The position numbers were made by a program, and so were the translations under genes. From Patescibacteria group bacterium (lineage in GTDB: Bacteria > Patescibacteriota > Minisyncoccia > Portnoybacterales > UBA2143): a stretch of 64,000 nt of DNA. Positions 1 to 64,000 of this stretch are shown in pieces; within the stretch, counting starts at the first letter, position 1, and each line of letters opens with the position of its first letter. The stretch spans positions 2,512-66,511 of the forward strand of contig JAHJSM010000003.1 of the NCBI GenBank assembly GCA_018830295.1, in the 5' to 3' direction. The notes beneath the pieces were generated by a model. The model saw only the letters and a program-made list of their open reading frames with translations. It did no database searches and was not told where the DNA came from.

Positions 1-454
1 TTTCGTTCATTTCGGGTAAAAACATTCTTCGCAGATCTTTTAATCCTTTTTTTCTTGGCTTTGTTTCGCCGGTAAAAAGTTTTAGCAATTTCGCGATGTC
101 GGCTGGAATGTTCCATAATTCAATATATTTGCCTATCCATCTTTTATCAACCTGATTGCCTCCGCTATTATGATTGCTAACCAGTTTTACTTGTAAATTT
201 TGAACATCTATTTGAGATTTTAACTTGATGCTTATCTGTATTTGCACTTGAACATCGGCTTTATACGAGCCCCTTATTTTAGACGCTTTTACATATTCAA
301 TATCATTGATATTATAGTCCATCGCTTCAAGCCATTTTTGAGCGGTTTTATCTTTCTCCCAGTCGTTGAATTTATCAATAACATCTTTTTCATTCCTAAA
401 TCCGTCTTTTGCGGTTTTGGATCCTCGTTTTATTAATTCTTTTTTGGCGGTCAT
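1..454 (-). CDS. hypothetical protein, C-terminus beyond window start; candidate restriction endonuclease partnered with adjacent C5-MTase
   Basis: The reverse-strand ATG lies at 452-454 and the frame stays open to the window edge (MTAKKELIKRGSKTAKDGFRNEKDVIDKFNDWEK...). It is absent from the ORF track only because no stop falls inside the window. The function is guessed from its position next to the MTase and HTH controller, not from recognised motifs. Confidence 0.3.
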   Translation of the reverse strand, partial: MTAKKELIKRGSKTAKDGFRNEKDVIDKFNDWEKDKTAQKWLEAMDYNINDIEYVKASKIRGSYKADVQVQIQISIKLKSQIDVQNLQVKLVSNHNSGGNQVDKRWIGKYIELWNIPADIAKLLKLFTGETKPRKKGLKDLRRMFLPEMNE

Positions 455-474
455 ATTATTTGTTTGTTTATTTG

Positions 475-1464
475 TTATTTATTTATAAAATTAAGAAGGC
501 TTTTGCCGAACGCTTCAACAGTATTGACGGTCATCGCGTTGCCGGCTTGGCTAAGCAGGTAAATATCTTGAATTTTATCTTTGACTTTGCTTGATATTTC
601 TTTGGGAAATCCTTGCAATAGCAAAGCCTCGTAGCCGGATAATTTTCTAAATTTTCCATTTTTGACATACAAAATTCCGTGTCTTCCTGTTCGCAATGTT
701 GGCGCCTTTCCTCGATATAGACGCAAATCTGATTGGCGAGTGTCTATAATCAAATAATCCTCTTTTAAAAATTCGTCAACTGAAAATCTATTCTTATTAT
801 ATTTATTATTAACATAATTTAAGAATGTTTCGTAAGTTCTTTTCTTTTCGCCAAATTCCAGTTCGCTATCGTCTATTAAATAATCTTTAAGTTCGGGGGT
901 TTCTACAATTTCCGGATATACAAATCTTTTATCATTCTTCGCTAAATCATTTCGCATTCCGACAAAATATATTCTTTCCCTCATTTGCGGCACTCCGTAA
1001 TGAAGGCTGCTAACCAACTTCCAATAAACATTGTATCCCGCTTCGCCCAGAGCGTTCAAAATGATTTTTAACGATTGGCCGCTCCCATGATTCAGAAGGC
1101 CTTTCACATTTTCTAAAATAAAATATTTTAGATTTTTGGCTTTCATTATATCTATCAAATTAAAAATAATTTGACCGCGCCGATCTTTCATTCCCGTTCT
1201 TTGCCCCATAACCGAAAAAGTTTGGCATGGAAAACCAGCAATCATTAAATCAAATTCTGGTAAATCATCAGGGTTTATTTTTGTTAAATCGCCATAATTT
1301 TTTTCTTCATTGCCAAAAAATTCGCGATATGTTTTTTCTGAATTTTTATCAATTTCTGAAAAACCGACGCATTTCATTCCTAAATTTTCTAGACCAATTC
1401 GTCCGCCTCCAATGCCGGCGCAAAAATCAATAAATTTCAATTTGTTGTTTTTCGCATTCGTCAT
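475..1464 (-). CDS. DNA (cytosine-5)-methyltransferase
   Basis: C5-MTase motifs are present: motif I FCAGIGGG, catalytic PCQ (GFPCQTFS) and ENV (ILENVKGL). Length is 329 aa. Confidence 0.9.
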   Translation of the reverse strand: MTNAKNNKLKFIDFCAGIGGGRIGLENLGMKCVGFSEIDKNSEKTYREFFGNEEKNYGDLTKINPDDLPEFDLMIAGFPCQTFSVMGQRTGMKDRRGQIIFNLIDIMKAKNLKYFILENVKGLLNHGSGQSLKIILNALGEAGYNVYWKLVSSLHYGVPQMRERIYFVGMRNDLAKNDKRFVYPEIVETPELKDYLIDDSELEFGEKKRTYETFLNYVNNKYNKNRFSVDEFLKEDYLIIDTRQSDLRLYRGKAPTLRTGRHGILYVKNGKFRKLSGYEALLLQGFPKEISSKVKDKIQDIYLLSQAGNAMTVNTVEAFGKSLLNFINK

Positions 1465-1468
1465 ATTT

Positions 1469-1675
1469 TTATTTTACTAAATCATCAATAGAAACGCCCA
1501 ACGCTCTTGCTAATTTGATTATTGTTTCAATTTTTGGATTTTTAATTCCGCCTCTTTCAATTTTAATAAGTGTATTGTAAGAAATGCCGGCTTCTCTTGC
1601 CAGTTTTTCCTGCGACCAGCCCTTTTTAGTTCTGTATTTTTTTAGATTTTTTATATTGTTATGCGCAATTGACAT
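1469..1675 (-). CDS. XRE-family helix-turn-helix regulator (R-M controller-like)
   Basis: A 68-aa protein with a classic HTH_XRE segment (WSQEKLAREAGISYNTLIKIERG). It lies directly upstream of the MTase on the same strand. Confidence 0.75.
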   Translation of the reverse strand: MSIAHNNIKNLKKYRTKKGWSQEKLAREAGISYNTLIKIERGGIKNPKIETIIKLARALGVSIDDLVK

Positions 1676-1746
1676 AGTATCTTAATACGCTATACTGGAA
1701 TACAAGAGATAATAAAACTTGTATCTAAGTAAATAATAACAAAAAT

Positions 1747-3258
1747 ATGAACAAAAGACAATCTAAAAAATGCGCGATTTATACAAGAGTATCCACGGAC
1801 AACCAAGCGGAAAAAGAATTTTCGTCTTGCGACGCCCAAGAGCAAAAAATAAAGTCATTCATCGCCAGCCAAGAGAATTGGCAGGTTTTTAAGGTATATT
1901 CTGACGCGGGATATTCTGGAGTTAATACAGACAGACCCGCGTTGCAAGAACTGCTTTCAGATTTGAAACAAGAGAAAATTGATATTGTCTTTGTGTATAA
2001 AATAGATCGGCTCACCCGTTCGCCAAAAGATTTTTATCAGTTGATTGATTTTTTTGAGCAATCAAAAATTGATTTTATTTCTATTACTGAAAGATTTGAC
2101 ACTTCAACGCCGGCAGGGCGGCTTTTGCGAAATATTATGCTTACATTTTCGCAATTTGAAAGAGAATTGGCAAGCGAACGAACAAAAGACAAATTATTGG
2201 AACGGGCTAAAAAAGGAATGTGCAACGGCGGATTGACACCCTATGGATATATTCGTGAAAATAAAAAACTAATCCCCCACTCAAAAGAATCAGAAGAGAT
2301 AAAATCAATTTTTGAAAAATACCTTGAAACAAAATCTCTTTCTGCTGTTTATAATTTTTTAAAAGAAAGGGATGTTAAAAATAAAAACGGCAAAAATTTT
2401 TCAAAAACAAGTATCGCCCACATCTTAAGAAATGTTGTTTATAACGGAAAAGTAAAATATAACAATATAATTTATAATGGACTTCACCAGCCGATAATTT
2501 CAGAAGAAATTTTTGCCCTTGCGCAAGCAATGCACAAAAACAAAATAAAAAAATTAAGACTGTATAAAAATTTTCTTTTCGGCGGATTGATTAAGTGCAA
2601 AGAGTGCGGCTCTAAAATGACATCTTGTTTTACTAACAAAAGAACAAATGAAAAATTAAAAAGATATTATTACTATCGTTGCACCTCAACACTAAGAAAT
2701 GATTGGCAAAGTTGTTCAGTAAAACAAGTGTCTGCCGAAAGATTAGAAGATTTTTGTTTGGAAAATTTAGAACGAATTTCCGTTGATAAAAACTATATTG
2801 AAAATTTGGTTTTCCGCTTGAATAATGATTTTCAATCGCCCTATCGGGCTGGATACGAACCAGCAAAAGCATGCTCTAAACTTTCGCTATTTTCGGCAAA
2901 GAAAATCGCGAACAACCTAAAATCCTTCCTCTCCGCCCTCTCTCGGAAAAAAGGGATTGAAAGAAACCTCTTGATTAAAAAATTTCTGAAAGAAATTATC
3001 TATTCCCCTGAAAATGTTAAAATTCGGCTCTTTTATTCAGAGAATTCAGAGAATTTTCCGAATTTTGCCTCCGAAAAAACGCCTGCCTTGCGAAAGCAAG
3101 GCGGCGCGAAAAAAATAAAGAAAGAAACAGAAAATGCTATTTTCTCTGACAAATCAGAGTTCGCCTCGTCTAACTCGGCTCCGCGGGCAGGATTCGAACC
3201 TGCAACCAATTGCTTAACAGGCAACTGCTCTACCATTGAGCTACCGCGGAATATTTAA
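1747..3258 (+). CDS. large serine recombinase (resolvase/invertase N-domain, recombinase domain, zinc ribbon)
   Basis: The N-terminus has AIYTRVSTDNQ with the catalytic Ser and DIVFVYKIDRLTRS. A recombinase domain follows, then a Cys pattern CKECGSK...YYRCTS. The last ~180 nt of the ORF as called read antisense through the tRNA-Asn terminator and tRNA-Asn itself. The true stop is therefore uncertain. Confidence 0.85.
   Translation: MNKRQSKKCAIYTRVSTDNQAEKEFSSCDAQEQKIKSFIASQENWQVFKVYSDAGYSGVNTDRPALQELLSDLKQEKIDIVFVYKIDRLTRSPKDFYQLIDFFEQSKIDFISITERFDTSTPAGRLLRNIMLTFSQFERELASERTKDKLLERAKKGMCNGGLTPYGYIRENKKLIPHSKESEEIKSIFEKYLETKSLSAVYNFLKERDVKNKNGKNFSKTSIAHILRNVVYNGKVKYNNIIYNGLHQPIISEEIFALAQAMHKNKIKKLRLYKNFLFGGLIKCKECGSKMTSCFTNKRTNEKLKRYYYYRCTSTLRNDWQSCSVKQVSAERLEDFCLENLERISVDKNYIENLVFRLNNDFQSPYRAGYEPAKACSKLSLFSAKKIANNLKSFLSALSRKKGIERNLLIKKFLKEIIYSPENVKIRLFYSENSENFPNFASEKTPALRKQGGAKKIKKETENAIFSDKSEFASSNSAPRAGFEPATNCLTGNCSTIELPRNI
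2843..2877 (-). other. degenerate tRNA 3'-half-like fragment (possible att-site remnant)
   Basis: About 75% identical to the T-arm and acceptor 3' half of tRNA-Asn (ggatacgaaccagc versus ggattcgaacctgc). It lies ~300 nt from the intact tRNA, in the same orientation. Confidence 0.3.
3073..3107 (-). terminator. rho-independent terminator downstream of tRNA-Asn
   Basis: Hairpin GCCTGCCTTGC-GAAA-GCAAGGCGGC, followed by a T-run on the minus strand (plus-strand ccgaaaaaa). Confidence 0.45.
3179..3250 (-). tRNA. tRNA-Asn (anticodon GUU)
   Basis: The reverse complement folds as a cloverleaf. It has a 7-bp acceptor stem UCCGCGG/CCGCGGA, D-arm GCUC/GAGC, anticodon loop CUGUUAA and T-arm GCAGGUUCGAAUCCUGC. 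Confidence 0.85.
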
Positions 3259-3341
3259 TTATTGATATGATTTTATACCAAAAAACTATAATAATCAAGG
3301 TTAGACCTTGTGCCAATAATTTTAAAAATATAACTTAAATA

Positions 3342-3378
3342 AAAAGACCGATTAGTATTTTTATAACCAATCGGTCTC
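3342..3378. terminator. AT-rich hairpin plus T/A runs, bidirectional terminator-like
   Basis: An inverted repeat agaccgatt...aatcggtct is flanked by A/T runs. It lies downstream of the minus-strand gene ending at 3402. Confidence 0.35.
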
Positions 3379-3401
3379 AATAAAACTATTGTTAATTGAA
3401 A

Positions 3402-3854
3402 TTAAACCTCCGTTGTTTTTATAGATTCCAAAAAATCTATATAATCAACTGGTAATTTTTGCTGTCGCGCTCCCTTTAATATTTTATTCATATACAGCAA
3501 ACGCGGCTGGCCACTTCCTTTTTTGATTTTGACAAAATACGCCCATGCGATATGCTCTTCACCGTAAGAATTAAAAACGACGATTTTTTGCCTTAGATAG
3601 CCGTCAGTCAAATGGACAACTTCCCGTTGGTCTAAAACTAACATATCCGACATTGTGAGAGCATAAACCGCGCCCCAAACACGATTATTAGGATCAAATA
3701 CCATATCAGCCACCCATCCGCCTTTTGTGGATTTTCGCGTAAAATCTAATTTGAAATTTGGATAATACGCTAATGTTCCAAAAGAAGCGCTTGAACACCT
3801 TTCTCGCATTTGTTCATAAAGCAAATTTGAACCATAAGCAAAATATAATTCCAC
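3402..3854 (-). CDS. gamma-glutamyl cyclotransferase-like (AIG2/GGCT fold) protein
   Basis: The N-terminal signature YFAYGSNL is typical of the GGCT/AIG2 family. Length is 150 aa. Confidence 0.65.
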   Translation of the reverse strand: MELYFAYGSNLLYEQMRERCSSASFGTLAYYPNFKLDFTRKSTKGGWVADMVFDPNNRVWGAVYALTMSDMLVLDQREVVHLTDGYLRQKIVVFNSYGEEHIAWAYFVKIKKGSGQPRLLYMNKILKGARQQKLPVDYIDFLESIKTTEV

Positions 3855-3913
3855 AACCTACCTCCTTTGATTCTCGGGTTAATATTTTAAATAACTATGA
3901 ACAGTATAATATA

Positions 3914-5014
3914 TTATAATCTTTTTGTCAATAAAGCATCAAGCGTTTCCCTCGCGCATTTTTTCCATGAGAATTTTTGCGCTTGTTCCAATCCCCTGCT
4001 AATTAATTCCTGCCGCGCGCTTTTATCCGTCAGCGCCTCGCGCATCGCTTCTGAAATTTCGCTGATGTCATAATTATCCTGAATGTAAATCGCCGCCTCA
4101 CCCGCTACTTCTGGGATTGAAGCGACTGGACTGGTAATGACTGGTGTTCCGCAAGCGAGCGCTTCCAAAACGGGCAGGCCAAAGCCCTCATAATCGGAAA
4201 GCCAAACCAACAAATCCGCCGCGTTGTAAAGAAGAGCCAAATCTTTAGAATTGATATATTCTTTTCGCAAAACTCCCCTGCTCTTCATAGAAAAACAAGT
4301 ATAATTTTTTCCAACAATTAAAAACTGGTAACCAGGCAATTCACCGGCGATTTCTCCAAACGCTTTAATCGCTTCTGGTAAATGGCGACGATTAAAAATT
4401 GAACCAATGTAAAATATAAACTTATTTTTCACCCCGTATTTTTCCTTAACTTCCGCCAGTTTATTCTCGTCATCAATCCGTCTAAACGACTCGTCCGCCG
4501 CTAAAGGCGTGACAAAAACCCTTTCCGAATCCACTTGATAATATTTCAAAACCTCCATTTTGCTATACTCCGAAGGAACAAAAATAATCTCCGCTTTTCG
4601 CGCAGCTATTTTAGAAAATCTTTTTAACAATATTTTATCCCAAACACTCGGCCAGTTATATAAATCAGGGCGCGCCTGATAAATAATATCATGCAAGGTT
4701 AACACTATCTTCCCGCCATAAAAAAGCGGCGCGACATAAGCTGGACAAAACAAAAGATCAATCCCGTCCTTCTTAGCCGCCCGCGGTAAAACAAAATGTG
4801 TAAAAAAAGCATTACTCCGTCCGCCGATTATCTTTTTTTCAAAAACCGCCTCTGACAAGATTAAATCCTTCGGAATTTCTTCTTTAAAATACAAAATAAA
4901 TTTCAAATCATTAGGCAAATTAAAACTATTCCACTCTTTCAGCAGATTAAACAAATAGCGGCCGACGCCCGTCCGTCCGCCTTCCAAATTCCGCCCATCA
5001 ATCCCAATAATCAT
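3914..5014 (-). CDS. glycosyltransferase family 4 (GT-B, GT1/GT4-like)
   Basis: C-terminal EGFGLPVLEALACGTPVITS motif. The likely start is MIIGIDG, with its ATG at 5012-5014. Confidence 0.8.
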   Translation of the reverse strand: MIIGIDGRNLEGGRTGVGRYLFNLLKEWNSFNLPNDLKFILYFKEEIPKDLILSEAVFEKKIIGGRSNAFFTHFVLPRAAKKDGIDLLFCPAYVAPLFYGGKIVLTLHDIIYQARPDLYNWPSVWDKILLKRFSKIAARKAEIIFVPSEYSKMEVLKYYQVDSERVFVTPLAADESFRRIDDENKLAEVKEKYGVKNKFIFYIGSIFNRRHLPEAIKAFGEIAGELPGYQFLIVGKNYTCFSMKSRGVLRKEYINSKDLALLYNAADLLVWLSDYEGFGLPVLEALACGTPVITSPVASIPEVAGEAAIYIQDNYDISEISEAMREALTDKSARQELISRGLEQAQKFSWKKCARETLDALLTKRL

Positions 5015-5016
5015 AT

Positions 5017-5919
5017 TTAAACCTTTCCTCTTTTTCCTAAATAAAAATCCTTCATCCCTATTAAAATATACTTCGCCCAAACGCGCTTTTTTGGGGAAAA
5101 AACCAATTTAATCAACTGCTTAATCGTTCGCCAAAGCGCATCCAAGTGAACAAACGGCAAAACATACCATGGCGCGAATTTACTCGCTAAAATCAATCCG
5201 TTTCGGATGTGATAATAAATATACGAAGGCGAACCCTCAACCGTACTCTTTGAACACTTATGCCAAATCTTTGCCGCTGGGACAAAAACTGTTTTAAACC
5301 CCGCCCTCCTCGCGCGCAAAGACCAATCTACATCTTCGTAATACAAAAAATATTCATTCGGCATTAAGCCAATTTTTTCTAACGCCTCCCGCTTCGCTAA
5401 AAGACAGCACCCCGTAATATACTCTGTCTCTTGGATCGCCGGCAAATCATACTGCCCCTTATCCATCTCGCCATACCCCCTCATCGTCCCTTTGTTATAC
5501 AACCAATTCACCTCCCCGCCCGCAAACCAAATTTTATTCGGTTCGTCCGCAAAATATATCTTCGCCCCTAAAAAACCGATTTTTTCGTCGCTCTCCCCCG
5601 CTTCAACTAATCTCGTTAAAAAATCAGCGCTCGCAATCGTATCGTTATTCAAAAGTAAAACATAATCGGCGCCATTTTTCAAAGCATATCTAATACCAAC
5701 ATTATTCCCTTCGGAAAATCCCAAATTTTCTTTATTGTAAATGACTTTAATTGAAAATTGAAAATTGAAAATTGAAAATTTTTCAGTTGACCCATTATCA
5801 ACCACAATCACCTCGCAATTTGGATAGTCAACATTTTCAAGCGACTCTAAGCACTCGTGCGTATCCGCCCAATTATTCCAGTTAACAATTATAATAAAAA
5901 CCTTCGGCGGCATAATCAT
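5017..5919 (-). CDS. glycosyltransferase family 2
   Basis: GT-A features are present: FIIIVNWNN, VIVVDNGS and a DxD-like NND. The start is assumed at MIMPPKV. The gene contains the heptad repeat listed separately. Confidence 0.8.
   Translation of the reverse strand: MIMPPKVFIIIVNWNNWADTHECLESLENVDYPNCEVIVVDNGSTEKFSIFNFQFSIKVIYNKENLGFSEGNNVGIRYALKNGADYVLLLNNDTIASADFLTRLVEAGESDEKIGFLGAKIYFADEPNKIWFAGGEVNWLYNKGTMRGYGEMDKGQYDLPAIQETEYITGCCLLAKREALEKIGLMPNEYFLYYEDVDWSLRARRAGFKTVFVPAAKIWHKCSKSTVEGSPSYIYYHIRNGLILASKFAPWYVLPFVHLDALWRTIKQLIKLVFSPKKRVWAKYILIGMKDFYLGKRGKV
5751..5778. repeat. (TTGAAAA)x4 heptanucleotide tandem repeat inside GT2 gene
   Basis: Read directly from the sequence: ttgaaaa ttgaaaa ttgaaaa ttgaaaa. 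The 28 nt are currently in frame and encode FSIFNFQFSI. Confidence 0.8.
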
Positions 5920-5926
5920 AAAAAAT

Positions 5927-6571
5927 TTATTTACCCTCAAACCTTCGTTCAAACAAATAATATATCAGCGCGGCAGCGGCGACTCCAATCAAAAACAAGG
6001 CCGCGAATAACCTCCAATCCGCCTCAATAAACGCTCCGCTTGCGTAAACAACCAAAAGCGCGAAAGGCAATTCCGCCAAAAATGTAATCAAAAGATATCG
6101 CCAAAAATCATAACGAAATATCCCAAAAACATAGCCCGTTTCCGAAGGAGTGGCAAGACGAAAAAGAAAAAGCAAAAGAAAAGTCATTCGCGGCTTCAGT
6201 TTAAGAGTCCACCCTTCCAACCTCTGCCGCCCCGCGATTTTGCTAACCAGTGGATACCCCGCGTACCGCCCAATCGCGTAAGAAACGCAACCGCCTAAAA
6301 GCCATCCAAGCAAAAGTAATAACAAAGTTGCCGCCTCCCCCCATGTCATCACCACTAAAGGAACAAGCGGAACACTGCTAAACATTCCCAAAAGCATAGA
6401 CACCGCCGCAAGCAAAACAAACGCCACGGGCGCGAAAAACGGATAGCGCTCAACAAACCCCTCAAAAACTGCCGTCAAATCAGACAAAGCGCCCCGCAAA
6501 TAAACAGAAGAGCCAAACAAAAAAGCGACAAACAAAACAAGAATGAAAATAAATATAGTTTTCTTGCGCAT
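5927..6571 (-). CDS. DedA/TVP38 (SNARE-associated) family membrane protein
   Basis: A multi-pass membrane protein whose G-rich loop and overall layout fit the DedA/VTT family. The start is assumed at MRKKTIF. Confidence 0.7.
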   Translation of the reverse strand: MRKKTIFIFILVLFVAFLFGSSVYLRGALSDLTAVFEGFVERYPFFAPVAFVLLAAVSMLLGMFSSVPLVPLVVMTWGEAATLLLLLLGWLLGGCVSYAIGRYAGYPLVSKIAGRQRLEGWTLKLKPRMTFLLLFLFRLATPSETGYVFGIFRYDFWRYLLITFLAELPFALLVVYASGAFIEADWRLFAALFLIGVAAAALIYYLFERRFEGK

Positions 6572-6719
6572 CTCTTTTATTATACCACATTCTCCCAATC
6601 AGTAAAAAATAATACCTGTTTTTATTGACTTTTACGGTCATATCAAGCACTATATTCAACAACAAGAATAGAAAGCCCTTTAAAAAATGAATAAGAAATA
6701 AAATAAGGAGGACTGAAAA

Positions 6720-8150
6720 ATGAATGAAAGGAACTTGATTTTGCCTGGAAATCCAAGATATCAACCCAAAGAAATGAAGGATTTTTTTGGCTATGACAAC
6801 CTTTACTTTGGTTTGGCGCAAGTAGAAATTGCCACATTGGAAGCGCTCGGAGAAATCGGCGTAATTCCTGCAGAAGAGATGGAATCGTTGACGCTGGAAC
6901 TGAAAGAAAAACTTTTGGCAATTCCAACAAATCAGGTGGATAAAATTGAGAGGGAAATCACCCATCATGATGTTCGCGCTTGGATTAGAGAAGCTCAAGA
7001 AATAATGAATTGCGCTTTAGCCAGATGGGTTCATATTCCTCTCACCAGTTATGACGCTCTGGATACCGGAAGAATGATCCAATTTCAATCCGCCTACCAG
7101 AAAGCGCTTAAACCATCATTAAAAGAAGTTGTCTCTCTTTTGGCGGATTTAGTTGAAAAATTTGCGGGACAACTGCAAATTGGCAGAACACACGGACAAC
7201 ACGCCTTGCCAATAACTGTTGGATTTTGGCTAGCAACCATCCTTCAACGAATTCTCTATAATTGGCGCCAAATGGATATTTATTCTCGAGGGTTGGTCGG
7301 CAAGATTTCAGGAGCGGTCGGAGCTTACAATGCCCAAGTCGGACTCCGGTTAGAACAACGATGCGGCGATAAAACTTTTGAAGAACGGATTTTAGAAAAA
7401 CTTAATCTAATCCCGGCAAAAATCAGCGCGCAAATTCTTCCGCCCGAACCGCTCGCCTATTTTCTCTTCTCGTGCGCTATGATGTCGGCCTCGCTTGGGC
7501 AGTTAGGAAGAGATTGTCGCCACTTAATGAGAACGGAAATAGCCGAAGTGATGGAATCCTTTGAAAAAAATCAGGTCGGCTCGTCCACTATGGCTCATAA
7601 GAGAAACCCGATTAATTTTGAGAATCTTGAAGGAATGTGGTTAAGAACAAAAAATGAATTCGGCAAAGTAATAGACACTCTCATCAGCGAGCACCAACGC
7701 GATTTGGTCGGCAGTTGCGTTGCCAGAGATTATCCTATTATTCTAATTAATCTCCAGCAACAGATTAATACTCTAACTAAAAAGAATAAAGAAGGAATTC
7801 CGTTTCTTTCAAGAATCGCGATTGACCCAGAGGCCTGCCAAAAAAATTTCGATATGAGCTCTAATCTTATTCTCTCTGAACCTCTATATATCGCTCTGCA
7901 AATGGCTGGCTACCAAAGAGATGCTCACGAATTGGTTAATAGAGTACTGGTCCCCGAAGCGAAAAAAACAAATTCGTCTTTAATTGAAGTATTAGAAAGA
8001 TTGGCTAATAAAGATGAATACCTTCAAGAAGTGTTGGGAAAGATTCCTGAAGAAATTCAAGAACTTTTCCGACATCCCGAAAACTACATCGGCAAAGCCA
8101 AAGAAAAAGCGCGAGAAATAGCGCTCTCTGCCAGACGCCTAATAGAGTAA
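6720..8150 (+). CDS. purB: adenylosuccinate lyase
   Basis: A fumarate-lyase superfamily protein carrying the signature GSSTMAHKRNP. It is 476 aa and lies next to purC/E. Confidence 0.8.
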   Translation: MNERNLILPGNPRYQPKEMKDFFGYDNLYFGLAQVEIATLEALGEIGVIPAEEMESLTLELKEKLLAIPTNQVDKIEREITHHDVRAWIREAQEIMNCALARWVHIPLTSYDALDTGRMIQFQSAYQKALKPSLKEVVSLLADLVEKFAGQLQIGRTHGQHALPITVGFWLATILQRILYNWRQMDIYSRGLVGKISGAVGAYNAQVGLRLEQRCGDKTFEERILEKLNLIPAKISAQILPPEPLAYFLFSCAMMSASLGQLGRDCRHLMRTEIAEVMESFEKNQVGSSTMAHKRNPINFENLEGMWLRTKNEFGKVIDTLISEHQRDLVGSCVARDYPIILINLQQQINTLTKKNKEGIPFLSRIAIDPEACQKNFDMSSNLILSEPLYIALQMAGYQRDAHELVNRVLVPEAKKTNSSLIEVLERLANKDEYLQEVLGKIPEEIQELFRHPENYIGKAKEKAREIALSARRLIE

Positions 8151-8182
8151 AAACCCAAAGAAGACAGAAAAGGAGACGCAAA

Positions 8183-9496
8183 ATGAATTATGAAAAAGGA
8201 TCACTGCTTAATGAAGGTAAAACAAAGAAAATTTGGGGCGTAAGGGATAACCCCGACATCGTGATTATTGAAAATAAGAAAGATATTACGGCCTTTGATG
8301 ACCCAAGTTTTACCAAGGAATTTGAAACTAAAGCCATTTATTCTACCAACATTACCTGCCGCGTATTTGAACTTTTGCGGAAAGCTGGCATCCCCGCGGC
8401 TTATCAAGAACAGGTTTCGCCGACCGAATTTCTGGCCAAAAAATGTATTATGATTCCCTTGGAAGCGGTTGCTCGACGATTTGCCGTAGGAAGTTATCTC
8501 AAAAGACACCCTGAATTAACTCCAAGAGAAAATGAAACGCCTCATCGTTTCCACCGATTAGTTATTGAATTTTTTCTTAAGACCACCGAAGGGAAGCTGG
8601 TTATACCGGGATATGGGAAAATAGTACAAGGACTTGACTCACAAAAAGGCGAAGAAGATCCTTTTATTACCAACCCTTACGAAGCAGAATGGCGTCTTTT
8701 TCATTCAAAGAAACCGTCATGGGATTCTGAAGCAGATTTCAAAAAATCCGTTTCAGCAATTAAGATTCTAGGAAGTGATTTTAAAGAAAAAATCGGGCAG
8801 ATGGAAAACATTCTCCGAAAAGTATTCTTAGTCCTTGAAGGCGCTTGGAATACTATGGGACTCCGAATGATTGATATGAAAATTGAATTCGGAATTACCG
8901 CCGACGGAAAACTTATAGTAGCCGATGTGATTGATAACGACAGCTGGCGGCTCCGCGACGCTAAATGGCAAGAATTAAGCAAAGAAGCGTTCCGCCAAGG
9001 AGAAGAACTTTCCGAAGTTGAAAAAAAATATGGAATTGTTTCTTCACTAATTGATCAAATCAGAATTCCTAAACAAGTTTTAATTTTCTGGAAAGGTTCA
9101 AAAAGTGATCTATCGCTCAATGTTCAAATCGTCCATTTTGACATTAATGAAATTATTTTATCCGGTCACAAATCTCCAAGAAAAGCCCTTGCTCAACTTG
9201 ATAAGATTATCGGGAAATATCCTGACGGCGGAGTAATTATTGTCAAAGTCGGACGGAGCAACGGACTTGGACCTATGCTTGCAGCCAGAACAAACTGGCC
9301 TGTTATTGCTATACCAACCACAATTGAAGAATACCCTGAAGACATTTGGAGCAGTATCCGAATGCCATCTAATGTTCCTTTGTTGACTACCTGGCCGGAA
9401 AAAAATGCTTTCCTGGCCGCCCTAAACATCCTGGCGCAAAAAAATCCGCTGGTTTATATGAGAAGGCAAATGCAAATTGAGGAACTTGATATCTAA
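8183..9496 (+). CDS. purC-purE: bifunctional SAICAR synthetase (PurC) / AIR carboxylase-like (PurE) fusion
   Basis: The N-terminal half resembles PurC (LLNEGKTKKIW...). The C-terminal ~150 aa resemble PurE (WKGSKSDLS..., SGHKSP, GGVIIVKVGRSNGLGPMLAARTNWPVIAIPT). Confidence 0.75.
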   Translation: MNYEKGSLLNEGKTKKIWGVRDNPDIVIIENKKDITAFDDPSFTKEFETKAIYSTNITCRVFELLRKAGIPAAYQEQVSPTEFLAKKCIMIPLEAVARRFAVGSYLKRHPELTPRENETPHRFHRLVIEFFLKTTEGKLVIPGYGKIVQGLDSQKGEEDPFITNPYEAEWRLFHSKKPSWDSEADFKKSVSAIKILGSDFKEKIGQMENILRKVFLVLEGAWNTMGLRMIDMKIEFGITADGKLIVADVIDNDSWRLRDAKWQELSKEAFRQGEELSEVEKKYGIVSSLIDQIRIPKQVLIFWKGSKSDLSLNVQIVHFDINEIILSGHKSPRKALAQLDKIIGKYPDGGVIIVKVGRSNGLGPMLAARTNWPVIAIPTTIEEYPEDIWSSIRMPSNVPLLTTWPEKNAFLAALNILAQKNPLVYMRRQMQIEELDI

Positions 9497-9547
9497 ACTC
9501 CTCAAAACACAAACCAAAAAGGAAGAGCAAAATCGCTCTTCCTTTTT

Positions 9548-10693
9548 TTACCTAACGCTCGCGTATCCACCCGCTACGCCGTTTTTGGAAAAGACAATTT
9601 GCCATACTTGGTTTTTTCTCACCCTGAAACTGCCCGCGCACGCGAGCAAATAATATGACCACATTCTGTAAAACCTTTGGTCATAAATATTTTTAATTTT
9701 ATCCCAATTATTTTTAAAATTCTGATGCCAAGCCATAAGCGTCTTGTCGTAATCAGCTCCAAAATTATGCCAATCTTCAAGCACAAACAAGCCCTTTGCC
9801 GCATTAATAATTTTTTCCGGCGAGGGAATGACAGAATTTGGAAAAATATATTTATTCATCCACGGGTCTGTCGCGACACGCGCTACATTTCTCCCAATAG
9901 TATGCAACAAAAACAATCCGTTATCTTTCAGACAGTTGCGCGCAACTTTCATATATGTCTGATAATTCTTGTAACCGACATGTTCAAACATGCCGATAGA
10001 AACAATACCGTCAAATTTTTCGGAAATATCCCTGTAATCTTGCAGCCGTATCTCAACCGGTAAGTTCTCGCATACTCGCCTGGCTAAATCGGCCTGCTCT
10101 TTGGAAACAGTGACACCGACCACTCGCGCCTCGTATTTTTCGGCGGCGTATTTGGCGAACCCTCCCCATCCGCACCCGATATCCAAAATCTTCATCCCCT
10201 CCTTCAGCCCTATTTTCCTGCAAACTAAATCCAACTTTGCCTCCTGCGCCTCATCAAGCGTTTTCGCGTCTTTCCAATATCCGCAACTATAAATCATTCT
10301 CTCATCAAGCATATTTTGATAAAGCGCGTTGCCGAGATCATAATGTTTTTCTCCAATTAAAAAAGCGCGCGATTTTTTTTGAAAATTGATTATTTTGGCC
10401 TTAAGCAAAATCCACAGGAGCCATTTGGAAATTTTAACTTTTTCGTCCAGTTTTGCCCCAAGAACCCTATAAAAAAACTCGTCAAGTGCCGCGCAATCCC
10501 ACCAGCCGTCCATATATGACTCGCCCAAACCCAAAGACGCGCCCCCTAAAACCCTCTGATAAAACCTTTCGTCATGAACCCTAATATCCCGCGGCTCGCT
10601 CCCGCCCACTCTAACGCCCGCCTCGCCCAGCAAGGATTCTATTATCTCCCTCCCCCCGTTTTTTATTTTTTTACCTCCATAATTTCGCGTCAT
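9548..10693 (-). CDS. cyclopropane-fatty-acyl-phospholipid synthase family SAM-dependent methyltransferase
   Basis: SAM-binding motif ILDIGCGWGGFAKYAAEKY, plus the CFA-type MIYSCGYW. Confidence 0.75.
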   Translation of the reverse strand: MTRNYGGKKIKNGGREIIESLLGEAGVRVGGSEPRDIRVHDERFYQRVLGGASLGLGESYMDGWWDCAALDEFFYRVLGAKLDEKVKISKWLLWILLKAKIINFQKKSRAFLIGEKHYDLGNALYQNMLDERMIYSCGYWKDAKTLDEAQEAKLDLVCRKIGLKEGMKILDIGCGWGGFAKYAAEKYEARVVGVTVSKEQADLARRVCENLPVEIRLQDYRDISEKFDGIVSIGMFEHVGYKNYQTYMKVARNCLKDNGLFLLHTIGRNVARVATDPWMNKYIFPNSVIPSPEKIINAAKGLFVLEDWHNFGADYDKTLMAWHQNFKNNWDKIKNIYDQRFYRMWSYYLLACAGSFRVRKNQVWQIVFSKNGVAGGYASVR

Positions 10694-10755
10694 ATTATTG
10701 AAAGCATTATAACACAAAAACAACCGCCCAGATAGCGATTGTTTTATTTACTTTG

Positions 10756-10827
10756 CTGGGGAGGAGGGATTCGAACCCCCGCTTTTCGCTTTCAAAGAGC
10801 GACGTGTTACCGCTACACCACTCCCCA
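10756..10827 (-). tRNA. tRNA-Gln (anticodon UUG)
   Basis: The reverse complement folds as UGGGGAG UG GUGU AGCGGUA ACAC G UCGCU CUUUGAA AGCGA ... GGGGGUUCGAAUCCCUC CUCCCCA G. Confidence 0.85.
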
Positions 10828-10831
10828 AATT

Positions 10832-11584
10832 TTAAATTTTACTTACTATCCCCTCAACCCAACCCATCAATTTTCTGTTGAGATTTGTGCTTCTTTTCAC
10901 CGTGATATCAAGTAGCCCAAAGTAATTATTGTTATCCACCTTACGATTGGTTTTTATATTATGCTTTTTGAATACGGTTTTTCTAAACCTGACTACGGGC
11001 ACTCCAACAATTTTAGACCAATATTTTAAAGATTTTTCTTCATCGCCTGTCTCGTGAATATACAACCTCATATCCATATTCTTTTTGGAAACATTACAAA
11101 TTTCAATAAGCCATTTAAGAAAAATCTTTATCATTCTTGGATCTGAATTGCTAAATCTTAACCCTTGAGAAACATTTGTTTCCTTTTGTTTTGACCCTTC
11201 CGCCCAATACAGCGCTATTCCAATTAGAAATAACTCCTTTTTACCAATCTTTTTTATTTCCTTTCCGGCTAAAGTTTTTATCTCTTCTGTGGCTCTGATT
11301 CTATTTTCGCGACATGTTTGTTGCGCTTTTTTTTGGGCCAATTTTCTTTTTTCAGTAAGTCGTTGTCGCTGCCTTTTGGCTAATCCTATTTCACGAAGCC
11401 AAACCGACAATGTAGATTTGGCTACTGGCACCAATCTCAAAATTTCGTTATACGATAATCCCTTTTTTCTTAACACTATTGCTTTTTGTTTTTCTCTCGT
11501 TTTTGAAATCATGAACCATGGATATATTGTCTCCATTATACATCTGTGGTTTTGATAAATCAAGCCGAATTTTCTCCGCAGCAT
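10832..11584 (-). CDS. hypothetical protein with N-terminal HTH; weak LAGLIDADG-like segment
   Basis: An HTH-like stretch (GLSYNEILRLVPVAKSTLSVWLREI) is present. LIGIALYWAEGSK loosely resembles a LAGLIDADG motif. The gene abuts tRNA-Gln. Confidence 0.4.
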   Translation of the reverse strand: MLRRKFGLIYQNHRCIMETIYPWFMISKTREKQKAIVLRKKGLSYNEILRLVPVAKSTLSVWLREIGLAKRQRQRLTEKRKLAQKKAQQTCRENRIRATEEIKTLAGKEIKKIGKKELFLIGIALYWAEGSKQKETNVSQGLRFSNSDPRMIKIFLKWLIEICNVSKKNMDMRLYIHETGDEEKSLKYWSKIVGVPVVRFRKTVFKKHNIKTNRKVDNNNYFGLLDITVKRSTNLNRKLMGWVEGIVSKI

Positions 11585-12666
11585 TCCACTACTGCCAGTT
11601 CTAAAGGCAGTTGGGGGAAGTCGGCGGATTTTACTTCGTTTTCGGCTTGGATGAAGAGACGGATTGTTTTGATTAAATCCGGCTGGGAAAACTTTTCTCC
11701 CTGTCCTGTTATAACATCCAACTGCTCCTTGGTCAATTCTATAGCAATCAGTTTCGCTAATTCGGGGTCAACTTTCAAAATCATCATTTTTCTCAAATAG
11801 TTAATGAACGATTTCGTGAATTGGACCGGGTCGTATCCTTTGCCAAAAATTTCGTTAATATGATGAATCGCTTCCGAATTTTTCTTCTCCGCCAAAAAGC
11901 CCGCCAACTCCTGAACCGAACGAATATCAACCACTCCTAAAATATCTTGAACTTCTTTCAGCGTAATCTGCTTGTCTTCCATGGACATAATCTGCCCGAG
12001 CAAACTTTCCCCGTCGCGCATCGCCCCGTCGGCGTTAAGGGCGACCAATTCAAGCGCTTCTTTTTCAATCGCCACCTTTTCCTGTTTGGAAATCCAAGCC
12101 AAGCGTTCAGTAATTTTTTCCAGAGTTAATTTGTAAAAATCAAATCTTTGACAGCGGGAAATAATCGTCTGGGGGATTTTTTGAATTTCAGTCGTAGCGA
12201 GAATAAAAATCGCGTGCGCAGGCGGCTCCTCTAAAGTTTTAAGCAAGGCATTAAAGGCCGGCTGGGTGAGCATGTGAGTCTCGTCGATGATAAAAACTTT
12301 GTATTTTAATTTACTCGGACTAAATTGTATCCCGTCGCGCAACTCTCTAATTTCGTCAATCCCACGATTAGACGCCGCGTCAACTTCAATCAAATCCATT
12401 GACTTGCCGTTATTAATTTCTACGCAAGCAGGACATTTACCGCATGATTTATGACATGTTCTATTTTCACAATTAACCGCCTTGGCGAGCAGACGGGCAA
12501 TTGTCGTCTTCCCCGTCCCTCTCGGTCCGGTAAAAAGATAAGCGTGCGCGACCTTATCCATTGCCAAAGCATTCGTCAAAGTTCTAACGACATGCTCCTG
12601 CCCCGCGACCTCCTCAAAACTCTTCGGCCGATATTTTCGATACAAAACTAAATTTGACATATACAA
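11560..12666 (-). CDS. dnaX: DNA polymerase III subunit gamma/tau
   Basis: YRPKSFEEVAGQEHV, Walker A GPRGTGKTT and a zinc module CxxC...CxxC. Confidence 0.9.
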   Translation of the reverse strand: MYMSNLVLYRKYRPKSFEEVAGQEHVVRTLTNALAMDKVAHAYLFTGPRGTGKTTIARLLAKAVNCENRTCHKSCGKCPACVEINNGKSMDLIEVDAASNRGIDEIRELRDGIQFSPSKLKYKVFIIDETHMLTQPAFNALLKTLEEPPAHAIFILATTEIQKIPQTIISRCQRFDFYKLTLEKITERLAWISKQEKVAIEKEALELVALNADGAMRDGESLLGQIMSMEDKQITLKEVQDILGVVDIRSVQELAGFLAEKKNSEAIHHINEIFGKGYDPVQFTKSFINYLRKMMILKVDPELAKLIAIELTKEQLDVITGQGEKFSQPDLIKTIRLFIQAENEVKSADFPQLPLELAVVECCGENSA

Positions 12667-12671
12667 AACTA

Positions 12672-13115
12672 TTACCGCTTAAAGACAATAAACTTATACC
12701 CCGCGAAATTCCAGACCAGCGAAATACCCGTCGCGACGACCTTGGCTAAATTCGCCCAAAGTTCCGCGCTCAAGCCGAACATCGGCGAGACCAAAGTCGT
12801 AATAACATAAACCACAGTCGTGTTAAGCGCCATCCCAACCAGTGTAATCGCGACAAACTGCGCAAATTCCCCCGCTTTTTTCTCTGTTTCCCCGGCGCGG
12901 AAAATCCAAAACTTATTCCAGAAAAAGCTGTTGATGACCGCCACCGAAAAAGAAACCGCGTTTAACAGAATAATATACTTCCCGCTATAAATCCCCGTCT
13001 GCCACATCAGCAAATTCAAAATCGCGAAATCAATCCCCGTATTCAAAAACCCAATCAAAACAAATTTGCTAAACTGAACAACCAACTTTTTGTATTTTTC
13101 GTTTAATAAAAACAT
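12672..13115 (-). CDS. GtrA-family membrane protein
   Basis: 147 aa with four TM segments; KFVLIGFLNTGIDFAILNLL is a GtrA-like N-terminus. Confidence 0.7.
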   Translation of the reverse strand: MFLLNEKYKKLVVQFSKFVLIGFLNTGIDFAILNLLMWQTGIYSGKYIILLNAVSFSVAVINSFFWNKFWIFRAGETEKKAGEFAQFVAITLVGMALNTTVVYVITTLVSPMFGLSAELWANLAKVVATGISLVWNFAGYKFIVFKR

Positions 13116-13133
13116 AAATTTTTAGTTTCATCC

Positions 13134-15674
13134 CTATATCTCGGGGGCTTTCTCGACCTTGAAAACAAGCCCTTCTTGTAAAATTACTTTATCACGGCGT
13201 TTGATTTTATCCTCTAAAAACAACCGTGCCAACTCGCTTTCCACTTTGTCTTGAATCACCCTCTTCAGCGGCCGCGCTCCATAAAGCGGGTCAAACCCAG
13301 CCAAAGCCAATTCCCGCGCCGCCTCTTCTTCAACTTCAAAAACAACGCCCTTTTCCGCCAACTGCTCCCGCGCGCTGTTTAAAAACAATTTTGTAATCTC
13401 CGTCACATTCTCAACCGAAAGCGGCTTAAAAAGTATAATCTCATCAAAGCGATTCAAAAATTCCGGCTTAAAATCCTTCAATAAGACCTTTTCCTTCAAC
13501 TCCCTGTAGATTTCTTTATAATCAACCGCTCGCCTGATTTGCTGCTGAACAAATTGTGTCCCCGCGTTTGAAGTAGCGATTAAAATCACATTTGTAAAGT
13601 TAATCGTTTCTCCCGACGCGTCAGTCAACCGCCCATCGTCCATTACTTGTAAAAACAAATTCAAAATATCCGGATGCGCCTTCTCTATCTCGTCCAAAAG
13701 CAAAAGCGCGTATGGCTGTCTCTTGACCGCTTCCGTTAAATATCCTTTATTCACGCCCTCTTCCGTCCGAAAACCAATCAGCTGCCGCAAACTTCTCTTT
13801 TCCTGATACTCGGACATATCTAATCGTATCATCCTCTTTTCATCGCCAAAATAAACGCGCGCCAGTGTTTTCGCCAATTCTGTTTTTCCCACGCCCGTCG
13901 GTCCGACAAAAAGAAAATTGCAAATCGGTTTTTTCTTTTCCTGCAATTGAAGACGGCTCCGTCTTAAAGCGTTCCCCACCGCTTTAACCGCTTCTTCTTG
14001 GTTAACCATTCTCCGATGAATTAACTCCTCCAATTGAAGCAGTTTTTCTTTTTCCGTTTCCATCACCTGTCCCAATGGAATTTTGGTCTTTCGCGCGACT
14101 AATTCAACAATGTCTTTCTCGCCGACTTGGCTTCCCACCCCTCCCCGCTGTCTAACAACATACGCTGATTCGGTTAACAAATCAATTGCCTTGCCTAAAA
14201 GCGCTTTTCCGTAAAGATATTTATCCGCCAAATCAACCGCTCGGTCCAGCGCGTCAACCGAGAAAAAAACATTAATCGCTTTTTCAATAACAAAAATTTT
14301 AGTAACTAAAATCCGCCAAAGAAGATTTCTGGACGGCTCAGCTAATTCAATTTTATTCAAAACCCGACCCAATATTTTACCCTCAATTTTAGAAGAAAAC
14401 CCATTTAGCGAAGCGGTCCCGATAAAAAAGAAGGCGTAATTATCCAGCGCCGAAGCCAAAATCTCCGCGAAATCCAAACCCGTTTCTTTGCTTTTCAAAC
14501 CAGCCAAACTATCCACATCGTCAATGACTAAAACAATATTCCCCGCCCGATTAACCTCAAAAATTATTTTCCTCAAATACTCCTCGCCCCTCTCGCTCGC
14601 CTCGCTCAATCCGACCAAACTTCCCAAATCCAATTTAATTAATCTTTTGTCTCGCAGAAGTTTTGGAACATTTTCCTCCACCATCATTTGAGCTAATTTT
14701 TTCAAAACGGCCTTTCTCCCCACCTCGCTCTGCCCAACCAAAACCGCGCCCACTTTCCCCAGACCAAAAAAATTAAAAATTTCCTCTATCTCTTTATCCC
14801 TGCCCAAAACCATTTCAAATCCTCCCTGTCGAGCCATAAAAGTCAAGTCATAACTAACTCTGTCCAAAAGAGGCGTTAAGGCGGCCGTCATCGCCCGATT
14901 TAATTTCCCTTTTGGCTTAAAGAGCCGTTTCCAAAAAAACATTTTTTCGCGTTTTTCAATTTCCTCATCCAGACGCGCCCATTCAACTACCCGTTCAATT
15001 TCTTCCGAACTTATGCCAAATTCGTCAAAAATCATCCCAACTAAATTTTTTCGTCGGCTAATCGCCCAAAGAATATCCAAAGAATTTATTTTTCGCCTCT
15101 CGTTTTTTAACGCAAAAAGATAAGCGTCAAAAAATATTTGTTTAAAGTCAGACGCTATTTTAGGTCCTAAAATCCCCCCTTTCTCTTTTGTCTTTGGAAA
15201 AAAAGAAGAATTTTCAAGAACCGATTTCGTTTTTTGAACGACATCCTTCGGCTCGCAATTAAGCCGCTTAAGAATTTTTTTGAACTCTTTGTTTTTTAAG
15301 AAAACATAAAAAATGTGGATTGGACGCAAAGAAGAATATCTTTTACGCTCGCAAAAAATCCAAGCGCTCTCCAACGCCTTTCGCGCCGAACCGTCCAAAA
15401 AAGAAGACACTTCAATTTTATCATCATCTGGCTTAAGCAGTTCGCTTGTTCTAATTTTGCCCCCCGTCTTTTTCTTCCGCCAAAGATAGAAAAGAAACAT
15501 ATCAGCGAATAAAGATAAGGATGATAGAACAAAAATTCCATAAATCCCGAACAAAACTAAAAAAATAACTATTAACCAACCCAAAACAACCTTTAATCGC
15601 CTCAAAGCAATAGCCAAAACGCCCAAGCCGGGCTCAAACCTAAAATCCGTATTTTGAATATCAAGTTCAGACAT
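13134..15674 (-). CDS. membrane-anchored ClpA/ClpB/ClpC-family AAA+ protein with degenerate first ATPase module
   Basis: N-terminal TM helices are followed by Clp_N-like repeats. The first module's Walker A is degenerate (GQSEVGRKA) and its Walker B is VIDDVD. The second module is intact (GPTGVGKTELAKTLA, LLLDEIEKAH). Confidence 0.8.
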   Translation of the reverse strand: MSELDIQNTDFRFEPGLGVLAIALRRLKVVLGWLIVIFLVLFGIYGIFVLSSLSLFADMFLFYLWRKKKTGGKIRTSELLKPDDDKIEVSSFLDGSARKALESAWIFCERKRYSSLRPIHIFYVFLKNKEFKKILKRLNCEPKDVVQKTKSVLENSSFFPKTKEKGGILGPKIASDFKQIFFDAYLFALKNERRKINSLDILWAISRRKNLVGMIFDEFGISSEEIERVVEWARLDEEIEKREKMFFWKRLFKPKGKLNRAMTAALTPLLDRVSYDLTFMARQGGFEMVLGRDKEIEEIFNFFGLGKVGAVLVGQSEVGRKAVLKKLAQMMVEENVPKLLRDKRLIKLDLGSLVGLSEASERGEEYLRKIIFEVNRAGNIVLVIDDVDSLAGLKSKETGLDFAEILASALDNYAFFFIGTASLNGFSSKIEGKILGRVLNKIELAEPSRNLLWRILVTKIFVIEKAINVFFSVDALDRAVDLADKYLYGKALLGKAIDLLTESAYVVRQRGGVGSQVGEKDIVELVARKTKIPLGQVMETEKEKLLQLEELIHRRMVNQEEAVKAVGNALRRSRLQLQEKKKPICNFLFVGPTGVGKTELAKTLARVYFGDEKRMIRLDMSEYQEKRSLRQLIGFRTEEGVNKGYLTEAVKRQPYALLLLDEIEKAHPDILNLFLQVMDDGRLTDASGETINFTNVILIATSNAGTQFVQQQIRRAVDYKEIYRELKEKVLLKDFKPEFLNRFDEIILFKPLSVENVTEITKLFLNSAREQLAEKGVVFEVEEEAARELALAGFDPLYGARPLKRVIQDKVESELARLFLEDKIKRRDKVILQEGLVFKVEKAPEI

Positions 15675-15678
15675 AAAT

Positions 15679-16014
15679 TTATATCATTCCCCAAACAGCC
15701 AAAAGAGGCAAAAGCGGCCACAGCGCAAAAGCAATCGTCCAAAAAACAAACAAAAAAACAAAAAAGAGCGAGCGCCAAAAAATCTGCCACGAGCGAACAA
15801 ATAAACTTAAAACATAAGCGTCCCAGCCGCGCTCCCCGTACATCGGTCTAAAAAAATTCTCAAAAAGAATTCCCAAAGCCAATCCCCGCCAGCCGCCCTT
15901 AATCCGCCGCCAACAAAAAACAGCCGCCTCCTTCAACCCCTCGCCATACCACCATATAGGGAAGTAGACAACCAACCAAAAAGCGTCTAAGAATAAGTTT
16001 TTGAAAAATTTCAT
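15679..16014 (-). CDS. small hydrophobic membrane protein
   Basis: An aromatic-rich protein with 3-4 TM segments; no recognisable domain. Confidence 0.35.
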   Translation of the reverse strand: MKFFKNLFLDAFWLVVYFPIWWYGEGLKEAAVFCWRRIKGGWRGLALGILFENFFRPMYGERGWDAYVLSLFVRSWQIFWRSLFFVFLFVFWTIAFALWPLLPLLAVWGMI

Positions 16015-16042
16015 ATTAATTAGGGGGCTGCCCCCTGCGTCC

Positions 16043-18490
16043 TTAACTCTTATACCTCTCCCCAATTTCCCTCTCAACCATCACCTTATCCCTCCCGTAT
16101 TTCAGCCGCGAAAGTTCCTTGATCGCTTCGGCGGTTTCCGCGTCGCCCTTTTCGGGCGGGTAGGTCGCAATACTGAACGGCTTGGATGTCTCGTTATTAA
16201 GCATTAATTTAACATAAGCGTTAAAATTACCCACATTAATCAAATCATTCGCGTCAAAAATCGGCTCAAACTGCTTCACTAAAAATTCCGCGTCCTCCGC
16301 GCCAACCCGAAAACTCGCCATTGAGCCAACATTTCCAAAAACCGCGTCGCGAATCCCTTCGGTTAATTGCCCAATAAACTGATGAGCGAGAACCAAGCAA
16401 AGCCGATATTTTCGCGCTTCCGAAAGAATAGTTGAAATACTATCTGTGGCGAAATTTTGAAACTCATCCATATATAAATAAAAATCTTTCCGTTCCTCTT
16501 CCGCCATGTCAATTCTTGAAAAAGCCGCAATCAGCAATTTGCCCGTGACAATTAAACCGAGCAAAGAACTATTTGTATCCCCCAATTTCCCCTTGCTTAA
16601 ATTAACGAGCAAAATTTTCCGCTCATCCATAATCTTCCTAAAATCAAGCGAACTTTCCGACTGTCCGATAATCGGCCTCATATAATCATTGGCGATAAAA
16701 ATGTTAAATTTAGAAGTGATATAAGGAACCATATTCGCCAAAGACGCGTCGCCACCCGCTTTTTCCGCTTCCTTTTCCCAAAAATCCTTGACCACAATAT
16801 TCCCGCATTTCGCCAGTAATTTATCGCGAAAATTCTTATCAGCCAAAACCTTCGGCACTTCCATCAGAGTAGATTTCTCATTCGGGTCGTCCATTAAAAG
16901 CAAAAGCGCGTTGCGAGTATATTGCTCAAACATCGGCCCGCCGGTCGTTTTCATATCATAAAGTTTGTCAAAAATATTCATTAACTCATTCACGGCAAAG
17001 GTTTTCTGCTCTGGATAAGCCGGGTCATACTCAAGCATATTCAAGCCCAAAGGCCTCCCCAAATCAGAAGGGTCCAAAACAATTACATCTTCCGCTCGCT
17101 CGCTTGGAACCAACGCTAAAATTTTCTCAACCAAATCGCCGTGCGGGTCAAGAACGCACACGCCCCGCCCTTCTTTAATGTCCTGTATCGCCATATTCTG
17201 CATAAAAGCCGATTTTCCGGTTCCGGTCTGTCCAATTGTATAAAGATGCCGCCTCCGGTCGTTTTCCTGCAGACGAACTACCGCCTCTTCGCCGCGATAA
17301 GCGTTCTTGCCTAAAATTATCCCCTCTTTAGGCAAATTCGCGGGCGGAGCCGCCTGTCCCGATTTCAAAAACTTAACCTTGGGCGTCTCCAAAGACGCGG
17401 TTGGAAAATGAAAAATACTCGTCAATTCCTCCGTCCCTAAAAGCATCGCCCGCTTTTTGTTAAAAAGGCGAAAAGAAAATTCGTAAATCAATTTTTTTAA
17501 CTCCCGCCCCTTCCGCAACCTAACCGACTTTAACTGGTTCATATCCGAAGCGTTAAATTGCGCGAAAACCGATTCTAAATGCCCCAAAATCTCCTCCGCT
17601 CTCTTTAATTCGCCAGCCGAAACAAGCAATCTGACATTCGTCTCAAACCCCGCCTTGCCCGCCTTGTTTTCTATCGCTTTAATCACATCTTCCTGTCCTG
17701 GAGTGAGCGACGGTTTTTCTTCCGCCATCTCTCCTTCTTTTTTAGGCGGCTTAATGCTCGCCCTAAAATCCTTAATAATTTTGACTAACCAATTTCCGCC
17801 CTTCTCCGATTTCGCCGCTGAAAAACTCTTTCCCTTTTGCATTTCTCGCGCGATGCCTCGGCTTAAATTTTGCCATTTTGGAGAAGTTGGTCTAATAACA
17901 ATCTGAATTGCCGCCCCCTCCCCTTCTTTTTCTAATTTGCTCAAAGCATTCGTAATCTCGTTGAGCGGGTCAACTTCCAAATTTTGATAAGTCCTAAAAG
18001 GCAAAACAAAACTTTGAGCCAGTTTTAAATACGAGCCAACCGCCGCCCCTTTTGGATTAAAAATATTATAATCGTCGCTTTCTTCAACCGATGCTTCTGG
18101 GTAAAGCCCGTGAATTTGTTTTTCAATAATATTTTCATAACGCCGTGGCGCAGCCAAATAAAAAGAAATTTCCTCGCCCACCCGCGGCGTCGCGATTTCA
18201 AACGCCAAATACGGCTGACCATAAATAAAAATATCCTTTGTTTCTCGGATATTGCTCAAGCCGTTATAAAGCTGTTCCATGACCGCGACAATTTCCTTCT
18301 CACTCTTCGGCGCGCCGCCCTCCTCTTTTTTAACTTTTTTAGGCAAGGAAATCAAAAAAAGACGCATATTTAAAGACCGCGTAATCCGCCCTTTATTTTT
18401 AAGATGCATTACAAAAACCGCCGCCCCCAAGCCAACCACGCTTAGAGCAAGCAAAACGGTAATAAGTAAAAGAATTTGACTTAACGGCAT
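16043..18490 (-). CDS. VirD4/TraD/TrwB-like (or HerA-like) P-loop ATPase with N-terminal TM and ~400-aa extra domain
   Basis: HLYTIGQTGTGKSAF...VLDPHGDL...IVLDPSD parallels TrwB (GATGSGKS...DPNGDM...ILNPYD). The Walker B-like segment is YLYMDEF, with LVLAHQ further on. Confidence 0.6.
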   Translation of the reverse strand: MPLSQILLLITVLLALSVVGLGAAVFVMHLKNKGRITRSLNMRLFLISLPKKVKKEEGGAPKSEKEIVAVMEQLYNGLSNIRETKDIFIYGQPYLAFEIATPRVGEEISFYLAAPRRYENIIEKQIHGLYPEASVEESDDYNIFNPKGAAVGSYLKLAQSFVLPFRTYQNLEVDPLNEITNALSKLEKEGEGAAIQIVIRPTSPKWQNLSRGIAREMQKGKSFSAAKSEKGGNWLVKIIKDFRASIKPPKKEGEMAEEKPSLTPGQEDVIKAIENKAGKAGFETNVRLLVSAGELKRAEEILGHLESVFAQFNASDMNQLKSVRLRKGRELKKLIYEFSFRLFNKKRAMLLGTEELTSIFHFPTASLETPKVKFLKSGQAAPPANLPKEGIILGKNAYRGEEAVVRLQENDRRRHLYTIGQTGTGKSAFMQNMAIQDIKEGRGVCVLDPHGDLVEKILALVPSERAEDVIVLDPSDLGRPLGLNMLEYDPAYPEQKTFAVNELMNIFDKLYDMKTTGGPMFEQYTRNALLLLMDDPNEKSTLMEVPKVLADKNFRDKLLAKCGNIVVKDFWEKEAEKAGGDASLANMVPYITSKFNIFIANDYMRPIIGQSESSLDFRKIMDERKILLVNLSKGKLGDTNSSLLGLIVTGKLLIAAFSRIDMAEEERKDFYLYMDEFQNFATDSISTILSEARKYRLCLVLAHQFIGQLTEGIRDAVFGNVGSMASFRVGAEDAEFLVKQFEPIFDANDLINVGNFNAYVKLMLNNETSKPFSIATYPPEKGDAETAEAIKELSRLKYGRDKVMVEREIGERYKS

Positions 18491-18496
18491 ATATAA

Positions 18497-18529
18497 GGGG
18501 ACAGTCCCTCGCCGCGAGGGACTGTCCCC
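18497..18529. repeat. GC hairpin element (GGGGACAGTCCC type), intergenic
   Basis: ggggacagtccctcgccgcgagggactgtcccc is a perfect 15-bp stem with loop CCG, followed by gtcttag. Confidence 0.85.
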
Positions 18530-18536
18530 GTCTTAG

Positions 18537-18971
18537 TTAGATCTCCTTTAGCTTCCCCTCTTTAATCAACTCTAACTTATCTAATGTATCGTGAAATTCA
18601 TCAAGGACAAAAGCGTTATCCAACTCCTTCGCCACTCCAACAGCAAAATCAGGCCCCTCTTCAAGAGCCAAATTCCGAAGCGCCTCAATCTGTTCCTGAA
18701 CGCCCAATTTGCTAATCTCTTCAACTTTCTTGCCACGCTTCGCCTTGTCCTCCTTCGCCGAGGCTTTGGCGGACAAGTCATCCGCGGGCGGCGCTGGTTT
18801 TACCTCTTCAATAACTTCCTGCTTTACTTCTTGCTTTACTTCTTGCTTTACTTCCTGTTCAACTTTCTCAACCTCAACTTCCCGAGGGGACAGTCCCTCG
18901 GGACGAGGGACTGTCCCCGTCTCAACCGGCTCCGTCTCAACCTCCCCAATTGACTCTTTATATTTGTCCAT
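18537..18971 (-). CDS. acidic repeat protein (hypothetical)
   Basis: Contains (QEVK)n repeats and an in-frame hairpin-element insertion (GTVPRPEGLSP). Confidence 0.4.
   Translation of the reverse strand: MDKYKESIGEVETEPVETGTVPRPEGLSPREVEVEKVEQEVKQEVKQEVKQEVIEEVKPAPPADDLSAKASAKEDKAKRGKKVEEISKLGVQEQIEALRNLALEEGPDFAVGVAKELDNAFVLDEFHDTLDKLELIKEGKLKEI
18826..18866. repeat. 12-nt tandem repeat (ctttacttcttg)x3.5
   Basis: Read directly from the sequence; it encodes the QEVKQEVKQEVK run. Confidence 0.7.
18886..18918. repeat. GC hairpin element inside CDS 18537-18971 (in frame)
   Basis: ggggacagtccctcgggacgagggactgtcccc. Confidence 0.85.
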
Positions 18972-18982
18972 AATTTTACAAA

Positions 18983-19013
18983 GGGGGCTGCCCCCGCAGC
19001 GGGGGCAGCCCCC
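18983..19013. repeat. GC hairpin element (GGGGGCTGCCCCC type), intergenic, terminator-like
   Basis: gggggctgcccccgcagcgggggcagccccc lies immediately 3' of the stop of gene 19017-19358. Confidence 0.85.
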
Positions 19014-19016
19014 GTC

Positions 19017-19325
19017 TTAGTTTATCGTCCCTTTTATCTCCTCCTTAAACTCCCGAACCACTCCTTCAACCATCGCGTCATAATCGCTAATCTTCGTCCT
19101 TAAAAACTCTGCAATCTTATCCGGATCATCCGTCTCCCTTAACTTCTCAAACTCAACCCTGTCCTCGTCCGACAGTAATTCAAGCGTTTTGACGGTAATC
19201 CGCTTCAAAACCGACTCTGTCATCACCGTCAAAAGCTCCGCCTGCTTCTCCTCCGACAACCCCGCCAAACCCAACTCCTCAATAATACTTTGTTTTATTT
19301 GTTGTGTATCCATAATTTTTTTCAT
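19017..19325 (-). CDS. hypothetical protein
   Basis: About 102 aa, with no recognised domain. The upstream in-frame extension (MGAALAARAAP) is simply the translated hairpin element. Confidence 0.4.
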   Translation of the reverse strand: MKKIMDTQQIKQSIIEELGLAGLSEEKQAELLTVMTESVLKRITVKTLELLSDEDRVEFEKLRETDDPDKIAEFLRTKISDYDAMVEGVVREFKEEIKGTIN

Positions 19326-19356
19326 GGGGGCAGCCCTCGCCGCGAGGGCTGCCCCC
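19326..19356. repeat. GC hairpin element, intergenic
   Basis: gggggcagccctcgccgcgagggctgccccc. Confidence 0.85.
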
Positions 19357-19359
19357 ATT

Positions 19360-21438
19360 TTAGTTTATCGTTCTTAAAAACCGACTTACTGACATTTGTT
19401 TTATATTCGCGCTTGGATTAAACCCGCGAATAAATTCAGCTAATTTAATTTGTCTATTAAACTCAATCGCGCCTAATTTTCCATCTGAAGGCAGCCCAAT
19501 TGCTTTCGCGCCTCCTGGCTGGTTAAATATCTCCCATGCTTCTTTGCTTGAAGGAATTTTTTCAAGTAATTCGCTCACTTTAACGCTCTTAATCGCTTCG
19601 TATTCGGCTTTACTAAAGCCGAACGCCTTAATATGCGCCATTTCATTTTCTAAAAACGGGTCAACTCCTTCCTCTGGTAATTCTGGTTGCGCTTCTAAAT
19701 ATGTCTTAAATCTCTGATCATCTAAATTTATCTCAACTCCTTTATTAGTCAAAATCTCATCTATCTTCCCTGAAGTCAGTTCCTCGCCCGGATGCGCCGC
19801 CGTCCAGTCGCCCAATATTTTATCGTTATTTGTAATATTTTCCAAAGCCGCTTGCTTTAAGGCGCTTGCATCCCCAAATATTTCATCCATCCCCGCTTTA
19901 TCCTCAAAAATGCTTGAAAAATCAATTTTCTGCCCCACTTTAATTTTATCAATATCCTCCAATCCAAACTTACCCGGATCAGCCGCTATTTTACCCTTAA
20001 TCGCGTCAATCAAATATGTTTTCCTCGCCCCATCCAGCCCCGCGAATTTCTCTCCATAATTTTTTGCCAACTGCTCCTCCGCCATTTTCCAAACCGAATC
20101 CCCTTTCCCCGCCACTTCCACGAAACCGCCGCCCGTTTCCATCGGCGCGCTTTCAGGAACAACCTTCGCTTCGGGGACTGTCCCCTCTGCGGGGACAGTC
20201 CCCTGATTCTCCACCGTTGGCGCCGCTTCCGCCCCAAGACCCACCTTCTCCTTCGCCCAATCCGCCCACTCATGAGGAATAACATTTCCCAACGCCTTAG
20301 CCGTCCACCCCGAAGCGATCAAAGCGCCCATTGACCCGGCCAGCGCGAAGCGCCGATATTTCTCCCATTTCTTCCCGCCTTCCAATTCAAGCAATTTTTC
20401 GTCTAATTTTTTATCCCCATTCTTTATGCTCTCCATCAACTTGTCCGCGAATTCAGCCGTCACTTCCTTCCCCGCTTTTTTCTCTTGGCTTCTCTTAATC
20501 AATCCTTCAAGACCAACCGCCGCCGCTGAACCGCCCAAAACTCTCTGAAACCACCTGCCCGCCACAACTCCCGTCACCATTGCCGCGCCCGCCGCTCCGC
20601 CAACCGCGCCCGCCGCCACGCCTCCCGCTAGCAAACCAGCCGAAAGCATTAGTTTGTATTTCAAAGGCATCTTCCGATACTTCTCAACTACTTTTTTAGA
20701 AATATTCAAAACTTTTTCAAACCTTGACGCCCCGCCTCTTAATTCCAAATCCAATTCCGTTTTTTTGTCATACAATTTATTCGCCTCCGCCGCGATTGTT
20801 TCTATAATAATATCTTTTTCGGATCCGGAATCCAGTATCTCCGCTCTCCGCGCCTTTAACGCTTCAAAATACCTCCCCTTCGCCTCCGCGTATTCCTTCC
20901 CCGCGTTCCCGCCATCTTTTTCAAAATCTTCTTTCGTCTTTTTTTCTTTAGAAAACTTTTTCTTCGCTCTAATATATTTCTCCGCCATCAAATCCACTTT
21001 CGCAAACTCTCCCCGCGCCTCCTCTAAAATCTCTGTCGCTGTCTTTTCTTTCTCTATTTTCGCTTCTTTTTCTTTGTCAGCAACCAGCTCTTTCTCCATC
21101 TCTTCTATCTCGTCTTTGTTTTCATCTTCAAATGTCTTATCAATTATTTTTTGATTCTCTTCGCTAATAGAGGACAGTCCCTCGCCGCGAGGGCTGCCCT
21201 CGTCTTTGTTTACTTTTTTTAATTTTTTTAATTTTCTCGCTTCAACTTTCTTCACTTTTTTCGTCTTGTCCTCCAAACTGCCCGCTATATTTTTCTTAAC
21301 CAGCGCCGGCTGGTCTTCCCATTTCCTTACCACCTTCGCCACCTCCGATGTATCCGAGCGCTCAAAAATCTCCGCCCCAAAAGCATGATTTACTAATTCT
21401 TCCGCATCCTTCTCATATTTTTTATCTTTATCGTCCAT
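19360..21438 (-). CDS. large hypothetical protein with K/E-rich coiled-coil N-terminus and Gly/Ala-rich TM segment
   Basis: A 692-aa ORF with two in-frame hairpin insertions; no recognisable domain. Confidence 0.45.
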   Translation of the reverse strand: MDDKDKKYEKDAEELVNHAFGAEIFERSDTSEVAKVVRKWEDQPALVKKNIAGSLEDKTKKVKKVEARKLKKLKKVNKDEGSPRGEGLSSISEENQKIIDKTFEDENKDEIEEMEKELVADKEKEAKIEKEKTATEILEEARGEFAKVDLMAEKYIRAKKKFSKEKKTKEDFEKDGGNAGKEYAEAKGRYFEALKARRAEILDSGSEKDIIIETIAAEANKLYDKKTELDLELRGGASRFEKVLNISKKVVEKYRKMPLKYKLMLSAGLLAGGVAAGAVGGAAGAAMVTGVVAGRWFQRVLGGSAAAVGLEGLIKRSQEKKAGKEVTAEFADKLMESIKNGDKKLDEKLLELEGGKKWEKYRRFALAGSMGALIASGWTAKALGNVIPHEWADWAKEKVGLGAEAAPTVENQGTVPAEGTVPEAKVVPESAPMETGGGFVEVAGKGDSVWKMAEEQLAKNYGEKFAGLDGARKTYLIDAIKGKIAADPGKFGLEDIDKIKVGQKIDFSSIFEDKAGMDEIFGDASALKQAALENITNNDKILGDWTAAHPGEELTSGKIDEILTNKGVEINLDDQRFKTYLEAQPELPEEGVDPFLENEMAHIKAFGFSKAEYEAIKSVKVSELLEKIPSSKEAWEIFNQPGGAKAIGLPSDGKLGAIEFNRQIKLAEFIRGFNPSANIKQMSVSRFLRTIN
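20173..20203. repeat. GC hairpin element inside CDS 19360-21438
   Basis: ggggactgtcccctctgcggggacagtcccc, translated as GTVPAEGTVP. Confidence 0.85.
21172..21208. repeat. degenerate GC hairpin element inside CDS 19360-21438
   Basis: ggacagtccctcgccgcgagggctgccctcgtc is a mixed or eroded copy. Confidence 0.6.
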
Positions 21439-21455
21439 AAAATTATTATACCATA

Positions 21456-22859
21456 CTAATACTCATACTCCCAAACGACCAGCCCGTTTCCGTCCCTTAA
21501 AATAACCTTATCGCTCACATTATTTAAAATATCAATTGACTTGCCCAAAAAAACCCTCCACTCATCGCCAAAAAAATCAACCTCCAAATAGTGGTCGTTA
21601 TAGCAATACGCGTAATTAAACTGCTCGTTCAAAAACGCGACACATGTATTGTCAACGCTAACCTCATAATTGCTGGAATAATCGGGTATTTCGCACTCGT
21701 CTAAATCGTCAATAAAAGAGCGGCAGGCTGTTTTCAAATGACTGTATTCCGACGCGTCAAAAACGGGGCAATCCTCATTCAATGATGGATAAAACTGCTC
21801 GCTTTGGTCTAAATATCCCGCGCATTTGTTGGTTCTAAAATCTATTCCCTGGGGACTTATCCCGACAGAGATAATAACCTCATCATCAGGAGCCAATTCC
21901 ACATCCGCGGGAGTGCTCGCCGAAAAAGGATACCGCAATTTATGAATCGCTTGCGGAATGTCCGCCGTTTCGTTGCTTGTCTCAATCGTCCATCCACCCA
22001 TATTAACTGCGTTATCGCTTTCATTAACTAAAACCAAATAATCATTTTCAAAATCGTCTTCGTCGTAAGAAATATCGTCAATTTCCACGGCTCCATAATT
22101 AGACGAAACCCCTATTTGAAAACTCCAAGAAGCCGGACTGTGGTCAACATAACCCTCTTCATTCATCGCCCGGACAAAAAAGGTAAATGCCCCATTCCAA
22201 CCCGACAAATCATACTCCTTAACATAATCATCGCCCTCGCCTTCCCACTCATCGTCATACCCTGACAAATATGTTTCAAACTCCAGTTCGCTTACATCGC
22301 CCAAAGGATTAGTTCCTGTGTATGTAAAAGAAATGTCAGTACTCTCTATCGCCTCGCCTTGCGACGGACCGCTCAAAATACTTGTTTCCGGATATCGGTT
22401 CGGCTCCGACAATGTTAAAGAAGCGCCCTCATCAAAATCGTCCAAAACATCATCGTCAACGCTAATAATATATTTCCACCCAAAACCATTCCCCGTAAAA
22501 ATGCCCGGGCTGGGAATCCATCGTTTCTTCCCCAACTCAATCAAATAGACCTCGGGACCGGAGCCCTTTAATAAACTTCCGTCTGGATAATCCTCCCCGT
22601 CATCCCAATCTTCACTCCGCGGATAACTCCCCACAACCGAATTCGTGTATGTCTTAATATTCTCCCAAATAAAATTAAAGACCGAGAATGTCTCCGGGTC
22701 GGGAATCCAATGCCTCGTTCCTTTCTCCAATAAATACACCTCTGGCCCGCTTCCCTTTATTAGGTCCAGCTTTGGTAAAAACGCGTTCGCAAAAAAAGGC
22801 GCGGCAAAAAGAACCAAAAACAAAAAAACAAATTTTAATTTCCCTTTTTTATCAAACAT
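21456..22859 (-). CDS. secreted protein with duplicated KGSGPEVYL..W.P module and lamin-tail-like segment
   Basis: Signal peptide KLKFVFLFLVLFAAPFFANA. The module LKGSGPEVYLLEKGTRHWIPDPETF occurs twice. LVLVNESDNAVNMGGWTIE looks LTD-like. Confidence 0.5.
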   Translation of the reverse strand: MFDKKGKLKFVFLFLVLFAAPFFANAFLPKLDLIKGSGPEVYLLEKGTRHWIPDPETFSVFNFIWENIKTYTNSVVGSYPRSEDWDDGEDYPDGSLLKGSGPEVYLIELGKKRWIPSPGIFTGNGFGWKYIISVDDDVLDDFDEGASLTLSEPNRYPETSILSGPSQGEAIESTDISFTYTGTNPLGDVSELEFETYLSGYDDEWEGEGDDYVKEYDLSGWNGAFTFFVRAMNEEGYVDHSPASWSFQIGVSSNYGAVEIDDISYDEDDFENDYLVLVNESDNAVNMGGWTIETSNETADIPQAIHKLRYPFSASTPADVELAPDDEVIISVGISPQGIDFRTNKCAGYLDQSEQFYPSLNEDCPVFDASEYSHLKTACRSFIDDLDECEIPDYSSNYEVSVDNTCVAFLNEQFNYAYCYNDHYLEVDFFGDEWRVFLGKSIDILNNVSDKVILRDGNGLVVWEYEY

Positions 22860-22932
22860 TACATTATCCACATTGATTTTAACATAAAACATAATGTATA
22901 ATCAACATAACTAATCCCCAATGAAAGAAATT

Positions 22933-23042
22933 CAAGGTCAGACCCTTTTATGGCTTTCTTCTGCGACGAGCGCTTTAGATTTTTCTGATACGCGTGGGGC
23001 GCCCTTTAGGGCTAAAGCGTTCGGAAAAATCTAAACGCGAGT
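22933..23042. repeat. ~120-nt intergenic repeat, family B, copy 1
   Basis: caaggtcagacc...gcgctttagatttttctgatacgcgtggggcgccctttagggctaaagcgttcggaaaaatctaaacgcgag. Nested inverted repeats. It sits between divergent gene starts. Confidence 0.7.
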
Positions 23043-23046
23043 ATTT

Positions 23047-24570
23047 ATGTTTATGAAAAAAAATAAAACAATTATCCTTCTCCTTCTCATCCTATCTATC
23101 GCGACATTTTTACGCGTTTGGCAACTTGATAGCGCGCCGCCTGGACTTTATCCTGATGAAGCCATGAACGCCAACGATGCCCTAACATCATTAAATAATA
23201 ATCAATTTAAACTTTTCTACCCAGAAAACAACGGCCGCGAAGGTCTTTATTTTTGGCTCATCGCCCTTGCTTTTAAAATATTTGGCGTTTCAATCTGGTC
23301 CCTGCGTTTTACTAGCGCCATCATCGGAACTTTAACTGTCTTAGGAATTTACTTACTAACCAAAGAACTATTTTCAAAAAAAATCGCTCTTCTCTCTTCA
23401 TTTTTTCTCGCCATCTCTTTTTGGCACATCAATTTCAGCCGCATCGGCTTCCGCGCCATTCTCGTCCCATTCTTAATGTGCTTCTCTTTTTATTTCCTCC
23501 TCCGCGCGTTTCGCAAAAACAATATTCTTAACTATATTTGGGCTGGAGTATTTTTTGGTCTCGGTTTTTACAGCTATATCGCCTTTAGGGTGGCTGTCAT
23601 TTTCTTAGGTATTATTATTTTAACGCAAATTATTAAAGATATGAGATGGTCTAATCTTTGGAAAATAGGTTTATTTCTAGTTGTTATTTTTATTGTCGCT
23701 TTGCCTATTGGTATCTATTTTCTCAACAACCCTCTGGATTTCACAGGAAGAACTGGCGGGGTCTCTATTTTTTCAACGGAACAACCGCTATTAGAATTCG
23801 GAAAAAGCGCCGTTAAAATATTCTTTATGTTTAATGTCTTCGGCGATTGGAACTGGCGGCATAATTACGCTGGCTCGCCAATGCTTGTTTGGCCCATAGG
23901 CATCCTTTTTATATTAGGAATGATTTCAACGATTAAAAAACTTTTCTCGTCTGAAAAATACCAGTCCATTTTTTTATTGAGCTGGTTCGCGGTTATGCTC
24001 CTGCCAGCTATTCTCACCTATGAAGGAATGCCTCATGCCCTTCGCGCTATTGGAATTATCCCAGTGGTATATATAATATCCGCTTTGGGCGGCTTTTGGT
24101 TATTTGAAAAACTGTCATTAGCAAAAATGAAAAGCGCTAAATATCTTGCCGCTTTTTTGCTTATTTTTATTATCTTATACCCAGGCTTCAGAAACTTTAA
24201 CAAGTATTTTTTTGACTGGGCAAAAAAACCAGAAACCGCCATGTCTTTTTCTAATGATTATGTAAAAATTGGCGAATACCTCAACTCTCTTCCTGACCAA
24301 GTAAAAAAATATGTCATCGTCAATGAAAAAGGAACTCCTTATTATGGGCTCTCAATCGCCGCCCAAACGCCAATTTTCATTGAAAGCGCAAAATTCGGAA
24401 AGCCGCGCGCTACTTATCTGCCATGGCAAGAAATCGGACAAATTGAAATTTCTCCCTACAAAACTGTCATTTTAACTCTTTATAACCACCAGGCCTTTGA
24501 GGAACTTCAAAAAATGTTCCCTCAAGGAAAAATAAGACAAGACGAACCCTATCGGTTTGAAATAGAATAA
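23047..24570 (+). CDS. GT39/ArnT-like lipid-carrier-dependent glycosyltransferase
   Basis: LDSAPPGLYPDEAMNANDAL, a multi-TM PMT/ArnT architecture. Confidence 0.8.
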   Translation: MFMKKNKTIILLLLILSIATFLRVWQLDSAPPGLYPDEAMNANDALTSLNNNQFKLFYPENNGREGLYFWLIALAFKIFGVSIWSLRFTSAIIGTLTVLGIYLLTKELFSKKIALLSSFFLAISFWHINFSRIGFRAILVPFLMCFSFYFLLRAFRKNNILNYIWAGVFFGLGFYSYIAFRVAVIFLGIIILTQIIKDMRWSNLWKIGLFLVVIFIVALPIGIYFLNNPLDFTGRTGGVSIFSTEQPLLEFGKSAVKIFFMFNVFGDWNWRHNYAGSPMLVWPIGILFILGMISTIKKLFSSEKYQSIFLLSWFAVMLLPAILTYEGMPHALRAIGIIPVVYIISALGGFWLFEKLSLAKMKSAKYLAAFLLIFIILYPGFRNFNKYFFDWAKKPETAMSFSNDYVKIGEYLNSLPDQVKKYVIVNEKGTPYYGLSIAAQTPIFIESAKFGKPRATYLPWQEIGQIEISPYKTVILTLYNHQAFEELQKMFPQGKIRQDEPYRFEIE

Positions 24571-24593
24571 AATAGAAAAATAAACAAAAAGAT

Positions 24594-26336
24594 ATGTCTA
24601 ACCGTTTTACCTACGCCATCGCGTTCCTTCTTCTAATAATCTCTTTTACCCTCTGCTTTTTTACTCTCTTTGACGATTGCTGGACCTTTGACGAAACCGC
24701 GCACATCGCGTCCGGTTATTCTTATTTAACTCAACACGACTTTCGCCTCAATCCAGAACACCCGCCGCTCATTAAGGACTTAGCGGCCGCGCCTCTCTTG
24801 TTTCTTAATCTCAACTTTCCCAAAGAACATTCTGCGTGGCTCCAAGAAGGAGACCCTGTCTGGTGGCTTCAATTTGATTTCGCCAGCCAATTTTTATACC
24901 AAGCCGGCAACGACCCAGACCAAATCCTCCTTTTCGCGAGAATACCAATGATTTTATTATTTCTTTTCCTGGCTTGGTTTGTCTTTTTTTGGACAAAAAA
25001 ACTTTTTGGCAACAAGACCGCCCTGCTATCCCTTTTCTTCATCGCGTTATCTCCCACTTTTTTAGCCCATGGAAGATTAGTCACAACTGACATCGGAGCC
25101 GCTTTAGGAACAGTAATCGCAACTTGCGTCTGGTTAAAATTTTTAAAAAAGCCATCTTGGAAAAATGTTCTTTTAGCCGCTTTTATTTTAGGCATTTCTT
25201 TGCTTCTTAAATTTTCCCTGATTTTACTAATTCCATTCTTGGGCATTATTACTCTTTTTTACGCCTGGGTTTACAAAAAACCCTTCCTAAAATATATCGC
25301 CCTCTCCACGCTTATCGGTTTAATCGCTTTAATTTTTGTTATCTGGCCCATTTACCAAGCGCATACATTTAATTACCCTGTCCAGCAACAACTCAAAGAC
25401 ACTGTCTTTCGGCTTGAGAGCGCGTCTGCTCCTGAATTTATTGCAGAACCGCTTCTTTGGATGAGCGATAAACCAATCTTGAGGTCTCTTAGCCATTACT
25501 TTACTGGAATAGTAATGACTGTTAGCCGCGCTGGCGGAGGCAATACCACATTCTTTATGGGACAAATGTCCGCCGAAGCGTGGAAAAGTTATTTCCCTAT
25601 TGTTTATCTAATCAAAGAACCGCTACCATTTCACATTCTCACCCTCCTTGCCCTAATCTGGTCCCTTTATTCAATTTTTAGAAAAAAGAAAATAGCAGTC
25701 AGAAAATTGCTTTCCAAGTATTTTACGGAATTCGCTATGTTCATTTTTCTAATTATTTACTGGACTGTCAGCATCAAAGGCAATCTCAATATTGGAGTAA
25801 GACATCTTTTGCCGGTCTTCCCTTTTACTATTATTTTAGTCAGTCGCGCTACTATTTCGTGGTTAAAAGAACCCGCCTTAAAAATTAAATATATTTTTGT
25901 CGGACTTCTTCTTCTTTGGCAAGCCGTTTCAGTTATCCAAATCTATCCCAGTTTCCTCGCCTACTTCAACGAATTAGTCGGAGGTCCAGCCAACGGATAT
26001 GAATTTGTGACGGATTCCAACATTGATTGGGGTCAGGACCTAAGGCGTTTAACCGCTTTTGTTGAAGAAAACAAAATAGATAAAATTTATCTTAATTATT
26101 TCGGCGGCGGCTCCCCAACCTATTATCTCGGCGCTCGATACCAAAAATGGGACGCCAAACAAAAACCAGACCAATTGCCGCCAAACAGCTGGCTCGCCAT
26201 CTCCATCAACGAACTGCAAGGAGGAAGAGCAACCCCTGTCAAAGGATTTGACCAAAAAACCGACTATTACAACTGGCTCAACCGATACGAACCAACAGCC
26301 ATCATCGGCCACTCCATTTTTGTTTATCACTTATAA
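24594..26336 (+). CDS. second GT39/PMT_2-like membrane glycosyltransferase
   Basis: WTFDETAHIASGYSYL...EHPPLIK, multi-TM. Confidence 0.7.
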   Translation: MSNRFTYAIAFLLLIISFTLCFFTLFDDCWTFDETAHIASGYSYLTQHDFRLNPEHPPLIKDLAAAPLLFLNLNFPKEHSAWLQEGDPVWWLQFDFASQFLYQAGNDPDQILLFARIPMILLFLFLAWFVFFWTKKLFGNKTALLSLFFIALSPTFLAHGRLVTTDIGAALGTVIATCVWLKFLKKPSWKNVLLAAFILGISLLLKFSLILLIPFLGIITLFYAWVYKKPFLKYIALSTLIGLIALIFVIWPIYQAHTFNYPVQQQLKDTVFRLESASAPEFIAEPLLWMSDKPILRSLSHYFTGIVMTVSRAGGGNTTFFMGQMSAEAWKSYFPIVYLIKEPLPFHILTLLALIWSLYSIFRKKKIAVRKLLSKYFTEFAMFIFLIIYWTVSIKGNLNIGVRHLLPVFPFTIILVSRATISWLKEPALKIKYIFVGLLLLWQAVSVIQIYPSFLAYFNELVGGPANGYEFVTDSNIDWGQDLRRLTAFVEENKIDKIYLNYFGGGSPTYYLGARYQKWDAKQKPDQLPPNSWLAISINELQGGRATPVKGFDQKTDYYNWLNRYEPTAIIGHSIFVYHL

Positions 26337-27196
26337 TACACCCTTCCCTCTATCCTTAAATCCACATACTCTAAAGCGGCCAATCCCTCTTCCGTTTCGT
26401 TTTTTAAAATAACCTTGAGCGCGTCGATTTGCGAAATAGCCGGAACAGACGGATTAAAATAAATCTGCCAGCCCTGAATAGTCGTTGCTTTCAATTCTTC
26501 ATCCGAAACAAATTCAAAATCGCGCGCGTCGGGAAAGACCTTTTTGGCGGTTAAAATAAAATCAATCACCCTTGGCGGAATAACTTCGTCTCTGATTTTC
26601 GCCGAATTATTTTCGCCATAAATATTAAGAACTAAATTGCCTCCGATAAGAGGCGACTCCCGAAAAATCACGCCCTCCCGATCAATCTTAAAACAATCCC
26701 CAATCTCCCCAGGGGACAGTCCCCCGTCCGCGGGGGCTGACCCCGTTGTAGCTAAATTGTCCTCATCACTAAGGGACAGTCCCTCGTCGCGAGGGACTGT
26801 CCCTGTCTTAGTTATCACACACCAAATCCCGACACTCTCCCTCTCCCCTATTTTAATCTCCAAAACAGAAGGCATTTTTTTCAAAACATTGACCAGCCGA
26901 ATTTCAGGAAACCTTTCCAGAATCCTTTTTTCAATTTCCTCCGTCGGCGCCAAAAAAACGCTTTTTAGCGGAATAAAATAAAAAATCTTTTCTTCTAAAA
27001 CCCTTTTCGCGATTTCTTCTATCTCTGCGGATGAATAATACATCGGCTCCTTGCCATCCGCCGCCTCAACTTTAATTTCACCCACCCAAAAAAAAGGCGA
27101 CCAGACCAAAAAATAAGCCAAGCCGCCTATCAAACAAAAAAACAGTCCCAAAAAAACAAACTTTTTAAGGGACTTTTTTTTCTTTCTTTTAATCAT
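26327..27196 (-). CDS. FtsQ/DivIB-like cell-division protein (POTRA) with hairpin-element insertions
   Basis: An N-terminal TM is followed by a POTRA-like region (IRLVNVLKKMPSVLEIKIGERE). Two hairpin units sit in frame (GTVPRDEGLS...GSAPADGGLSPGE). Confidence 0.55.
   Translation of the reverse strand: MIKRKKKKSLKKFVFLGLFFCLIGGLAYFLVWSPFFWVGEIKVEAADGKEPMYYSSAEIEEIAKRVLEEKIFYFIPLKSVFLAPTEEIEKRILERFPEIRLVNVLKKMPSVLEIKIGERESVGIWCVITKTGTVPRDEGLSLSDEDNLATTGSAPADGGLSPGEIGDCFKIDREGVIFRESPLIGGNLVLNIYGENNSAKIRDEVIPPRVIDFILTAKKVFPDARDFEFVSDEELKATTIQGWQIYFNPSVPAISQIDALKVILKNETEEGLAALEYVDLRIEGRVYYK
26712..26803. repeat. two GC hairpin units inside ftsQ-like CDS
   Basis: ggggacagtcccccgtccgcgggggctgacccc ... 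agggacagtccctcgtcgcgagggactgtccct. Confidence 0.85.
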
Positions 27197-27202
27197 TAAT
27201 TT

Positions 27203-27337
27203 ACAAGGTCAGACCTTTTATTTCTTTCAGAACCTCTGACTTTTTTAGTTTCTTTTTCGCAGCAAGCACTTTAGATTTTTTTGATACGCGTGGGGCGCCC
27301 TTTAGGGCTAAAGCGTTCAAAAAAATCTAAATGCGAG
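27203..27337. repeat. family B intergenic repeat, copy 2
   Basis: It shares the same ~120-nt element as 22933-23042. Its end provides the last codons and the TAG stop of serS. Confidence 0.7.
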
Positions 27338-28559
27338 CGGTCCCTCCCATAAACTTCCGCAAAACCTCCGGAACAACAATCCCCCCATCCTTCTTCTGAT
27401 AATTCTCAATAATAGCGATCAAAATCCGCCCCATCGCGAAAGCCGTCCCATTTAAAGTGTGAACAAATTCCGTTCCCTCTTTCCCGCGATAGCGGATATT
27501 CAAACGCCGCGCTTGCCAATCAGTACAGTTGCTCGCCGAATGCGTTTCTCTGTATTCGCCTTGCCCGGGCATCCACGCTTCAATGTCCCACTTTTTCGCC
27601 GCCGGGTCGCCCAAATCGCCCGAACAAATATCAATCACTCGATAAGGAATTTCCAACATTTTCATCAACTTTTCCTCCAACGAAAAAATTAAATTATGCT
27701 CGTCCTTTGATTTATCGGGATGACAAAAACTAAACATTTCCACTTTATCAAACTGATGAACTCTCAAAATCCCCTTTGTGTCTTTCCCGTACGCCCCCGC
27801 TTCGCGCCGAAAACAAGTTGAAAATCCGACATATCTTTTGGGCAAATCCTTTTCTTCAAAAATCTCGCCGCTATGCATCGCTCCGATTGGCTGCTCGGAA
27901 GTGCCAGTCAAATACAAATCGTCTTTTTCTAAGTGATAAACCTCATCCGCTCCTCTGTCCAAATAACCCATTCCTCGCATAGGCGCGTCTTTCAGTAGGA
28001 CGGGCGGAATAACAGGAATAAATCCTTCTTTGCCTAAAACCTCAAGCGCCAATTGGATCAGCGCGAATTCCATCAAAACCGCTTCGCCTTTCAAATAGCC
28101 AAACCTCGTCCCGCTAACTTTTGCTGCCCGCGCGACATCAACAATGTCCAATTTTTCGGCAATTTCCAAATAATCCTTCGGCTTAAAATCAAATTTTCTC
28201 TTTTCCCCTTCTTCTCTTAAAACTTTGTTATCTTTATCGCTCGCCCCCTCAATCACATCGTCAAAAGGCAGATTAGGAACCTGCCTCATTAATTTATCAA
28301 ACTCCTTCTTAACCGCATCCAACCTCGGCTCCAACTCTTTAATCTCTTTCTTTATCTCCTTCGCTTTTTCACGCAAGTGTTCAACGTTCAGGGTTGAACA
28401 TTTATTCCTCTCTGCTTTCAACGCCTCAATCTTCCCCATCAACTCCCGTCGCTCCCCATCCAATTCCAAAAGCCGCTCCAAATCAACCTCCGCCTTCTTC
28501 CGACGGCACCCCTCTTTCACTTTATCTAAATTGTCCCGAATAAATTTAATATCCAACAT
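27327..28559 (-). CDS. serS: seryl-tRNA synthetase
   Basis: A class II aaRS with an N-terminal coiled-coil arm (MLDIKFIRDNLD...) and a SerS catalytic core. Confidence 0.9.
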   Translation of the reverse strand: MLDIKFIRDNLDKVKEGCRRKKAEVDLERLLELDGERRELMGKIEALKAERNKCSTLNVEHLREKAKEIKKEIKELEPRLDAVKKEFDKLMRQVPNLPFDDVIEGASDKDNKVLREEGEKRKFDFKPKDYLEIAEKLDIVDVARAAKVSGTRFGYLKGEAVLMEFALIQLALEVLGKEGFIPVIPPVLLKDAPMRGMGYLDRGADEVYHLEKDDLYLTGTSEQPIGAMHSGEIFEEKDLPKRYVGFSTCFRREAGAYGKDTKGILRVHQFDKVEMFSFCHPDKSKDEHNLIFSLEEKLMKMLEIPYRVIDICSGDLGDPAAKKWDIEAWMPGQGEYRETHSASNCTDWQARRLNIRYRGKEGTEFVHTLNGTAFAMGRILIAIIENYQKKDGGIVVPEVLRKFMGGTARI

Positions 28560-28600
28560 ATTTTTTCATAATCCCGTTCGGCTTTGGTAAAGCCGAATTA

Positions 28601-29878
28601 TTATTCCTTTGGGCGCATTAGGGGGAATAGAATTGCTTCTCTTAAGCTTTTCGCATCTGTCAATAAGAGCACCAGTCGGTCTATGCCCAGACCAAAACCA
28701 GCGGCGGGGGGCATTCCATATTCAAGCGCTTCAATAAAATCTTTATCGTATCTTTGCGCTTCCTCATCTCCTTTTTCGCGTTTTTTCTCTTGTTCCTCAA
28801 ACGCTTTTTTCTGCTCAATCGGATTATTCTGCTCGGTAAACGCTTTTATTAATTCTACTCCACAGGCAATACCCTGAAGCGCCTGTCCGTCTTTGCAAAG
28901 CGGCATATTCGGCACATTCAAAACAAAAGTTGGCTTTTCAAGTTTAGCGTAAGCCGCCTTATCGTCGCCATTTTTAACAATTTCTCCGTATTCCACTCTG
29001 TCCCATTTTTTTGGAAAAACCTTCGGATCAAGATGATACATTAAATCCTCCGTAAATTTCATCAAGTCCTCCCAATCCCAATAAGCCGCGTACCATTCCA
29101 ACATTGTAAAATCAGGATTATGCTCCCTGTCCATGCCCTCATTTCTAAAACATCTGCCAATTTCAAAGACCCTCTCAAACCCGCCCACCAAAAGCCGCTT
29201 CAAATACAATTCTGGCGCGATTCTTAAATACAAATCTATGTCCAACGCGTTAAGATGTGTCGTAAAAGGTTTCGCGTTAGCGCCCCCGTATAGCGACTGC
29301 AAAATGGGGGTCTCCACCTCCATAAAATTATTCTTTTCCAAAAACTCTCTTATTTTTTTAATAATTTCATTCCGTTTGACAAAGACCTCGCGAACATCCT
29401 TATTCATGATCAAATCCAAATATCTTTTGCGAAATCTTTCTTCAACATCCTTAATCCCGTGCCACTTTTCGGGCAAAGGCGACAAACTTTTGCTCAAAAT
29501 TTTGTAATCGTTCAGCAAAAGCGTTTTTTCTTCCTTCTTTGTTAAAAAGAGCGTCCCGCGCGCGCCGATAAAATCTCCCACATCAAAATGAGCAATAAAA
29601 AAATTATATTTCTCCTCGCCAATTCCGTCCTTTTTTAAATAAATCTGAATCTGCCCCGAGCCGTCTTCAATATTAGCGAATGTAGAACCGCCATGTTGGC
29701 GAATTGAACGCAAGCGACCGACCAAAGAGACCTCCTCGCCCCCAGCGGAAAGTTCATCAAAACCATCAAACGCCTCCTGGCAAGTATGCGTCCGCTCCGT
29801 TTCGCTCGGATACGGATTTATTTTGGCTTTGCGAATACTCTCTAATTTCTCCAGCCGATTTTGTTTTATTTCATTCAT
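28601..29878 (-). CDS. lysS: lysyl-tRNA synthetase (class II)
   Basis: An OB anticodon-binding domain is followed by LRIAPELYLKRLLVGGFERVFEIGRCFRNEG and GLGIDRL. Confidence 0.85.
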   Translation of the reverse strand: MNEIKQNRLEKLESIRKAKINPYPSETERTHTCQEAFDGFDELSAGGEEVSLVGRLRSIRQHGGSTFANIEDGSGQIQIYLKKDGIGEEKYNFFIAHFDVGDFIGARGTLFLTKKEEKTLLLNDYKILSKSLSPLPEKWHGIKDVEERFRKRYLDLIMNKDVREVFVKRNEIIKKIREFLEKNNFMEVETPILQSLYGGANAKPFTTHLNALDIDLYLRIAPELYLKRLLVGGFERVFEIGRCFRNEGMDREHNPDFTMLEWYAAYWDWEDLMKFTEDLMYHLDPKVFPKKWDRVEYGEIVKNGDDKAAYAKLEKPTFVLNVPNMPLCKDGQALQGIACGVELIKAFTEQNNPIEQKKAFEEQEKKREKGDEEAQRYDKDFIEALEYGMPPAAGFGLGIDRLVLLLTDAKSLREAILFPLMRPKE

Positions 29879-29891
29879 AAGCGCAATTTAT

Positions 29892-29922
29892 GGGGGCAGC
29901 CCCCGCAACGGGGGCTGCCCCC
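29892..29922. repeat. GC hairpin element between greA stop and lysS start
   Basis: gggggcagcccccgcaacgggggctgccccc. Confidence 0.85.
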
Positions 29923-29930
29923 ATCTTATC

Positions 29931-30404
29931 TTACTCTATCCCCACAATCTTATACCCCACCTTCCCCTTCGGCGTTTCTACTTCTATTGTATCACCAATT
30001 TGACGACCTAAAAAGGCCTGACCTAAAGGCGATTCGTTTGAAATTTTGCCCTGAACCGGGTCGGCTTCTCGCGAACCAACAATCGCAAAAATCCTTTCTT
30101 CAGCCGTAGAATTGGTCATAAGCGCCTTAACAACCGAGCCCACTTGGACTTTCTTCCCCTCTGATGGCTGCCCTTTGGACGGCTCAATTAAAACCGCGTT
30201 TTTGAGCGCCTCTTCCAATTCAGCGATCTTACCCTCGTTAAACGATTGAGCGTTTTTAGCGGCATCGTATTCGCTATTCTCGGACAAGTCGCCCATTGAC
30301 CTCGCCTCCTCCAACCGTTCAGCAATTTCTCGCCGTCCGTCCGTTTTGCGCTCCTCTAACTCCTTCTTCAATTGTACCAACCCCTCTTTGCTAATATGTT
30401 CCAT
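29931..30404 (-). CDS. greA: transcription elongation factor GreA
   Basis: LEEARSMGDLSENSEYDAAKN plus a C-terminal FKBP-like domain. The start is taken at MEHISKEGL. Confidence 0.85.
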   Translation of the reverse strand: MEHISKEGLVQLKKELEERKTDGRREIAERLEEARSMGDLSENSEYDAAKNAQSFNEGKIAELEEALKNAVLIEPSKGQPSEGKKVQVGSVVKALMTNSTAEERIFAIVGSREADPVQGKISNESPLGQAFLGRQIGDTIEVETPKGKVGYKIVGIE

Positions 30405-32277
30405 ACCTATTAAAATACCATTCCAAGACCTCTTTGGCAACTGGGACAGCCGCCTTGTGCCCCTCTCCTCCGCCCTCAATCACAATTGCTATGACGATTT
30501 GCGGATTATCATAAGGCGCGTAGCCGACAAACCAACTATGCGTTTTCCCTTCTGTCCCAAATTGAGCCGTTCCGGTTTTGCCCGCCACCTCAACGGGCAA
30601 ACTCCCTAAAGCGGCGGCCGAGCCGGTAATTACCGCCTGGCGCATTCCTTTTTGAACCGTCGCGATATTCTCCGATTGGATAAAATTGTCTTTAACAATA
30701 ACAGCATCAACAGATTTATCAACCAATCGCGGCTGATAAAAAATACCCCCGTTGGCAATAGCGGAAATAGCCGCCGCCATTTGCAAAGGCGTTACTAAAA
30801 GATCCCCCTGTCCAATTGACAAATGATATGTATCGCCTAAATACCACTTCTCGCCGCCTTGTCCAATTTTCCACTCTTCGTCTGGAATTAAACCCGCTTC
30901 TTCATAAGGCAAGTCAATTCCCGTCTTCTGTCCCAATCCAAAATTTTGAAGATATTCTTTGATTCGGTCAACGCCCAGTCCTGCTGTTTGCTCGTACCCG
31001 CCGCCAACAATATAGAAAAAAACATTACAGGACTCCGCGATCGCCTTAACAATATCCGTCAATCCATGAACCGTCCAATCGGGATAGCGATAAACAATTT
31101 CTGGGTTATAAATATTGGCGATGCTCAAAAGGCCAGTACAATTGATTTGGCGAGAAGAAGAAATCACTTTTTCTTCCAGCGCGGCGGCCGCGATTAATGG
31201 CTTAAGCGTTGAGCCGGGAGGATACTGCCCCGCGACCGCCCGATTTAAAAATGGCTGGTCATATTTTCCAAAGAGCGCGTCCAACTCCAATTGGGAAATT
31301 CCTTGAACAAGAAGATTACTGTCAAAACCAGGCAAACTGACCATCGCCAAAACCCCGCCGTTGTTCGGGTCAATCGCAACCGCCGCCGCCGCATTGTCCG
31401 CCATCCCCTCCAAAGAAGAATAAAGTTTCTTTTGCAATTCACCATCAATAAAAAGAACCAACCCCTCCCCCGGTTCAGGCAATTTAGAAGCCAATAAATT
31501 TCTTATCCGCCCCAGCGCGTCAACCTCCATTTGCTCCTGCCCCGGCTCGCCTCTCAAAATTTCCTCATATTGCCGTTCCAGCCCGTCCTTTCCAATTTGG
31601 TCGTTGAGCAAATAATTATCTCTATCTTTTAATTCTGACGGGCTAATCTGCCCTGTATAGCCGAGAATATGAGCGAAATATGCCCCAAAAGGATACTGCC
31701 GCTGGGCGTTTTTCTCCAATCGCATCCCCGGCCAATTATCAACCCAATTTTCCAAAACCAAAGCCGCCTCTCTTTCAATATTTTTAAGCAGAACTATTTG
31801 GCTCGTCTTTCCCGATGCCTCTTCTATTTTTTCTCTTAACGCGTCTTTACTCTCAACTGAAACGACTTTAATAATTTTTTCCAAAATCTTTTCCTGAACC
31901 AAAATAGAATTTTCCAAAAAATCAACTAAATTAACAACTAAATCAAAACTTGGGATATTATAAACCAACGGCTGATGAAAACGGTCGTAAATTATTCCGC
32001 GCGGAGCGCTCACCGAATAAATTCTCAATTTATTTCCCCGCGACAACTCCGAATAATATTCCCCTTTAATCACCTGAAGATAGCCCGCCCTAAAAAAAAG
32101 CCCCAATAAAACGACAGCCATGAGCGCGTATAAAAAAACAAAATTACGATTTTTAATCGGTTGCTCTAGTTTTCCTTTTCTTTCCAAAGAACGAACCGCT
32201 TCAGCGTCCAAAAAAATCTCCTCCGCTTCAACGCTCTCTTTAGACCTGTATTTTACGAAATATTTTTTTAATCCCAT
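30391..32277 (-). CDS. mrdA: penicillin-binding protein 2 (elongasome transpeptidase)
   Basis: An N-terminal TM is followed by SxxK (GSTLKP), SxN (ESCNVFF) and KTG (AGKTGTAQ). It follows mreC and mreD. Confidence 0.85.
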   Translation of the reverse strand: MGLKKYFVKYRSKESVEAEEIFLDAEAVRSLERKGKLEQPIKNRNFVFLYALMAVVLLGLFFRAGYLQVIKGEYYSELSRGNKLRIYSVSAPRGIIYDRFHQPLVYNIPSFDLVVNLVDFLENSILVQEKILEKIIKVVSVESKDALREKIEEASGKTSQIVLLKNIEREAALVLENWVDNWPGMRLEKNAQRQYPFGAYFAHILGYTGQISPSELKDRDNYLLNDQIGKDGLERQYEEILRGEPGQEQMEVDALGRIRNLLASKLPEPGEGLVLFIDGELQKKLYSSLEGMADNAAAAVAIDPNNGGVLAMVSLPGFDSNLLVQGISQLELDALFGKYDQPFLNRAVAGQYPPGSTLKPLIAAAALEEKVISSSRQINCTGLLSIANIYNPEIVYRYPDWTVHGLTDIVKAIAESCNVFFYIVGGGYEQTAGLGVDRIKEYLQNFGLGQKTGIDLPYEEAGLIPDEEWKIGQGGEKWYLGDTYHLSIGQGDLLVTPLQMAAAISAIANGGIFYQPRLVDKSVDAVIVKDNFIQSENIATVQKGMRQAVITGSAAALGSLPVEVAGKTGTAQFGTEGKTHSWFVGYAPYDNPQIVIAIVIEGGGEGHKAAVPVAKEVLEWYFNRYGTY

Positions 32278-32719
32278 TAAAAATAAGAAGCGCGATAAGT
32301 AGATTATACAAAGCGCTCCAAAATAAATATCCAACGCTAAAAATTGGTTCTAATTTAAATAAAACTAATAGAAGATTCAAAAACAAATTAAAAACAGAAA
32401 CGCCCAAAACGACCAGCCCTATTTTTACGGCAAATTTAAATTTCAAGGAAATCATATTATTAAGCCAATCAACACCGTAAGCCGCTCCAATCAAACTCAA
32501 GTTCGCTAACCCAAAAGGCAAAACCGAAAATAAGTCCAAAAAAACGCCCGCCAATAAGACATCTAACCAGACCCCCTTAAAACCGTCTAAAATAACAAAA
32601 ATCAAAGCCAAAATCAAAACCAAATTCGGCGCGACTTCCCCCACAGACAAAAAAGGAACAACCGTCGTCTGCAAAACAGCCGCCAACAACAAAGTAAAGA
32701 TAATAAATAAATGCCTCAT
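32240..32719 (-). CDS. mreD: rod shape-determining protein MreD
   Basis: A 159-aa polytopic membrane protein positioned between mreC and pbp2. Confidence 0.65.
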   Translation of the reverse strand: MRHLFIIFTLLLAAVLQTTVVPFLSVGEVAPNLVLILALIFVILDGFKGVWLDVLLAGVFLDLFSVLPFGLANLSLIGAAYGVDWLNNMISLKFKFAVKIGLVVLGVSVFNLFLNLLLVLFKLEPIFSVGYLFWSALYNLLIALLIFNGIKKIFRKIQV

Positions 32720-32741
32720 CTAATGCTCCATGGGGGCTGCC

Positions 32742-32772
32742 CCCGCAACGGGGGCAGCCCCCATCTTACTTA
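32742..32772. repeat. GC hairpin element between mreC stop and mreD start
   Basis: gggggctgcccccgcaacgggggcagccccc. Confidence 0.85.
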
Positions 32773-33530
32773 ATTACAAACACCCTCTCCAACTTCATAA
32801 AATCAACCACTGGTTTAATTTTCGCCGTTTGCGAAATTCGCGCGTCGGAAGAAATTACTTTTTGAATCTGACCAATCAGCAAGCCCGGCGGAAAGAACCC
32901 TGCTAAACCCGATGAAATCACCGTTTCGCCGCTGTTAATCTCCTCTCCTTGGGGCAACAAATCAATCACTAAATCCAACCCCTGCGCGCTTTTAACCAGA
33001 CCTGTAATCCCGGATTCTTGTATTAAAGCATTGACTTTACTATTGGGATCCGAAAGTAAACGAACTTTTGCGAATGAGCCAAGCGCTTCAATAACCTGCC
33101 CAACCAAAAGATTGCCAGCCGAAATAACAACCATCCCTTCTTCAACGCCATCTTCTTTGCCTTTATTAATTAAAAATTGCCTATTAGAGCCCAAAATATC
33201 ATACCCAATCACTTCCGCCAAAATCAATTCTCTCTCTTCATTCGCGGACAATCCTATTTGTTCCCGAAGAAAATTATTTTCCTGCTCCACCCTTTTTAGA
33301 AAAGCAACCTCGCCCAAAAGTTGAGCGTTCTCTTCTCTAAGATTGTTATTCTCCTCGCCGGTAATTCCGTTAATTTTTTGGGCAATTTGATATATTATTT
33401 TTTGAAACGAACCGGTCAATTGAAAAAAAACATTTTTAGGCGACTCCAACCACCCCTGCCCATTCATAAAAATAGCGACGGCGATGATTAGCAAAGACAA
33501 AATAAAAGGATGGCGAAAAAATTTCTTCAT
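32766..33530 (-). CDS. mreC: rod shape-determining protein MreC
   Basis: A TM is followed by coiled-coil (NNNLREENAQLLGEVAFLKRVEQENNFLREQ) and beta domains. Confidence 0.8.
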   Translation of the reverse strand: MKKFFRHPFILSLLIIAVAIFMNGQGWLESPKNVFFQLTGSFQKIIYQIAQKINGITGEENNNLREENAQLLGEVAFLKRVEQENNFLREQIGLSANEERELILAEVIGYDILGSNRQFLINKGKEDGVEEGMVVISAGNLLVGQVIEALGSFAKVRLLSDPNSKVNALIQESGITGLVKSAQGLDLVIDLLPQGEEINSGETVISSGLAGFFPPGLLIGQIQKVISSDARISQTAKIKPVVDFMKLERVFVIK

Positions 33531-33567
33531 TACGCCCCATATTACCACAACCCCAGTCACAACAAAA

Positions 33568-33644
33568 GGGGGCTGCCCCCGCAACGGGAGCAGCCCCCAT
33601 CTTAATCCCAAGGGGACTGTCCTTCGCCGCGAGGGACAGTCCCC
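33568..33644. repeat. two GC hairpin units, intergenic (one of each type)
   Basis: gggggctgcccccgcaacgggagcagccccc ... ggggactgtccttcgccgcgagggacagtcccc. Confidence 0.85.
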
Positions 33645-33651
33645 GTCTTAA

Positions 33652-33885
33652 TTACATTGACATCGGTCTTTCTTCATCTTCACTTTCCGCTGGCGTTTCC
33701 GCTGGCGCTTCCGGAGCGTCCTCAACCATTGGAGCAACTACATCAGCCGAATCATCGGATACTTCCGGCGCGGCATCAACCGCTTCAGGCGCTGAAGCTC
33801 CTTCATCCTCTTTATCTTTTTTCGCGCCCATCCAAATTGCCAAACCGCCCGCCGCGACTAAAAGAATTATAATCCATGTCCACAT
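33652..33885 (-). CDS. small membrane protein with acidic tail
   Basis: A single TM (MWTWIIILLVAAGGLAIWMGA) is followed by a D/E/A/P-rich tail. Confidence 0.35.
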   Translation of the reverse strand: MWTWIIILLVAAGGLAIWMGAKKDKEDEGASAPEAVDAAPEVSDDSADVVAPMVEDAPEAPAETPAESEDEERPMSM

Positions 33886-34040
33886 ATTTTTACTTCGCTT
33901 AAAATTTGTCTTCCTAAACACTGATGTTAAAAAAACAAACCCCAAACAAAATTACCTTTCTTTATTTAATTTATATTCACAATCCACTTTTATTATAACA
34001 AAAACAAATCAAAATAACAAAAAAATTTCGTTGTGGATAA

Positions 34041-34730
34041 CTATCTTCCCCTAATCACCATCCACGGAAACATCACAACAGCGTTAAAAATCCGCTTTAC
34101 CCGCCGCGGCTGAACGCCGAAACGCCAAGCCCATTCCAATCCAGTCGCTCGCAAAAATTTAGGCGCGCGCCTTATATCCCCTGAAATAAAATCAAACGCG
34201 CCTCCCACTCCCACCGCCAATTTAACCGAAGGCAGTTTTCTTAAATTCTCCGCGATCCATTTTTCCTGTTTCGGCATCCCTAAAGCAACGAAAAGAATTG
34301 ACGGTTTTTCTATTTGATATTCGCTAATTTTTTCTATATCTATTTCTCTAATCTCTAAGCCGTCATATTTTTCCCTCAAATTGTCCGCCGCTTTTCGCGC
34401 CACTCCCGCGCCGCCGCCTACTAAAAAAATTTGACATTCCTCTCGCGCGAATTTCTGGCAAATTTTTTCCATCAAATCAACGCCTGCGAATCGCTTCTTT
34501 AACGGCTCGCCTAAAAACCAAGAAGCAAAGACCAAACCAACCCCATCAGGAACCGCTAAATCAGCCCCGTTAAGAATTCCCCTAAATTCCTCATCTTTCC
34601 GCGCCCAAACCAAAAATTCTGGATTAAGCGTGACGATATAATGTTTCTTTTCGCTTCGCAAAAATCCGTCTATCCTTTCAAAAATTTCCTCTTCTCCTAA
34701 ATTATCCACTCTAACCCCTAAAATCTCCAT
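34041..34730 (-). CDS. WecB/TagA/CpsF-family glycosyltransferase (GT26)
   Basis: MEILGVRVDN...YIVTLNPEF...ADLAVPDGVGLV, typical of TagA/WecG. Confidence 0.8.
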   Translation of the reverse strand: MEILGVRVDNLGEEEIFERIDGFLRSEKKHYIVTLNPEFLVWARKDEEFRGILNGADLAVPDGVGLVFASWFLGEPLKKRFAGVDLMEKICQKFAREECQIFLVGGGAGVARKAADNLREKYDGLEIREIDIEKISEYQIEKPSILFVALGMPKQEKWIAENLRKLPSVKLAVGVGGAFDFISGDIRRAPKFLRATGLEWAWRFGVQPRRVKRIFNAVVMFPWMVIRGR

Positions 34731-34759
34731 AATTTTATTATAGCATAAAAGCATCATCC

Positions 34760-34892
34760 GGGGACAGTCCCCGCCGCGAGGACTGTCCCCTTCTTAACAA
34801 AGGGACATTCCAAGGGGGGCAGTCCCCCGTCTCGGGGGCTGCCCCCGTCTTAATCTCAAGGGGACTGTCCCTCGCGGCGAGGGACAGTCCCC
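34760..34892. repeat. cluster of three GC hairpin units in divergent promoter region
   Basis: ggggacagtccccgccgcgaggactgtcccc / ggggggcagtcccccgtctcgggggctgccccc / ggggactgtccctcgcggcgagggacagtcccc. Confidence 0.85.
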
Positions 34893-34939
34893 GTCTTTCT
34901 ATTGCTCTCTGCCTCAAAAAGGATATAATAATAATAAAA

Positions 34940-35362
34940 ATGATTAAAAAAGAAACGGCCATCCAGCAAATCGTCAATCACTATTTCGCAACTAAGGGCT
35001 TAAACACCGACGAGCTTAAAAAAGACGCCAAAAAAGGAAAAATTATTTATTCCAGGCATACCCGCCCCGCGAAACAACTCTTAGAACTCGCTGGTTCCGT
35101 CACAAAAGCCAAAAAAGCCATCAATAAGGTCTCAAAGTGGGCGCGCTCAAGAAACCTTGATTACGCCATTGAGACCGTTTTTAAAAAATGGCTTGAATTA
35201 GATCGCCTCAAACCAAAAGAGATCGTCAAAAAACCTTTTTTTAGAGATGAACCGATGATTTGGTCAAAGACAAAAAAGAAATGGTTTGTTATTACCAAAG
35301 ACGGCGAATGGAAAGAATTCGCCGCTAAAGAATCCGAGATTGAATGGAAATTAGAAAAATGA
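34940..35362 (+). CDS. hypothetical basic protein
   Basis: A 140-aa K-rich protein with no recognisable domain. Confidence 0.4.
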   Translation: MIKKETAIQQIVNHYFATKGLNTDELKKDAKKGKIIYSRHTRPAKQLLELAGSVTKAKKAINKVSKWARSRNLDYAIETVFKKWLELDRLKPKEIVKKPFFRDEPMIWSKTKKKWFVITKDGEWKEFAAKESEIEWKLEK

Positions 35363-36654
35363 TTCTCAACATCCAAACAGGCGCCGACAATCCCGTTTTG
35401 CGCCGAAAAGCCAAAGAAGTTAAAAAAATCAACTCTCAAATCAGAGAGCTTATTTTAAATATGAAGGAAACGCTTGAAAGCGACGGCAATTCCATCGGTT
35501 TAGCCGCTCCACAAGTGGGCAAATCACTGCGCATCATCGCAATCAGCCCCGAACTAAATGAAAAATCTATCATTTTGATCAATCCAAAAATCGTTAAAAC
35601 ATCGTTTAGAAAAATAGTTTTAGAAGAGGGCTGTTTAAGTTTACCTAATATTTCCATCCCCATTAAAAGACATTCCAAAATAACGGTCCAAGCACTCAAC
35701 GAAAAAGGCGAGCCAATCAAGATAAAAACCGAAGGCCTCGCCGCCCGAATTATCCAACACGAAATCGACCATTTAGAGGGTATTTTAATTATTGACTCCC
35801 TCTTGGGGACAGTCCCTCGCCACGAGGGACTGTCCCCGGATTATCTTAAAACAATTTTTATCGGGACTTCTGAATTTGCCGTTCCTGTTTTGGAGGCGCT
35901 TGTTCGCTGTTCATTGTTCGCCGTTCAATGCGTTATTACCGCTCCCGATAAACCCGCTCCCTCGCCGATTAAAATAGCCACTTTGCAAAACGGGTTGCCT
36001 ATCTTACAACCCGAAAAAATATCAAAAGCCGCGGTGAAAATATCCAATTTAAAGCCCGACTTAATCATCACCGCCTCTTATGGACAAATCATTCCAAAAA
36101 ATATTTTAGACATTCCAAAATACGGCTCCATTAACATCCACCCTTCGCTTTTGCCAAAATATCGCGGACCGTCCCCCATCCAAACGGCCATTTTGAACGG
36201 CGACAAAAATACTGGCATTTCCGTGATGCTTATGGACGAAAAAATGGACCACGGGCCGATTATCGCCCAAAAAAAAGTCGCTATAAAAAAGCGCGAAAAC
36301 TATCAGGACTTGGAAAAAAGATTATCTCTCCTCTCGGCAAATTTTTTGTTAAAGATTCTGCCACGATATATCCAAGGAAAAATTAATCCGAAAAAACAAA
36401 ACAATTCTAAAGCCAGTTATACTAAAATACTTTCCCGCCAAGACGGACAAATTAAACCAAAACAAACCGCCCAAGAAATTGAAAGAATGCTCTGCGCTTT
36501 TACGCCTTGGCCCGGCGTCTGGACTATTATTAAAAAACGCCGAGTAAAAATCCTCAAAGCGAAGGTCGTCCAAGGGCGACTTCTCTTAGAAATTGTCCAG
36601 CCCGAAGGCAAAAAACCAATGACCGCGGAGGAATTTTTTCGTGGATTAAGGTAA
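35344..36654 (+). CDS. def-fmt: peptide deformylase - methionyl-tRNA formyltransferase fusion
   Basis: Def motifs GLAAPQVG, EGCLSLP and HEIDHLEG are present. A hairpin-derived linker SLLGTVPRHEGLSPDYLK follows. The Fmt N-terminus IFIGTSEFAVPVLEAL lacks its own Met and continues to an Fmt C-terminal domain. Confidence 0.8.
   Translation: MEIRKMILNIQTGADNPVLRRKAKEVKKINSQIRELILNMKETLESDGNSIGLAAPQVGKSLRIIAISPELNEKSIILINPKIVKTSFRKIVLEEGCLSLPNISIPIKRHSKITVQALNEKGEPIKIKTEGLAARIIQHEIDHLEGILIIDSLLGTVPRHEGLSPDYLKTIFIGTSEFAVPVLEALVRCSLFAVQCVITAPDKPAPSPIKIATLQNGLPILQPEKISKAAVKISNLKPDLIITASYGQIIPKNILDIPKYGSINIHPSLLPKYRGPSPIQTAILNGDKNTGISVMLMDEKMDHGPIIAQKKVAIKKRENYQDLEKRLSLLSANFLLKILPRYIQGKINPKKQNNSKASYTKILSRQDGQIKPKQTAQEIERMLCAFTPWPGVWTIIKKRRVKILKAKVVQGRLLLEIVQPEGKKPMTAEEFFRGLR
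35805..35837. repeat. GC hairpin element exactly at def/fmt junction (in frame)
   Basis: ggggacagtccctcgccacgagggactgtcccc. Confidence 0.85.
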
Positions 36655-36663
36655 CCCGCGGAT

Positions 36664-36694
36664 GGGGGCTGCCCCCGCAGCGGGGGCAGCCCCC
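36664..36694. repeat. GC hairpin element downstream of def-fmt, upstream of rpsF
   Basis: gggggctgcccccgcagcgggggcagccccc. Confidence 0.85.
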
Positions 36695-36741
36695 AAATTT
36701 ACTTCTTGACCTTATTCTTGTTTTTTGGTACCCTATAACCG

Positions 36742-37269
36742 ATGAATGAACAAAACAAAATATATCAATTAACTTGTCTTTTTTCTCCACTCTTAAGTTC
36801 TGAAGAATCCGACAAATTAGTTCAAAAAATTAAAAAAGAAATTACCGACCGCGAGGGTTCTTTTGATTTGCCGTCCGCATTTTTAGTAAAAGAGAATCTA
36901 ACTAAAAAGAGATTATCTTACCCAATTAAAAAAGAACAGGAAGCGCTTTTTATAAACATAAACTTCACCGCCCCTGCTGAAGCGATTGGCCAAATTGTAA
37001 ATCAAATCGGGTCAGAGAAAGATGTCCTTCGCTGTCTGGCTACTCTGGAGAAAAAAAGCAAACCCAAACCACAGCCAGACAAAAACGAATTTGATTTTGA
37101 ATTCGTTGATAAAGTAGAACCGCTTGTTAAAAAAGAAATTGAGCCAGAAAAACAAATAGAAAAAAAAGAAGAAGAAACAACCGAAGAAGAAATCCCAGAC
37201 AAATCCTCAAAAGCAAAAGTCAAAATTGAAGAATTAGACAAAAAGTTAGAAGAAATATTAAATCAATAA
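36742..37269 (+). CDS. rpsF: ribosomal protein bS6 with acidic C-terminal extension
   Basis: LSYPIKKEQEALFININF matches the bS6 core. It precedes ssb-rpsR in the classic operon order. Confidence 0.7.
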   Translation: MNEQNKIYQLTCLFSPLLSSEESDKLVQKIKKEITDREGSFDLPSAFLVKENLTKKRLSYPIKKEQEALFININFTAPAEAIGQIVNQIGSEKDVLRCLATLEKKSKPKPQPDKNEFDFEFVDKVEPLVKKEIEPEKQIEKKEEETTEEEIPDKSSKAKVKIEELDKKLEEILNQ

Positions 37270-37270
37270 T

Positions 37271-37753
37271 ATGAATTTAAATAAAGTTATTATTGTCGGG
37301 CGGTTGACGCGCGACCCAGAATCAAGAGCAATGCCTTCGGGAAAAAGCGTTGTTTCTTTGGGTATCGCGACCAACAGTTTTTGGACAGACGCGAGTGGAA
37401 ATAAAAAGGAAGCGACAGAATACCATAATATCGTTGTCTTTGGAAAATTAGCCGATACTTGTTCCCAATACCTTACAAAAGGACAGTTAATTTTGGTGGA
37501 GGGACGAATTCAAACCCGTTCTTGGGACGACCAAAGCGGAAATAAAAAATATAAAACAGAAATAATTGCCAACAACATGCAAATGGGACCAAGGCCGGGA
37601 GGAAGCCAAGCGGCGCCAAACACTACAACAAACCAGCCAAACCGACCCGCCCCCGCTCCCGCGCCTGTTTCCCAAGAAGATATTCCCGTGATTAACGCCG
37701 AAGAACCAATGGAAGTGAAAAACGAAGTTGATGTAGAAAGCATCCCCTTTTAA
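37271..37753 (+). CDS. ssb: single-stranded DNA-binding protein
   Basis: OB fold (VIIVGRLTRDPE...YHNIVVFGKLA...LVEGRIQTRSW) with a C-terminal DIPF tail. Confidence 0.9.
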   Translation: MNLNKVIIVGRLTRDPESRAMPSGKSVVSLGIATNSFWTDASGNKKEATEYHNIVVFGKLADTCSQYLTKGQLILVEGRIQTRSWDDQSGNKKYKTEIIANNMQMGPRPGGSQAAPNTTTNQPNRPAPAPAPVSQEDIPVINAEEPMEVKNEVDVESIPF

Positions 37754-37768
37754 TTTTATTAAACACTT

Positions 37769-37972
37769 ATGATTAAAAATTGCCCATTTTGCCAGGAAAA
37801 AGATTTAGAGATTAATTACCAAGACACCGAAACACTTTTTCGGTTTACTTCAGGACAAGCCAAAATAATCACCCCAAAACGAACCGGCGTCTGCGCTAAA
37901 CACCAAAGACAGCTCGCCAAAGCGATAAAAAGAGCCCGCGTCATGGGGCTCATGCCATTTATAAGGAAATAA
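37769..37972 (+). CDS. rpsR: ribosomal protein bS18
   Basis: CPFC...INYQDTETLFRFTS...KHQRQLAKAIKRAR. Confidence 0.85.
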   Translation: MIKNCPFCQEKDLEINYQDTETLFRFTSGQAKIITPKRTGVCAKHQRQLAKAIKRARVMGLMPFIRK

Positions 37973-37989
37973 AGAAATAAGCGTTTTAT

Positions 37990-38142
37990 ATTTTTTTGAT
38001 ACGCGTGGGGCGCCCTTTAGGGCTAAAGCGTTCAGAAAAATCTAAACGCGAACTTTCCGAGCAAGCATTCTGAAATTTCTGATGCGTGTAGGGTTCCCGT
38101 TCCGACGGGATAAAACGCTCAGAAATTTCAGAATGCGAGCGA
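37990..38142. repeat. family B intergenic repeat, copy 3, plus a diverged tandem unit
   Basis: Unit 1 is nearly identical to copies 1 and 2. Unit 2 (about 38058-38142) keeps the same architecture with different arms (cattctgaaatttctgatgcgtg...cgctcagaaatttcagaatgcgag). It lies between the convergent ends of rpsR and recA. Confidence 0.7.
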
Positions 38143-38144
38143 TC

Positions 38145-39155
38145 TTAACTCGCGTTTTTCATTATCTCTTTCACAATCTCCGCCACAAGGCGGGGATTTT
38201 CTTTTAGGTATTTTTTTGACGCTTCTACGCCCTGCCCCAATTTCGTTTCTCCGTAAGAAAACCAAGCGCCTGCTCTTTTAATCACGCCGAACTTAACGCC
38301 CGTATTAACAATGTCCCCGAGACGGGAAATTCCTTCATTGTAAAAAATATCAAACTCCGCCTGCCTAAAAGGAGGAGCAACTTTGTTTTTAACTACTTTA
38401 ACTTTCGTCCTATTGCCGATAATTTGCTCGCCCTGCTGAATTTTCGCCGAGCGACGAAGTTCTAAGCGAACCGAGGAATAAAACTTCAATGCCTTTCCGC
38501 CGGGCGTTTCTTCGGGGTTTCCGAAAACAATCCCTATTTTCATTCTAATTTGATTAATAAAAATAACAGTCGTTCCGCTTTTATGAACAATAGCGGTCAA
38601 TTTTCTTAACGCCTGCGACATAAGCCGCGCCTGTAAACCCATGTGCGACTGCCCCATTTCACCTTCAATTTCAGCTCTGGGCGTCAAAGCGGCAACCGAG
38701 TCAATTACAACTAAATCAACCGCCCCCGACCTGACTAAACTCTCCAAAATCTCCAATGCTTGCTCGCCTGTATCTGGCTGGGAAATAAACAAATCATTAA
38801 CTTTTACGCCAATTTTTTTGGCGTATTCCGGATCCAGAGCGTGTTCCGCGTCTATAAAGGCCGCCAAACCGCCTTTTTTTTGCGCCTCGGCAACAATATG
38901 AAGCGCCAGGGTGCTTTTGCCGCTTGACTCCATCCCAAAAATTTCAATAATTCTCCCGCGCGGCATTCCGCCAACCCCCAAAGCCAAATCCAGAGCGATT
39001 GAGCCCGTCGGGATAGCGTCAACATCAACATGCTTCGCGTCGCCCAATTTCATAATCGCGCCATCGCCAAAACGCCCCCTGATTTCATCAACCGTCGCGT
39101 CCAATATCTTTATTTTCTCCTCCCTCACCTCCACCGCTGTTTTTTGTTTAGACAT
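38145..39155 (-). CDS. recA: recombinase RecA
   Basis: [19 protein letters not shown], the L1 and L2 loops, 336 aa. Confidence 0.95.
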
Positions 39156-39259
39156 AAAAATTTTTAATTTCCAATTTTTAAAACTCTCAAATTTTTCTTA
39201 ATCTTGTTCTTGTTTTTCTTATTTTTCTTATTTGGAAATTGATAATTGAGAATTGAAAA

Positions 39260-41401
39260 TTATATCTCTTCTTCTCCCTTATCCTCAAAAACATCTCTCG
39301 CCTTCGCTCCATCGGATGGGCCGACTACGCCTCTATCTTCTAAAATATCAATCAGACGAGCGGCGCGGGCGTATCCAACCCTTAAACGCCTTTGGAGTAA
39401 GGACGCAGACGCTTTTCCGGCGCGGATAACTTCCGCTTTCGCTTCTTCGTAAAGCTCGTCGTCCGCTTCCGAACCGTCGGCGCTAAACGAAGTTCTTCTT
39501 GACTCTGTTCCGGAAGAATCCAACTCATCCTTATACTCCGGCTCGCAACCCTTTCTTAAATAATCCGTCACTTTTTTAATCTCTTTTTCTGAAACATATC
39601 CGCCCTGAACCCGAATCGGCTTAGCAGAATTTCCTGCCAAGAAAAGCATATCGCCGTTGCCTAATAATTTTTCTGCCCCGCCCATATCCAAAATCGTCCG
39701 CGAATCAATCTGTGAAGCAACTTGAAAAGCCATTCTTGAAGTAATATTCGCTTTAATTAAACCCGTAATTACTTCAACCGAAGGCCTTTGGGTCGCGACA
39801 ATCAGGTGAATCCCGACCGCGCGCGCCATTTGAGCGATTCTCACAATCGCTCCTTCTGCCTCGCGTCCATAAGACGACATTAGGTCCGCCAACTCGTCAA
39901 TCACAATCACGATATATGGTAACCGCTCTCCGTCTATATCCTTATTATAACTTCCAATATCCCGTTTCCCTGCCCCTTGAAGAACGCCAAACCGTCTTTC
40001 CATTTCCCCAACCGCCCACCGTAAAGCGCCGACTGCCTTGTCTGGCTTAACAATTACCGGCGTTAATAAATGAGGAATGTTGCTATACGCCGTTAACTCA
40101 ACCCTTTTCGGGTCAATTAAAATAAGTTTCAAATTTTCAGGCAAAGCGCGATAAAGTAAACTCAAAATAACATTATTCAAAGCAATCGTTTTGCCCGTTC
40201 CTGTCGCGCCGGAAACCAAGAGATGAGGCATTTGCGACAAATCAGCAAAGACCGGCTTGCCCGCCACATCGCGTCCTAAAGCGAGAACCAATCCCGCAGT
40301 GGATTCTTGAAAAGCGGGCCTCTCCAAAAGCGTTCTTAATCGCACCAAAACCATTGATTTATTGGGAATTTCTATCCCAACCAAAGACCTTTTGGGAATG
40401 GGCGCCTCTATTCTTAAGGGATGCGCCGCCAAAGCCAAAGCCAAATCATTTTGCAAAGAAGTAATTTTAGCAAGTTTAACTCCTTGGGCTGGCCTCAAAG
40501 TATATTGTGTCACCGTCGGTCCAACATTTACTTCCGCCATTTCCACTTCAATCCCAAAATTCTCCAGCGTTCTTTTTATAATATTAATATTCGCTTTAAT
40601 ATCGCCGCTCGTCGGCTGGCCGACATCTTTTTCCAAAAACTCAAGAGGAGGCAATTGAAAACCGCTAAATTGCTTGTTCAAACCGTCCGAAATTGAAACC
40701 ATAGGAATAACAGTCGCTTTTGCTTTCGCCTTTACATCGGGAGCCGCCTCTTTTCCTACAATATGGTCACCTCCAATTTCTGGCTTATTGTCTGGCAAAT
40801 CAGATTTTCTTTTAAGCCGTTGCCAAACGCTGTTTTTTACCTCAACAGCTAAAGATTCCTCTTTCTCGTCCTCCGAAGATTTGGCGGAGGAGGATTTAAC
40901 CGCCCGCGCCGGTATTAGAGAAATATTAAAAGTAATTAAAATAGAAATCGCCAAAACAGCGAACAGGACAACCAGTCCCGCCCAAAATCCCAGAAATTTA
41001 GAAGAGGGATAACCCAAAACCAATCCCAAATATCCGCCTTCAGCGGTCAAAATATGAAAAAGACCTAAAACACTGAAAATAAAAAGGGCCATTCCCGATA
41101 GAATCGTCCGATAAACAGGGTTGCTTCGCCCGCCAAAACCAAAACCAGGAAGCAAAACCGCCAGCCCAGCGAGAACAAAACTAATAGAAACCAAGAAAAA
41201 TCCCTTGCCAAAAAGCATTACGCTCAATTTGAAAAAATATTCGCCAAATGTCCCGGCCACGCCCAAAAAACTTAACAAACTAACAGCGGCAAAAGTGAAA
41301 AAAATAATCACCAAAACCCCCTTCTTGGTTTCAGGGTGGAGGAAAGAAATCTTCTTTTTAACGCCACCCTTTTTAAGTTTTTTTTTGGTCTTTTTGGGCA
41401 T
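39260..41401 (-). CDS. ftsK: DNA translocase FtsK
   Basis: N-terminal TMs are followed by the FtsK/SpoIIIE motor (VSGATGTGKT) and a C-terminal gamma domain (LLQRRLRVGYARAARLID). Confidence 0.9.
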   Translation of the reverse strand: MPKKTKKKLKKGGVKKKISFLHPETKKGVLVIIFFTFAAVSLLSFLGVAGTFGEYFFKLSVMLFGKGFFLVSISFVLAGLAVLLPGFGFGGRSNPVYRTILSGMALFIFSVLGLFHILTAEGGYLGLVLGYPSSKFLGFWAGLVVLFAVLAISILITFNISLIPARAVKSSSAKSSEDEKEESLAVEVKNSVWQRLKRKSDLPDNKPEIGGDHIVGKEAAPDVKAKAKATVIPMVSISDGLNKQFSGFQLPPLEFLEKDVGQPTSGDIKANINIIKRTLENFGIEVEMAEVNVGPTVTQYTLRPAQGVKLAKITSLQNDLALALAAHPLRIEAPIPKRSLVGIEIPNKSMVLVRLRTLLERPAFQESTAGLVLALGRDVAGKPVFADLSQMPHLLVSGATGTGKTIALNNVILSLLYRALPENLKLILIDPKRVELTAYSNIPHLLTPVIVKPDKAVGALRWAVGEMERRFGVLQGAGKRDIGSYNKDIDGERLPYIVIVIDELADLMSSYGREAEGAIVRIAQMARAVGIHLIVATQRPSVEVITGLIKANITSRMAFQVASQIDSRTILDMGGAEKLLGNGDMLFLAGNSAKPIRVQGGYVSEKEIKKVTDYLRKGCEPEYKDELDSSGTESRRTSFSADGSEADDELYEEAKAEVIRAGKASASLLQRRLRVGYARAARLIDILEDRGVVGPSDGAKARDVFEDKGEEEI

Positions 41402-41417
41402 AATTCTAAGATTCTAA

Positions 41418-41448
41418 GGGGGCTGCCCCCGCAACGGGGGCAGCCCCC
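41418..41448. repeat. GC hairpin element between rpoC stop and ftsK start
   Basis: gggggctgcccccgcaacgggggcagccccc. Confidence 0.85.
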
Positions 41449-41459
41449 GTCTTTCTTTG

Positions 41460-44400
41460 CTATTTCCCGTATCCTGTTCCTGCTGGTATTAGTTTACCAA
41501 TAATTACATTTTCCTTCAACCCCTTTAATTTATCCTCTTTTCCTTGGATGCTGGCGTTAATCAAAACCTGCGTCGTTTGAATAAACGAAGCTGCCGAAAG
41601 AAAACTTTCCGTCGTCAAAGAAACCTTGGTAATACCAAGCAAAATCTGCTCGCCAGACGCAAGTTCTCCGCCTTTTGCCGCGGCCTCATTATTCTCCGCC
41701 GTAAAACGACTTTGTTCAACAATCTCATCCCCTAAAAGAGTCGTTGAGCCGGGGTTTTTGACTTTGACGCGAGAAAACATCTGGCGAATAATCATCTCTA
41801 TGTGCTTATCGTTGATATTTGCTCCGACAAACGCGTAAATTTGTTGAACCTCTTTCAGAATATATCTCTGAACCGCTTCCCTTCCCGCCACTTTATACAA
41901 ATCAGCCAAGTCAACATGCCCCTCTCCTAATTGCTGTCCTTTTCCAACCAAGTCGCCTTTTTCAATTTGCATCGCGATATGCGACGGAAGAGTATATTCC
42001 AAAACCGCTTTTTTATTCTTGTCTTTCTTTTGTTTCCCGTCATCCAAAACCTCTATCTGAACAATTCTCTGTGTTCCATTTTCAATAATATTTTTCACCT
42101 TGCCGTCCACTTCTGAAATGACGGTCTTGCCTTTGGGAACGCGCGCTTCAAAAATTTCCTCAATCCGAGGAAGACCCTGCGTAATATCCTGCCCGCCCGC
42201 GACACCGCCCGTGTGGAAGGTCCGCAAAGTCAACTGGGTCGCCGGCTCGCCAATCGCCTGCGCCGTCACAATTCCAACCGCCTCGCCTAATTCAATTAAC
42301 GCGTTTCTACCCAAATCATATCCATAACAACTTTGACAAACTCCATCCAACGACTTGCAAGCGATGACAGACCTAACTCTGACGCTTTTAACGCCCGCTT
42401 CATCTATAATCTGAGCGGCTTTTTGACTAATGATCTCGCCTGCTTTCGCCAACAATTTTTTCTTGCCGCCTTTGCCCGCCTCCGCGTAAATATTATCTAA
42501 CGCGATTCTCCCGACAATCCGATAAGCGAACGAAACTCCCAAATCTTCTTCGTCCTCGCGATAAATTTTAATCCCGGTCGTATCTCCGCAATCCTTTTCG
42601 CGAATGACCACATCCTGACAGACATCAACCAAGCGACGCGTCAAATACCCTGCTTGCGCCGTGTTCAGAGCCGTGTCAGCCAATCCCTTTCTGCCTCCAT
42701 GAGTGGAAATGAAATATTCCAAAACGCTCAAGCCCTCTTTATACGAATTTTTAATCGGCAGTTCAATAATTTCATTAGACGGGTTGACAACCAACCCTTT
42801 CATTCCCATCATTTGAGATAACTGTTTTAAAGACCCGCGCGCGCCCGAATCAAAAATACTGAAAACTGGGCCGTTTGGGTCAAGGACCTCCATTGTTTTT
42901 TTGGATATTTTATCGCTCACGCCCAGCCAAATCTCAATTACGCGCGCTCTTCTTTCGTCATCCGTCAACAACCCGTCGTCATATTGCCCCTGAACTTTAA
43001 CCGACTCGCGCGAGGCCTTTTCTAATTCTTCTTTTTTCTCTTTAGGAACTTGTAAATCATCCATGCCCCAACTAATGCCAGAAACCGAAGCGTATTTAAA
43101 GCCCATTCTCTTAAGTTTGTCTAAGATAACCGCTGTTTTTTTAATACCAAATTTATCAACTATTTCCGAGACCAATTTGCGGATTTCTTTTTTATTCATC
43201 GTCTTGTTGACAAACTCCATTCCTTCTGGCAAGGGCTCGTTAAAAATTACTCGCCCAATAGATGTTTCCACTAATTCTCCGTTCTCTAAGCGAACTTTGA
43301 CCCTCGCTTTCAAATGGACATCGCCAAAATGCTTCGCTAAAAGCGCCTCCGAAATGCCCGAAAAAATCTTCCCTTCGCCAACTAGCCCCTCCTCAATTTT
43401 TGTCATCCAGTAGCAACCCAAAACCATATCCAAAGAAGGCACCGCGACCGGTTCGCCCGTAGATGGCTTTAAAATATTGACCGAAGAAAGCATAATCTCC
43501 TTCGCCTCTTTTTGCGCCGCCTTGCCTAAAGGTAAATGAACTGCCATTTGGTCGCCGTCAAAGTCGGCGTTAAAAGCGCTACAAACAAGAGGATGAACCT
43601 GAATTGCTTTTCCTTCAATTAAAATCGGCTGGAAGGCCTGTATTCCCAAACGATGCAAAGTCGGCGCTCTGTTCAAAAGCACATATCTATTCTTGGTCAC
43701 TTCTTCTAAAATATCCCAAACCTCGTCAATTTCTTCCTCAATCAGCCGTCCTGCGCCTCTCACATTATGCGCCAACTCTCTCTCAACTAATTTGTTAATT
43801 ACAAACGGCTTGAAAAGTTCCAAGGCCATATATTTAGGCAATCCGCACTGGTTCAATTTTAAATCAGGACCAACAACAATAACTGAACGGCCTGAATAGT
43901 CAACTCTTTTTCCTAAAAGGTTTTGTCTAAATCTGCCCTGTTTGCCTTTAAGCATATCCGCCAACGATTTCAAAACGCGTTTTTGCCCGGTAGACGCGGC
44001 AACCGTCACTTGTCCGCGACGGCTCGTGTTGTCAATCAAAGCGTCAACCGCTTCCTGCAACATTCTTTTCTCGTTGCGGCAAATAACCTCCGGCGCTTTC
44101 AACTCCAAAAGCCGCTTTAAGCGGTTATTTCTATTAATCACTCGGCGATACAAATCATTGACATCAGAAGTCGCGTAACGGCTTCCATCCAATTGAACCA
44201 TCGGACGCAAATCAGGCGGCAAGACCGGCAAGACCGTCCAGAACATCCATTCCGGGCGAATTTTAGCGCGAATCATTCCCTCAATCAGTCGCAACCGCTT
44301 GAGCATTTTTGCCTTAATCGCCACGCTCGCCGTTTTCGCCTGGTCATCCAGTTTTTTAGCAAGCGCTTCTAAATTAATTCCCTCAAAAATTGTCCTTAAT

Positions 44401-45050
44401 GTTTCCGAACCCGTCCCCGCTTCAAAAACCTGCCCATATTTCATACTCAAAGCGCGATAATCAATTTCCGAAAGAATTTGATGTTTATATAGCCCCCTCA
44501 CTTCCCGAATCGCTGCGTCCTGCTGCTCTTTAAGGTTTTGTTTCTCACCCGCTTTAGGACCAATCTCTTTTAACTTCGTCTTATACTCCTTTTTAATTTC
44601 GCTCATCACCTCTCCTCTTTCTTCTTCGTTGATTTTAGTAATAATATACCCGGCGAAATAAATCACTTTTTCCAATTCCTGCGCCGAACGATCCAAAACC
44701 AAGCCCATTTTAGAAGGCAGACCCTTCAAAAACCAGATATGCGAAACAGGCACCGCTAAATTAATATGCCCCATTCTTTCGCGGCGAACATTTGAGCGCG
44801 TCACTTCAACTCCACATTTATCGCAAACAATTCCTTTGTAGCGAACGCGGCGATATTTGCCGCAATAACACTCCCAGTCCTTTTCTGGTCCAAAAATTTT
44901 CTCGCAAAACAAACCGTCTTTTTCGGCTCTCTGCGTCCTGTAATTAATCGTCTCCGGCTTAGTCACTTCCCCCCGCGACCACCCCAAAATTTCCTCTGGG
45001 GAGGCCAACTTCAACCGAATAGATTTGAAATCGCTAACTAATGTGCTCAT
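41460..45050 (-). CDS. rpoC: DNA-directed RNA polymerase subunit beta'
   Basis: LASPEEILGWS, a zinc finger CxxC...CxxC, NADFDGDQM and the trigger loop. The start is taken at MSTLVSDF. Confidence 0.95.
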   Translation of the reverse strand: MSTLVSDFKSIRLKLASPEEILGWSRGEVTKPETINYRTQRAEKDGLFCEKIFGPEKDWECYCGKYRRVRYKGIVCDKCGVEVTRSNVRRERMGHINLAVPVSHIWFLKGLPSKMGLVLDRSAQELEKVIYFAGYIITKINEEERGEVMSEIKKEYKTKLKEIGPKAGEKQNLKEQQDAAIREVRGLYKHQILSEIDYRALSMKYGQVFEAGTGSETLRTIFEGINLEALAKKLDDQAKTASVAIKAKMLKRLRLIEGMIRAKIRPEWMFWTVLPVLPPDLRPMVQLDGSRYATSDVNDLYRRVINRNNRLKRLLELKAPEVICRNEKRMLQEAVDALIDNTSRRGQVTVAASTGQKRVLKSLADMLKGKQGRFRQNLLGKRVDYSGRSVIVVGPDLKLNQCGLPKYMALELFKPFVINKLVERELAHNVRGAGRLIEEEIDEVWDILEEVTKNRYVLLNRAPTLHRLGIQAFQPILIEGKAIQVHPLVCSAFNADFDGDQMAVHLPLGKAAQKEAKEIMLSSVNILKPSTGEPVAVPSLDMVLGCYWMTKIEEGLVGEGKIFSGISEALLAKHFGDVHLKARVKVRLENGELVETSIGRVIFNEPLPEGMEFVNKTMNKKEIRKLVSEIVDKFGIKKTAVILDKLKRMGFKYASVSGISWGMDDLQVPKEKKEELEKASRESVKVQGQYDDGLLTDDERRARVIEIWLGVSDKISKKTMEVLDPNGPVFSIFDSGARGSLKQLSQMMGMKGLVVNPSNEIIELPIKNSYKEGLSVLEYFISTHGGRKGLADTALNTAQAGYLTRRLVDVCQDVVIREKDCGDTTGIKIYREDEEDLGVSFAYRIVGRIALDNIYAEAGKGGKKKLLAKAGEIISQKAAQIIDEAGVKSVRVRSVIACKSLDGVCQSCYGYDLGRNALIELGEAVGIVTAQAIGEPATQLTLRTFHTGGVAGGQDITQGLPRIEEIFEARVPKGKTVISEVDGKVKNIIENGTQRIVQIEVLDDGKQKKDKNKKAVLEYTLPSHIAMQIEKGDLVGKGQQLGEGHVDLADLYKVAGREAVQRYILKEVQQIYAFVGANINDKHIEMIIRQMFSRVKVKNPGSTTLLGDEIVEQSRFTAENNEAAAKGGELASGEQILLGITKVSLTTESFLSAASFIQTTQVLINASIQGKEDKLKGLKENVIIGKLIPAGTGYGK

Positions 45051-45060
45051 AAGATTTATA

Positions 45061-45089
45061 ATTATCAATTTTCAATTATCAATTTTCAA
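45061..45089 (-). promoter_or_regulatory. candidate sigma70-like promoter for rpoC (TTGAAA-N17-GATAAT) within TTGAAAATTG repeat block
   Basis: The minus strand reads TTGAAAATTGATAATTGAAAATTGATAAT ending 10 nt before the rpoC ATG. Similar blocks lie upstream of recA (about 39225-39255) and of the gene at 45112-45474 (about 45490-45535). Confidence 0.3.
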
Positions 45090-45111
45090 AAAATTTCCAA
45101 TGCTTTAATTT

Positions 45112-45474
45112 TCAATTATCGGCTTTTTGGTTTTGTTTCATTGTTGAAGATATTTTATTAAATATCAAAGCAAATTCGTGAGCTTCCAACCATAATTTTC
45201 TAAGTTTATCTTTTTCTTCTGGATTTGATTGCGCCATTATTTCTATCCAATATTTGGTTTCTTGAATTTCTTTTCTGCAAATAAATATTTTGTTCTTAAA
45301 ATCTTTATTAGAACTGGCATTATTTGCTTCGCAATAATTAGCCCCAATACTTGTCGCTGATCTAATAAGTTGCGATATTAAATTTCTGTTTATTTCATCT
45401 TTTCTTATTTCTCTTAGCAGTATTATAATATTCTTGCTAAAATTCTTTGTTCTGTCTTCTAAATCATACTTCAT
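45112..45474 (-). CDS. four-helix-bundle protein (23S rRNA intervening-sequence protein family)
   Basis: SQLIRSATSIGANYCEA...KDFKNKIFICRKEIQETKYWIEI matches the family consensus (SQLrRAavSIpsNIAEG...ELETQL). Its position between rpoB and rpoC is unusual. Confidence 0.75.
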   Translation of the reverse strand: MKYDLEDRTKNFSKNIIILLREIRKDEINRNLISQLIRSATSIGANYCEANNASSNKDFKNKIFICRKEIQETKYWIEIMAQSNPEEKDKLRKLWLEAHEFALIFNKISSTMKQNQKADN

Positions 45475-45537
45475 GTTTTGAAAATTCAGTCATTGAAAAT
45501 TGTTTGAAAATTGAGAATTGAAAATTGAAAATTTTGA

Positions 45538-48500
45538 CTACTTCCCTGTCAGTTCCATCCCCAGTCCCAGCGCCTTTAACTCGCTTAACAAAACATTAAA
45601 GGAAGCCGGAATGTTCGGCGCTTGGATTTCTCTTCCGCGAATAATCGCGTCGTAAACATTCGTCCGCCCGCTCACATCGTCCGATTTAATCGTTAAAATT
45701 TCCTGCAAAGTGTGCGCCGCGCCGTATCCTTCCAACGCCCAAACCTCCATTTCCCCAAATCTCTGCCCGCCAAATTGCGCTTTTCCGCCCAAGGGCTGTT
45801 GAGTAATCAAGGAATAAGGCCCAACTGAACGCATGTGCATCTTGTCTTCAACCAAATGCAATAATTTCAAAATATATGTATATCCGACCGTAATCGGCTG
45901 TTCAAACGGCTCGCCATTTCGCCCATCGTATAAAATAACTTTTCCGCTTTCGGGCAAGCCAGCTTTCTTTAATTCGCTTTTAATTTCGCTTTCCTTAAAT
46001 CCAGCCAAAGCCGGAGTAATCGCTTGATACCCCAATTCCTTCGCCGCCCAACCAAGATGTGTTTCCAAAATTTGACCGATGTTCATCCGCGAAGCAACGC
46101 CCAAAGGATTAAGAATAATTTCCACCGGCGTTCCGTCCGCCAAATGAGGCATATCTTCTTCTGGAAGAATTTTAGAAATGACGCCCTTGTTTCCGTGCCG
46201 GCCAGCAAGTTTGTCGCCCACCGAAATTTTGCGCAATTGCGCCACTTCCACTTGGATGCTCCGAATTACTCCGCTCTGCAATTTGTCGCCATTATCGCGC
46301 GAGAAAATTTTAATTCCGACGACCCGGCCTCTTTTTCCATGCGGCATTCGCAAAGAAGTGTCTTTAACATCGCGCGCTTTCTCTCCAAAAATCGCCTGCA
46401 ATAATCTTTCTTCCGCCGTCAAATCGGTTTCTCCTTTGGGAGAAATTTTGCCAACTAAAATATCATTAGGTCCGACTTCCGCTCCAACGCGGACAATCCC
46501 CTCTTCGTCTAAATCCTTGAGTCGGTCTTCGCCCACATTAGGAATATCAGGCGTGGTCGTTTCTGGCCCTAATTTTGTTTCCCGGACGAAGCAGGTAAAA
46601 CTTTCAATATGAATTGAGGTAAATCGGTCGTCTTTGACTAATTTCTCAGAAAGAATAATCGCGTCTTCAAAATTGTACCCTCGCCATGACATAAAAGCGA
46701 CCAAAAGATTTTGCCCCAGAGCCAGCCGTCCCTGGTCGGTGGAGGCGCCATCCGCTAAAATATCATCTTTCTTAACCCTCTGTCCTTTTTGAACAAGTGG
46801 ATGCTGACAAACGCAAGTATATTGGTTTGTTCGCGTAAAAGAACGCAAATAATATGTTTTTAATTTTCCTTTTTTGGGTCTAACCGCGATATGCTCCGCG
46901 TCAACCTCTTCAATCGTTCCGTCCTCCTCGGCAATAATCAAACTACCCGAATCCCTCGCCGCTCGGTCTTCCATGCCCGTCCCAACCAAAGGCGCCTGCG
47001 GTTTAACGCAAGAAACCGCCTGTCTCTGCATATTTGAGCCCATCAAAGCGCGGTTGCTATCGTCGTGTTCCAAAAACGGAATCAAAGAAGTAGCAACACT
47101 AATTGGCTGCTGCCGCGAAACATCAATAAAATCAACCTTGGAGCGGTCAATGACGCTCGGCTGTCCCTTAACCCGCGCTTCCACGATTTTGTCAGCCAGC
47201 CGCCCGTCCGCCCCAATAGCAACCCCCTTATGCGCGATATTGTATTTCTCCTCTTCGGCGGCATTAAGACAAACAACCTCTTTTGTCGGTTTCCCTTTAA
47301 CTACTCTGCGATAAGGCGTTTCAAGAAAACCATATTCATTCAAACGCGCTGTCACAGTTAAATGCCCAATCAAACCAATGTTCGGACCTTCCGAAGTATG
47401 AATTGGACAAATTCTTCCGTAGTGACTTGAGTGCACATCTCTCACTTCAAACCCCGCTCTTTCCCTCGTCAAACCACCCGGACCCATCGCCGATAACCGT
47501 CGTTTATGCTCCAGTTCTGCCAAAGGATTGTGCTGGTCCATAAATTGCGACAATTGCGAAGAGGAAAAAAATTCTTTCACTGAAGCAATAAAAGGCCGAA
47601 CATTAATCAACTGCCCCGGCATCATTTCATAAGGGTCAAGCGTGGACATTCGGTCGCGGATAATTCTTTCTGTCCGCGCCATTCCGACTCGCAATTTATT
47701 CTGCAATAATTCCCCCATGGACTTGACGCGGCGATTGCCCAAATGGTCAATATCGTCCGGCGTCGCGCCTGGCGTATTATTTAAAACAATAATTTCCCGA
47801 ATAATATTCTTAATATCCTCCAAACAAAGCACCCTCTTTTTTTGGGGACAGTCCCCCGTCTTCGGGGGCTGCCCCCAATTCCCCACCCTCTGCCCTAACT
47901 TCCATCTTCCCACTTCTCCCAAATCGTATCTTTCAAAAGAAAGCATCGCTTCAATAAATCCACGCGCGTTATCTTCCGTTGCTAAATCGCCCGGACGAAT
48001 TCTTTTGTAAACCGAAACAAACGACTCGCCCGCCGTTTTAGCTGAGTCCTTTTCAATTGTCGCTTCAATGTAATCCGTTTCGCCATTGTTAATATCGGAG
48101 AAAAATCCCTTGATCTCATCGTTAGATAAATTGTCATTTCCTTCAAGCGCGGCAAAAACCCGCATTAAAGCGGTCACTGAAACTTTTCTCTTTCTATCAA
48201 TTTTTACGGCAATCGCGCCGTCCGAATCCGTTTCAAATTCCAACCAAGCGCCGCGGCTTGGAATAACTTTTGCTCCAAATCTTTGCTGGCCTCTTAAAAA
48301 TTGAGAAACAAAAAACGCCCCAGAAGATCTAATTAGTTGCGAAATCACGACCCTCTCCACGGCGTTCACGATAAATGTCCCGCGGTCAGTCATCACGGGA
48401 AAATCGCCAAAGAAAATTTCTTGCTCTTTGACTTCTTTTGTTTTTCTGTTAATCAACTTGACTCGACAATACAAAGACGCCTCGTAAGAAACATTGCGAG

Positions 48501-48798
48501 TTCTGGCTTCTCTTTCGTCATATTTCGGCTCATCCAGACGATAGTCGCCAAAAGAAAGTTCAAGTTCTTTGCCTCCCCAATCCTTAATCGGGGAAAACTC
48601 ATCTAAAAGTTCGCGCAGGCCTTTTTCCCAAAACCACCGATACGAATTTTTTTGTATCTCTACGAGGTTGGGCAATTCATACTCATTCCGCTGGGAAGCG
48701 GAAGCCGCGCTAAATCGCTTAGGGAGACAGCCAACACTTTGACCGTCCCAACATTGAGAATGGACTTTTTTAGACATAAAATAAAAAATCTTACGCAA
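45538..48798 (-). CDS. rpoB: DNA-directed RNA polymerase subunit beta, with in-frame hairpin-element insertion
   Basis: Conserved blocks include [19 protein letters not shown] and the rifampicin region [14 protein letters not shown] 33-nt hairpin element at about 47844-47876 is translated as [11 protein letters not shown]. Confidence 0.95.
47844..47876. repeat. GC hairpin element inside rpoB (in frame)
   Basis: ggggacagtcccccgtcttcgggggctgccccc is a chimeric unit with one arm of each type. Confidence 0.85.
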
Positions 48799-48973
48799 AA
48801 CAAAACCCTTCCTTCACGCTTCAGAAAGGTCGTTTAAAAAAATATTCAAAATTATTCCCGACAATCCCGCCAAAAAGACATAAAAAGTAGGCGGCTAAAT
48901 TAAATAAACCTAAACTACCCTCCAAGTATACATAACCAAAAAAATAAGTCAAGCCCTTCACCGGGGACCCGAC

Positions 48974-49049
48974 GGGAGCAGCCCCCGCAACGAGGGCTGC
49001 CCCCTTTCCCTCTCTCGGGGACAGTCCCCCGTCTTCGGGGGCTGCCCCC
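48974..49049. repeat. cluster of ~3 GC hairpin units upstream of rpoB
   Basis: gggagcagcccccgcaacgagggctgccccc ... ggggacagtcccccgtcttcgggggctgccccc. Confidence 0.8.
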
Positions 49050-49057
49050 ATCTTAGT

Positions 49058-51511
49058 TTATTCGACTACCGGCGCCTCCAATTCCTGTATTATCTTCATA
49101 ATATTCTCATTCCCCGGGACCAACTGGTCTACGATCTTAAATTGAATCAACGCGTCCGCGTTTCGTCCCGCAACTTGATAGGACAACGCTAAAGCGTATC
49201 GCCCATTAGCGTATTGCGGCGTAATAATCACCGCCTGCTCAAACATAGGAATGGCCTCGCTCACTCTGTTGAGGTTGAAATAGAGACGGCCCATCTGGAA
49301 ATAAATTTCAGTCGCCGCGCCCGCCAATTCCGAACCCCTCTGGAAACTCACCCCTTTTAATTTCGTTAAAACCGATTGCGTCTGCTCAAGCGCTCTTTCA
49401 AGCTCGCCCTTCTGCTCATAAGCCAACGCCAATTGAATATGCGCGTCTAAATAATTAGCTTTCAAATCAACCGCCTTTTGACAATAAGCGACTGTTTCGT
49501 CCCAATTCTCTTTTTCAACCGTCTCGTCTTCCGTAATTAAATTCAACCGACAAAGTTCCCGATAAAAAACAGGATTGCTCGGCTCTAACTCCAACGCTTT
49601 CGCGAACGCCTCCATAGCGAAAGGCAAAGTTCCGCCAACCAAGCCACGCGCGTCCCGATAAACCGCTCCCAAATTTTCCCAAGCGCTCACGGAATTGGGA
49701 CTCAAATCGGTCGCCACTCTCGCTTGCTGAATAGAACCGGCGGCAAGTGTTTGTAACAATTCAATATTTCTCTCCGCCTCCGCCTTTCGCGCCTCTTCCC
49801 AAGCGGAAACCAAATAAATCTGCGACAAATTCTGCCGATAACTCGCCCTGTATCTGTTCAAATTAACTATTTCTTCGGCGCGGCGAATTAAATCTTGCCT
49901 GTCAGTCGCCGTCTGAATTAATTTTGCTTCCGCTAAATAAAATCTGCCCCCTAAATAAAAGAGGCCCGCCATCACAAAGATCAAAATCAACAAAACAACA
50001 TTAATGACCAATCCCACTTCTGGCAGTTTTTTGAAAGAAAAAGATATTTTCTTGCAAGGTTTCTCTTGAAGACCTTGCCAACTGACGATACCTAATGCCG
50101 TAAAGAGCCAGAAATAGAAAAGCAAAACCGTATTTTGCGAATAGACAAATTGAGAAATAAATAAAATTAACCAGAAAAGAAGAAAAGGCAGAATAATCAG
50201 TTCGGCGGCGGCGACATCCTTACTTTTCTTAAGCCGCCACAAAGACAAAACCATAATCAGCAAGAACATAAAGACAACCGTTAAATAACTTAAAATTCCC
50301 AAAATGCCAAGCGCCCCCGTCGTTTCCATAAAATAATTTGACGCCCTGTCAAACCTAATGTTCCAAAACTGACTGTTGTTAAATTCAGCCGGCTTAAACT
50401 TGGCGAAATTAGCTAAAAAAGTTCCTTCTCCCGAACCCAGAATTGGGTATTCTTTGAGCGTCTGCCATGTAATCGTATTTGTCATTGCCCCGTCCAAAAT
50501 CAGTTCCTTGGGTATATCCTGGTTAATATTGTTAAAATCGCTCAATAACTCCACCCGGCCCGGCAAATTAACAATAAAAATTCCGGCGATAATTAGCAAA
50601 GCGATCGGCAACATCAACGCGTTGACTCTCTTGCGAAAAATTCGCGTCCAAAAAGCGATAATTAACAAAAGAGCCATCGCCGCCGCTAAAGAAACCCAAG
50701 CCGCCCAAAAGTTAATGACAACCAAAAGAATAACCGACGCCGCCAATAATCCGTAACTTAAGACCTTTGCTAAAACGCCTCTTTTTTTGCCCTGTAAAAA
50801 GACGCCTGTGATCAGTCCGACAATCGCCGCCAAAAATATGCTTAACCCCTCAAACGAGCCGCTCACTGGGTTAAAAGAACGCAAATTCATAATCTCAGGC
50901 AGACCCGGAATTTTGCTCCAAAGATTAAAAACAGAAAGATAAGCCGCCAAAACAGCCACCCAGCCCGAGACCAAAACTAAATTAATTACCGTCCTCAAAC
51001 AAACCCCAGGCGAACAAATCAACATTCTTTTCTTTGTTGTCGCGACTGCGTTTATATCAGGGGGCAGTCCCCCGTCTTCGGGGGCTGCCCCCGTCTTAGA
51101 AACCATCACATTATTCACCACGACAAAATAAAGCAAACACATCGCCAATAAACCAATCGCCGAATCCGAAAACTTCCCATACCCGCCCAGCCACGAAGAA
51201 ACACTATTAATTGAAAAAACAGCGCTCAAAATAACCATGAGCATAAAAACCAAAACCCAAATATCTAAAGGCGTCCGACGAAAGACAACTTTCTTTCGAA
51301 CAATAATTGTTTTCGCGAGCCAAGCGAACAAGGCCAAAGAGGCCAAAACAAAAAGCAAATATTGCTTATTAAACTCAAACACTTCCGCTGTCCAAGGCAG
51401 CCAAAATAAAGGCAGCAAAAGAACCAGCGCGTAAACCGAATACTTAATCGCGAAGTTGTATATCTTCCTCATCTTTTTTTTTGCCTCTCGAATTGCCGCT
51501 GGCTTTTTCAA
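49058..51511 (-). CDS. O-antigen ligase/polymerase-like polytopic membrane protein with C-terminal TPR repeats
   Basis: More than 10 TM segments with a Wzy_C-like central part, followed by C-terminal TPR-like repeats (AHIQLALAYEQKGELERALEQ). An in-frame hairpin sits at about 51060-51092. Confidence 0.65.
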   Translation of the reverse strand: MKKPAAIREAKKKMRKIYNFAIKYSVYALVLLLPLFWLPWTAEVFEFNKQYLLFVLASLALFAWLAKTIIVRKKVVFRRTPLDIWVLVFMLMVILSAVFSINSVSSWLGGYGKFSDSAIGLLAMCLLYFVVVNNVMVSKTGAAPEDGGLPPDINAVATTKKRMLICSPGVCLRTVINLVLVSGWVAVLAAYLSVFNLWSKIPGLPEIMNLRSFNPVSGSFEGLSIFLAAIVGLITGVFLQGKKRGVLAKVLSYGLLAASVILLVVINFWAAWVSLAAAMALLLIIAFWTRIFRKRVNALMLPIALLIIAGIFIVNLPGRVELLSDFNNINQDIPKELILDGAMTNTITWQTLKEYPILGSGEGTFLANFAKFKPAEFNNSQFWNIRFDRASNYFMETTGALGILGILSYLTVVFMFLLIMVLSLWRLKKSKDVAAAELIILPFLLFWLILFISQFVYSQNTVLLFYFWLFTALGIVSWQGLQEKPCKKISFSFKKLPEVGLVINVVLLILIFVMAGLFYLGGRFYLAEAKLIQTATDRQDLIRRAEEIVNLNRYRASYRQNLSQIYLVSAWEEARKAEAERNIELLQTLAAGSIQQARVATDLSPNSVSAWENLGAVYRDARGLVGGTLPFAMEAFAKALELEPSNPVFYRELCRLNLITEDETVEKENWDETVAYCQKAVDLKANYLDAHIQLALAYEQKGELERALEQTQSVLTKLKGVSFQRGSELAGAATEIYFQMGRLYFNLNRVSEAIPMFEQAVIITPQYANGRYALALSYQVAGRNADALIQFKIVDQLVPGNENIMKIIQELEAPVVE
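51060..51092. repeat. GC hairpin element inside O-antigen-ligase-like CDS
   Basis: gggggcagtcccccgtcttcgggggctgccccc. Confidence 0.85.
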
Positions 51512-51551
51512 TCACCACCAACAAATCCTTCAAGGACTTTATTAGACGACT

Positions 51552-51774
51552 GGGGACAGTCCCCTCTTGGGGACTGTCCCCGGATTCTCTTTTTTTATTA
51601 TACCAAAAAATTGAAAAAATAAAAGCCCGAATTATCCCCATCAGGTTTTTCCGATGGGAGCAGCCCCCGCCGCGAGGGCTGCCCCCTTTCCCTTTCTCGG
51701 GGGCAGCCCCCCGTCCTCGGGGGCTGCCCCCATTTCGCCACGAGGGGACAGTCCCCTCTGGGGGACTGTCCCCG
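51552..51774. repeat. large intergenic array of >=5 GC hairpin units
   Basis: ggggacagtcccctcttggggactgtcccc ... gggagcagcccccgccgcgagggctgccccc ... gggggcagccccccgtcctcgggggctgccccc ... ggggacagtcccctctgggggactgtcccc. Confidence 0.85.
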
Positions 51775-51783
51775 TCTTAGTTA

Positions 51784-52134
51784 TCACACCCCCTCAAAAT
51801 GTTCCAACTCGGCAACAGTATTATCCGGATTAAGAACAATGCAAATCGCGTCTATTCTATACGCGCCTTTCCATTTTTTAAACGCGACATAAGCATTCGC
51901 GTTCCAATATAATTTTTTTAACTTTTTATAATTAATTGATTCCTCCGGCGCGACAAAAGCGCGACTCCTTTTGGTTCTCACTTCCACAAATATTAAAATA
52001 TTATCTTTTCTGGCGACCAAATCAATTTCAGCGTATTTAGTCCTATAATTCTTCTCTATAATCTTATAATTTTTACTCTCCAAATAATTTTTAGCCGCGT
52101 CCTCCCCTATTTTCCAAATTATATCTTTGTTCAT
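51784..52134 (-). CDS. yraN: YraN-family (UPF0102) endonuclease
   Basis: GEDAAKNYLE...YRTKYAEIDLVARKD..LIFVEVRTKRS. The start is taken at MNKDIIW. The upstream extension of the ORF as called is translated hairpin elements. Confidence 0.75.
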   Translation of the reverse strand: MNKDIIWKIGEDAAKNYLESKNYKIIEKNYRTKYAEIDLVARKDNILIFVEVRTKRSRAFVAPEESINYKKLKKLYWNANAYVAFKKWKGAYRIDAICIVLNPDNTVAELEHFEGV

Positions 52135-52144
52135 ATTACACACC

Positions 52145-52232
52145 GGGGGCAGCCCCCGCAACGAGGGCTGCCCCCTTTCTCCCATCCCCGGGGACAGTCC
52201 CCCGTCTTCGGGGGCTGCCCCCATCTTAGTTA
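52145..52232. repeat. three GC hairpin units between comM stop and yraN start
   Basis: gggggcagcccccgcaacgagggctgccccc ... ggggacagtcccccgtcttcgggggctgccccc. Confidence 0.85.
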
Positions 52233-53743
52233 CGATACTGCAACGCTTCAGCCGTATGCGAAACATCTATTTTCTCCGCTCCCTCTAAATCAGCGATTGT
52301 TCGAGCGACCTTGAGCATCTTAAAATAAGAACGAGCCGAAAGTTGAAAAGCGATCGCCGCTTGCCCAAGTATTCTTTCCGCTTCTTGAGATAAAGAACAA
52401 TATCTTTTAATATCTTTATTATTCATTTCGGCGTTATTATAAATAGTTCCCCGCCTAAATCGTTTTTGCTGAATTTCCCTGGCGCGACAAACCCGTTCCC
52501 TGATGGACGCTGAACTTTCCAAAAATTTGTTAGCCCTTTCACTTTGAGATAATTTATTAATATCAACAATTGGCGCCTTGATATGAAGATCTATTCTATC
52601 TAAAATAGGACCTGAAATTTTCTTGCCATATCTTTTAATTTCCTGCGGCGAACAAGCGCACTCTTTTTTAGGGTGGTCTAAATAACCGCAAGGACAAGGA
52701 TTAGCCGAAGCGACCAAAATAAATCTGGCTGGATATTTGACCATTGCTTTAGCCCGAGAAATAACCACCCAACCATCTTCCATGGGCTGGCGAAGCGATT
52801 CCAAAACCGCGCGCGGGAACTCGTTAAACTCGTCTAAAAAAAGCACGCCCCGATGGGCCAAACTAATTTCGCCCGGCCGCGGATTAGAACCCCCGCCAAC
52901 CAAACCAACCAAAGAAGTGGAATGATGAGGAGACCTAAAAGGACGAGTCCTGACAATTGAAGCGCCCGGCGGAATATTGCCGCTGGCTGAATAAATCTTA
53001 GTTGTTTCTATCGCTTCCGGCTCGCTCAAAGGAGGCAAAATTCCAGTCAGCGCGCGCGCCAGCATCGTTTTGCCAGAACCCGGACTGCCTGTCATGATAA
53101 CATTATGCCCGCCCGCCGCGGCTATTTCCATCGCCCTTTTCGCTTGTTCTTGCCCCAACACCTCTCTCATATCAAATTCGCTAGATGTTAAATCAGGATT
53201 AACCGACTTTATGTATTTTACTTTTTGAATTTCTTGCTTATTCAATAAGCAAGACAATAATTGAGAAAGTCGTTCCACCGGATAAACATTAATTGACGGA
53301 AAAACAGACGCCTCGTTAACCGAATCCTTGGGCAAAAAAATATTTTTAAAACCATGTTCTTTGGCGAATAAAGCCAAAAGAAAAGCGCCTCTGGTGTGCC
53401 GCAAAGTCCCGTCAAAAGAAAGTTCGCCGAAAAAGAGCGTTTTTTCCGGAATGGGAAAACCCATCACAGCGGATAAAATTCCAATCGCGATTGGCAAATC
53501 ATAAAAAGAACCATCTTTGGGAATATCCGCCGGCGCCAAATTAACGGTGATTTTTTTCATCGGGAAGTCCATGCCGGAATTAACAATAGCCGCCTTGACT
53601 CTCTCCCTGCTTTCGTCCACCGCTTTTCCGGGCAAGCCGACAATCTCAAACCCAGGCAAACCTCGGCTGGCGATATTAACTTCCACATCCACAGGCAAGG
53701 CCTCCAAACCAGAATACAAAACCGACGGAATTTTTGATAACAT
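52226..53743 (-). CDS. comM: YifB/ComM Mg-chelatase-like AAA+ ATPase
   Basis: An N-terminal Lon-like domain is followed by Walker A GSPGSGKTM and the C-terminal ComM region. Confidence 0.9.
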   Translation of the reverse strand: MLSKIPSVLYSGLEALPVDVEVNIASRGLPGFEIVGLPGKAVDESRERVKAAIVNSGMDFPMKKITVNLAPADIPKDGSFYDLPIAIGILSAVMGFPIPEKTLFFGELSFDGTLRHTRGAFLLALFAKEHGFKNIFLPKDSVNEASVFPSINVYPVERLSQLLSCLLNKQEIQKVKYIKSVNPDLTSSEFDMREVLGQEQAKRAMEIAAAGGHNVIMTGSPGSGKTMLARALTGILPPLSEPEAIETTKIYSASGNIPPGASIVRTRPFRSPHHSTSLVGLVGGGSNPRPGEISLAHRGVLFLDEFNEFPRAVLESLRQPMEDGWVVISRAKAMVKYPARFILVASANPCPCGYLDHPKKECACSPQEIKRYGKKISGPILDRIDLHIKAPIVDINKLSQSERANKFLESSASIRERVCRAREIQQKRFRRGTIYNNAEMNNKDIKRYCSLSQEAERILGQAAIAFQLSARSYFKMLKVARTIADLEGAEKIDVSHTAEALQYRN

Positions 53744-53765
53744 AAATTTAAATTAGGGGGCTGCC

Positions 53766-53821
53766 CCCGCAACGGGGGCAGCCCCCATCCCCTCTCTTGG
53801 GGACTGTCCCCGTCTTAGCTA
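53766..53821. repeat. two GC hairpin units between dprA stop and comM start
   Basis: gggggctgcccccgcaacgggggcagccccc ... ggggactgtcccc. Confidence 0.85.
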
Positions 53822-54689
53822 TTTAGTATTATACTTCCCTCCTCTTAATTTAATTAGCCCCCTAATTTCCATCAACGATAACTTAACACTTAATTCCGAA
53901 ACCGACATTTCCAAACCGCGCGATAATTCATCTATCCCCATCGGCTCCTGCTCTAATTTTCTTAAAATCCTGGCTTCGGGGGCTGCCCCCGCAACGGGGG
54001 CAGCCCCCATCCCCTCTCTTGGGGACAGTCCCTCGTCTTCGGGGGCTGCCCCCATCCCCCTTAAAACATCCTCCGCGCTCAAAACCATTTCCGCCCCATT
54101 CTTAATTAATAAATTAGTCCCCTTTGACAACGAACCCGTTATCGGCCCTGGCGTGGCAAAAACCTTTCGGCCAAACTTCTTCGCGCAATTAGCAGTAATC
54201 AAACAACCGCTCTTTTCTCCCGCCTCAATCACCAAAAGCGCCTTTGATAAACCAGCCACAATTCTGTTTCTTTGAGGATAAGTCCAAAGCGCCGGCTTCA
54301 TCTCCCCTTCATATTCAGAAATTATTAGCCCCCCGCTCTCCAAAATACTCTTATAAAGTTTTTTTTTGATGAGCCGGATGAATTAAATCAATCCCGCATG
54401 GCATCACCGCAATCGTTCGCCCGCCCGCTTTAATCGCCGCTTCATGAGCCGCCGCATCGCCTCCATACATAAATCCAGAAACAATCGTAATTCCAGCCAT
54501 CGCGATTTCGCCAACTATCTGCTCCATTATCCGCTCGCCATAAGAAGTCAATCTCCTGCTCCCAATAACCGCCAAACAATTTTCAAAAATACTCAAGTCA
54601 AAATCGCCTTTATAATACAATTGCTTAGGCGCGCCCTTAGTTTGTTTTAAAAGTTCAGGATACTCTTCATCTTCCTTGTAAATTATCAT
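53819..54689 (-). pseudogene. dprA: DNA processing protein DprA interrupted by frameshift at A9/T9 homopolymer (or sequencing error/transcriptional slippage site)
   Basis: Two adjacent ORFs, 54351-54689 and 53819-54343, together cover DprA: the Rossmann part, then GGLIISEYEGE...RNRIVAGLS, then a winged helix. Removing one A/T from the run at about 54352-54362 joins them as ...HQKK-LYKSILESGG.... The downstream part also carries an in-frame hairpin cluster. Confidence 0.7.
53976..54055. repeat. three GC hairpin units inside dprA C-terminal region (in frame)
   Basis: gggggctgcccccgcaacgggggcagccccc ... ggggacagtccctcgtcttcgggggctgccccc, translated as MGAAPEDEGLSPREGMGAAPVAGAAPE. Confidence 0.85.
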
Positions 54690-55942
54690 AAAAGAAACAA
54701 CTCCAGCCGAAGCCCGTAGTATGGGACAAAACGCATTGCTGTGTTTCTAACTATTATTTCATCACTTAAAGTTAAATTCACCACCCAAGCTTCTTCTGGG
54801 CTATATTTAGTTATAAAACTACGAAGCGAGCGGGTAATTTCCGACTGTCGTAAATTTTGTTTTTTTGCCTCCACGGGAATAACGGTTCTACCAGAGTTAA
54901 TAATAAAATCTACTTCCGCGCCGTCTTTAGAGCGCCAAAAATGAATAGACGATGACGAATGCCTTGTTTTTTCTTTAAGAACGCTAAAAACATAATTTTC
55001 AAATACAAATCCAATATTATCTTCCAAACTAATCCGCCCAAAATCTCCAGCCGCGTAATTCCGCAAGCCGATATCATAAAAATAATACACGGGCGCTTTT
55101 GTTATTTCCTTGCGAGCGTTTTTAAAATAAGGAGTAACTTTTTCTAAAATAAATGTCTTTTCCAAGTACCAAAGGTAATTTTTGACAGTCGGAATTGAAA
55201 TTCCTAAAGTGGCCGAAAGTTCGGAGATGTTCACTAAATTCCCTATTTGACCAGCTATTAATCTTAACAGACGAGTAAAATCATCTGTTTTTTGTACGCC
55301 TAAAAGATAGGAAATATCTTTTTCAACATAGCTTCTATAAATTTCGTCTATTGTTTTTATCTTTTCTTCTTTTGTTTCCTCTAAAACAACTTTTGGATAA
55401 CCACCATAATTTAAAAATTCTTCAAAGAGCAAACGGGCTTGTGATTTTTCTATTTCAAAAAAATCGTTTAATTTATTTTCGTATTTATAATCGGTTCTAA
55501 AATTTACAAACTCATCAAAAGACACTGTGCCAAGTTCAAACATTCTTTTTCTACCAACCAGCGATTCATGAATTTTTTCTTTAAGTTCAACACTGCCCGA
55601 GCCAGAAACGATAAATTTATACGGCAAGTTCATATCATACAAACCCTTAAGAAAAAGACCAGCGTCTTCTTTTCTTTGTATTTCATCCAAAAAAACATAA
55701 CCCTTCTTTTTACCAATTTCCAATTCAATTTTCTTAAGTAATTTTTCTTGCGAGCTCAAAAATTCCCTGTCTCTTTCTATGTCAAAATTCAAACTAACCG
55801 TAGCTTCCCCTATTTTATTTAAATGAACAGCTAAAAGAGACATCAAGGTTGTTTTTCCGGCTTGTCTTGGTCCGATAATCAAACTGATTTCTTTTTTGTT
55901 TAAATGGTCTTTTAACTCTAAAAAAAGGTTTCTTTTAATCAT
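54686..55942 (-). CDS. AAA-family ATPase with DUF4143-type C-terminal domain
   Basis: ISLIIGPRQAGKTTL and an FLDEIQ Walker B; the architecture is typical of the AAA_14/DUF4143 family. Confidence 0.75.
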   Translation of the reverse strand: MIKRNLFLELKDHLNKKEISLIIGPRQAGKTTLMSLLAVHLNKIGEATVSLNFDIERDREFLSSQEKLLKKIELEIGKKKGYVFLDEIQRKEDAGLFLKGLYDMNLPYKFIVSGSGSVELKEKIHESLVGRKRMFELGTVSFDEFVNFRTDYKYENKLNDFFEIEKSQARLLFEEFLNYGGYPKVVLEETKEEKIKTIDEIYRSYVEKDISYLLGVQKTDDFTRLLRLIAGQIGNLVNISELSATLGISIPTVKNYLWYLEKTFILEKVTPYFKNARKEITKAPVYYFYDIGLRNYAAGDFGRISLEDNIGFVFENYVFSVLKEKTRHSSSSIHFWRSKDGAEVDFIINSGRTVIPVEAKKQNLRQSEITRSLRSFITKYSPEEAWVVNLTLSDEIIVRNTAMRFVPYYGLRLELFLL

Positions 55943-56015
55943 ACTTCTATTTTAGTCCGATTATTTTATAAGTCAAGTTTATTTTTAGTTGTTCTGTCTG
56001 ACCCAAGGACATTCC

Positions 56016-59000
56016 TTAGTATCCCACCGCATCCGCAGAAGGCGTTTCTAGCTCTTCAACCACCGGTTCCTCGGCAACAGGTTCCTCAGTCACCGGCTCA
56101 GGAGAGGACACCTCCACCACCGGCTCCGGCTCGTCCGCTTCAGGGACTTCTTCGGGGGCTGCCCCCGCAACGGGGGCAGCCCCCTCTTCATCAACCACCG
56201 GGGGCAGTCCCTCGTCCGCGGGGGCTGCTCCCTCTTCATCAACCACAGGTTCCTCAACCACCGGTTCAACCACCGGGGGCAGTCCCTCGTCCGCGGGGGC
56301 TGCTCCCTCTTCATCAACCACCGGCTCCTCCGCAACCGCCCCGCATTCCCCGGCGACTGTTTGCGCCGCCCCACTCGCAACAAAGAAACAATACGGTAGT
56401 CCCGTCACTCTATCATACAATGTAATCCCTGCCTGCTCTTCAACTCCTCCTCCAACCTTCAATTGCTCTGTTTCAATATTTTTCGCCTTAATTTTATCAA
56501 CAACTAAAACTCCTTCCTCGTCCAAAACCAATCCCAATTCCGCCAAATCCATCCTTAATTCCTCCAGCGAATCCACTTCAACCAAATCCCCATTTTCATC
56601 CCGCTCCACTGTCAACAACGCCTCCAATTCCTCTAATCTATTATTCAACGCTTTAACCCCCGCTAAAGCAAACGAAGTATAATCATACAAACTAACCGAC
56701 TCCCCATCAGAAATCATCCCAATAGGGGGCAGTCCCCCGTCGCGGGGGCTGCTCCCGTCCGCAACTTCCCCTCCCCCATACCTCCCCATTTCCATCCCCG
56801 CAATCAGCCCTAAAATCTCAGCGTAATCCGCCTCCTCTAAATATGTAACTTCCATTTCATCCGCGCGCGGCAAATAGACATCCCATCCGTCAGCAATCGC
56901 GCTCCCCGCGCCCCGCCCAATCGTCAAGATATTCGTCGGCGACGAAGTAGCAATCCCAAACCGCCCCATCGTATCCAAAACCAACCCCACAGGGGGCAGA
57001 GGGGGCAGTCCCCCGTCGCGGGGGCTGCTCCCGTCCCATGCCTCCACCAACCTAATCAACCCCGCCTCCTCCAACTTCAGTGTTAATCCGTCCGTCAACT
57101 GCTCCATTCCCTCCATCCGCGCGTCAATCTCCTCAAACTGCTCTGGAATAACATCTCTAATATCCAACGCCAAATCGGAAATTTCATCCATCGCGAGCGT
57201 TAATTTAGCGTCAATCAAAAGCAACTGCGGAGAAACAATTTCGTTAATATCATCCTCTAAGTTCAAATTATCAATCGCTCCAGCAATCAAGATATTAACT
57301 TCATCTTCAATCTCCATCGCCGCGACCCGCTCCGTCACTTTATCTTCCACCTCTTCCACTGTGAGCGACTTATTCCGCCGCGAAATCAAAACATTAATCA
57401 CCCCTTCGCCTTCTTTAAGTCCCTCAAGCGCTACCCCAACCGTCGGGTCCCCCGCCCCTGCCCGCATAATATACCCTGGAACCGAAGCCGAAGTAAGCGA
57501 ATCCCCCGGGCGAATAGGTCCGCCTTCCGCAGAGACCTTCGCTGGCACCTGCCCAAGCATTCCAATAATAGCGTAATGCGGATTGTCTTCCCGCCTTTCA
57601 TCAGAAGGAGCGTTCCCCAAAAATGCCGGATTAGTTGAAACAATACCCATGATATTTCCATCAGCCGCCCGTTCGCACCGCTTGACCGCGTTTTCCCGTT
57701 CAATATCAACGCAAACCGCCTCGCCTGATTTCAAATCGGTATCAATGGAATAATAGTATTCAGCGTAGTCAGCCGAACCGGAAGTCCAAGCGTTGGTCGC
57801 GTTGACATAAGCCACATTAACGCCGTCGCTATTATGGTCAACTGTCAGCCGATAATCTGGCGTCGTGTCCCCGATGCCGACGTTGCCGCTATTTCTTTTG
57901 ACTGCAATTCCAAGAATTTCCGACCCAGCATCATAACCGACGATTTTAAGCACATAATTTGCTTCATCAAAAAGTATTTTAGCACCGTATGTGGAAAGGC
58001 CACGTTCCATAAAAGAGATTCCTTTATTGGTTCCCTCGGGGATATTCAAAGATAACAATTCATTTGGACTCGTCGTCCCGATGCCGACGTTGCCCGAGGC
58101 GTTTATACGCATTCGTTCCTTAATACTGGAACTATCATTTGTGTGGAAAGATAAATAACCAGTAGCAGAACCGTCAGTCGCAGATTCTTTTCTGCCCGCA
58201 ATTGCTCCAAAAATCTGTTTGCTCCCCGCACTGTTGTAAAAACCTCCCATACCGATTGCACCGCCTTTGTCTATGGCAAAAGAATCGCTGGTCATTGCCG
58301 CAATGTGAACCTGTGCATCTCCATTAAGTCCATCCGCCAAATTCTGATTGGCTTTGACAACATCTAAGGTTGTCCCCGGACTCACTGTCCCGATGCCGAT
58401 ATTACCCGCCGAAGTGACAACGAAGGAGGGCGTTGCTCCAACTGTGAAATCCCCACCAATATACATAGCTCCAGTAGTAGTTGCATTGCCATCAACCGTT
58501 AAATTACTTCCAAAGTGACCTGCTCCTTGAGTAAATAGACCCGTAGTAGAAGAAGCATATCCTGTTGTAACTAAATTCCCCCCTGAAGTAACCGTCAATA
58601 GATTTGCGCCGGTGGATGAGGCAATAGTAAATATATCTGAACTACCAGCTGTGCCTTGAATAGATAGTTTAGATAGTGGCGTTGTTGTTCCTATGCCGAC
58701 GTTGCCGCCGACAACTGATAACGTCTCAGTAAATGCACCACTATTTCCATAGCCAATTCCTACTCTACTCGCACTGTTTACGGAAAAAATTTGCAACAGA
58801 TTATTTTGAATACCAAACCCGTAACCAGTTCCCGCGGCATTGTCATATAATGCAATCTTATTTCCCACTGCTGTACCTAATGACAATGGAAAACTCGGCC
58901 CCGTCGTCCCGATGCCGACGTTGCCGCTAAATACTGCCTTACCTCCTATACTTAAAGTATCAGTGGTAGTTGCCGAACCCATTGTCAATCCAAAGGCGGT

Positions 59001-62000
59001 CGTGTCTGCGGCAGTATTAACAAGAAATGCGTCATCTACATTAAAAGTCGTTCCAACTAAAGTTAAATTAGTTCCGCCTAAATAGGTCGTGTTTGTGTCA
59101 GTCGCGTCTAATGTATTGCCAGTCCAAGCTAAATTAGTCCCTGCGGTTATCCGATTAGAGGGAGTGTCGTAAAAAGTATTCCAATTAGTCGTGCTTGCTG
59201 ATAAAGGGATTATGTATCCAGTAGTTAGGGCAATATCGTCTAAAGCCAACTCAATGCCTGTTGCTCCGACTGTTAAATTGGTTTCTGATGAAATATCAAC
59301 GGAAGTGCCTAATGTAATAATAGCGTCAGCGTTTCCAGCGGTTAAAGTGCCTACCGTAACTAAACTTGGAAGCGAACTTATTAAAGCGTGGGTTGTGGTC
59401 GCATACCAAGTTGTAAGAGGAAAATATCCCGCTATTGAGTGGTTGCCCCAGCCATAAGCGGTATTCCAGTTTCCTGAATTATTTGTGATTGAGGTGTCCC
59501 AAGCCGAGCCCGTGCTTAATGCTATTCCAGCTGCTGGATAGACCATACCTCCGCTTGGAGTGGTTGTTGCTATAACTAATCCAGTAGCGTCAACAGCTAA
59601 AAATGAACCAGCGGCTGTTGCTAAAGATGAGATATAAAAAGTATCTGTTGTCGTGGCAGAGTTCATTGAAAGCCCCCCAGACATTGTATCAGTAGTATTT
59701 AATACATAACTATCATTTGCCGTAACATAATATCCACCCGAAGCGTGATCCCCCCAACCGAATGCGGAATTCCACTCGTCAGAATTGCCGCCAAAGGCGG
59801 CAAAATGTCCCGTTGTTGTCGCGTTTCCGCTAACTAAAAGATTATCATCTATGGTTAAATCTCCTAATGAATCGGCGATGTTCCCTTGAAAATCAGATGC
59901 GCCCGCGACGGTTAAGTTGTTGTTGAAAGTAGAGACGCCGTCGGCCGAGAATGTTCCCCCCGCGTGGATATTGGATTGGGTGAAGAGTCCCGCCGTCGTG
60001 CTTGCGTAGCCGGCGACATATTCATTTCCGATTACATGGAATTTGTAGCTCGGCGCCGTCGTCCCAATCCCGACGTTGCCGCTTTCACTCACATAAAGCA
60101 ACGACGCCCCTGTGGAACTGGCGATGTTCATAACTGGTTGTCCTGCTGTGCCTTGAACGCTTAGTTTGGTTAAAGGTGAAGTTGTGCCTATCCCGACGTT
60201 GCCGCCGTCCAAAACAGTTATTCCATTACTTGCATTATCGTAAAGATGAAGTCCACTATCATTCGTCGCCGAGAGAGTATTCCCCGTGGAGAGTAAATTC
60301 CCAAGCCAAGAAGTCGTCGCTGAAAATAATGTTGAAGTCGCATTATTAAATTGCGCGTAATCAACAGTCGTAGCAAAAGTATTTGGAATATCATTACATC
60401 GTCCAGCACCGATAACTTGAACTACGCCTGTCGCGCTTGCCCTTGAAACTCTTGCCACGGCTTGAATACAGTCGCTTGCTCCTGTCGGGCGTGTGCTTGT
60501 TAATGTTCCCGGAGTAGTACTTAAAAATAAAGCGTCATTTACGGCATAAGCCGAAGTATTTATTCCTGATAAAACGCCGGATGATATTACTGTTCCATTT
60601 GTATTATTTGATATACTGCCTGTGGTAAGTCCAATTGCAGGATATTTCGCGCTGTCATCAGCGTCAGCTAAATCTATCGTTATCCTGCCTTGTCCGACAT
60701 TATATCCTGTAATATAAACTGGAGTGCCTGCTGATATAGTAGAACCACTTGTATTTCTAACTAAAATCAGAGAAGAGGCTGAACTTACATTAACAGGACT
60801 ATTCGGGTGCGACTGTATCATCCAACCGCCCACATCTTCCATAAATACTAAAGTCATTATTTGGTCAGGGGCTAATACTCCGTTTGTCCCTCCGTGGAAT
60901 ATTGACGAACCTGACAATACTGAATTGTCTTGAAGTTCTATTGTGAAAGAACCTGTGTTTTGAATATATAAAATTTGCCCTTGCGTAGATGAAGCGATAG
61001 TCGGGGTGCCTATCATTACATAATCAGCGTCAGATGAGATATTAAGCAAGGAATTTGTTGAAACTATCGCAGTTGTAGAAGCTGTTAATACTTGCGTGGT
61101 ATTAGGAGAAGTGAATAATCTTTTTGTGGTTAAGTCGCCGTCCACCCTCGCATTGCCATAAACATCCAGCTTGTATGCAGGAGAAGTCGTGCCTATGCCG
61201 ACATTTCCCGCAAATGTCGCACCCTCGCCTACCCGTAATTCCCCCGAAGCGTTTAAGTCGCCTGCGGTGAAGTTGAAATACCCGTCATCTACGCCTACGG
61301 ATAAATAACCCGTTGTGGTTAGGTTGCCTGTTTGGGTGATGGCTCCGTTGAAGGCGGTGTTGTGGGCAATAATTCCGTTGGCGACAAAGTTGTGCGTTCC
61401 TTCTACTTCTATGTCATAGACCTGTTCAGGAGGAAGGATGCTAATTCTCGCAATTTTGACGAATTTGACGGAGCCGAAACTCTCCTCAACATCCGATGAG
61501 CTCCCGAGTTCCGCCAAATTCGCGACGGCGATTGTGTCGCCTTCGCTTAATTCAGCGACGCGCGTCCATCGCGAACTTGACAGAGTATCCGCGTCGCTGT
61601 TATTATTCTCTTGTATGTCTAAATTATCATCTTCATTTACTATCATTGATAATAATAATTTGCGGGGCGTTTTGGCTCCGCCAAAAATGTTGTCCAAAGA
61701 ACTATTGGAAGATATTTTGGATTTGGTCTCATATTCAAGACCTAAAGTGGCAGAAAAATTAAACAAAGATTTCAAAGAAGCCAAAAAAGAAAGCTTAGTT
61801 GACGGCGAAGCATTAAGAAAATCATTGAAAATATAATTATGTTCCGCTATAATTTCACCCGCAAAGCCGCCAAAGAAATCAAAGGAATGCCCCGCAATAT
61901 CCAACGCCGAATTTTCAACGACATCTTGACTATTTGCCGCCTCAATCATCCTTTGCAGGACAGAAGCGTTTTGAAACTCCGAGGGAAATACAGCGCGCCC

Positions 62001-64000
62001 ACTTTCCGACTGCGTTCCGGCAATTACCGAATTATTTTCCGTATCATTAACCATATCATCGTCATCGGAAGCGTCAGACACAGGCAAGAGGGATATTGAT
62101 TTGTTCAGCGCAAGATATGGATGATTCCCCGTCGTTCTAATTATCCTGCTGTCTTCTGTTTCAATCTCGTAAATGGTCTTAACCCCCATATCCATCAACT
62201 GCTTAATTTTGGCAGGCGTTAATTCGCCTGTTTTTTCATTAAGGGATAAGACATAGTCGCCCGGCTGGACTTCGTCTATACGGGTGTATTTGGGGGCAGC
62301 CCTCGCAACGGGGGCTGCCCCCGAATTCACTATCGGCAAGAGCGTATCCCCCGTCACGCATTGCCCGTCCACGGTTAAGTCCTTCTTAATGTATTGGCTT
62401 CCAGTTGTCGTCGCGTTTCCTTCTATGTTGAGATAACCGAGAACAGAGAGATTGTCGGAGATGGTTGTCGTGCTGTTGTTTGCGGCGAGGTCTATGTTTA
62501 AGTCGCCGTTTGTGTCTATGGTGAATGAGGCGTATTTGGATGTTGAGACATCATAAGAGAGCCGCAATTGTTCGGTCGTTGAGGAGGCGTGAATGCGGCC
62601 GACTACAGCCAGAGCTGAATCTGGCGTGGTTGTCCCGATGCCGACATTGCCCGATGTTCCTACGCCGCTGGACGGGCCCACATAGAATGTTGGGATATTA
62701 CTATTAAATCCAATGGCAAAAGAATTGTCTTTATTGTGAACTAATGGAACGGCACCACTTACTCCAGAACCTAACGCAAAAGTCGAATCCGCGTCGCTAC
62801 TAATACTAATGTATTTTCCTATACCAAAAGAAAAATTTCCGGCATTAGTAACTCCATACCCTAATGCTATAGCGTCTTGTCCGCTTAAAGTAAGATCTCT
62901 GCCAAATCCCTTTGAGTAACTTCCGCTGGCGATTATATCACTTCCAATTGCGATCTTGCCAGAAGTGGAGAAGAGAATATCCCCTGTTCCCGCAACAGTT
63001 AGGCCACTCTTAAGGGTAGTAACCCCGTCGGCGGAGAATGTTCCGCCAATATGCCCATTCCCCTGCGTAAAGAATCCTGCTGTCGTAGAGGCGTAGCCAG
63101 TAATATTAAGATTGCCTGTTTGGGTGATTGCTCCGTTGAAGATAGTGTTGTGGGCGATAATGCCGTTGGCGACGAAGTTGTGAGTTCCTTCTACCTCTAT
63201 GTCATAGACCTGTTTTCTGCCCGTTGGCTCAATGGAAACAATTTTTTCCCAAATCGCTAAATTACCCTCGCCAGCCGCCGCGATTTCCATACCCGGTTGA
63301 AGATAGATAACTTTTGTCCACTTTTGACTATTGACAGAAATTTGAGGTTTAGTATTATTAAAGTATATGCGATTAAATAAATCCCAATTTGAAGCGATTT
63401 CCAGTTTTTTTGTTGATTTAGCAAAGATATTGTTCGCCTCAACTGTGGTTGGGTTTTTCATTCCAGGTTCCTCCGGAATTGTTAATATGCCCGTATTCAC
63501 CATCGGTTCTGTATCCACTTTGGGGTTGTTCACATTGAGCGTTATTTTATTAAAGTCCGAATAATTATGAATTATCTTATTGTCGCTTATATTATTACTT
63601 GTATCATGGCTACCATTATTTTCATTTGGGCCATGGAACATAGAAAATAAATTATGAATAATATTATTCTCTACATTATCGCCGGCATTGTCATTTTGAC
63701 TATGTTCGGTGTCGCTTTCTTCTATAATTCCAAATCTAACTAAGTATGGGTGGTTGCCCGTCGTTTCAATCTGTTTACCCGATTCCGTGGTTAAACGAAA
63801 TGTCGTTTTGACCCCCATATCCATCAACTGCTTAATCTTGGCAGGCGTTAATTCGCCTGTTTTTTCATTAAGGGATAAGACATAGTCGCCCGGCTGGACT
63901 TCATCTATGCGGGTGTATTTGGGGACAGCCCTCGCAACGGGGGCTGCCCCCGAATTCACTATCGGCAAGAGCGTATCCCCCGTCACGCATTGCCCGTCCA
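56016..64000 (-). CDS. giant tail-fibre-like repeat surface protein (>2656 aa, N-terminus beyond window) containing two intein-like modules and many hairpin-element insertions
   Basis: The reading frame is open for 7.97 kb. It holds many GNVGIGTT(S/T)P beta-helix-like repeats and a conserved C-terminal-proximal segment ADYAEYY...GEAV...IMGIVSTNPAFLGN. The acidic tail contains tandem duplications. Confidence 0.7.
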   Translation of the reverse strand, partial: DGQCVTGDTLLPIVNSGAAPVARAVPKYTRIDEVQPGDYVLSLNEKTGELTPAKIKQLMDMGVKTTFRLTTESGKQIETTGNHPYLVRFGIIEESDTEHSQNDNAGDNVENNIIHNLFSMFHGPNENNGSHDTSNNISDNKIIHNYSDFNKITLNVNNPKVDTEPMVNTGILTIPEEPGMKNPTTVEANNIFAKSTKKLEIASNWDLFNRIYFNNTKPQISVNSQKWTKVIYLQPGMEIAAAGEGNLAIWEKIVSIEPTGRKQVYDIEVEGTHNFVANGIIAHNTIFNGAITQTGNLNITGYASTTAGFFTQGNGHIGGTFSADGVTTLKSGLTVAGTGDILFSTSGKIAIGSDIIASGSYSKGFGRDLTLSGQDAIALGYGVTNAGNFSFGIGKYISISSDADSTFALGSGVSGAVPLVHNKDNSFAIGFNSNIPTFYVGPSSGVGTSGNVGIGTTTPDSALAVVGRIHASSTTEQLRLSYDVSTSKYASFTIDTNGDLNIDLAANNSTTTISDNLSVLGYLNIEGNATTTGSQYIKKDLTVDGQCVTGDTLLPIVNSGAAPVARAAPKYTRIDEVQPGDYVLSLNEKTGELTPAKIKQLMDMGVKTIYEIETEDSRIIRTTGNHPYLALNKSISLLPVSDASDDDDMVNDTENNSVIAGTQSESGRAVFPSEFQNASVLQRMIEAANSQDVVENSALDIAGHSFDFFGGFAGEIIAEHNYIFNDFLNASPSTKLSFLASLKSLFNFSATLGLEYETKSKISSNSSLDNIFGGAKTPRKLLLSMIVNEDDNLDIQENNNSDADTLSSSRWTRVAELSEGDTIAVANLAELGSSSDVEESFGSVKFVKIARISILPPEQVYDIEVEGTHNFVANGIIAHNTAFNGAITQTGNLTTTGYLSVGVDDGYFNFTAGDLNASGELRVGEGATFAGNVGIGTTSPAYKLDVYGNARVDGDLTTKRLFTSPNTTQVLTASTTAIVSTNSLLNISSDADYVMIGTPTIASSTQGQILYIQNTGSFTIELQDNSVLSGSSIFHGGTNGVLAPDQIMTLVFMEDVGGWMIQSHPNSPVNVSSASSLILVRNTSGSTISAGTPVYITGYNVGQGRITIDLADADDSAKYPAIGLTTGSISNNTNGTVISSGVLSGINTSAYAVNDALFLSTTPGTLTSTRPTGASDCIQAVARVSRASATGVVQVIGAGRCNDIPNTFATTVDYAQFNNATSTLFSATTSWLGNLLSTGNTLSATNDSGLHLYDNASNGITVLDGGNVGIGTTSPLTKLSVQGTAGQPVMNIASSTGASLLYVSESGNVGIGTTAPSYKFHVIGNEYVAGYASTTAGLFTQSNIHAGGTFSADGVSTFNNNLTVAGASDFQGNIADSLGDLTIDDNLLVSGNATTTGHFAAFGGNSDEWNSAFGWGDHASGGYYVTANDSYVLNTTDTMSGGLSMNSATTTDTFYISSLATAAGSFLAVDATGLVIATTTPSGGMVYPAAGIALSTGSAWDTSITNNSGNWNTAYGWGNHSIAGYFPLTTWYATTTHALISSLPSLVTVGTLTAGNADAIITLGTSVDISSETNLTVGATGIELALDDIALTTGYIIPLSASTTNWNTFYDTPSNRITAGTNLAWTGNTLDATDTNTTYLGGTNLTLVGTTFNVDDAFLVNTAADTTAFGLTMGSATTTDTLSIGGKAVFSGNVGIGTTGPSFPLSLGTAVGNKIALYDNAAGTGYGFGIQNNLLQIFSVNSASRVGIGYGNSGAFTETLSVVGGNVGIGTTTPLSKLSIQGTAGSSDIFTIASSTGANLLTVTSGGNLVTTGYASSTTGLFTQGAGHFGSNLTVDGNATTTGAMYIGGDFTVGATPSFVVTSAGNIGIGTVSPGTTLDVVKANQNLADGLNGDAQVHIAAMTSDSFAIDKGGAIGMGGFYNSAGSKQIFGAIAGRKESATDGSATGYLSFHTNDSSSIKERMRINASGNVGIGTTSPNELLSLNIPEGTNKGISFMERGLSTYGAKILFDEANYVLKIVGYDAGSEILGIAVKRNSGNVGIGDTTPDYRLTVDHNSDGVNVAYVNATNAWTSGSADYAEYYYSIDTDLKSGEAVCVDIERENAVKRCERAADGNIMGIVSTNPAFLGNAPSDERREDNPHYAIIGMLGQVPAKVSAEGGPIRPGDSLTSASVPGYIMRAGAGDPTVGVALEGLKEGEGVINVLISRRNKSLTVEEVEDKVTERVAAMEIEDEVNILIAGAIDNLNLEDDINEIVSPQLLLIDAKLTLAMDEISDLALDIRDVIPEQFEEIDARMEGMEQLTDGLTLKLEEAGLIRLVEAWDGSSPRDGGLPPLPPVGLVLDTMGRFGIATSSPTNILTIGRGAGSAIADGWDVYLPRADEMEVTYLEEADYAEILGLIAGMEMGRYGGGEVADGSSPRDGGLPPIGMISDGESVSLYDYTSFALAGVKALNNRLEELEALLTVERDENGDLVEVDSLEELRMDLAELGLVLDEEGVLVVDKIKAKNIETEQLKVGGGVEEQAGITLYDRVTGLPYCFFVASGAAQTVAGECGAVAEEPVVDEEGAAPADEGLPPVVEPVVEEPVVDEEGAAPADEGLPPVVDEEGAAPVAGAAPEEVPEADEPEPVVEVSSPEPVTEEPVAEEPVVEELETPSADAVGY
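56154..56190. repeat. GC hairpin unit in giant ORF tail
   Basis: gggggctgcccccgcaacgggggcagccccc. Confidence 0.85.
56196..56322. repeat. tandem duplication (~75 nt x2) in C-terminal tail of giant ORF embedding hairpin elements
   Basis: caccgggggcagtccctcgtccgcgggggctgctccctcttcatcaaccac occurs twice and encodes EEGAAPADEGLPPVV repeats. Confidence 0.6.
56725..56757. repeat. GC hairpin unit in giant ORF
   Basis: gggggcagtcccccgtcgcgggggctgctccc. Confidence 0.8.
56992..57035. repeat. GC hairpin unit in giant ORF
   Basis: gggggcagagggggcagtcccccgtcgcgggggctgctccc. Confidence 0.8.
61438..61836 (+). CDS. Phd/YefM-like antitoxin candidate (start uncertain)
   Basis: The C-terminal part, FTIIDNNNLRGVLAPPKMLSKELLEDILDLVSYSRPKVAEKLNKDFKEAKKE, parallels YefM ([48 protein letters not shown]). 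The stop lies 2 nt before the toxin ATG. It lies antisense inside intein-like module 2. Confidence 0.45.
   Translation: MLILAILTNLTEPKLSSTSDELPSSAKFATAIVSPSLNSATRVHRELDRVSASLLLFSCMSKLSSSFTIIDNNNLRGVLAPPKMLSKELLEDILDLVSYSRPKVAEKLNKDFKEAKKESLVDGEALRKSLKI
61839..62099 (+). CDS. type II toxin, RelE/ParE family
   Basis: The 86-aa sequence KLRGKYSAPTFRLRSGNYRIIFRIINHIIVIGSVRHRQEGY matches the RelE/ParE consensus (kL.g....y.lRvGdYRiiY.i.d....v..v.hRkdvY). It is translationally coupled to the upstream ORF. Confidence 0.75.
   Translation: MFRYNFTRKAAKEIKGMPRNIQRRIFNDILTICRLNHPLQDRSVLKLRGKYSAPTFRLRSGNYRIIFRIINHIIVIGSVRHRQEGY
62292..62322. repeat. GC hairpin unit inside intein-like module 2
   Basis: gggggcagccctcgcaacgggggctgccccc. 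Confidence 0.85.
63147..63989 (-). other. intein-like module 1 of giant ORF
   Basis: Cys at 63987-63989 (CVTGDTLLPIV...) ... QVYDIEVEGTHNFVANGIIAHN, then Thr. The core is low-complexity with no recognisable endonuclease motif. It contains hairpin element NSGAAPVARAVP. Confidence 0.7.
63921..63951. repeat. GC hairpin unit inside intein-like module 1
   Basis: ggggacagccctcgcaacgggggctgccccc. Confidence 0.85.

Follow-up and report, generated by a model that had tools for sequence, protein, structure and literature searches.

A mobile family of short GC-rich hairpins between and within genes of a Portnoybacteria-like CPR bacterium

Palindromic repeats that insert in frame into ORFs are known from the Rickettsia palindromic elements (RPEs), and the REP/RAYT and IS200/IS605 HUH transposases follow the same logic as the hairpin-plus-AAGAY recognition that we propose below. 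The repeats in our window (the whole 64,000-nt stretch of a Portnoybacteria-like CPR contig analyzed here) occupy intergenic DNA as well as in-frame positions within genes, and the comparison with RPEs, drawn in the initial annotation, is apt as an analogy because insertion-site polymorphism, a check suggested there, came out strongly positive. The family adds a very compact case to the known forms of selfish palindromic DNA and does not represent a novel type of system. Its host, a CPR bacterium with a tiny genome, has dozens of these 30–33-base hairpins, recently inserted in intergenic DNA and, in frame, within essential genes such as rpoB.

Structure and setting of the repeats

The family comprises 37 hairpins and two solo arms (16023 and 53799) and spans 16.0–64.0 kb of the window (Table 1), with zero copies found in positions 1–16000; the range first reported, 18497–63951, misses the solo arm at 16023. 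That the family is real is clear from its exact 13-nt arm GGGGRCWGYCCCC, which occurs 45 times vs 0.00 expected (100 dinucleotide shuffles). Allowing ≤1 mismatch yields 73 arms that form 36 paired hairpins, the 37th being the degenerate copy at 26772–26804. Because the central W of the two arms is complementary (CAG with CTG) in all 37, the unit is a 13-bp stem. The description as perfect hairpins of 31–33 nt holds for the stems of 17; the others have 10–12 Watson–Crick pairs, and lengths run from 30 to 33 nt (17 of 31, 15 of 33, three of 32 and two of 30 nt), with folding energies of -18 to -34 kcal/mol. Pairing is maintained in 98.2% of cells (vs 50–65% in slid controls), with both-side changes in 6 of 13 stem pairs. 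Mean GC content is 81% vs ~43% in surrounding DNA. As claimed, nearly all hairpins (36 of 37) lack a stop triplet on both strands, but as a design feature this is mostly a by-product of GC content, since base composition alone predicts ~24; nor is unit length a multiple of three, 20 of the 37 being 31 or 32 nt.

Of the 37 hairpins, 20 fall between genes and 16 clearly lie in frame within ORFs; the remaining one, at 19326, overlaps with a called start codon. The in-frame hosts match those proposed initially (RpoB, FtsQ-like, Def-Fmt, DprA, the Wzy-like Wzy/TPR protein, two hypothetical proteins and the giant Hint-repeat protein), and the site is in every case a variable loop or interdomain linker. 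Nearly all genes in the window lie on one strand.

The minimal unit consists of a short one-sided (T)AAGAY flank followed by the GC-rich hairpin with its 13-bp stem. On the 5' side of the hairpins information content is high, from -6 to -1 (TAAGAY), and 3' of them there is none; a 16-nt 5' flank is common to some copies. The flank occurs also without a nearby gene end (34815, 34860) and is element-borne, because TTAAGAC is present at 34815 although no gene terminates there. The terminator-like reading of gtcttag is not supported: its TTA usually serves as the stop codon of a minus-strand gene. No U-tract was found after the hairpins in the sense direction, and close relatives have overlapping or 1–8-nt stop/start junctions at the same sites, so a terminator is unnecessary there.

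B-linker-A composites (two hairpins and a 12–14-nt purine-rich linker, ~78 nt) are a common larger form. Five of these align across ~78 nt, and they can fold into a single long hairpin, as at comM-yraN (a nested fold of -71.6 kcal/mol with z = -7.75). Arrays reported to hold three to six units contain two (48974–49049), three (34760–34892) and four (51552–51773). The supply of a start or N-terminus to yraN is refuted: the 51784–52266 ORF is an ORF-calling artefact, and YraN begins at 52134, the start that its relatives' counterparts (116–118 aa) also use. For the DUF5663 gene, a hairpin-borne start at 19358 is no more than possible, sitting as it does inside a -32 kcal/mol stem.

Assembly artefact as the origin of the hairpins is ruled out, as three independent assemblies (ENA, NCBI, Logan) are 100% identical across 17.3–38.6 kb. 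Shorter contigs terminate exactly at hairpins (36664, NCBI contig; 29919).

Table 1. Hairpins and solo arms in the window, with their settings
Position	Strand	Element and setting	Remarks
16023..16035	.	solo 13-nt arm GGGGGCTGCCCCC, 5' end of T4SS-coupling-like ATPase gene	exact arm, partnerless
18497..18529	-	33 nt, type C (GGGGACAGTCCCT..AGGGACTGTCCCC), intergenic	perfect 13-bp stem, -31.4 kcal/mol; 5' flank CTAAGAC; hyp144 stop 7 nt before, next start 6 nt after
18886..18918	-	33 nt, type C, in frame in 144-aa hypothetical protein	ORF 18537-18971; perfect stem
18983..19013	-	31 nt, type A (GGGGGCWGCCCCC arms), intergenic	DUF5663 stop 3 nt before (TAAGAC), hyp144 start 11 nt after; TAA 5 nt 3' of stem
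19326..19356	-	31 nt, type A, between hyp692 stop and DUF5663 gene	flank CTAAAAT; called ATG (19358) at stem foot, second ATG after stem
20173..20203	.	31 nt (GGGGACWGTCCCC arms), in frame in 692-aa hypothetical protein	codes for QGTVPAEGTVPE within hypervariable linker (alignment, 9 homologues)
26712..26744	-	33 nt, type B-like, in frame in FtsQ-like protein	missing in L212 (protein 248 aa vs 289 aa in window)
26772..26804	-	degenerate, 33 nt, type C, in frame in FtsQ-like protein	16-nt 5' flank GTGTGATAACTAAGAC common with 51773 copy; only remnant CTGTCCCTTAG in L212
29892..29922	-	31 nt, type A, AsnRS/AspRS-greA gap	missing in L212, empty site TAAGACAGGGGA
32732..32762	-	31 nt, type A, mreC-mreD gap	missing in L212 (stop/start overlap TAATG); insert spans TAAGAT to TTAGAT
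33568..33598	-	31 nt, type A, upstream of mreC	found in L212 (8500-8530)
33612..33644	-	33 nt, type C, 7 nt past stop of 77-aa ORF	45-nt insert missing in L212; TAAGAC left, TAAGAT right
34760..34790	-	31 nt, array unit 3 of 3, divergent promoter region	flank TAAGAA; entire array missing in L212, L213, L214
34815..34846	-	32 nt, array unit 2	flank TTAAGAC
34860..34892	-	33 nt, array unit 1	flank AAAGAC; perfect stem
35805..35837	-	33 nt, type C, in frame in Def-Fmt interdomain linker (host gene +)	codes for GTVPRHEGLSP, between Pep_deformylase (aa 14-153) and Formyl_trans_N (aa 171 onward); residues 141-165 pLDDT <50; missing in P0122/L212/L213 (Def-Fmt already fused), found in L214
36664..36694	.	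31 nt, type A, 9 nt past fmt stop	before rpsF promoter-like TTGACC
41418..41448	-	31 nt, type A, rpoC-ftsK gap	missing in L214 (gap 8 nt); insert spans TAG to TAGAAT
47844..47876	-	33 nt, type B (GGGGGCAGCCCCC-GAAGACG-GGGGACTGTCCCC), in frame in rpoB	hypervariable loop, Rpb2 domain 2; vs L204 and L205, NQSKGRV -> N[[11 protein letters not shown]]QKKRV
48974..49004	-	type A half, B-linker-A composite past Wzy/TPR stop	missing in L204, L205; between Wzy/TPR stop and rpoB promoter-like TTGACT..TATACT
49017..49049	-	type B half, same composite	flank AAACTAAGAT, 8 nt from stop
51060..51092	-	33 nt, type B, in frame in Wzy/TPR membrane protein	within loop insert missing in L204, L205; empty allele TAAGACGGAG
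51552..51581	-	30 nt, yraN-Wzy array unit 4	flank AATCC; array missing in L204, L205
51656..51686	-	type A half of composite, array unit 3	aligned with other composites; two non-Watson-Crick positions are G.U on minus strand
51699..51731	-	type B' half of composite, array unit 2	perfect stem, -33.8 kcal/mol
51744..51773	-	30 nt, array unit 1	yraN stop 10 nt before; flank GTGTGATAACTAAGAC
52145..52175	-	type A half, comM-yraN composite	empty in L204/L205, AAYTAA|TATG; filled, TAA-GAT-B-14 nt-A-GGTGTG-TAA-TATG
52190..52222	-	type B half, comM-yraN composite
53756..53786	-	type A, dprA-comM composite	TAA directly after stem
53799..53811	-	solo arm GGGGACAGTCCCC (half a type B unit)	after TAAGAC
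53978..54008	-	type A half of composite, in frame in DprA linker	between DNA_processg_A and DprA_WH; L206 has a variable linker instead; found in L204
54021..54053	-	type B half, DprA composite	codes for GAAPEDEGLSP
56154..56184	-	31 nt, in frame, giant ORF C-terminal low-complexity tail	codes for GAAPVAGAAP
56200..56232	-	33 nt, in frame in giant ORF	codes for GAAPADEGLPP; within 75-nt tandem duplication
56275..56307	-	33 nt, in frame in giant ORF	duplicate of 56200, same flanks
56725..56756	-	32 nt, in frame in giant ORF	codes for GSSPRDGGLPP, another reading frame of unit
57001..57032	-	32 nt, in frame in giant ORF	codes for GSSPRDGGLPP
62292..62322	-	31 nt, in frame in Hint module	CVTGDTLLPIVNS[GAAPVARAAP]KYTRIDEV; loop following first Hint strand
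63921..63951	-	31 nt, paralogous Hint module	same flanks as 62292

Presence and absence among relatives

Within syntenic DNA of relatives 94–99.7% identical, 19 of 25 comparable hairpins are absent from every relative; missing copies include those of rpoB, def-fmt, ftsQ-like and Wzy, and no copy private to a relative was found among those compared. Present are 2 of 11 window hairpins in L212 (96.2–99.5% identical, over 26.0–39.7 kb), 2 of 6 in L214 (96.3–99.7%) and 2 of 13 in L204 and L205 (~94% in comM and rpoB), and hairpin density differs ~5-fold between near-identical strains. Empty alleles agree across independent assemblies (L204 = L205, L212 = L213). Given this presence/absence variation, the family is mobile and has recently expanded in this strain's lineage through many, very recent insertions. 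The copy at 33568, being present in L212, is an older one, and that at 36664, being present in L212, L213 and L214, is the oldest compared.

Clean filled/empty pairs are available for rpoB (+30 nt), def-fmt (+10 aa), Wzy/TPR (+35 aa), comM/yraN (+90 nt) and the 33644 copy (+45 nt). Inserts measure 30–168 nt, and their boundaries are non-uniform, with 0–72 nt of extra non-repeated sequence; at rpoB and def-fmt, filled and empty alleles differ by more than simple insertion. The ftsQ-like site resembles a deletion in the relative, and some absences are therefore losses. In-gene inserts survive only in variable loops or linkers and only at net multiple-of-three lengths (+30, +30 and +105 nt), which selection alone would yield. 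Between genes, the insertion point is a stop triplet or the position immediately following one (hairpins usually 3–8 nt from it), so that stops and starts which had overlapped or adjoined are now separated; hairpins were not found at these junctions in relatives, which argues against a site-specific need. The far end of the insert again carries TAA, TAG or a hexamer resembling TAAGAT, and at all four informative intergenic sites the motif stands at both insert ends.

A more distant relative (L218, 78%) carries a sister family, GAGGTCWGACCTY, of the same architecture and with an AAGAT flank. Its unit, GAGGTCAGACCTT-5 nt-AAGGTCTGACCTC (flank GAAGAT or AAAGAT), occupies the same gene junctions, with composites also in frame in dprA.

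Proposed mode of spread

We consider it reasonably likely that the family is a selfish, non-autonomous REP/REPIN- and RPE-like element moved in trans. A trans-acting enzyme would read the folded single-stranded hairpin with the adjacent AAGAY, and integration 3' of TAA/TAG-like sites would explain both the stop-codon association and the TAA/TAG/TAAGAT-like motif at the far end. Compensatory changes may keep the stems perfect, and template-switch "quasipalindrome correction" is a possible route to them. A search of the window, of 8 kb of L041 and of the surroundings of similar hairpins in other phyla detected no transposase of any type, with another 680 kb of the genome lying beyond the sequence searched. 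Three empty alleles already carry TAAGAC plus a G-run, or CTAAGGGG, and could equally reflect microhomology-guided copying in place of transposition. That the arms serve as an uptake signal is disfavored by the ~5-fold density difference and by copies arising as insertions. Under the selfish-element reading, transcript effects would be a side effect and not the reason for the element's existence, even where the potential RNA hairpin is very stable and lies 3 nt past a stop codon and 6–16 nt ahead of the next start.

The hairpin at 63921 reflects module duplication, not separate insertion, because its flanks match those of the 62292 copy. Deletions, too, are mediated by hairpins: L204 has lost the DprA winged-helix domain through recombination of one composite with another, the 53756 hairpin being one end point.

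Hairpin units and filled versus empty alleles

The GGGGRCWGYCCCC arm occurs exactly 45 times in the window against 0 expected, and 73 arms are found when one mismatch is allowed; arm density is ~1.6 per kb. Thirty-seven hairpins of 30–33 nt lie within 46 kb, accompanied by two solo arms (16023 and 53799), and single arms also occur in L206 (a further relative) and L041 (a distant Patescibacteria MAG). In all 37 hairpins the central bases of the two arms are complementary, giving a 13-bp stem with a 3–7-nt loop (perfect stems in 17 of 37; folding energies of -18 to -34 kcal/mol), and each 13-nt arm is itself palindromic, in all three families; the subtypes of the unit are listed in the table. 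Five composites, in which a 12–14-nt purine-rich linker joins a type B to a type A hairpin, can be aligned over ~78 nt, and one of these is predicted to fold into a single nested hairpin (-71.6 kcal/mol, z = -7.75)—though this long fold is automatic because all arms are mutually complementary, and the composite is not thereby proven to be the mobile unit. The initial annotation had described the unit as stop-codon-free and a multiple of three in length. While 36 of 37 units indeed lack a stop triplet, ~24 of 37 would be expected to do so from their 81% GC, such that this property is largely compositional, and the length claim is true of only 17 units.

Twenty copies are intergenic and 16 are translated in frame, the latter in the rpoB, dprA, ftsQ-like, def-fmt, Wzy-like, hypothetical, and giant-ORF genes where they had been reported from the outset; they use several reading frames and both strands. 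In gene orientation, intergenic copies start 3–11 nt past the upstream stop codon and end 6–16 nt before the next start codon, a rule broken by arrays, including one in a divergent promoter region. The def-fmt copy appears antisense to its host gene but keeps the usual chromosomal orientation, which is suggestive (n = 1). The extended N-terminus that a hairpin seemed to supply to ORF 51784–52266 (yraN) proved, by comparison with relatives, to be an ORF-calling artefact. Window GC is ~43%, the + strand has a strongly negative GC skew along its full length, and almost every gene is on the minus strand; the window is the reverse strand of the 744,622-bp metagenomic contig ENA ERZ27247117 k141_539904. 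Its Pfam content includes DUF5663, and close homologues carry the names Patescibacteria or Candidatus Portnoybacteria, which puts the organism in the candidate phyla radiation (CPR). The first 16,000 nt hold 0 hairpins at ~14 gene junctions vs 13 of ~33 junctions occupied in 16–57 kb, possibly through local hopping, or because this segment was recombined in from an element-poor strain.

Searches with the ComM and Def-Fmt proteins led to a graded series of relatives; contigs of the close ones (L204, L205, L212, L213, and L214) keep the synteny of the window and carry no copy that the window lacks. Insertion-site polymorphism, proposed initially as a check on the family, was found: 19 of 25 comparable hairpins are absent from relatives 94–99.7% identical, and the empty alleles agree between assemblies of independent origin. 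Hairpin density differs ~5-fold between strains 96–99.7% identical, with about one hairpin gained or lost for every 25 base substitutions that separate strains. Specifically, relatives encode NQSKGRV in RpoB where the window encodes N, 11 further residues, and QKKRV (net +30 nt), and the window Def-Fmt is 10 residues longer at the LLGK-KIKIIF of an already fused relative. The comM/yraN junction reads AAYTAA/TATG when empty and TAA-GAT-B-linker-A-GGTGTG-TAA-TATG when filled, a 47-nt insert splits the overlapping TAATG of mreC/mreD, and the rpoC/ftsK gap measures 8 nt in a relative and 59 nt in the window; in near-identical strains, the junctions at element sites overlap or span 1–8 nt. A hairpin fragment is retained in a relative at the ftsQ-like site, and some differences are therefore losses. 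In L204, DprA has lost its winged-helix domain through a deletion between two B-linker-A composites, and the protein of this ~94% identical relative ends directly behind a hairpin composite. Given presence and absence among relatives, the ftsQ-like loss, and the L204 deletion, the hairpin family is mobile, has recently expanded in the lineage of the window strain, and is a source of deletions. Homologues of the 692-aa protein reach at best 52% identity, so that its copy allows no allele comparison, and a metagenome scan of 80 RpoB loci (best relative 69% identical; arms in 0 of 80) is informative only for the variability of the RpoB loop.

Hairpin units, compared relatives, translated copies, and neighbouring features (window coordinates unless a contig is named)
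Feature	Position	Observation
Type A unit (minus/gene orientation)		GGGGGCWGCCCCC-GTTGC/GCTGC/GCGGC-GGGGGCWGCCCCC, 31 nt
Type B unit (minus/gene orientation)		GGGGGCAGCCCCC-GAAGACG-GGGGACTGTCCCC, 33 nt
Type C unit (minus/gene orientation)		GGGGACWGTCCCT-CGCGGCG-AGGGACWGTCCCC, 33 nt
Short form (minus/gene orientation)		GGGGACAGTCCCC-4 nt-GGGGACTGTCCCC, 30 nt
L212 (L213 agrees where overlapping)	26.0–39.7 kb	96.2–99.5% nt identity; 11 window hairpins, 2 present
L214	34.0–44.7 kb	96.3–99.7% nt identity; 6 window hairpins, 2 present
L204 + L205	46.1–54.3 kb	~94% nt identity in comM, rpoB; 13 window hairpins, 2 present
L204 dprA deletion	L204 226–331 vs window 53742–54069	Between two B-linker-A composites
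RpoB copy		Loop of Rpb2 domain 2, hypervariable among 11 relatives; aligns to solved RpoB chains, best 4kbj_A
Def-Fmt copy		Linker between Pep_deformylase and Formyl_trans_N; a weak model gives pLDDT <50 here, with no secondary structure
DprA copy		Composite in linker between DNA_processg_A and winged-helix domains
Wzy/TPR membrane protein copy		In loop
FtsQ-like protein copies		3' of POTRA domain
Copies in two hypothetical proteins		Variable regions
Giant Hint-repeat protein copies		Acidic C-terminal tail and first loop of two paralogous Hint modules
C-5 cytosine DNA methyltransferase beside large serine recombinase	475–3258	34% GC; recombinase ORF (1747–3258) overlaps tRNA-Asn; probably an integrated element
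~75-nt imperfect palindrome (…GCGCTTTAGATTTTTTTGATACGCGTGGGGCGCCCTTTAGGGCTAAAGCGTTCAGAAAAATCTAAACGCG…)	22945–23041, 27240–27337, 37979–38051	Second repeat family; intergenic; three copies 87–94% identical; no Rfam match
AAGGTCAGACCTT palindromes	22934, 27205	Adjoin two of the three ~75-nt repeat copies
def-fmt fusion gene	35344–36654	436-aa peptide deformylase/methionyl-tRNA formyltransferase fusion, older than the hairpin
Four-helix-bundle gene	45112–45474	PF05635 "23S rRNA IVS protein", TIGR02436; between rpoB and rpoC
A9 run in dprA	54343–54351	CATCAAAAAAAAACTT; frameshift leaves dprA in two ORFs
AAA_14/DUF4143 gene	54686–55942	Paralogue of the L212 gene
Extra AAA_14/DUF4143 ATPase gene	L212 2313–3503	Between SerRS and AsnRS
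Giant ORF	56016–63986 (past window end)	>2,656 aa; Hint/intein-like modules, period ~1.63 kb

Sister family and known repeat systems

Repeated-arm hairpin families were found, among 97 other loci from relatives, only in the lineages of the window and of L218–L220, contigs of a 78% relative from the same sample (GC 36%). This sister family, GAGGTCAGACCTT-5 nt-AAGGTCTGACCTC, shares the 13+5+13 layout, the CWG centre, and the palindromic arms of the window units, is flanked by GAAGAT or AAAGAT, and occupies the dprA/comM, comM/yraN, and TPR/rpoB junctions, with composites of 94–120 nt in frame in dprA. Across families, stem cells are paired in 98.2% of cases vs 50–65% in slid controls, and 6 of 13 stem pairs have changed on both sides. 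An AAGAY handle that is kept while the stem covaries is the pattern that would be expected if sequence and structure were recognized together.

Beyond these lineages, L041 (GC 32%) carries a type B unit as in the window. A pattern scan of a genome collection returned, among the matches listed, mostly high-GC genomes, often with direct rather than inverted pairs, and only L041 and L039 among these matches resemble the window units. Pairs of GGGGACWGTCCCC, many of them direct, occur in MAGs of many phyla (L001–L120; e.g., L005 4309–4863, L024, L071); those of Omnitrophota have A-run and T-run flanks, like bidirectional terminators, and beside such pairs the ORFs encode ordinary housekeeping functions, transposases not being enriched among them. 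Neither hairpins nor composites had a meaningful hit in Rfam, whether at gathering or at E-value thresholds, the viral contigs searched gave no match to the element, and the literature searched held no report of MITE-like repeats in Patescibacteria or of the window's hairpin sequences.

The family is a genuine, recently active set of REP/REPIN-like hairpin elements, RPE-like inside genes, in a CPR bacterium—a new variant within a known class rather than a category of its own. REP/BIME/REPIN sequences of Proteobacteria are mobilised by RAYT (Y1 HUH) transposases, whose gene the repeats typically flank, bear a 5' GTAG motif in the classical families, and are extragenic by definition. The likeness lies in a GC-rich near-palindrome in the 20–40-nt range present in many copies, clustering over short linkers, sites just past genes and inside operons, and lineage-specific sequence on a common architecture with presence/absence variation between strains. 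A motif on the 5' side only, though of another sequence (GTAG in REP vs (T)AAGAY in the window and AAGAT in the sister family), and doublets predicted to form one longer hairpin, as in REPIN, may be further likenesses. However, 16 of 37 window copies are translated in frame, clustered units share one orientation where those of REP alternate, each arm is palindromic, the flank carries or abuts a stop codon, no RAYT gene was seen among the ORFs of the window or of the 8 kb of L041, and the host is a CPR bacterium with a contig of ~0.75 Mb. Yeast mitochondrial GC clusters are likewise short, GC-rich, palindromic mobile units that are strain-polymorphic and occasionally in frame (var1), and they too lie in lower-GC DNA; being eukaryotic, organellar, and of other sequence, they offer a functional analogy only, with no common ancestry implied.

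Rickettsia palindromic elements (RPE) are selfish palindromic repeats of ~100–150 bp with a conserved peptide in one frame (Ogata et al., 2000, as given in PMC10969869). They too inhabit a reduced genome; there, copies enter intergenic DNA and also unrelated genes, essential ones included, whose reading frame they keep while adding a tolerated peptide (PMC10969869). Tolerated in-frame insertion of this type was found here in the RpoB variable loop, the Def-Fmt and DprA linkers, the Wzy loop, and the FtsQ-like protein, but the window units are shorter (30–33 nt; composites ~78 nt), are read in at least four frames and on both strands (e.g., as a 32-residue peptide or as GTVPRHEGLSP), and are demonstrably recent, being polymorphic at 94–99.7% identity. 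Bacterial MITEs and terminator-like repeats (Correia/NEMIS, ERIC, QMITE2, SPRITE; PMC10969869) usually measure 50–500 bp, are non-autonomous and present in many copies, tend to lie 3' of genes (QMITE2), can resemble terminators in shape (SPRITE), and are now and then found in frame, as in the window. A possible short target duplication, with TAA/TAG on both insert sides, would add to the likeness. By contrast, the window unit lies far below that size range, and the window contains no parent IS or DDE transposase. MITEs, as derivatives of DDE transposons, have terminal inverted repeats and a target-site duplication of fixed length; the arms of the window unit could act as inverted repeats, but its ends are asymmetric and its flank one-sided. 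We know of no parent IS with inverted repeats that match these hairpins.

Insertion anatomy and competing explanations

Conservation around the units is one-sided: in gene orientation, the six nucleotides 5' of the unit (-6 to -1) spell T-A-A-G-A-Y, and no information is found on its 3' side. The TAA is often the stop codon in use (e.g., in comM), and TAAGAY-like flanks also precede copies without a gene end (34815, 34860); some copies have 16 nt of 5' flank in common. As the flank is nearer to consensus after insertion than at the empty site, at least GAY travels with the element, and the whole AAGAY probably does. At all four informative intergenic sites, TAA, TAG, or a TAAGAT-like hexamer stands at both insert ends, with asymmetric and variable spacing to the stem. 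A short target duplication would account for this arrangement; so would insertion on the 3' side of a target containing TAR if the element end itself bears a similar motif, as in IS200/IS605. Inserts range from 30 to 168 nt with non-uniform boundaries and sometimes carry unique extra sequence; that of the Wzy insert has no second occurrence in the window.

Even when empty, three alleles look like the left junction (TAAGAC, then a G-run), which makes microhomology-guided copying a serious rival. Under this explanation the hairpins spread without a transposase, by template switching during replication or repair or by gene conversion, seeded by TAAGAC/GGGG microhomology, with palindrome slippage yielding gains and losses. 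The three alleles (Wzy, TAAGACGGAG; AsnRS, TAAGACAGGGGA; rpoB, CTAAGGGGCGA) speak for it, as do the variable insert lengths and right-hand boundaries, the recombination between copies in L204, the loops flipped between orthologous type A copies (GCAAC in L204 vs GTTGC), and the lack of any transposase among the ORFs of the window and of 8 kb of L041. Yet the G-run is absent from the empty comM (TAATATG), mreC (TAATG), and rpoC (TAGATT) sites, and a burst in one strain, together with a sister family that keeps only AAGAY while its stem covaries, is a better fit to an enzyme that reads sequence plus structure; we therefore think this route unlikely, though it keeps some weight.

Searches of Pfam and NCBIfam found no HUH/DDE transposase or enriched family in the window, in 8 kb of L041, or among 138 ORFs beside similar hairpins in other phyla, and the only recombinase in the window, a large serine recombinase, has no hairpins near it. 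The mobiliser might belong to an undescribed system—an enzyme new to REP-like DNA, or a transposase-free self-propagating hairpin—that would read the AAGAY handle and the dyad-of-dyads hairpin and integrate at stop codons, and of which the sister family GAGGTCWGACCTY of the related CPR lineage and the GGGGACWGTCCCC pairs of Omnitrophota, Planctomycetota, and other uncultivated phyla would be products of one widespread mechanism. We put this forward as a conjecture that is rather improbable as a whole.

A different explanation takes the hairpins as selected RNA elements (i.e., terminators or attenuators without a U-tract, 3'-end stabilisers, or processing or translation-uncoupling signals past stops) kept uniform by concerted evolution. 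Their very stable stems, their tight position (3–8 nt behind a stop and 6–16 nt ahead of the next start), the related lineage's own hairpin at the same junctions, and the copy at 36664, which sits at a plausible operon end and is kept in all close relatives, would all suit such a role. However, the sense direction lacks a U-tract, 19 of 25 sites are hairpin-free in near-identical strains, 16 copies lie inside ORFs and one of these is antisense to its host gene, G.U vs A.C stem mismatches show no strand preference, and Rfam offers no match, all of which leaves the explanation distinctly doubtful. The terminator function first suggested for the element fares no better: the stem is GC-rich, but T-rich tails and a positive terminator scan are confined to the antisense (+) strand, and operons or ORFs enclose most of the copies. 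It is unlikely that every site needs the hairpin as a terminator or RNA element. A very stable RNA hairpin 3 nt behind a stop and just before the next start could nevertheless plausibly affect mRNA stability and translational coupling as a side effect.

Still less probable, in our estimate, is that the 13-bp dyad arms serve as targets of a dimeric DNA-binding protein, of a receptor for DNA uptake, or of a restriction/modification enzyme, enriched by molecular drive like the DUS/USS of Neisseria and Pasteurellaceae, which originate as base substitutions and are common to every strain of a species. The palindromic arms, the solo and single arms, the presence in the window of competence genes (dprA, comM) and an m5C methyltransferase, and the recurrence of GGGGACWGTCCCC pairs in many phyla agree with this, and DUS/USS have a similar per-kb density, inverted pairs that form hairpins past genes, and genic copies in tolerated frames. 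The insertional origin of the copies (30–168 nt, not point mutations) and the ~5-fold density difference between near-identical strains, which should share specificity, disfavour an uptake-signal or protein-site explanation; moreover, independent sites would not need the centre complementarity seen in 37 of 37 pairs, and 1–16 kb holds no copy. Lastly, that the copies are assembly or chimera artefacts can be dismissed almost outright: while short-read contigs do break at hairpins, three assemblies made with different pipelines agree at 100% identity over 11–15 hairpins (window sequence recurs identically over 17.3–38.6 kb in NCBI MAG GCA_018820055.1 and a Logan assembly), reading frames are intact through 16 copies, and further MAGs (L041, L204, L212, L214) carry these units too.

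Consequences and neighbouring features

Selfish DNA can thus expand in a very recent burst even within a streamlined CPR genome of ~0.75 Mb. Its elements split translationally coupled genes and add 10–35 residues to RpoB, the FtsQ-like protein, Def-Fmt, DprA, and the Wzy-like protein. Near-isogenic filled and empty alleles, together with a covarying sister family, are usable for the study of REP-like DNA recognition, movement, and the tolerance of protein loops. The hairpins also break up CPR MAGs assembled from short reads, and they could be used to mark strains; in other assemblies of this organism, contigs stop exactly at hairpins 36664 and 29919.

The element did not cause the def-fmt fusion, since a 95–98% identical relative is fused without it; the fusion also occurs in more distant CPR lineages, and 70–75% relatives have a separate fmt. 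Movement of an AAA_14/DUF4143 gene between loci was ruled out because the two genes are only 35% identical. The frameshift in the A9 run of dprA may stem from a sequencing indel, mark a pseudogene, or belong to a slippery, phase-variable tract. In 78–81% relatives rpoB adjoins rpoC, and PF05635-type genes lie elsewhere. The C-terminal tail of the giant ORF is acidic, rich in Pro, Val, and Glu, and contains 75-nt tandem repeats.

Follow-up and report, generated by a model that had tools for sequence, protein, structure and literature searches.

We found that the repeat family in the window (the whole 64-kb stretch of Patescibacteria DNA analyzed here) is probably a modular, non-coding, palindromic mobile DNA element whose hairpins fall into two subfamilies (A and D) and which may also carry a 5′ module (M). 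The element is small, non-coding, and multi-copy, with four units in the window and more in relatives. By analogy, it resembles Rickettsia palindromic elements (RPEs) and REP/BIME repeats in its behavior and appears closer to these than to a strict MITE.

The first-pass annotation had proposed a repeat family of three copies plus a diverged unit, and this picture holds. A 37-nt core, TGATACGCGTGGGGCGCCCTTTAGGGCTAAAGCGTTC, has three exact matches in the window, all on the + strand (22986, 27282, and 37997), against a chance expectation of 0.00. A degenerate core pattern gives four matches versus 0.22 expected, the fourth being the diverged unit at 38079, which has the same architecture. The three A-type copies (c1, c2, and c3) cluster as one family (D10) in a repeat search, with 79–83% identity over 96 nt. 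Covariance-model limits are 22963–23044 (c1), 27259–27340 (c2), 37974–38055 (c3), and 38058–38142 (the diverged D-type unit, D4), all on the + strand; c3 starts ~16 nt earlier than first annotated. With filters off, the covariance-model search returned no fifth unit in the window. Units measure ~82–85 nt (82–138 nt with long forms), and copy number is low: four units in ~88 kb of this genome, all inside 15 kb. Only one ORF (37 aa) was called across c1; the other copies lack an equivalent, and it has no homologues.

In all units, an 18-bp stem and a 1-nt bulge are followed by a 4-bp inner stem and then by an asymmetric loop (GURGGG / UAAA), and a small hairpin forms the apex. The c1 unit (102.4 bits in the covariance-model match; RNA fold −40.6 kcal/mol, z −3.2) has at its base outer pairs, a GA/GA loop, and the 18-bp stem with a bulged C; above these come a bulged U, the 4-bp inner stem, the loop GUGGGGC / UAAA, and an apical GCCC-UUUA-GGGC hairpin, with 27 Watson-Crick pairs and one GU among 28. 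The c2 unit matches at 105.6 bits with 28/28 Watson-Crick pairs, and the A-type stem base carries a tandem GA/GA or AA/GA internal loop. In D4 (81.7 bits; RNA fold −45.1 kcal/mol, z −6.7), the 18-bp stem is perfect and unlike that of the A-type in sequence, the inner stem is GCGU/ACGC, and the apical hairpin is CCCGU-UCCG-ACGGG, with a UCCG loop that matches the UNCG tetraloop pattern. The arms noted at the outset are inverted repeats within each unit; A and D units have different arm sequences and a conserved centre. Folding is strong on both strands, as DNA and as RNA. GGCGCC and the other small central palindromes that had been listed are unconserved in D4 and relatives and are therefore not the family's conserved feature.

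That D4 retains the architecture with different arms, as initially suggested, is borne out by comparison with c2: of 25 comparable pairs, 17 are identical, 8 are double-changed and still paired, and none shows a single-side change. RNAalifold arrives independently at the same fold. In an alignment of 11 units drawn from three or more lineages, 94.3% of cells pair and double changes occur at 12 of 27 pairs; fitting of alignment A5 to the model inflates the pairing counts. The covariation score was reached by 0 of 500 shuffles, and slid controls pair at 21–48% only. The c2–D4 comparison, RNAalifold, and the 11-unit alignment show a conserved structure with compensatory changes. Among A-type copies, 11 of 37 arm columns are variable versus 1 of 32 in the core (Fisher p = 0.004), and the unpaired GURGGG / UAAA nucleotides are kept across lineages. 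A count of G.U versus A.C for the folded strand shows no strand preference. Compensatory arm changes can also come from arm-to-arm conversion in DNA palindromes, without selection on the fold.

Module M (CAAGGTCAGACC...) occurs in the window at c1 and c2 only; c3 is a short form without it. In the long form, this module holds the 13-bp palindrome AAGGTCWGACCTT. At c1, module M (22933–22962, +) is ~25 nt shorter than at c2 and contains AAGGTCAGACCC, an imperfect form of that palindrome. At c2, it (27205–27258, +) contains the perfect palindrome AAGGTCAGACCTT, which forms a stem with the downstream TCTGACTTT as well, and then a T-run. Since AAGGTCWGACCTT recurs beside promoter −35 boxes elsewhere, an operator-like component in module M of the long form is conceivable.

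Each site has an empty allele in a near-identical strain. The long form of c1 (22921–23045, +) lies between divergent starts, as annotated, with the LTD gene ending at 22892 (−) and the PMT-family gene starting at 23047 (+); it sits in the 5′ leader of the latter, downstream of a promoter-like TTGATT-18-TATAAT (22873–22902; promoter scan). The entire segment is missing from strain L018, whose empty junction reads ...AATCCCCA/CCCC/TATGTC... versus the ~125-nt insert in the window. Neither the c1 site nor the c2 site is occupied in L018, despite a 99.2% identical flanking PMT region. The c1 insertion rebuilt the start region of the PMT-family (glycosyltransferase) gene.

The long form of c2 (27205–27342, +) lies, as recognized earlier, between the serS stop and the start of the next gene, both on the − strand. 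In L018, this segment is missing, and the serS TAA is followed by 2 nt and then the ATG of the next gene. In this genome, c2 replaces ~15 nt that encoded the ancestral serS C-terminus: the last four serS codons (ACC GCT CGC ATT) and the TAG (27327–27341, −; stop at 27327–27329) lie in the right arm and at the 3′ edge of c2, the final T-A-R-I being read from the right arm. The earlier claim that a copy supplies the serS end was correct as to the TAG, although four codons are supplied and not three. The C-terminus changes from GGVKKIG to GGTARI, each followed directly by the stop. SerS orthologues all end in GG(V/I)(K/E)KIG (e.g., GGVKKIG, GGIEKIG), and the empty allele keeps this ending, so that the empty state at the c2 site is ancestral and the filled state derived. 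In the related species L024, the serS site holds a 133-nt spacer that includes M-type palindromes.

Between convergent rpsR (S18) and recA, c3 (37974–38055, +) and D4 stand in tandem, which agrees with the placement of a copy between convergent gene ends. This spacer exists in three states: empty, 15 nt (L010, L011, L014); D4 only, 92 nt (L006 and the identical L013); and c3 plus D4, 172 nt (window, L009, L012, L007, L015). The strains are 95–99% identical, and the assemblies are independent (ENA, NCBI, JGI, Logan). The flanks of L006, which lacks c3, match the window more closely than do those of L007, which has it. The empty alleles have a classical bidirectional terminator, AAAAAACGCGTC-AATTAC-GACGCGTTTTT, where the window has a small hairpin, GCGAG-CGATCTTAA-CTCGC plus T5 (38132–38160, +), made from the 3′ edge of D4 and the recA end.

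Altogether, all three window sites (c1, c2, and c3/D4) are empty in strains 95–99% identical, which supports an element that is mobile or unstable at the DNA level; it is probably spreading or turning over in this Patescibacteria species cluster. No target-site duplication was found at four junction pairs (empty versus filled alleles at the c1, c2, D4, and c3 sites), and the insertions replace 4–21 nt of target. Junctions are imprecise with locally rewritten flanks, and the five junctions examined share no target motif. Loss of 4–21 target bases is atypical of any characterized transposition chemistry; it could instead stem from templated repair, or from recombination with donor alleles that had diverged.

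The species cluster has one member annotated Candidatus Portnoybacteria, and at least two lineages beyond the cluster also carry related units. In other species, units lie in frame inside dprA (L025 at 197–277 and 839–919; L026 at 1186–1270), antisense to the mRNA; in L025 each of them spans 81 nt (27 codons) without a stop in the frame that is read, and the DprA proteins P0253 and P0252 contain translated units. These DprA proteins share ~60% identity overall with the window DprA, and ~80% over conserved domains. L025 also has an intergenic copy with an adjoining module M, and an A unit adjoining a half D unit. Window copies lie at gene edges, not within genes. All nine distinct units (9/9) are on the C-rich strand: GC skew on the element top strand is −0.17 to −0.22 (window, L005, L025, L026), and it is still negative where window genes are on the + strand. 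This orientation bias represents ~6–9 events that are partly non-independent and partly confounded with gene orientation.

Rfam returned no family at the units at gathering threshold or E ≤ 10; its only matches above gathering threshold in the window are two tRNAs, and the best sub-threshold c3/D4 matches are chance-level. Phages, plasmids, and viral contigs gave no match to the element, and neither these nor ~88 kb of this genome contained a parent insertion sequence with matching ends. In that ~88 kb (of a 745-kb contig), we saw no transposase, RAYT/HUH enzyme, or other mobilizing candidate. Integron attC sites consist of R″/R′ core sites (RYYYAAC / GTTRRRY) around an imperfect palindrome, located between gene cassettes and near an integron integrase; by inspection, the arm ends carry no core-site motifs, and the neighbors are housekeeping genes, so we rejected this candidate.

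The first-pass annotation had pointed to a structured RNA or a MITE-like element rather than a simple operator. The alternatives it offered are upheld by a fold kept through compensatory changes and by empty alleles at every site, and “MITE-like” proves the better half. A multi-copy structured RNA gene or cis-acting RNA module (for processing, stability, or termination), kept by selection on the RNA fold and spread by duplication, would explain the compensatory changes, the unpaired GURGGG / UAAA kept across lineages, the UNCG-like loop of D4, the tandem GA/GA or AA/GA loop in the A-type stem base, and a core more conserved than the arms, as well as the position of c1 in a 5′ leader past a promoter-like site and of c3/D4 at a former terminator. 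We nonetheless judge it improbable. Near-identical strains do without each copy, the count of G.U versus A.C shows no strand preference, and Rfam is silent; no promoter or terminator is conserved alongside the units. A dedicated RNA gene in particular is unlikely because the dprA copies are in frame and antisense to the mRNA, presence varies among strains, and the transcriptional context differs from copy to copy (sense in a 5′ UTR, antisense inside an operon, between convergent genes).

A strict MITE would have arisen by deletion from an insertion sequence with a DDE transposase and would move by cut-and-paste acting on its terminal inverted repeats; it would have these repeats conserved as transposase sites, a target-site duplication at its flanks, and an autonomous insertion sequence related to it. 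The element shares with MITEs its small size, lack of coding capacity, inverted-repeat arms, several copies, and presence/absence polymorphism, but the strict definition fails because no target-site duplication was found: bases were lost, none duplicated, at all four junction pairs. In addition, the arms differ completely between A and D and the centre is conserved, the reverse of what is expected of transposase-bound repeats; variable extra modules accompany the hairpin; and no parent insertion sequence appeared in the window, phages, plasmids, or viral contigs. We regard this origin as quite unlikely. We are equally doubtful of a non-mobile history, in which an ancestral regulatory or terminator sequence was repeatedly deleted in strains and similarity arose by ectopic gene conversion or templated break repair. 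The imprecise junctions with rewritten flanks, the closer flanks of c3-less L006 than of c3-bearing L007, and the L024 serS-site spacer with M-type palindromes would fit such a history, but the empty serS allele keeps the C-terminus common to all distant orthologues, making the filled allele derived, the same unit occurs at unrelated sites, in other species, and within coding sequence, and the rpsR-recA site has three occupancy states.

The preferred reading, a mobile palindromic DNA element, finds its nearest parallels in known repeats. REP/BIME/REPIN elements are mobilized by RAYT, a Y1 HUH transposase related to IS200/IS605 TnpA, and RAYT genes are typically REP-flanked. Like REPs, the units described here are hairpin-forming extragenic palindromes without target-site duplication, and two unit types stand side by side (c3-D4, as Y and Z REPs do in BIMEs); REP/RAYT function probably needs a folded single strand, and the strand or orientation bias here fits such a mechanism. 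However, units are 82–85 nt versus 20–40 nt in REP, the conserved part is an asymmetric centre in place of a stem with a 5′ GTAG-type tetranucleotide, ~88 kb of this genome showed no RAYT gene, and copy number is far below that of typical REP families. Palindrome-associated transposable elements (PATEs), derived from IS200/IS605, are likewise non-autonomous hairpin elements with duplication-free insertion and an expected replication-linked orientation bias, but they insert 3′ of a fixed tetra- or pentanucleotide with no target deletion, whereas the insertions here share no motif, and no TnpA or TnpB gene lies near the units.

RPEs are palindromic selfish repeats found between genes and in frame within protein-coding genes, with no transposase known (PMC10969869). 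Both systems comprise ~100–150-bp palindromic selfish repeats in the reduced genome of a host-dependent bacterium; both insert in frame and are translated as an extra peptide segment (here in DprA of L025 and L026), and both remodel gene ends (here serS takes its last four codons from c2). The host here is of another phylum, Patescibacteria, so we claim only a functional analogy, drawn from the RPE description. Low copy number, gene-edge positions in the window, the coexistence of two hairpin subfamilies, and an additional palindromic module also set the element apart. ERIC and Correia (CREE/NEMIS) repeats are, like the present element, 100–200-bp imperfect palindromes of strain-variable presence that are able to supply regulatory signals. 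They are co-transcribed with neighbors, as the present element would be; long Correia RNA stems are cleaved by RNase III and ERIC stems modulate decay (PMC10969869). There is no sequence similarity to either, RNase III processing is only predicted here, and Correia elements have a TA target-site duplication and conserved terminal repeats, neither of which is present.

For the mobile element, we propose that the two 18-bp arms pair and thereby present the conserved asymmetric centre (bulged U, GURGGG opposite UAAA, apical hairpin) to a trans-acting enzyme that would recognize the folded single strand, at replication or in single-stranded DNA, in a manner resembling REP/RAYT or IS200/IS605-type systems. 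Such single-strand recognition would account for the lack of target duplications and for all units lying on the same strand by GC skew. Units probably persist only where the host tolerates them, namely in tiny intergenic spacers, at gene ends, at terminator positions (rpsR-recA), and, in relatives, in frame in flexible parts of DprA; at gene ends, the element gives a new stop codon (serS) or borders a rebuilt start (PMT gene). More speculatively, and with a low probability in our estimate, the units could be what an undescribed insertion system of CPR bacteria acts on, one that is strand-specific and guided by hairpins, with the conserved loop on a sequence-free 18-bp stem as the recognition element and duplication-free insertion into single-stranded fork DNA. 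If so, the enzyme could be something other than a known HUH transposase, and a system that builds new gene termini and in-frame segments would provide ultra-small genomes with protein and regulatory innovation. As a side effect, a co-transcribed unit would put an 18–22-bp perfect duplex into the mRNA, where it could act as an RNase III substrate, a stabilizer, or a terminator surrogate; RNase III is encoded in this genome (L020).

The 37-nt core TGATACGCGTGGGGCGCCCTTTAGGGCTAAAGCGTTC occurs three times in the window without mismatch, always on the + strand (at 22986, 27282, and 37997) and with no occurrence expected there by chance; a degenerate version of the core additionally matches a diverged unit at 38079. 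Covariance models built from the copies and run with filters off recovered exactly four units in the 64-kb window, the remainder being noise. These are three A-type hairpin units, c1 (22963-23044, +), c2 (27259-27340, +), and c3 (37974-38055, +), and one D-type unit, D4 (38058-38142, +), which bears out the three copies plus a diverged unit reported in the first-pass annotation; the genes around the units likewise agree with the contexts it described. A palindromic 5' module (CAAGGTCAGACC..., hereafter module M) is common to c1 and c2, is ~25 nt shorter in c1 than in c2, and has no other occurrence in the window. The end of serS was indeed supplied by c2, TAG included, with four codons rather than the three first proposed. 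A relaxed pattern for the family would be, for example, TGATRCGYGTRGGGYKCC-N6-16-GGVTAAARCRHTCA. A second model, built from 11 units, picked up no decayed copy, whether in the window or at the other loci.

Every unit folds into a single long hairpin, whichever strand is taken and whether it is treated as RNA or DNA, with folding energies of -25.7 to -45.1 kcal/mol for RNA (z of -2.5 to -6.7) and -20 to -29 kcal/mol for DNA (z of -4 to -9). From the outside inward, 2-6 outer pairs lead to a 2x2 internal loop (GA/GA or AA/GA in A-type units and D4). An 18-bp stem comes next, interrupted by a bulged C in most A-type units, and after it a bulged U and an inner stem of 4 bp. The asymmetric loop beyond sets 5' GURGGGN opposite 3' UAAA(A), and an apical hairpin of 4-6 bp completes the unit. 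The small central palindromes that had been listed as a feature of the element (GGCGCC, CCCTTTAGGG) are absent from D4 and the relatives and are therefore incidental. Among known motifs compared by eye, the hammerhead was dismissed since CUGAUGA is not retained, and the K-turn since the bulge is 1 nt and no G.A/A.G pair follows a 3-nt bulge; the sarcin-ricin loop, attC sites, an IHF site, and TIGR arrays were each dismissed in the same way.

Folding the copies and checking them for covariation, as the first-pass annotation had proposed, gives one conserved hairpin, and RNAalifold returns the identical structure without being given it as input. The arms of c2 and D4 differ at many positions; 17 of their 25 comparable pairs are identical, the other 8 are changed on both sides, and none is changed on one side only. 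All 8 still pair, among them two from the 4-bp inner stem and the one that closes the apical stem, and D4 preserves the architecture as had been claimed. Pairing holds in 93.8% of cells across the first six sequences, where 8 pairs are doubly changed; across eleven units the values are 94.3% and 12, in an alignment that was fitted to the model and hence favors the structure. The covariation score was reached by none of 500 shuffles in either set, and slid controls paired at just 21-48%. Among the A-type copies, variable columns make up 11 of 37 in the arms and 1 of 32 in the center (Fisher p = 0.004). The center is constrained in its sequence and the arms in their pairing only.

To compare alleles of the spacer between rpsR and recA, where c3 and D4 lie, an identical S18 protein was traced in other assemblies, yielding seven strains with flanks 92-99.98% identical to the window, and two JGI contigs from a metagenome scan were added (L006, identical to contig L013, and L007); a GreA look-up brought in no further strains. 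The spacer takes three states among these strains. It is 15 nt long and empty in L010, L011, and L014, where it forms a classical bidirectional terminator (AAAAAACGCGTC-AATTAC-GACGCGTTTTT); 92 nt long with D4 only in L006/L013; and 172 nt long with c3 and D4 in the window, L009, L012, L007, and L015. At this site, the element replaces the terminator. The last recA codon is AGT in filled alleles and TCG in empty ones, both encoding Ser with three bases different (window 38145-38150 vs L010 3220-3225). With AGT, the recA end can pair with the terminal GCGAG of the element in a small hairpin followed by T5; the codon change restores pairing with this new left arm of a residual terminator-like hairpin.

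The sites of c1 and c2 were compared with L018, a contig reached through a serS orthologue of 97% identity. Its region around the PMT-family glycosyltransferase gene, which lies downstream of c1, is 99.2% identical to the window, yet both sites are empty. At the c2 site of L018, just two bases separate the serS TAA from the ATG of the next gene, and SerS ends in GGVKKIG, as it does in every more distant orthologue (GGIEKIG...); in the window, a 138-nt insert stands in place of ~15 nt and SerS ends in GGTARI. At the c1 site, the spacer grows from 33 nt to 154 nt when filled, and the PMT-family gene then begins with MFMKK in place of MSFLKK. At the five junctions examined, we found neither a target-site duplication nor a shared target motif, and 4-21 target bases were lost or rewritten. 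Public annotation places a 37-aa gene at 22921-23034 (+), spanning c1, which is the translated repeat. A search of this ORF against 1.84 billion representative proteins returned only itself and unrelated repetitive proteins, and it is therefore most likely spurious.

The window is part of a 744,622-bp contig (ENA ERZ27247117 k141_539904), and the same species is represented by an NCBI MAG (GCA_018820055.1); orthologues are named 'Patescibacteria group bacterium', with one cluster member assigned to Candidatus Portnoybacteria. The exact core and the degenerate core pattern gave no match in 185,579 species-representative genomes, which is no sign of absence because the pattern (…TAAARCGYTC) is too strict and misses the L025-type core (…GCGATC). 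Neither a scan of viral contigs nor BLAST against phages and plasmids gave a relevant match. The metagenome scan added a fifth site, in L004/L005, flanked by a GT2 gene and the nifS promoter; L005 belongs to the same species cluster, since a member of its NifS cluster sits on the 744,622-bp contig. No more units were found in a further 21 kb of the source genome (L020) or in the 2.5 kb before the window start (L008), so the ~88 kb read (~12% of the genome) holds four units, all inside 15 kb.

Six-frame translations of the units, used as query, retrieved two DprA proteins from other organisms, with ~60% identity to the window DprA overall and ~80% over conserved domains; all homologues come from metagenome assemblies. 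The dprA gene of L025 contains two A-type units of 81 nt (27 codons) each, a third unit being intergenic, and that of L026 contains one D-type unit; half units and solo arms adjoin these units. An AAGGTCWGACC inverted-repeat module precedes the intergenic unit of L025 in the orientation of the element. Since module M thus again precedes a hairpin, the long form of module M plus hairpin is a conserved composite. In a related species (L024), M-type palindromes occur in the spacer downstream of serS and the hairpin core is absent.

The units also share an orientation. GC skew is strongly negative along the entire window (-0.1 to -0.3), and therefore the window lies in one replichore with a C-rich + strand. 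In all nine distinct units (four in the window, one in L005, three in L025, and one in L026), the strand carrying GURGGG is the C-rich strand, with a skew of -0.17 to -0.22. Relative to transcription the units are mixed: c1 is in the sense direction within a 5' leader, c3 and D4 share the direction of rpsR and oppose that of recA, and the others are antisense. Because the skew stays negative at + strand window genes, replication strand is more likely than mRNA to be the common denominator of the units, the independent orientation events being few (~6-9).

Altogether, these results suggest that the family is probably a modular palindromic mobile element of the kind of Rickettsia palindromic elements (RPEs) and REP/BIME. 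Of the structured RNA or MITE-like element first put forward, the MITE-like alternative is the more probable, in a form other than a strict MITE. A classical DDE-type MITE would be palindromic and mobile, but two strict-MITE features, family-wide terminal repeats and a target-site duplication, fail, and we regard it as highly improbable; among the remaining window ORFs, Pfam scans detected no gene for a transposase, an HUH enzyme, or a reverse transcriptase. A dedicated RNA gene or a cis-regulatory RNA would agree with the conserved fold and is, in our judgment, unlikely. Compensatory changes in a DNA palindrome alone are no proof of selection on the fold, and counts of G.U vs A.C do not tell the folding strand apart. 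Rfam gives no relevant match at the gathering threshold (whole window) or at E <= 10 (c3/D4 locus), and ARAGORN on the window finds two unrelated tRNAs only. Repeated loss with conversion, instead of mobility, would also produce empty and filled alleles; the filled state of c2 is derived, since L018 and all more distant serS orthologues keep a GGVKKIG-like end, and we consider such loss very doubtful.

For a mobile palindromic element, we infer that a trans-acting enzyme would recognize the folded single strand at the replication fork, because a conserved center sits on a stem of free sequence, no target is duplicated, and the strand is uniform. The imprecise junctions, and the variable cargo that accompanies the hairpin, would also be compatible with templated repair or recombination instead. 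RPEs are similar in their in-frame translation and gene remodeling in a reduced genome, BIMEs in being a mosaic of two unit types, and IS200/IS605-type systems in inserting without duplication and with a strand bias. In contrast to REPs, the units are longer and have no REP 5' tetranucleotide, and unlike in REP/RAYT systems, there is no RAYT gene in the ~88 kb read. A shallow literature search brought up no account of elements of this type in Patescibacteria. Once inserted, a unit would be co-transcribed with its neighbors and form a perfect duplex of 18-22 bp. Since the source genome encodes RNase III, such a transcribed duplex could plausibly influence how the mRNA is processed or how stable it is, an effect known from Correia and ERIC elements (PMC10969869).

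Small insertion modules of at least three families occur within the 64-kb window, in a group (CPR/Patescibacteria) whose genomes are among the smallest and most streamlined known. The clean empty and filled alleles show that such modules rewrite gene ends, with a new C-terminus and stop for serS and a rebuilt start region for the glycosyltransferase gene, and in relatives they end up in the DprA protein. The phenomenon described in Rickettsia as 'selfish DNA in protein-coding genes' thus extends to an unrelated reduced-genome lineage. Practical consequences are annotation errors (the spurious 37-aa ORF, altered gene termini), markers for strain typing, and assembly breaks. If the strand bias holds genome-wide, the family would offer a tractable handle on the mobilization mechanism.

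A far more abundant family is made up of perfect, GC-rich hairpins (GGGGGCTGCCCCC-GCAAC-GGGGGCAGCCCCC and GGGGACAGTCCC variants); its copies number at least 35 between 18496 and 63960 (for example, 29890-29926, 32730-32766, and 41416-41452), often paired and mostly directly 3' of genes; the first 16 kb of the window have none. Two lie at 26711-26807, inside an ORF (26327..27196, -) for a 289-aa protein downstream of serS. The near-identical L018 is without ~105 nt there and encodes 248 aa, and from this comparison 26711-26807 looks like an in-frame insertion. A frame change near 54345-54365 breaks the window dprA (53819-54689, -) into two ORFs. The gene also carries GC-rich hairpins at 53976-54056, translated as ...GMGAAPEDEGLSPREGMGAAP..., at the linker position of the L025/L026 units; palindromic insertions appear to have a hot spot in this DprA linker.

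A third family comprises TTGAAAATTGA(A/G)AATTGAAAATT-type runs and inverted copies (39165-39258, 45051-45118, 45477-45535, and 5751-5782; L020 11183-11345). The window, L010, and L012 have its 93-nt segment between recA and ftsK, which L009, L011, and L013 lack; the nifS-nifU spacer, just 3 nt long in L019 and L005, is filled by a 163-nt version. Between rpoB and rpoC, a 120-aa gene of the '23S rRNA intervening sequence protein' family (PF05635; 45112-45474, -) has TTGAAAATTGA repeats on both flanks, which suggests an inserted cassette.

The palindrome CAAGGTTAGACCTTG at 3296-3310, a motif shared with module M of c1 and c2, is situated upstream of tRNA-Asn (- strand), where it overlaps a -35-like TTGATT; in L025, the M motif overlaps TTGATA-18-TATAAT directly before a start codon. 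The M motif may be an operator or a promoter-associated site. Adjoining tRNA-Asn at the contig end is a likely integrated island of lower GC (34%; window 1-3300 plus L008 8207-13540), with genes for a large serine recombinase, an HTH protein, a cytosine methylase, an R.HinP1I-like endonuclease, Vsr, and a ThsB-type TIR protein. Strain L018 has an AAA_14/DUF4143 ATPase gene between asnS and serS (5500-6690) that the window lacks at this place (28560-28600). In the window, a gene of this family adjoins dprA (54686-55942); the ATPase gene appears variable or mobile. Finally, a giant ORF of ~2656 aa with internal direct repeats (families D6, D7, D11, and D12), whose product read from the first start codon gave no exact match on look-up, occupies 56016-63986 (-).

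Follow-up and report, generated by a model that had tools for sequence, protein, structure and literature searches.

How did the genes for peptide deformylase (Def) and methionyl-tRNA formyltransferase (Fmt) come to share a single reading frame at this locus, and was the hairpin that lies between them responsible? An earlier note on the 64,000-nucleotide stretch analyzed here (the window) had proposed that it was. Our comparison with related genomes corrects this causal story, as the hairpin does not appear to be what fused def and fmt. Fusion of Def to Fmt is as such already known, being published for Exiguobacterium and common in Patescibacteria. The interest of this locus is that of an independent and apparently very recent Def-Fmt fusion for which intermediates are on hand, with the genes separate in one genome (L003), fused in another (L001) and fused with an added hairpin in the window.

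The fusion itself, as described in the earlier note, is borne out. The Def-Fmt ORF (35344..36654, + strand; 436 aa; ORF list, Pfam and AlphaFold2) contains 0 internal stop codons and holds Def and Fmt in one frame, with a second ATG at 35359 as a possible true start. Pfam detects three domains in the protein: Pep_deformylase at aa 14-153 (E 2e-45), Formyl_trans_N at aa 171-336 (E 6e-36) and Formyl_trans_C from aa 363 (E 6e-16). The deformylase domain (35383..35802, + strand; PF01327) carries GLAAPQVG, EGCLSLP and HEIDH, and all three Def catalytic motifs as defined in PMC12690207, namely I (GxGxAAxQ), II (EGCLS) and III (HExDH), are present in the translation as SIGLAAPQVG, EEGCLSLP and HEIDH. 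Solved deformylases from the PDB can be aligned to aa 7-153. The Def part stops 9 residues past HEIDH, and its end matches the C-terminal end of standalone Def orthologues (IIDYA or IIDK followed by the stop).

The Fmt part (35854..36651, + strand; aa 171-436; PF00551 and PF02911) has its catalytic domain at the N terminus, followed by a C-terminal domain of reduced length, and the alignment with the PDB Fmt chains 4iqf and 1fmt/2fmt covers aa 167-410 of the fusion. The catalytic core NIHPSLLPKYRG and the MDHGP motif (MDHGPI) are conserved, with invariant columns including H266 and S268-P271. The description of this half as a complete Fmt thus holds for the domains but not for the full sequence, as 7 loop residues and 11 C-domain residues are missing relative to the closest homologues. 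Both deletions are clade specific. The first, of 21 nt (site 35950..35961, + strand; breakpoint between 35955 and 35956; codon alignment with L003 and L005-L008), joins PDKP directly to APSP where homologues have PDKPVGRKKEITPSP (PDKP-VGRKKEI-TPSP); the same 7-residue gap in the Fmt-specific loop appears against solved Fmt structures, and the deletion is common to L001. The second, of 33 nt, lies in the C-terminal domain (site 36568..36579, + strand; breakpoint between 36573 and 36574; codon alignment). The Fmt-specific loop aids recognition of the initiator tRNA, as known from work on the E. coli enzyme. Because of these two losses, full Fmt activity is not assured. An AlphaFold2 model of the fusion has a mean pLDDT of 91 and a pTM of 0.82, with values below 50 at residues 156-164 only. 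Most likely, the gene yields one bifunctional polypeptide with a predicted dual activity.

A single polypeptide can carry both activities, since the Exiguobacterium fusion rescues E. coli deleted for def-fmt (Mol Biol Evol 2025, PMC12690207); that paper makes no mention of Patescibacteria. Both fusions are one ORF with Def followed by Fmt. In contrast to that of Exiguobacterium, the window fusion comes from another phylum, is of independent origin and nested among standalone Fmt, and has a linker originally of 5 residues, a Def end 9 residues after HEIDH and a shortened tRNA loop in Fmt. A neighbor-joining tree built on the Fmt part places the window clade among about 85 standalone Fmt proteins and the remaining fused proteins in deep clades of their own. 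Judged by these sequences, the fusion of the window clade is young and independent of other Def-Fmt fusions. About 36 of the best 120 database matches are Def-Fmt fusions from other Patescibacteria. Patescibacteria contain many older Def-Fmt fusion clades.

The palindrome in the linker occupies 35805..35837 (no strand assigned) and, as previously described, sits at the domain junction, between the Def domain and Formyl_trans_N. It is a perfect palindrome of 33 nt with a 15-bp stem and a 3-nt loop (GGGGACAGTCCCTCG-CCA-CGAGGGACTGTCCCC), belongs to the GGGGACWGTCCC repeat sub-family and folds as RNA with -33.3 kcal/mol (z = -7.3 against shuffles). When up to 3 mismatches are allowed, the window yields 8 strand matches to it at 5 places and 100 shuffles yield 0, which confirms the hairpin as one copy of a repeat. 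Its 33 nt specify 11 residues, G155-P165 (GTVPRHEGLSP), and not the whole of an 18-aa linker, as had been stated. Alignment with the hairpin-free allele of L001 has 38 nt standing for 8 nt, a net gain of 30 nt, or 10 codons, in frame; at the protein level, 13 residues (TVPRHEGLSPDYL) are found in place of 3 (KKI). The frame also stays open when the 33 nt are deleted from the window sequence. The right flank GGATTATCTT (35838..35847, + strand), encoding (P)DYL, replaces the ancestral fmt codons AAA AAG AYA. Elsewhere CCCCGGATTMTCTT, from this flank, is found only adjoining the hairpin at 51552-51581, and the flank evidently arrived together with the linker hairpin. The linker tolerates the hairpin because it brings no stop, lengthens the gene by a whole number of codons and adds a Pro/Gly-rich peptide predicted to be disordered between well-folded domains. 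An intrinsic terminator was considered at this site and rejected, the tail AUUAUCUUAA having no U-run and the site lying within an open frame.

In three independent assemblies (L001, L002 and L012), whose DNA is 97-99% identical to that of the window, the same ORF is likewise fused but has 426 aa and no hairpin, the junction reading GAC TCC CTC TTG GGG AAA AAG ATA. Comparison of related loci with and without the element therefore contradicts the proposal that the hairpin created the fusion. A fourth assembly, L004 (GCA_022013995.1), has the fused ORF with the hairpin and the same junction as the window, so that the fused ORF is present in the window and four more assemblies. In the closest other genomes, in which Fmt is 75-80% identical, def and fmt are separate. 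The unfused junction of L003 is GAC TAC GCA TAA A ATG AAA AAA ACA, and the spacers of L005, L006 and L008 are longer, at about 36-75 nt; the closest unfused relatives do, as had been supposed, have a stop, a spacer and a start at precisely this site. In these four outgroups, fmt begins ATG AAA AAR ACA AAA AYA (M-K-K-T-K). In register with this sequence, L001 reads GGG AAA AAG ATA AAA ATA, and the window has GAT TAT CTT there; the ancestral residues KK[T/I]K are thus kept in the hairpin-free fused genomes and lost in the window.

Because L001, L002 and L012 retain the ancestral fmt codons, the hairpin-free fused state is the older one, and because genomes nearly identical to the window are fused without the palindrome, the hairpin is a later addition and not the cause of fusion. 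Shared substitutions group the window with L004 and L001 with L002, as ((window, L004), (L001, L002)); with the fused clade represented by just two known lineages, the polarity depends on the outgroup codons. On these alignments, there are three junction states with a defined phylogenetic order. The hairpin belongs to a lineage-specific family of GC-rich perfect palindromes, and in all likelihood this copy entered the linker of an already fused Def-Fmt gene while keeping the frame. The event by which it was gained must have been complex, since 38 nt replace 8 nt and alignment of the window with L001 reveals no target-site duplication at the def-fmt hairpin. Clean insertion, target-site duplication, direct-repeat deletion and inversion were each considered as the route from the L001 to the window state, and none fits an exchange of 38 nt for 8 nt. 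An assembly artefact was also rejected: each junction state is present in at least two independent assemblies, and the junction of the window recurs identically in the independent MAG L004.

What, then, made the fusion? All fused genomes share a joint of 12 nt, TCCCTCTTGGGG (35797..35808, + strand; junctions of the window, L001, L002, L004 and L003), in place of the 13 nt that comprise stop, spacer and start in unfused relatives (TACGCATAAAATG), and this difference of 1 nt brings fmt into the def frame. The 12-mer CCCTCTTGGGGA has exact matches only at the joint and within the hairpin at 51552-51581 (at 51562), and its 1-mismatch matches are, in 3 of 3 cases, in or directly beside repeat copies, with 0.35 expected by chance. 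As the joint matches repeat-family sequence, an earlier repeat-associated event plausibly made the fusion, and these matches suggest that it probably did so before the hairpin arrived. The idea that an element replaced the stop, spacer and start therefore survives in part: the replacing 12 nt are repeat-family sequence, but the 33-nt hairpin did not supply them. The locus may have evolved from separate genes with a tight TAA-A-ATG junction, as in the nearest other genomes. In a second step, TCCCTCTTGGGG would have supplanted the 13 nt, removing the stop and the ATG, placing fmt in the def frame and leaving a linker of 5 residues, the state of L001, L002 and L012. In a third step, on the branch of the window and L004, a full palindrome with its flank (38 nt) would have replaced 8 nt and lengthened the linker by 10 residues. 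We infer the repeat family to be the cause of the second step, as we do the mode in which the repeats move. A more specific version, which we put forward tentatively, is that one repeat copy landed on the TAA-A-ATG junction and left a 12-nt in-frame footprint, and that a second copy later re-entered the same spot. If so, separate, footprint-fused and hairpin-fused states all survive in living genomes, the palindromic repeat family is still active, and REP-like selfish DNA would be a source of multidomain proteins and of novel linkers for genes essential to a CPR bacterium with a reduced genome.

The order of events could also be reversed, a hairpin having struck the def stop and fmt start of an unfused ancestor and fused the genes in one step, with the L001-type allele arising by later loss of the hairpin. 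That the joint of all fused genomes is repeat-family sequence is in keeping with this view, as is the match of both flanks of the window copy to those of the hairpin at 51552-51581. The family does target tight gene junctions, such as that at 32730, where a hairpin lies between the mreC stop and the next start and L001 has an overlapping TAATG, and L001 has other 'solo flank' remnants, for example, CCCCTGTCTTA where the window has the hairpin at 29890. However, the AAA AAG ATA of L001, L002 and L012 is in register with the ancestral AAA AAR ACA and is absent from the window; deletion could not have regenerated these codons, and the window offers no source from which to copy them. Two complex events would be needed, as against one per branch for the alternative. 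We consider a one-step fusion unlikely and retain the reading in which the hairpin entered a gene that was already fused.

Two further doubts concern the product and its function. A separate Fmt might be made from the TTG at 35803 (or a CTG at 35830), or the mRNA might be cut or terminated at a regulatory or processing hairpin, so that the fused ORF would not be the product of the cell. The earlier note had found no internal start for fmt; an in-frame TTG does exist in the joint, one codon upstream of the ancestral ATG position, but no stop precedes it, and in the window it is buried at the foot of a stem of -33 kcal/mol. The missing Shine-Dalgarno sequence at fmt means little, such motifs being absent from most genes of the window. 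The repeat family usually lies just past stop codons, perhaps as a terminator or stabilizer, and a simple scan rates 35803-39 as terminator-like, but there is no real U-tract behind the stem. As the def stop codon is absent from every fused genome, ribosomes starting at def must read into fmt. In Def-Fmt fusion clades that are old and conserved, the junction contains no start codon, and the published fusion works as one protein (PMC12690207). A separate Fmt is, on this evidence, very unlikely. It is also conceivable that the fused gene is decaying; relaxed selection on formylation in this reduced genome would then account for the fusion, for both Fmt deletions and for the hairpin, and Fmt or both halves would be nonfunctional. 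Fmt has indeed suffered three lineage-specific lesions (the 7-aa loop deletion, the 11-aa C-domain deletion and the loss of its own start), and crude substitution counts, which are too few to prove constraint, give a higher ratio of nonsynonymous to synonymous changes in Fmt (8:9) than in Def (1:3). Against this, every indel is in frame and the five assemblies have no stops, the catalytic NIHPSLLPKYRG and MDHGPI are intact with the invariant columns kept, the AlphaFold2 model is confident across the entire Fmt part, and 8:9 is well under the neutral expectation of about 3:1. Decay thus seems improbable, and we return to a Def-Fmt protein that is made and used as one polypeptide as the favored reading.

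The linker hairpin is one member of a large family. The part of the window from 18.4 to 64 kb (46 kb) contains at least 28 strict hairpins, and shuffled sequence yields none. The architecture is a GC-rich perfect palindrome of 31-33 nt (about 50 nt with flanks) built from a palindromic 11-mer present in two copies, with stems of 13-17 bp that start GGGG and loops of 1-3 nt. Across the aligned copies, 96% of cells are paired and, of 15 pairs, 8 have changed on both sides. Seventeen of the 28 copies are intergenic and one more overlaps a gene end; the def-fmt copy is intragenic. Many copies directly follow TAA-N-TAAGAY, and many are followed by GTCTTAG (CCCC-GTCTTAG, hence C-GTC); the def-fmt copy is untagged, with flanks CTCTT and GGATTATCTT. 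A hairpin of a sister sub-family (GGGGGCWGCCCCC; 36663..36695, no strand assigned) lies 8 nt past the fmt stop, the usual location for the family, and is kept in L001, L002 and L004. Within 10 kb common to both, the window has 9 hairpins and L001 has 2, and L004 lacks several window hairpins yet has the def-fmt one. The family appears from these comparisons to be mobile or polymorphic, its presence varying between near-identical genomes. A MITE would have terminal inverted repeats and a target-site duplication; an insertion at 33612 has TCTTA on each side, and the def-fmt copy, where 8 nt are replaced, has no duplication. In-frame copies are also found in rpoB, the dprA interdomain linker, an FtsQ-like gene and a Wzy/TPR gene, and the Fmt of L006 contains a different in-frame hairpin. 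The rpoB copy was assigned to a variable loop without an empty-site comparison, because a protein search with the RpoB segment returned partial homologues only, at up to 60% identity.

These habits recall several known repeats. The Rickettsia palindromic element (RPE) is a selfish repeat of about 100-150 bp, AT-rich and confined to Rickettsia, found between genes and in frame in unrelated, often essential genes (Ogata et al. 2000, 2002; summarized in PMC10969869 and PMC3733652). The window repeats resemble it in habit, a resemblance in sequence not being expected: copies lie in frame in unrelated genes at positions compatible with the fold and add a short peptide, as seen in def-fmt (against L001), the rpoB loop, the dprA linker and the Fmt of L006. 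They are not members of the RPE, having a GC-rich core of 31-33 nt in Patescibacteria, as opposed to 100-150 bp, the RPE consensus and Rickettsia. REP and GTAG- and CGTC-tagged repeats are GC-rich stem-loops of 20-40 bp, in high copy and mostly just 3' of ORFs (Di Nocera et al. 2013, PMC3733652). Such repeats occur at times in clusters and at times in frame within genes, the CGTC class is without a transposase of its own, and the stems described, of 8-9 bp, have A/T in the first positions and close in loops of 4-5 nt (PMC3733652). The window repeats are likewise short, GC-rich, multicopy palindromes with a maintained stem, mostly extragenic near ORF 3' ends, but their stems are 13-17 bp with loops of 1-3 nt, and the def-fmt copy lacks a GTAG or CGTC tag. 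The byp or GC-cluster hairpins of yeast mitochondria are mobile, GC-rich and located in genes, where they are skipped by translational bypassing. Byps interrupt the frame, and bypassing reportedly depends on take-off and landing codons that match (Lang et al. 2014). Byps and the window repeats are both GC-rich hairpins within coding sequence of an AT-richer genome; unlike byps, the intragenic copies in the window keep the frame open, and no matching codons surround the def-fmt copy. Bypassing was dropped as an explanation, the frame being open in all intragenic copies, and ordinary translation suffices for the def-fmt hairpin because the frame is open and the length change is +30 nt.

Our results thus describe a Patescibacteria genome with recently expanded palindromic repeats, which are tolerated in frame in essential rpoB and def-fmt (compare Rickettsia). 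A repeat load that differs among genomes 97-99% identical provides a handle on repeat movement. For annotation, hairpins that lengthen ORFs may mislead gene calling in CPR MAGs.

Among the 31 window ORFs scanned with Pfam, no RAYT or IS200/IS605 transposase was detected, and Rfam at the gathering threshold returned two tRNAs only and no RNA family matching the hairpins. A scan of GTDB species genomes for the exact hairpin found only two contigs (L010 and L011), which revealed no wide distribution and added no further def-fmt states. L011 is a contig of a GC-rich Sphingomicrobium MAG. L010 is a related Patescibacteria MAG, and an in-frame copy is present both in the hyp144 ORF of the window and in its L010 orthologue.

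The gene at 35344-36654 on the forward strand is a single Def-Fmt open reading frame without internal interruption, and its best match in a database protein search, at 98% identity, is annotated as Candidatus Portnoybacteria (Patescibacteria/CPR); the window itself is AT-rich (43% GC). Pfam places Pep_deformylase at residues 14-153, Formyl_trans_N at residues 171-336 and Formyl_trans_C from residue 363, while deformylases of solved structure align at residues 7-153 and Fmt chains of solved structure (4iqf, 1fmt/2fmt) at residues 167-410. The Def motifs and the Fmt catalytic motifs are intact, and the Def half ends where standalone orthologues end. Between the halves lies a palindrome, GGGGACAGTCCCTCG-CCA-CGAGGGACTGTCCCC (35805-35837), which forms a perfect 15-bp stem, folds as RNA at -33.3 kcal/mol (z = -7.3) and is translated in frame as G155-P165 (GTVPRHEGLSP). 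The unbroken frame, the three Pfam domains and the perfect stem confirm an earlier note's description of a hairpin element between Def and Fmt in one ORF; the same note gave the 33-nt element an 18-residue linker, but 33 nt encode 11 residues.

An AlphaFold2 model from a 66-sequence alignment (mean pLDDT 91, pTM 0.82) is confident for both the Def and the Fmt half. Because residues 156-164, exactly the hairpin-encoded peptide, are the sole stretch with a pLDDT below 50, the insert reads in this model as a tolerated, disordered lengthening of the linker. In the fused clade, Fmt is missing 7 residues (VGRKKEI) of an Fmt-specific loop beside PDKP (35950-35961; alignment to homologues and solved structures) and, from its C-terminal domain, 11 residues (36568-36579; alignment to homologues), segments that are present in all close homologues and solved Fmt structures. 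Ratios of non-synonymous to synonymous substitutions in the fused-clade gene, 1:3 in Def and 8:9 in Fmt, suggest constraint, although the numbers are small. Ten substitutions found in the window alone, most of them synonymous, are clustered in the final 60 nt of fmt (36588-36649), a stretch in which three fused relatives (L004, L001 and L002) all agree with one another; the cluster resembles a short tract of recombination.

Three states of the junction occur among relatives. Where the genes are separate, one relative (L003) reads ...ATT ATT GAC TAC GCA TAA A ATG AAA AAA ACA AAA ACA ATT TTT, and in others (L005, L006 and L008/L009) Def ends IIDK* or IIDYA*, a spacer of ~36-75 nt follows and Fmt begins M-K/E/A-K-T-K; Fmt of separate-gene relatives is 75-80% identical to that of the window. 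Three independent assemblies, L001 (GCA_018900215.1), L002 (ENA) and L012 (JGI), whose DNA blocks are 95-99% (mostly 97-99%) identical to the window, are fused without a hairpin (...GAC TCC CTC TTG GGG AAA AAG ATA AAA ATA ATT TTT). The window and L004 (GCA_022013995.1) are fused with the hairpin (...GAC TCC CTC TTG GGG-ACAGTCCC...GTCCCC-GGATTATCTT-AAA ACA ATT TTT). Shared substitutions give the gene tree ((window, L004), (L001, L002)). The codons AAA AAG ATA of L001 are in register with AAA AAR ACA of the outgroups, and the window has GAT TAT CTT there. Since deletion from the window state cannot restore AAA AAG ATA, the hairpin-free fused state is the older, and comparison of the window with L001 shows that the hairpin arrived as a complex replacement of 8 nt by 38 nt (net +30 nt, +10 codons). 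The earlier note's observation of a fused ORF with a hairpin at the def-fmt junction thus stands and its interpretation is supported in part, but its proposal that the hairpin created the fusion, by replacing stop, spacer and start, does not hold, because the hairpin came later. Neighbour-joining analysis of the Fmt part nests the window clade among ~85 standalone Fmt proteins, and the ~36 other fused proteins in the top 120 database matches fall into separate, deep clades that contain only fusions and have distinct linker classes. The fusion in the window clade is young and independent.

How, then, did the joint arise? In every fused genome, 13 nt (TACGCATAAAATG) are replaced by 12 nt (TCCCTCTTGGGG), a change that eliminates both the stop and the ATG and puts fmt in the def frame. 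Exact matches to CCCTCTTGGGGA are found only at this joint and inside the hairpin at 51552-51581, and the three matches with one mismatch all fall within other repeat copies or immediately next to them; chance would give only 0.35 matches. The right flank of the def-fmt hairpin, CCCCGGATTMTCTT, is common only to the 51552 copy. Tight junctions between genes are targets of the repeat family as well: a hairpin separates mreC from the following gene at 32730 in the window, whereas L001 shows an overlapping TAATG at this place. Because joint and flank match repeat sequence and the family targets such junctions, we infer that an earlier repeat-associated event plausibly fused def and fmt, and that its remnant at the joint would then have drawn in a second repeat copy. 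The lack of a def stop codon and the place of TTG 35803, which in the window sits at the base of the hairpin stem, both argue against a role for internal initiation of fmt at this TTG. Such initiation may nevertheless occur, because the genome mostly lacks Shine-Dalgarno motifs: upstream regions of 33 window genes are mostly A/T-rich leaders with no recognisable motif, and a clear GGAGG-like site precedes only three (GGACT, purB and purC-purE).

By a strict scan, the window contains at least 28 GC-rich palindromes, perfect or nearly so, between 18495 and 63951 (18.4-64 kb; e.g., 18497, 18983, 29890, 32730, 34760-34892, 41418, 51552-51773 and 53756), and no family hairpin in the first 18 kb. 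They form two related sub-families, GGGGACWGTCCC and GGGGGCWGCCCCC, with arms that are 11-mer palindromes in their own right. The palindrome itself is the conserved feature of the family, because in a 20-copy alignment 96% of cells are paired, 8 of 15 stem positions have changed on both sides and no shuffled or slid structure comes near the observed pairing. Most copies directly follow stop codons (gene-strand pattern TAA-N-TAAGAY-hairpin), and tandem arrays, in which the spacers are of the CCCTCTCTT type, are frequent. No Rfam family matches the hairpins, and the 31 ORFs scanned included no RAYT-type transposase. Over 10 kb common to both (window 28995-39661), the window has nine hairpins and L001 two; across 34031-42904, L004 carries the def-fmt copy and lacks three hairpins at 34760-34892 and one at 41418; at outgroup loci the count is zero or one. 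For genomes that are 97-99% identical, these differences indicate recent gain, loss being less likely, and they suggest that the window genome has undergone a recent burst. Positions 3918-3975 of L011, a contig of an alphaproteobacterial Sphingomicrobium MAG (69% GC), carry identical GGGACAGTCCC arms together with TCG...CGA spacers; with 28 specified bases a chance match is very unlikely, and the match could reflect common ancestry of the repeats, horizontal spread or mis-binning.

Ten strict copies are intragenic and keep the reading frame open: besides def-fmt (35805-35837), they lie in dprA, in the linker between DNA_processg_A and DprA_WH (53978-54053), an FtsQ-like gene (26713-26804), a Wzy/TPR membrane protein (51060-51092), two hypothetical proteins (for one of them, the orthologue on a related Patescibacteria contig, L010, also carries the hairpin), and, in three copies, a giant Hint-domain ORF. 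Less perfect in-frame copies occur in an rpoB loop of variable length (47845-47876) and at additional sites. The positions of in-frame copies inside genes also include 18886-18918, 20173-20203, 21175-21201, 56154-56184, 62288-62326 and 63921-63951. In-frame copies encode Gly/Pro/Ala/Thr-rich peptides (e.g., GTVPRxEGLSP), typically in loops or interdomain linkers. The standalone Fmt of L006 (GCA_034660935.1, 3700-3760) has a 14-residue in-frame insert (EQLGGSPQLRGDSSQF) encoded by a degenerate hairpin of the GGGGGCAGCCCCC type; its position differs from that of the hairpin in the window. The dprA gene (53819-54689, reverse strand) is split into ORFs 54351-54689 and 53819-54343 in different frames, covering DNA_processg_A positions 10-119 and 126-211, the cause being a frameshift or else a sequencing error. 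The giant ORF (56016-63986, reverse strand; >2650 aa, intein/Hint domains) reaches near the window end and has repeated segments near 62290 and 63920-63950, with near-identical hairpins and identical downstream flanks.

Both kinds of finding, a Def-Fmt fusion and an intragenic palindromic repeat family, are already known, and we add one more of each. An Exiguobacterium def-fmt fusion has been reported and complements an E. coli def-fmt deletion (PMC12690207). RPEs in Rickettsia are intragenic, in-frame palindromic repeats, and intragenic REPs are known in several phyla (PMC10969869, PMC3733652). The window hairpins act like both, as in-frame palindromes within genes, but differ from described REP families in the defining tag and stem length, and from RPEs in the defining size and sequence. 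Modestly novel are the preservation of three evolutionary states and a joint built of repeat sequence. Another same-pathway enzyme fusion, of SAICAR synthetase (PurC) and AIR carboxylase (PurE), occupies one ORF at 8183-9496 (forward strand), with no hairpin nearby. At 475-3258, a C-5 cytosine DNA methyltransferase and a large serine recombinase adjoin tRNA-Asn (3177-3250); this region may be an integrated element, and the hairpin-free 1-18 kb as a whole may have a different history.
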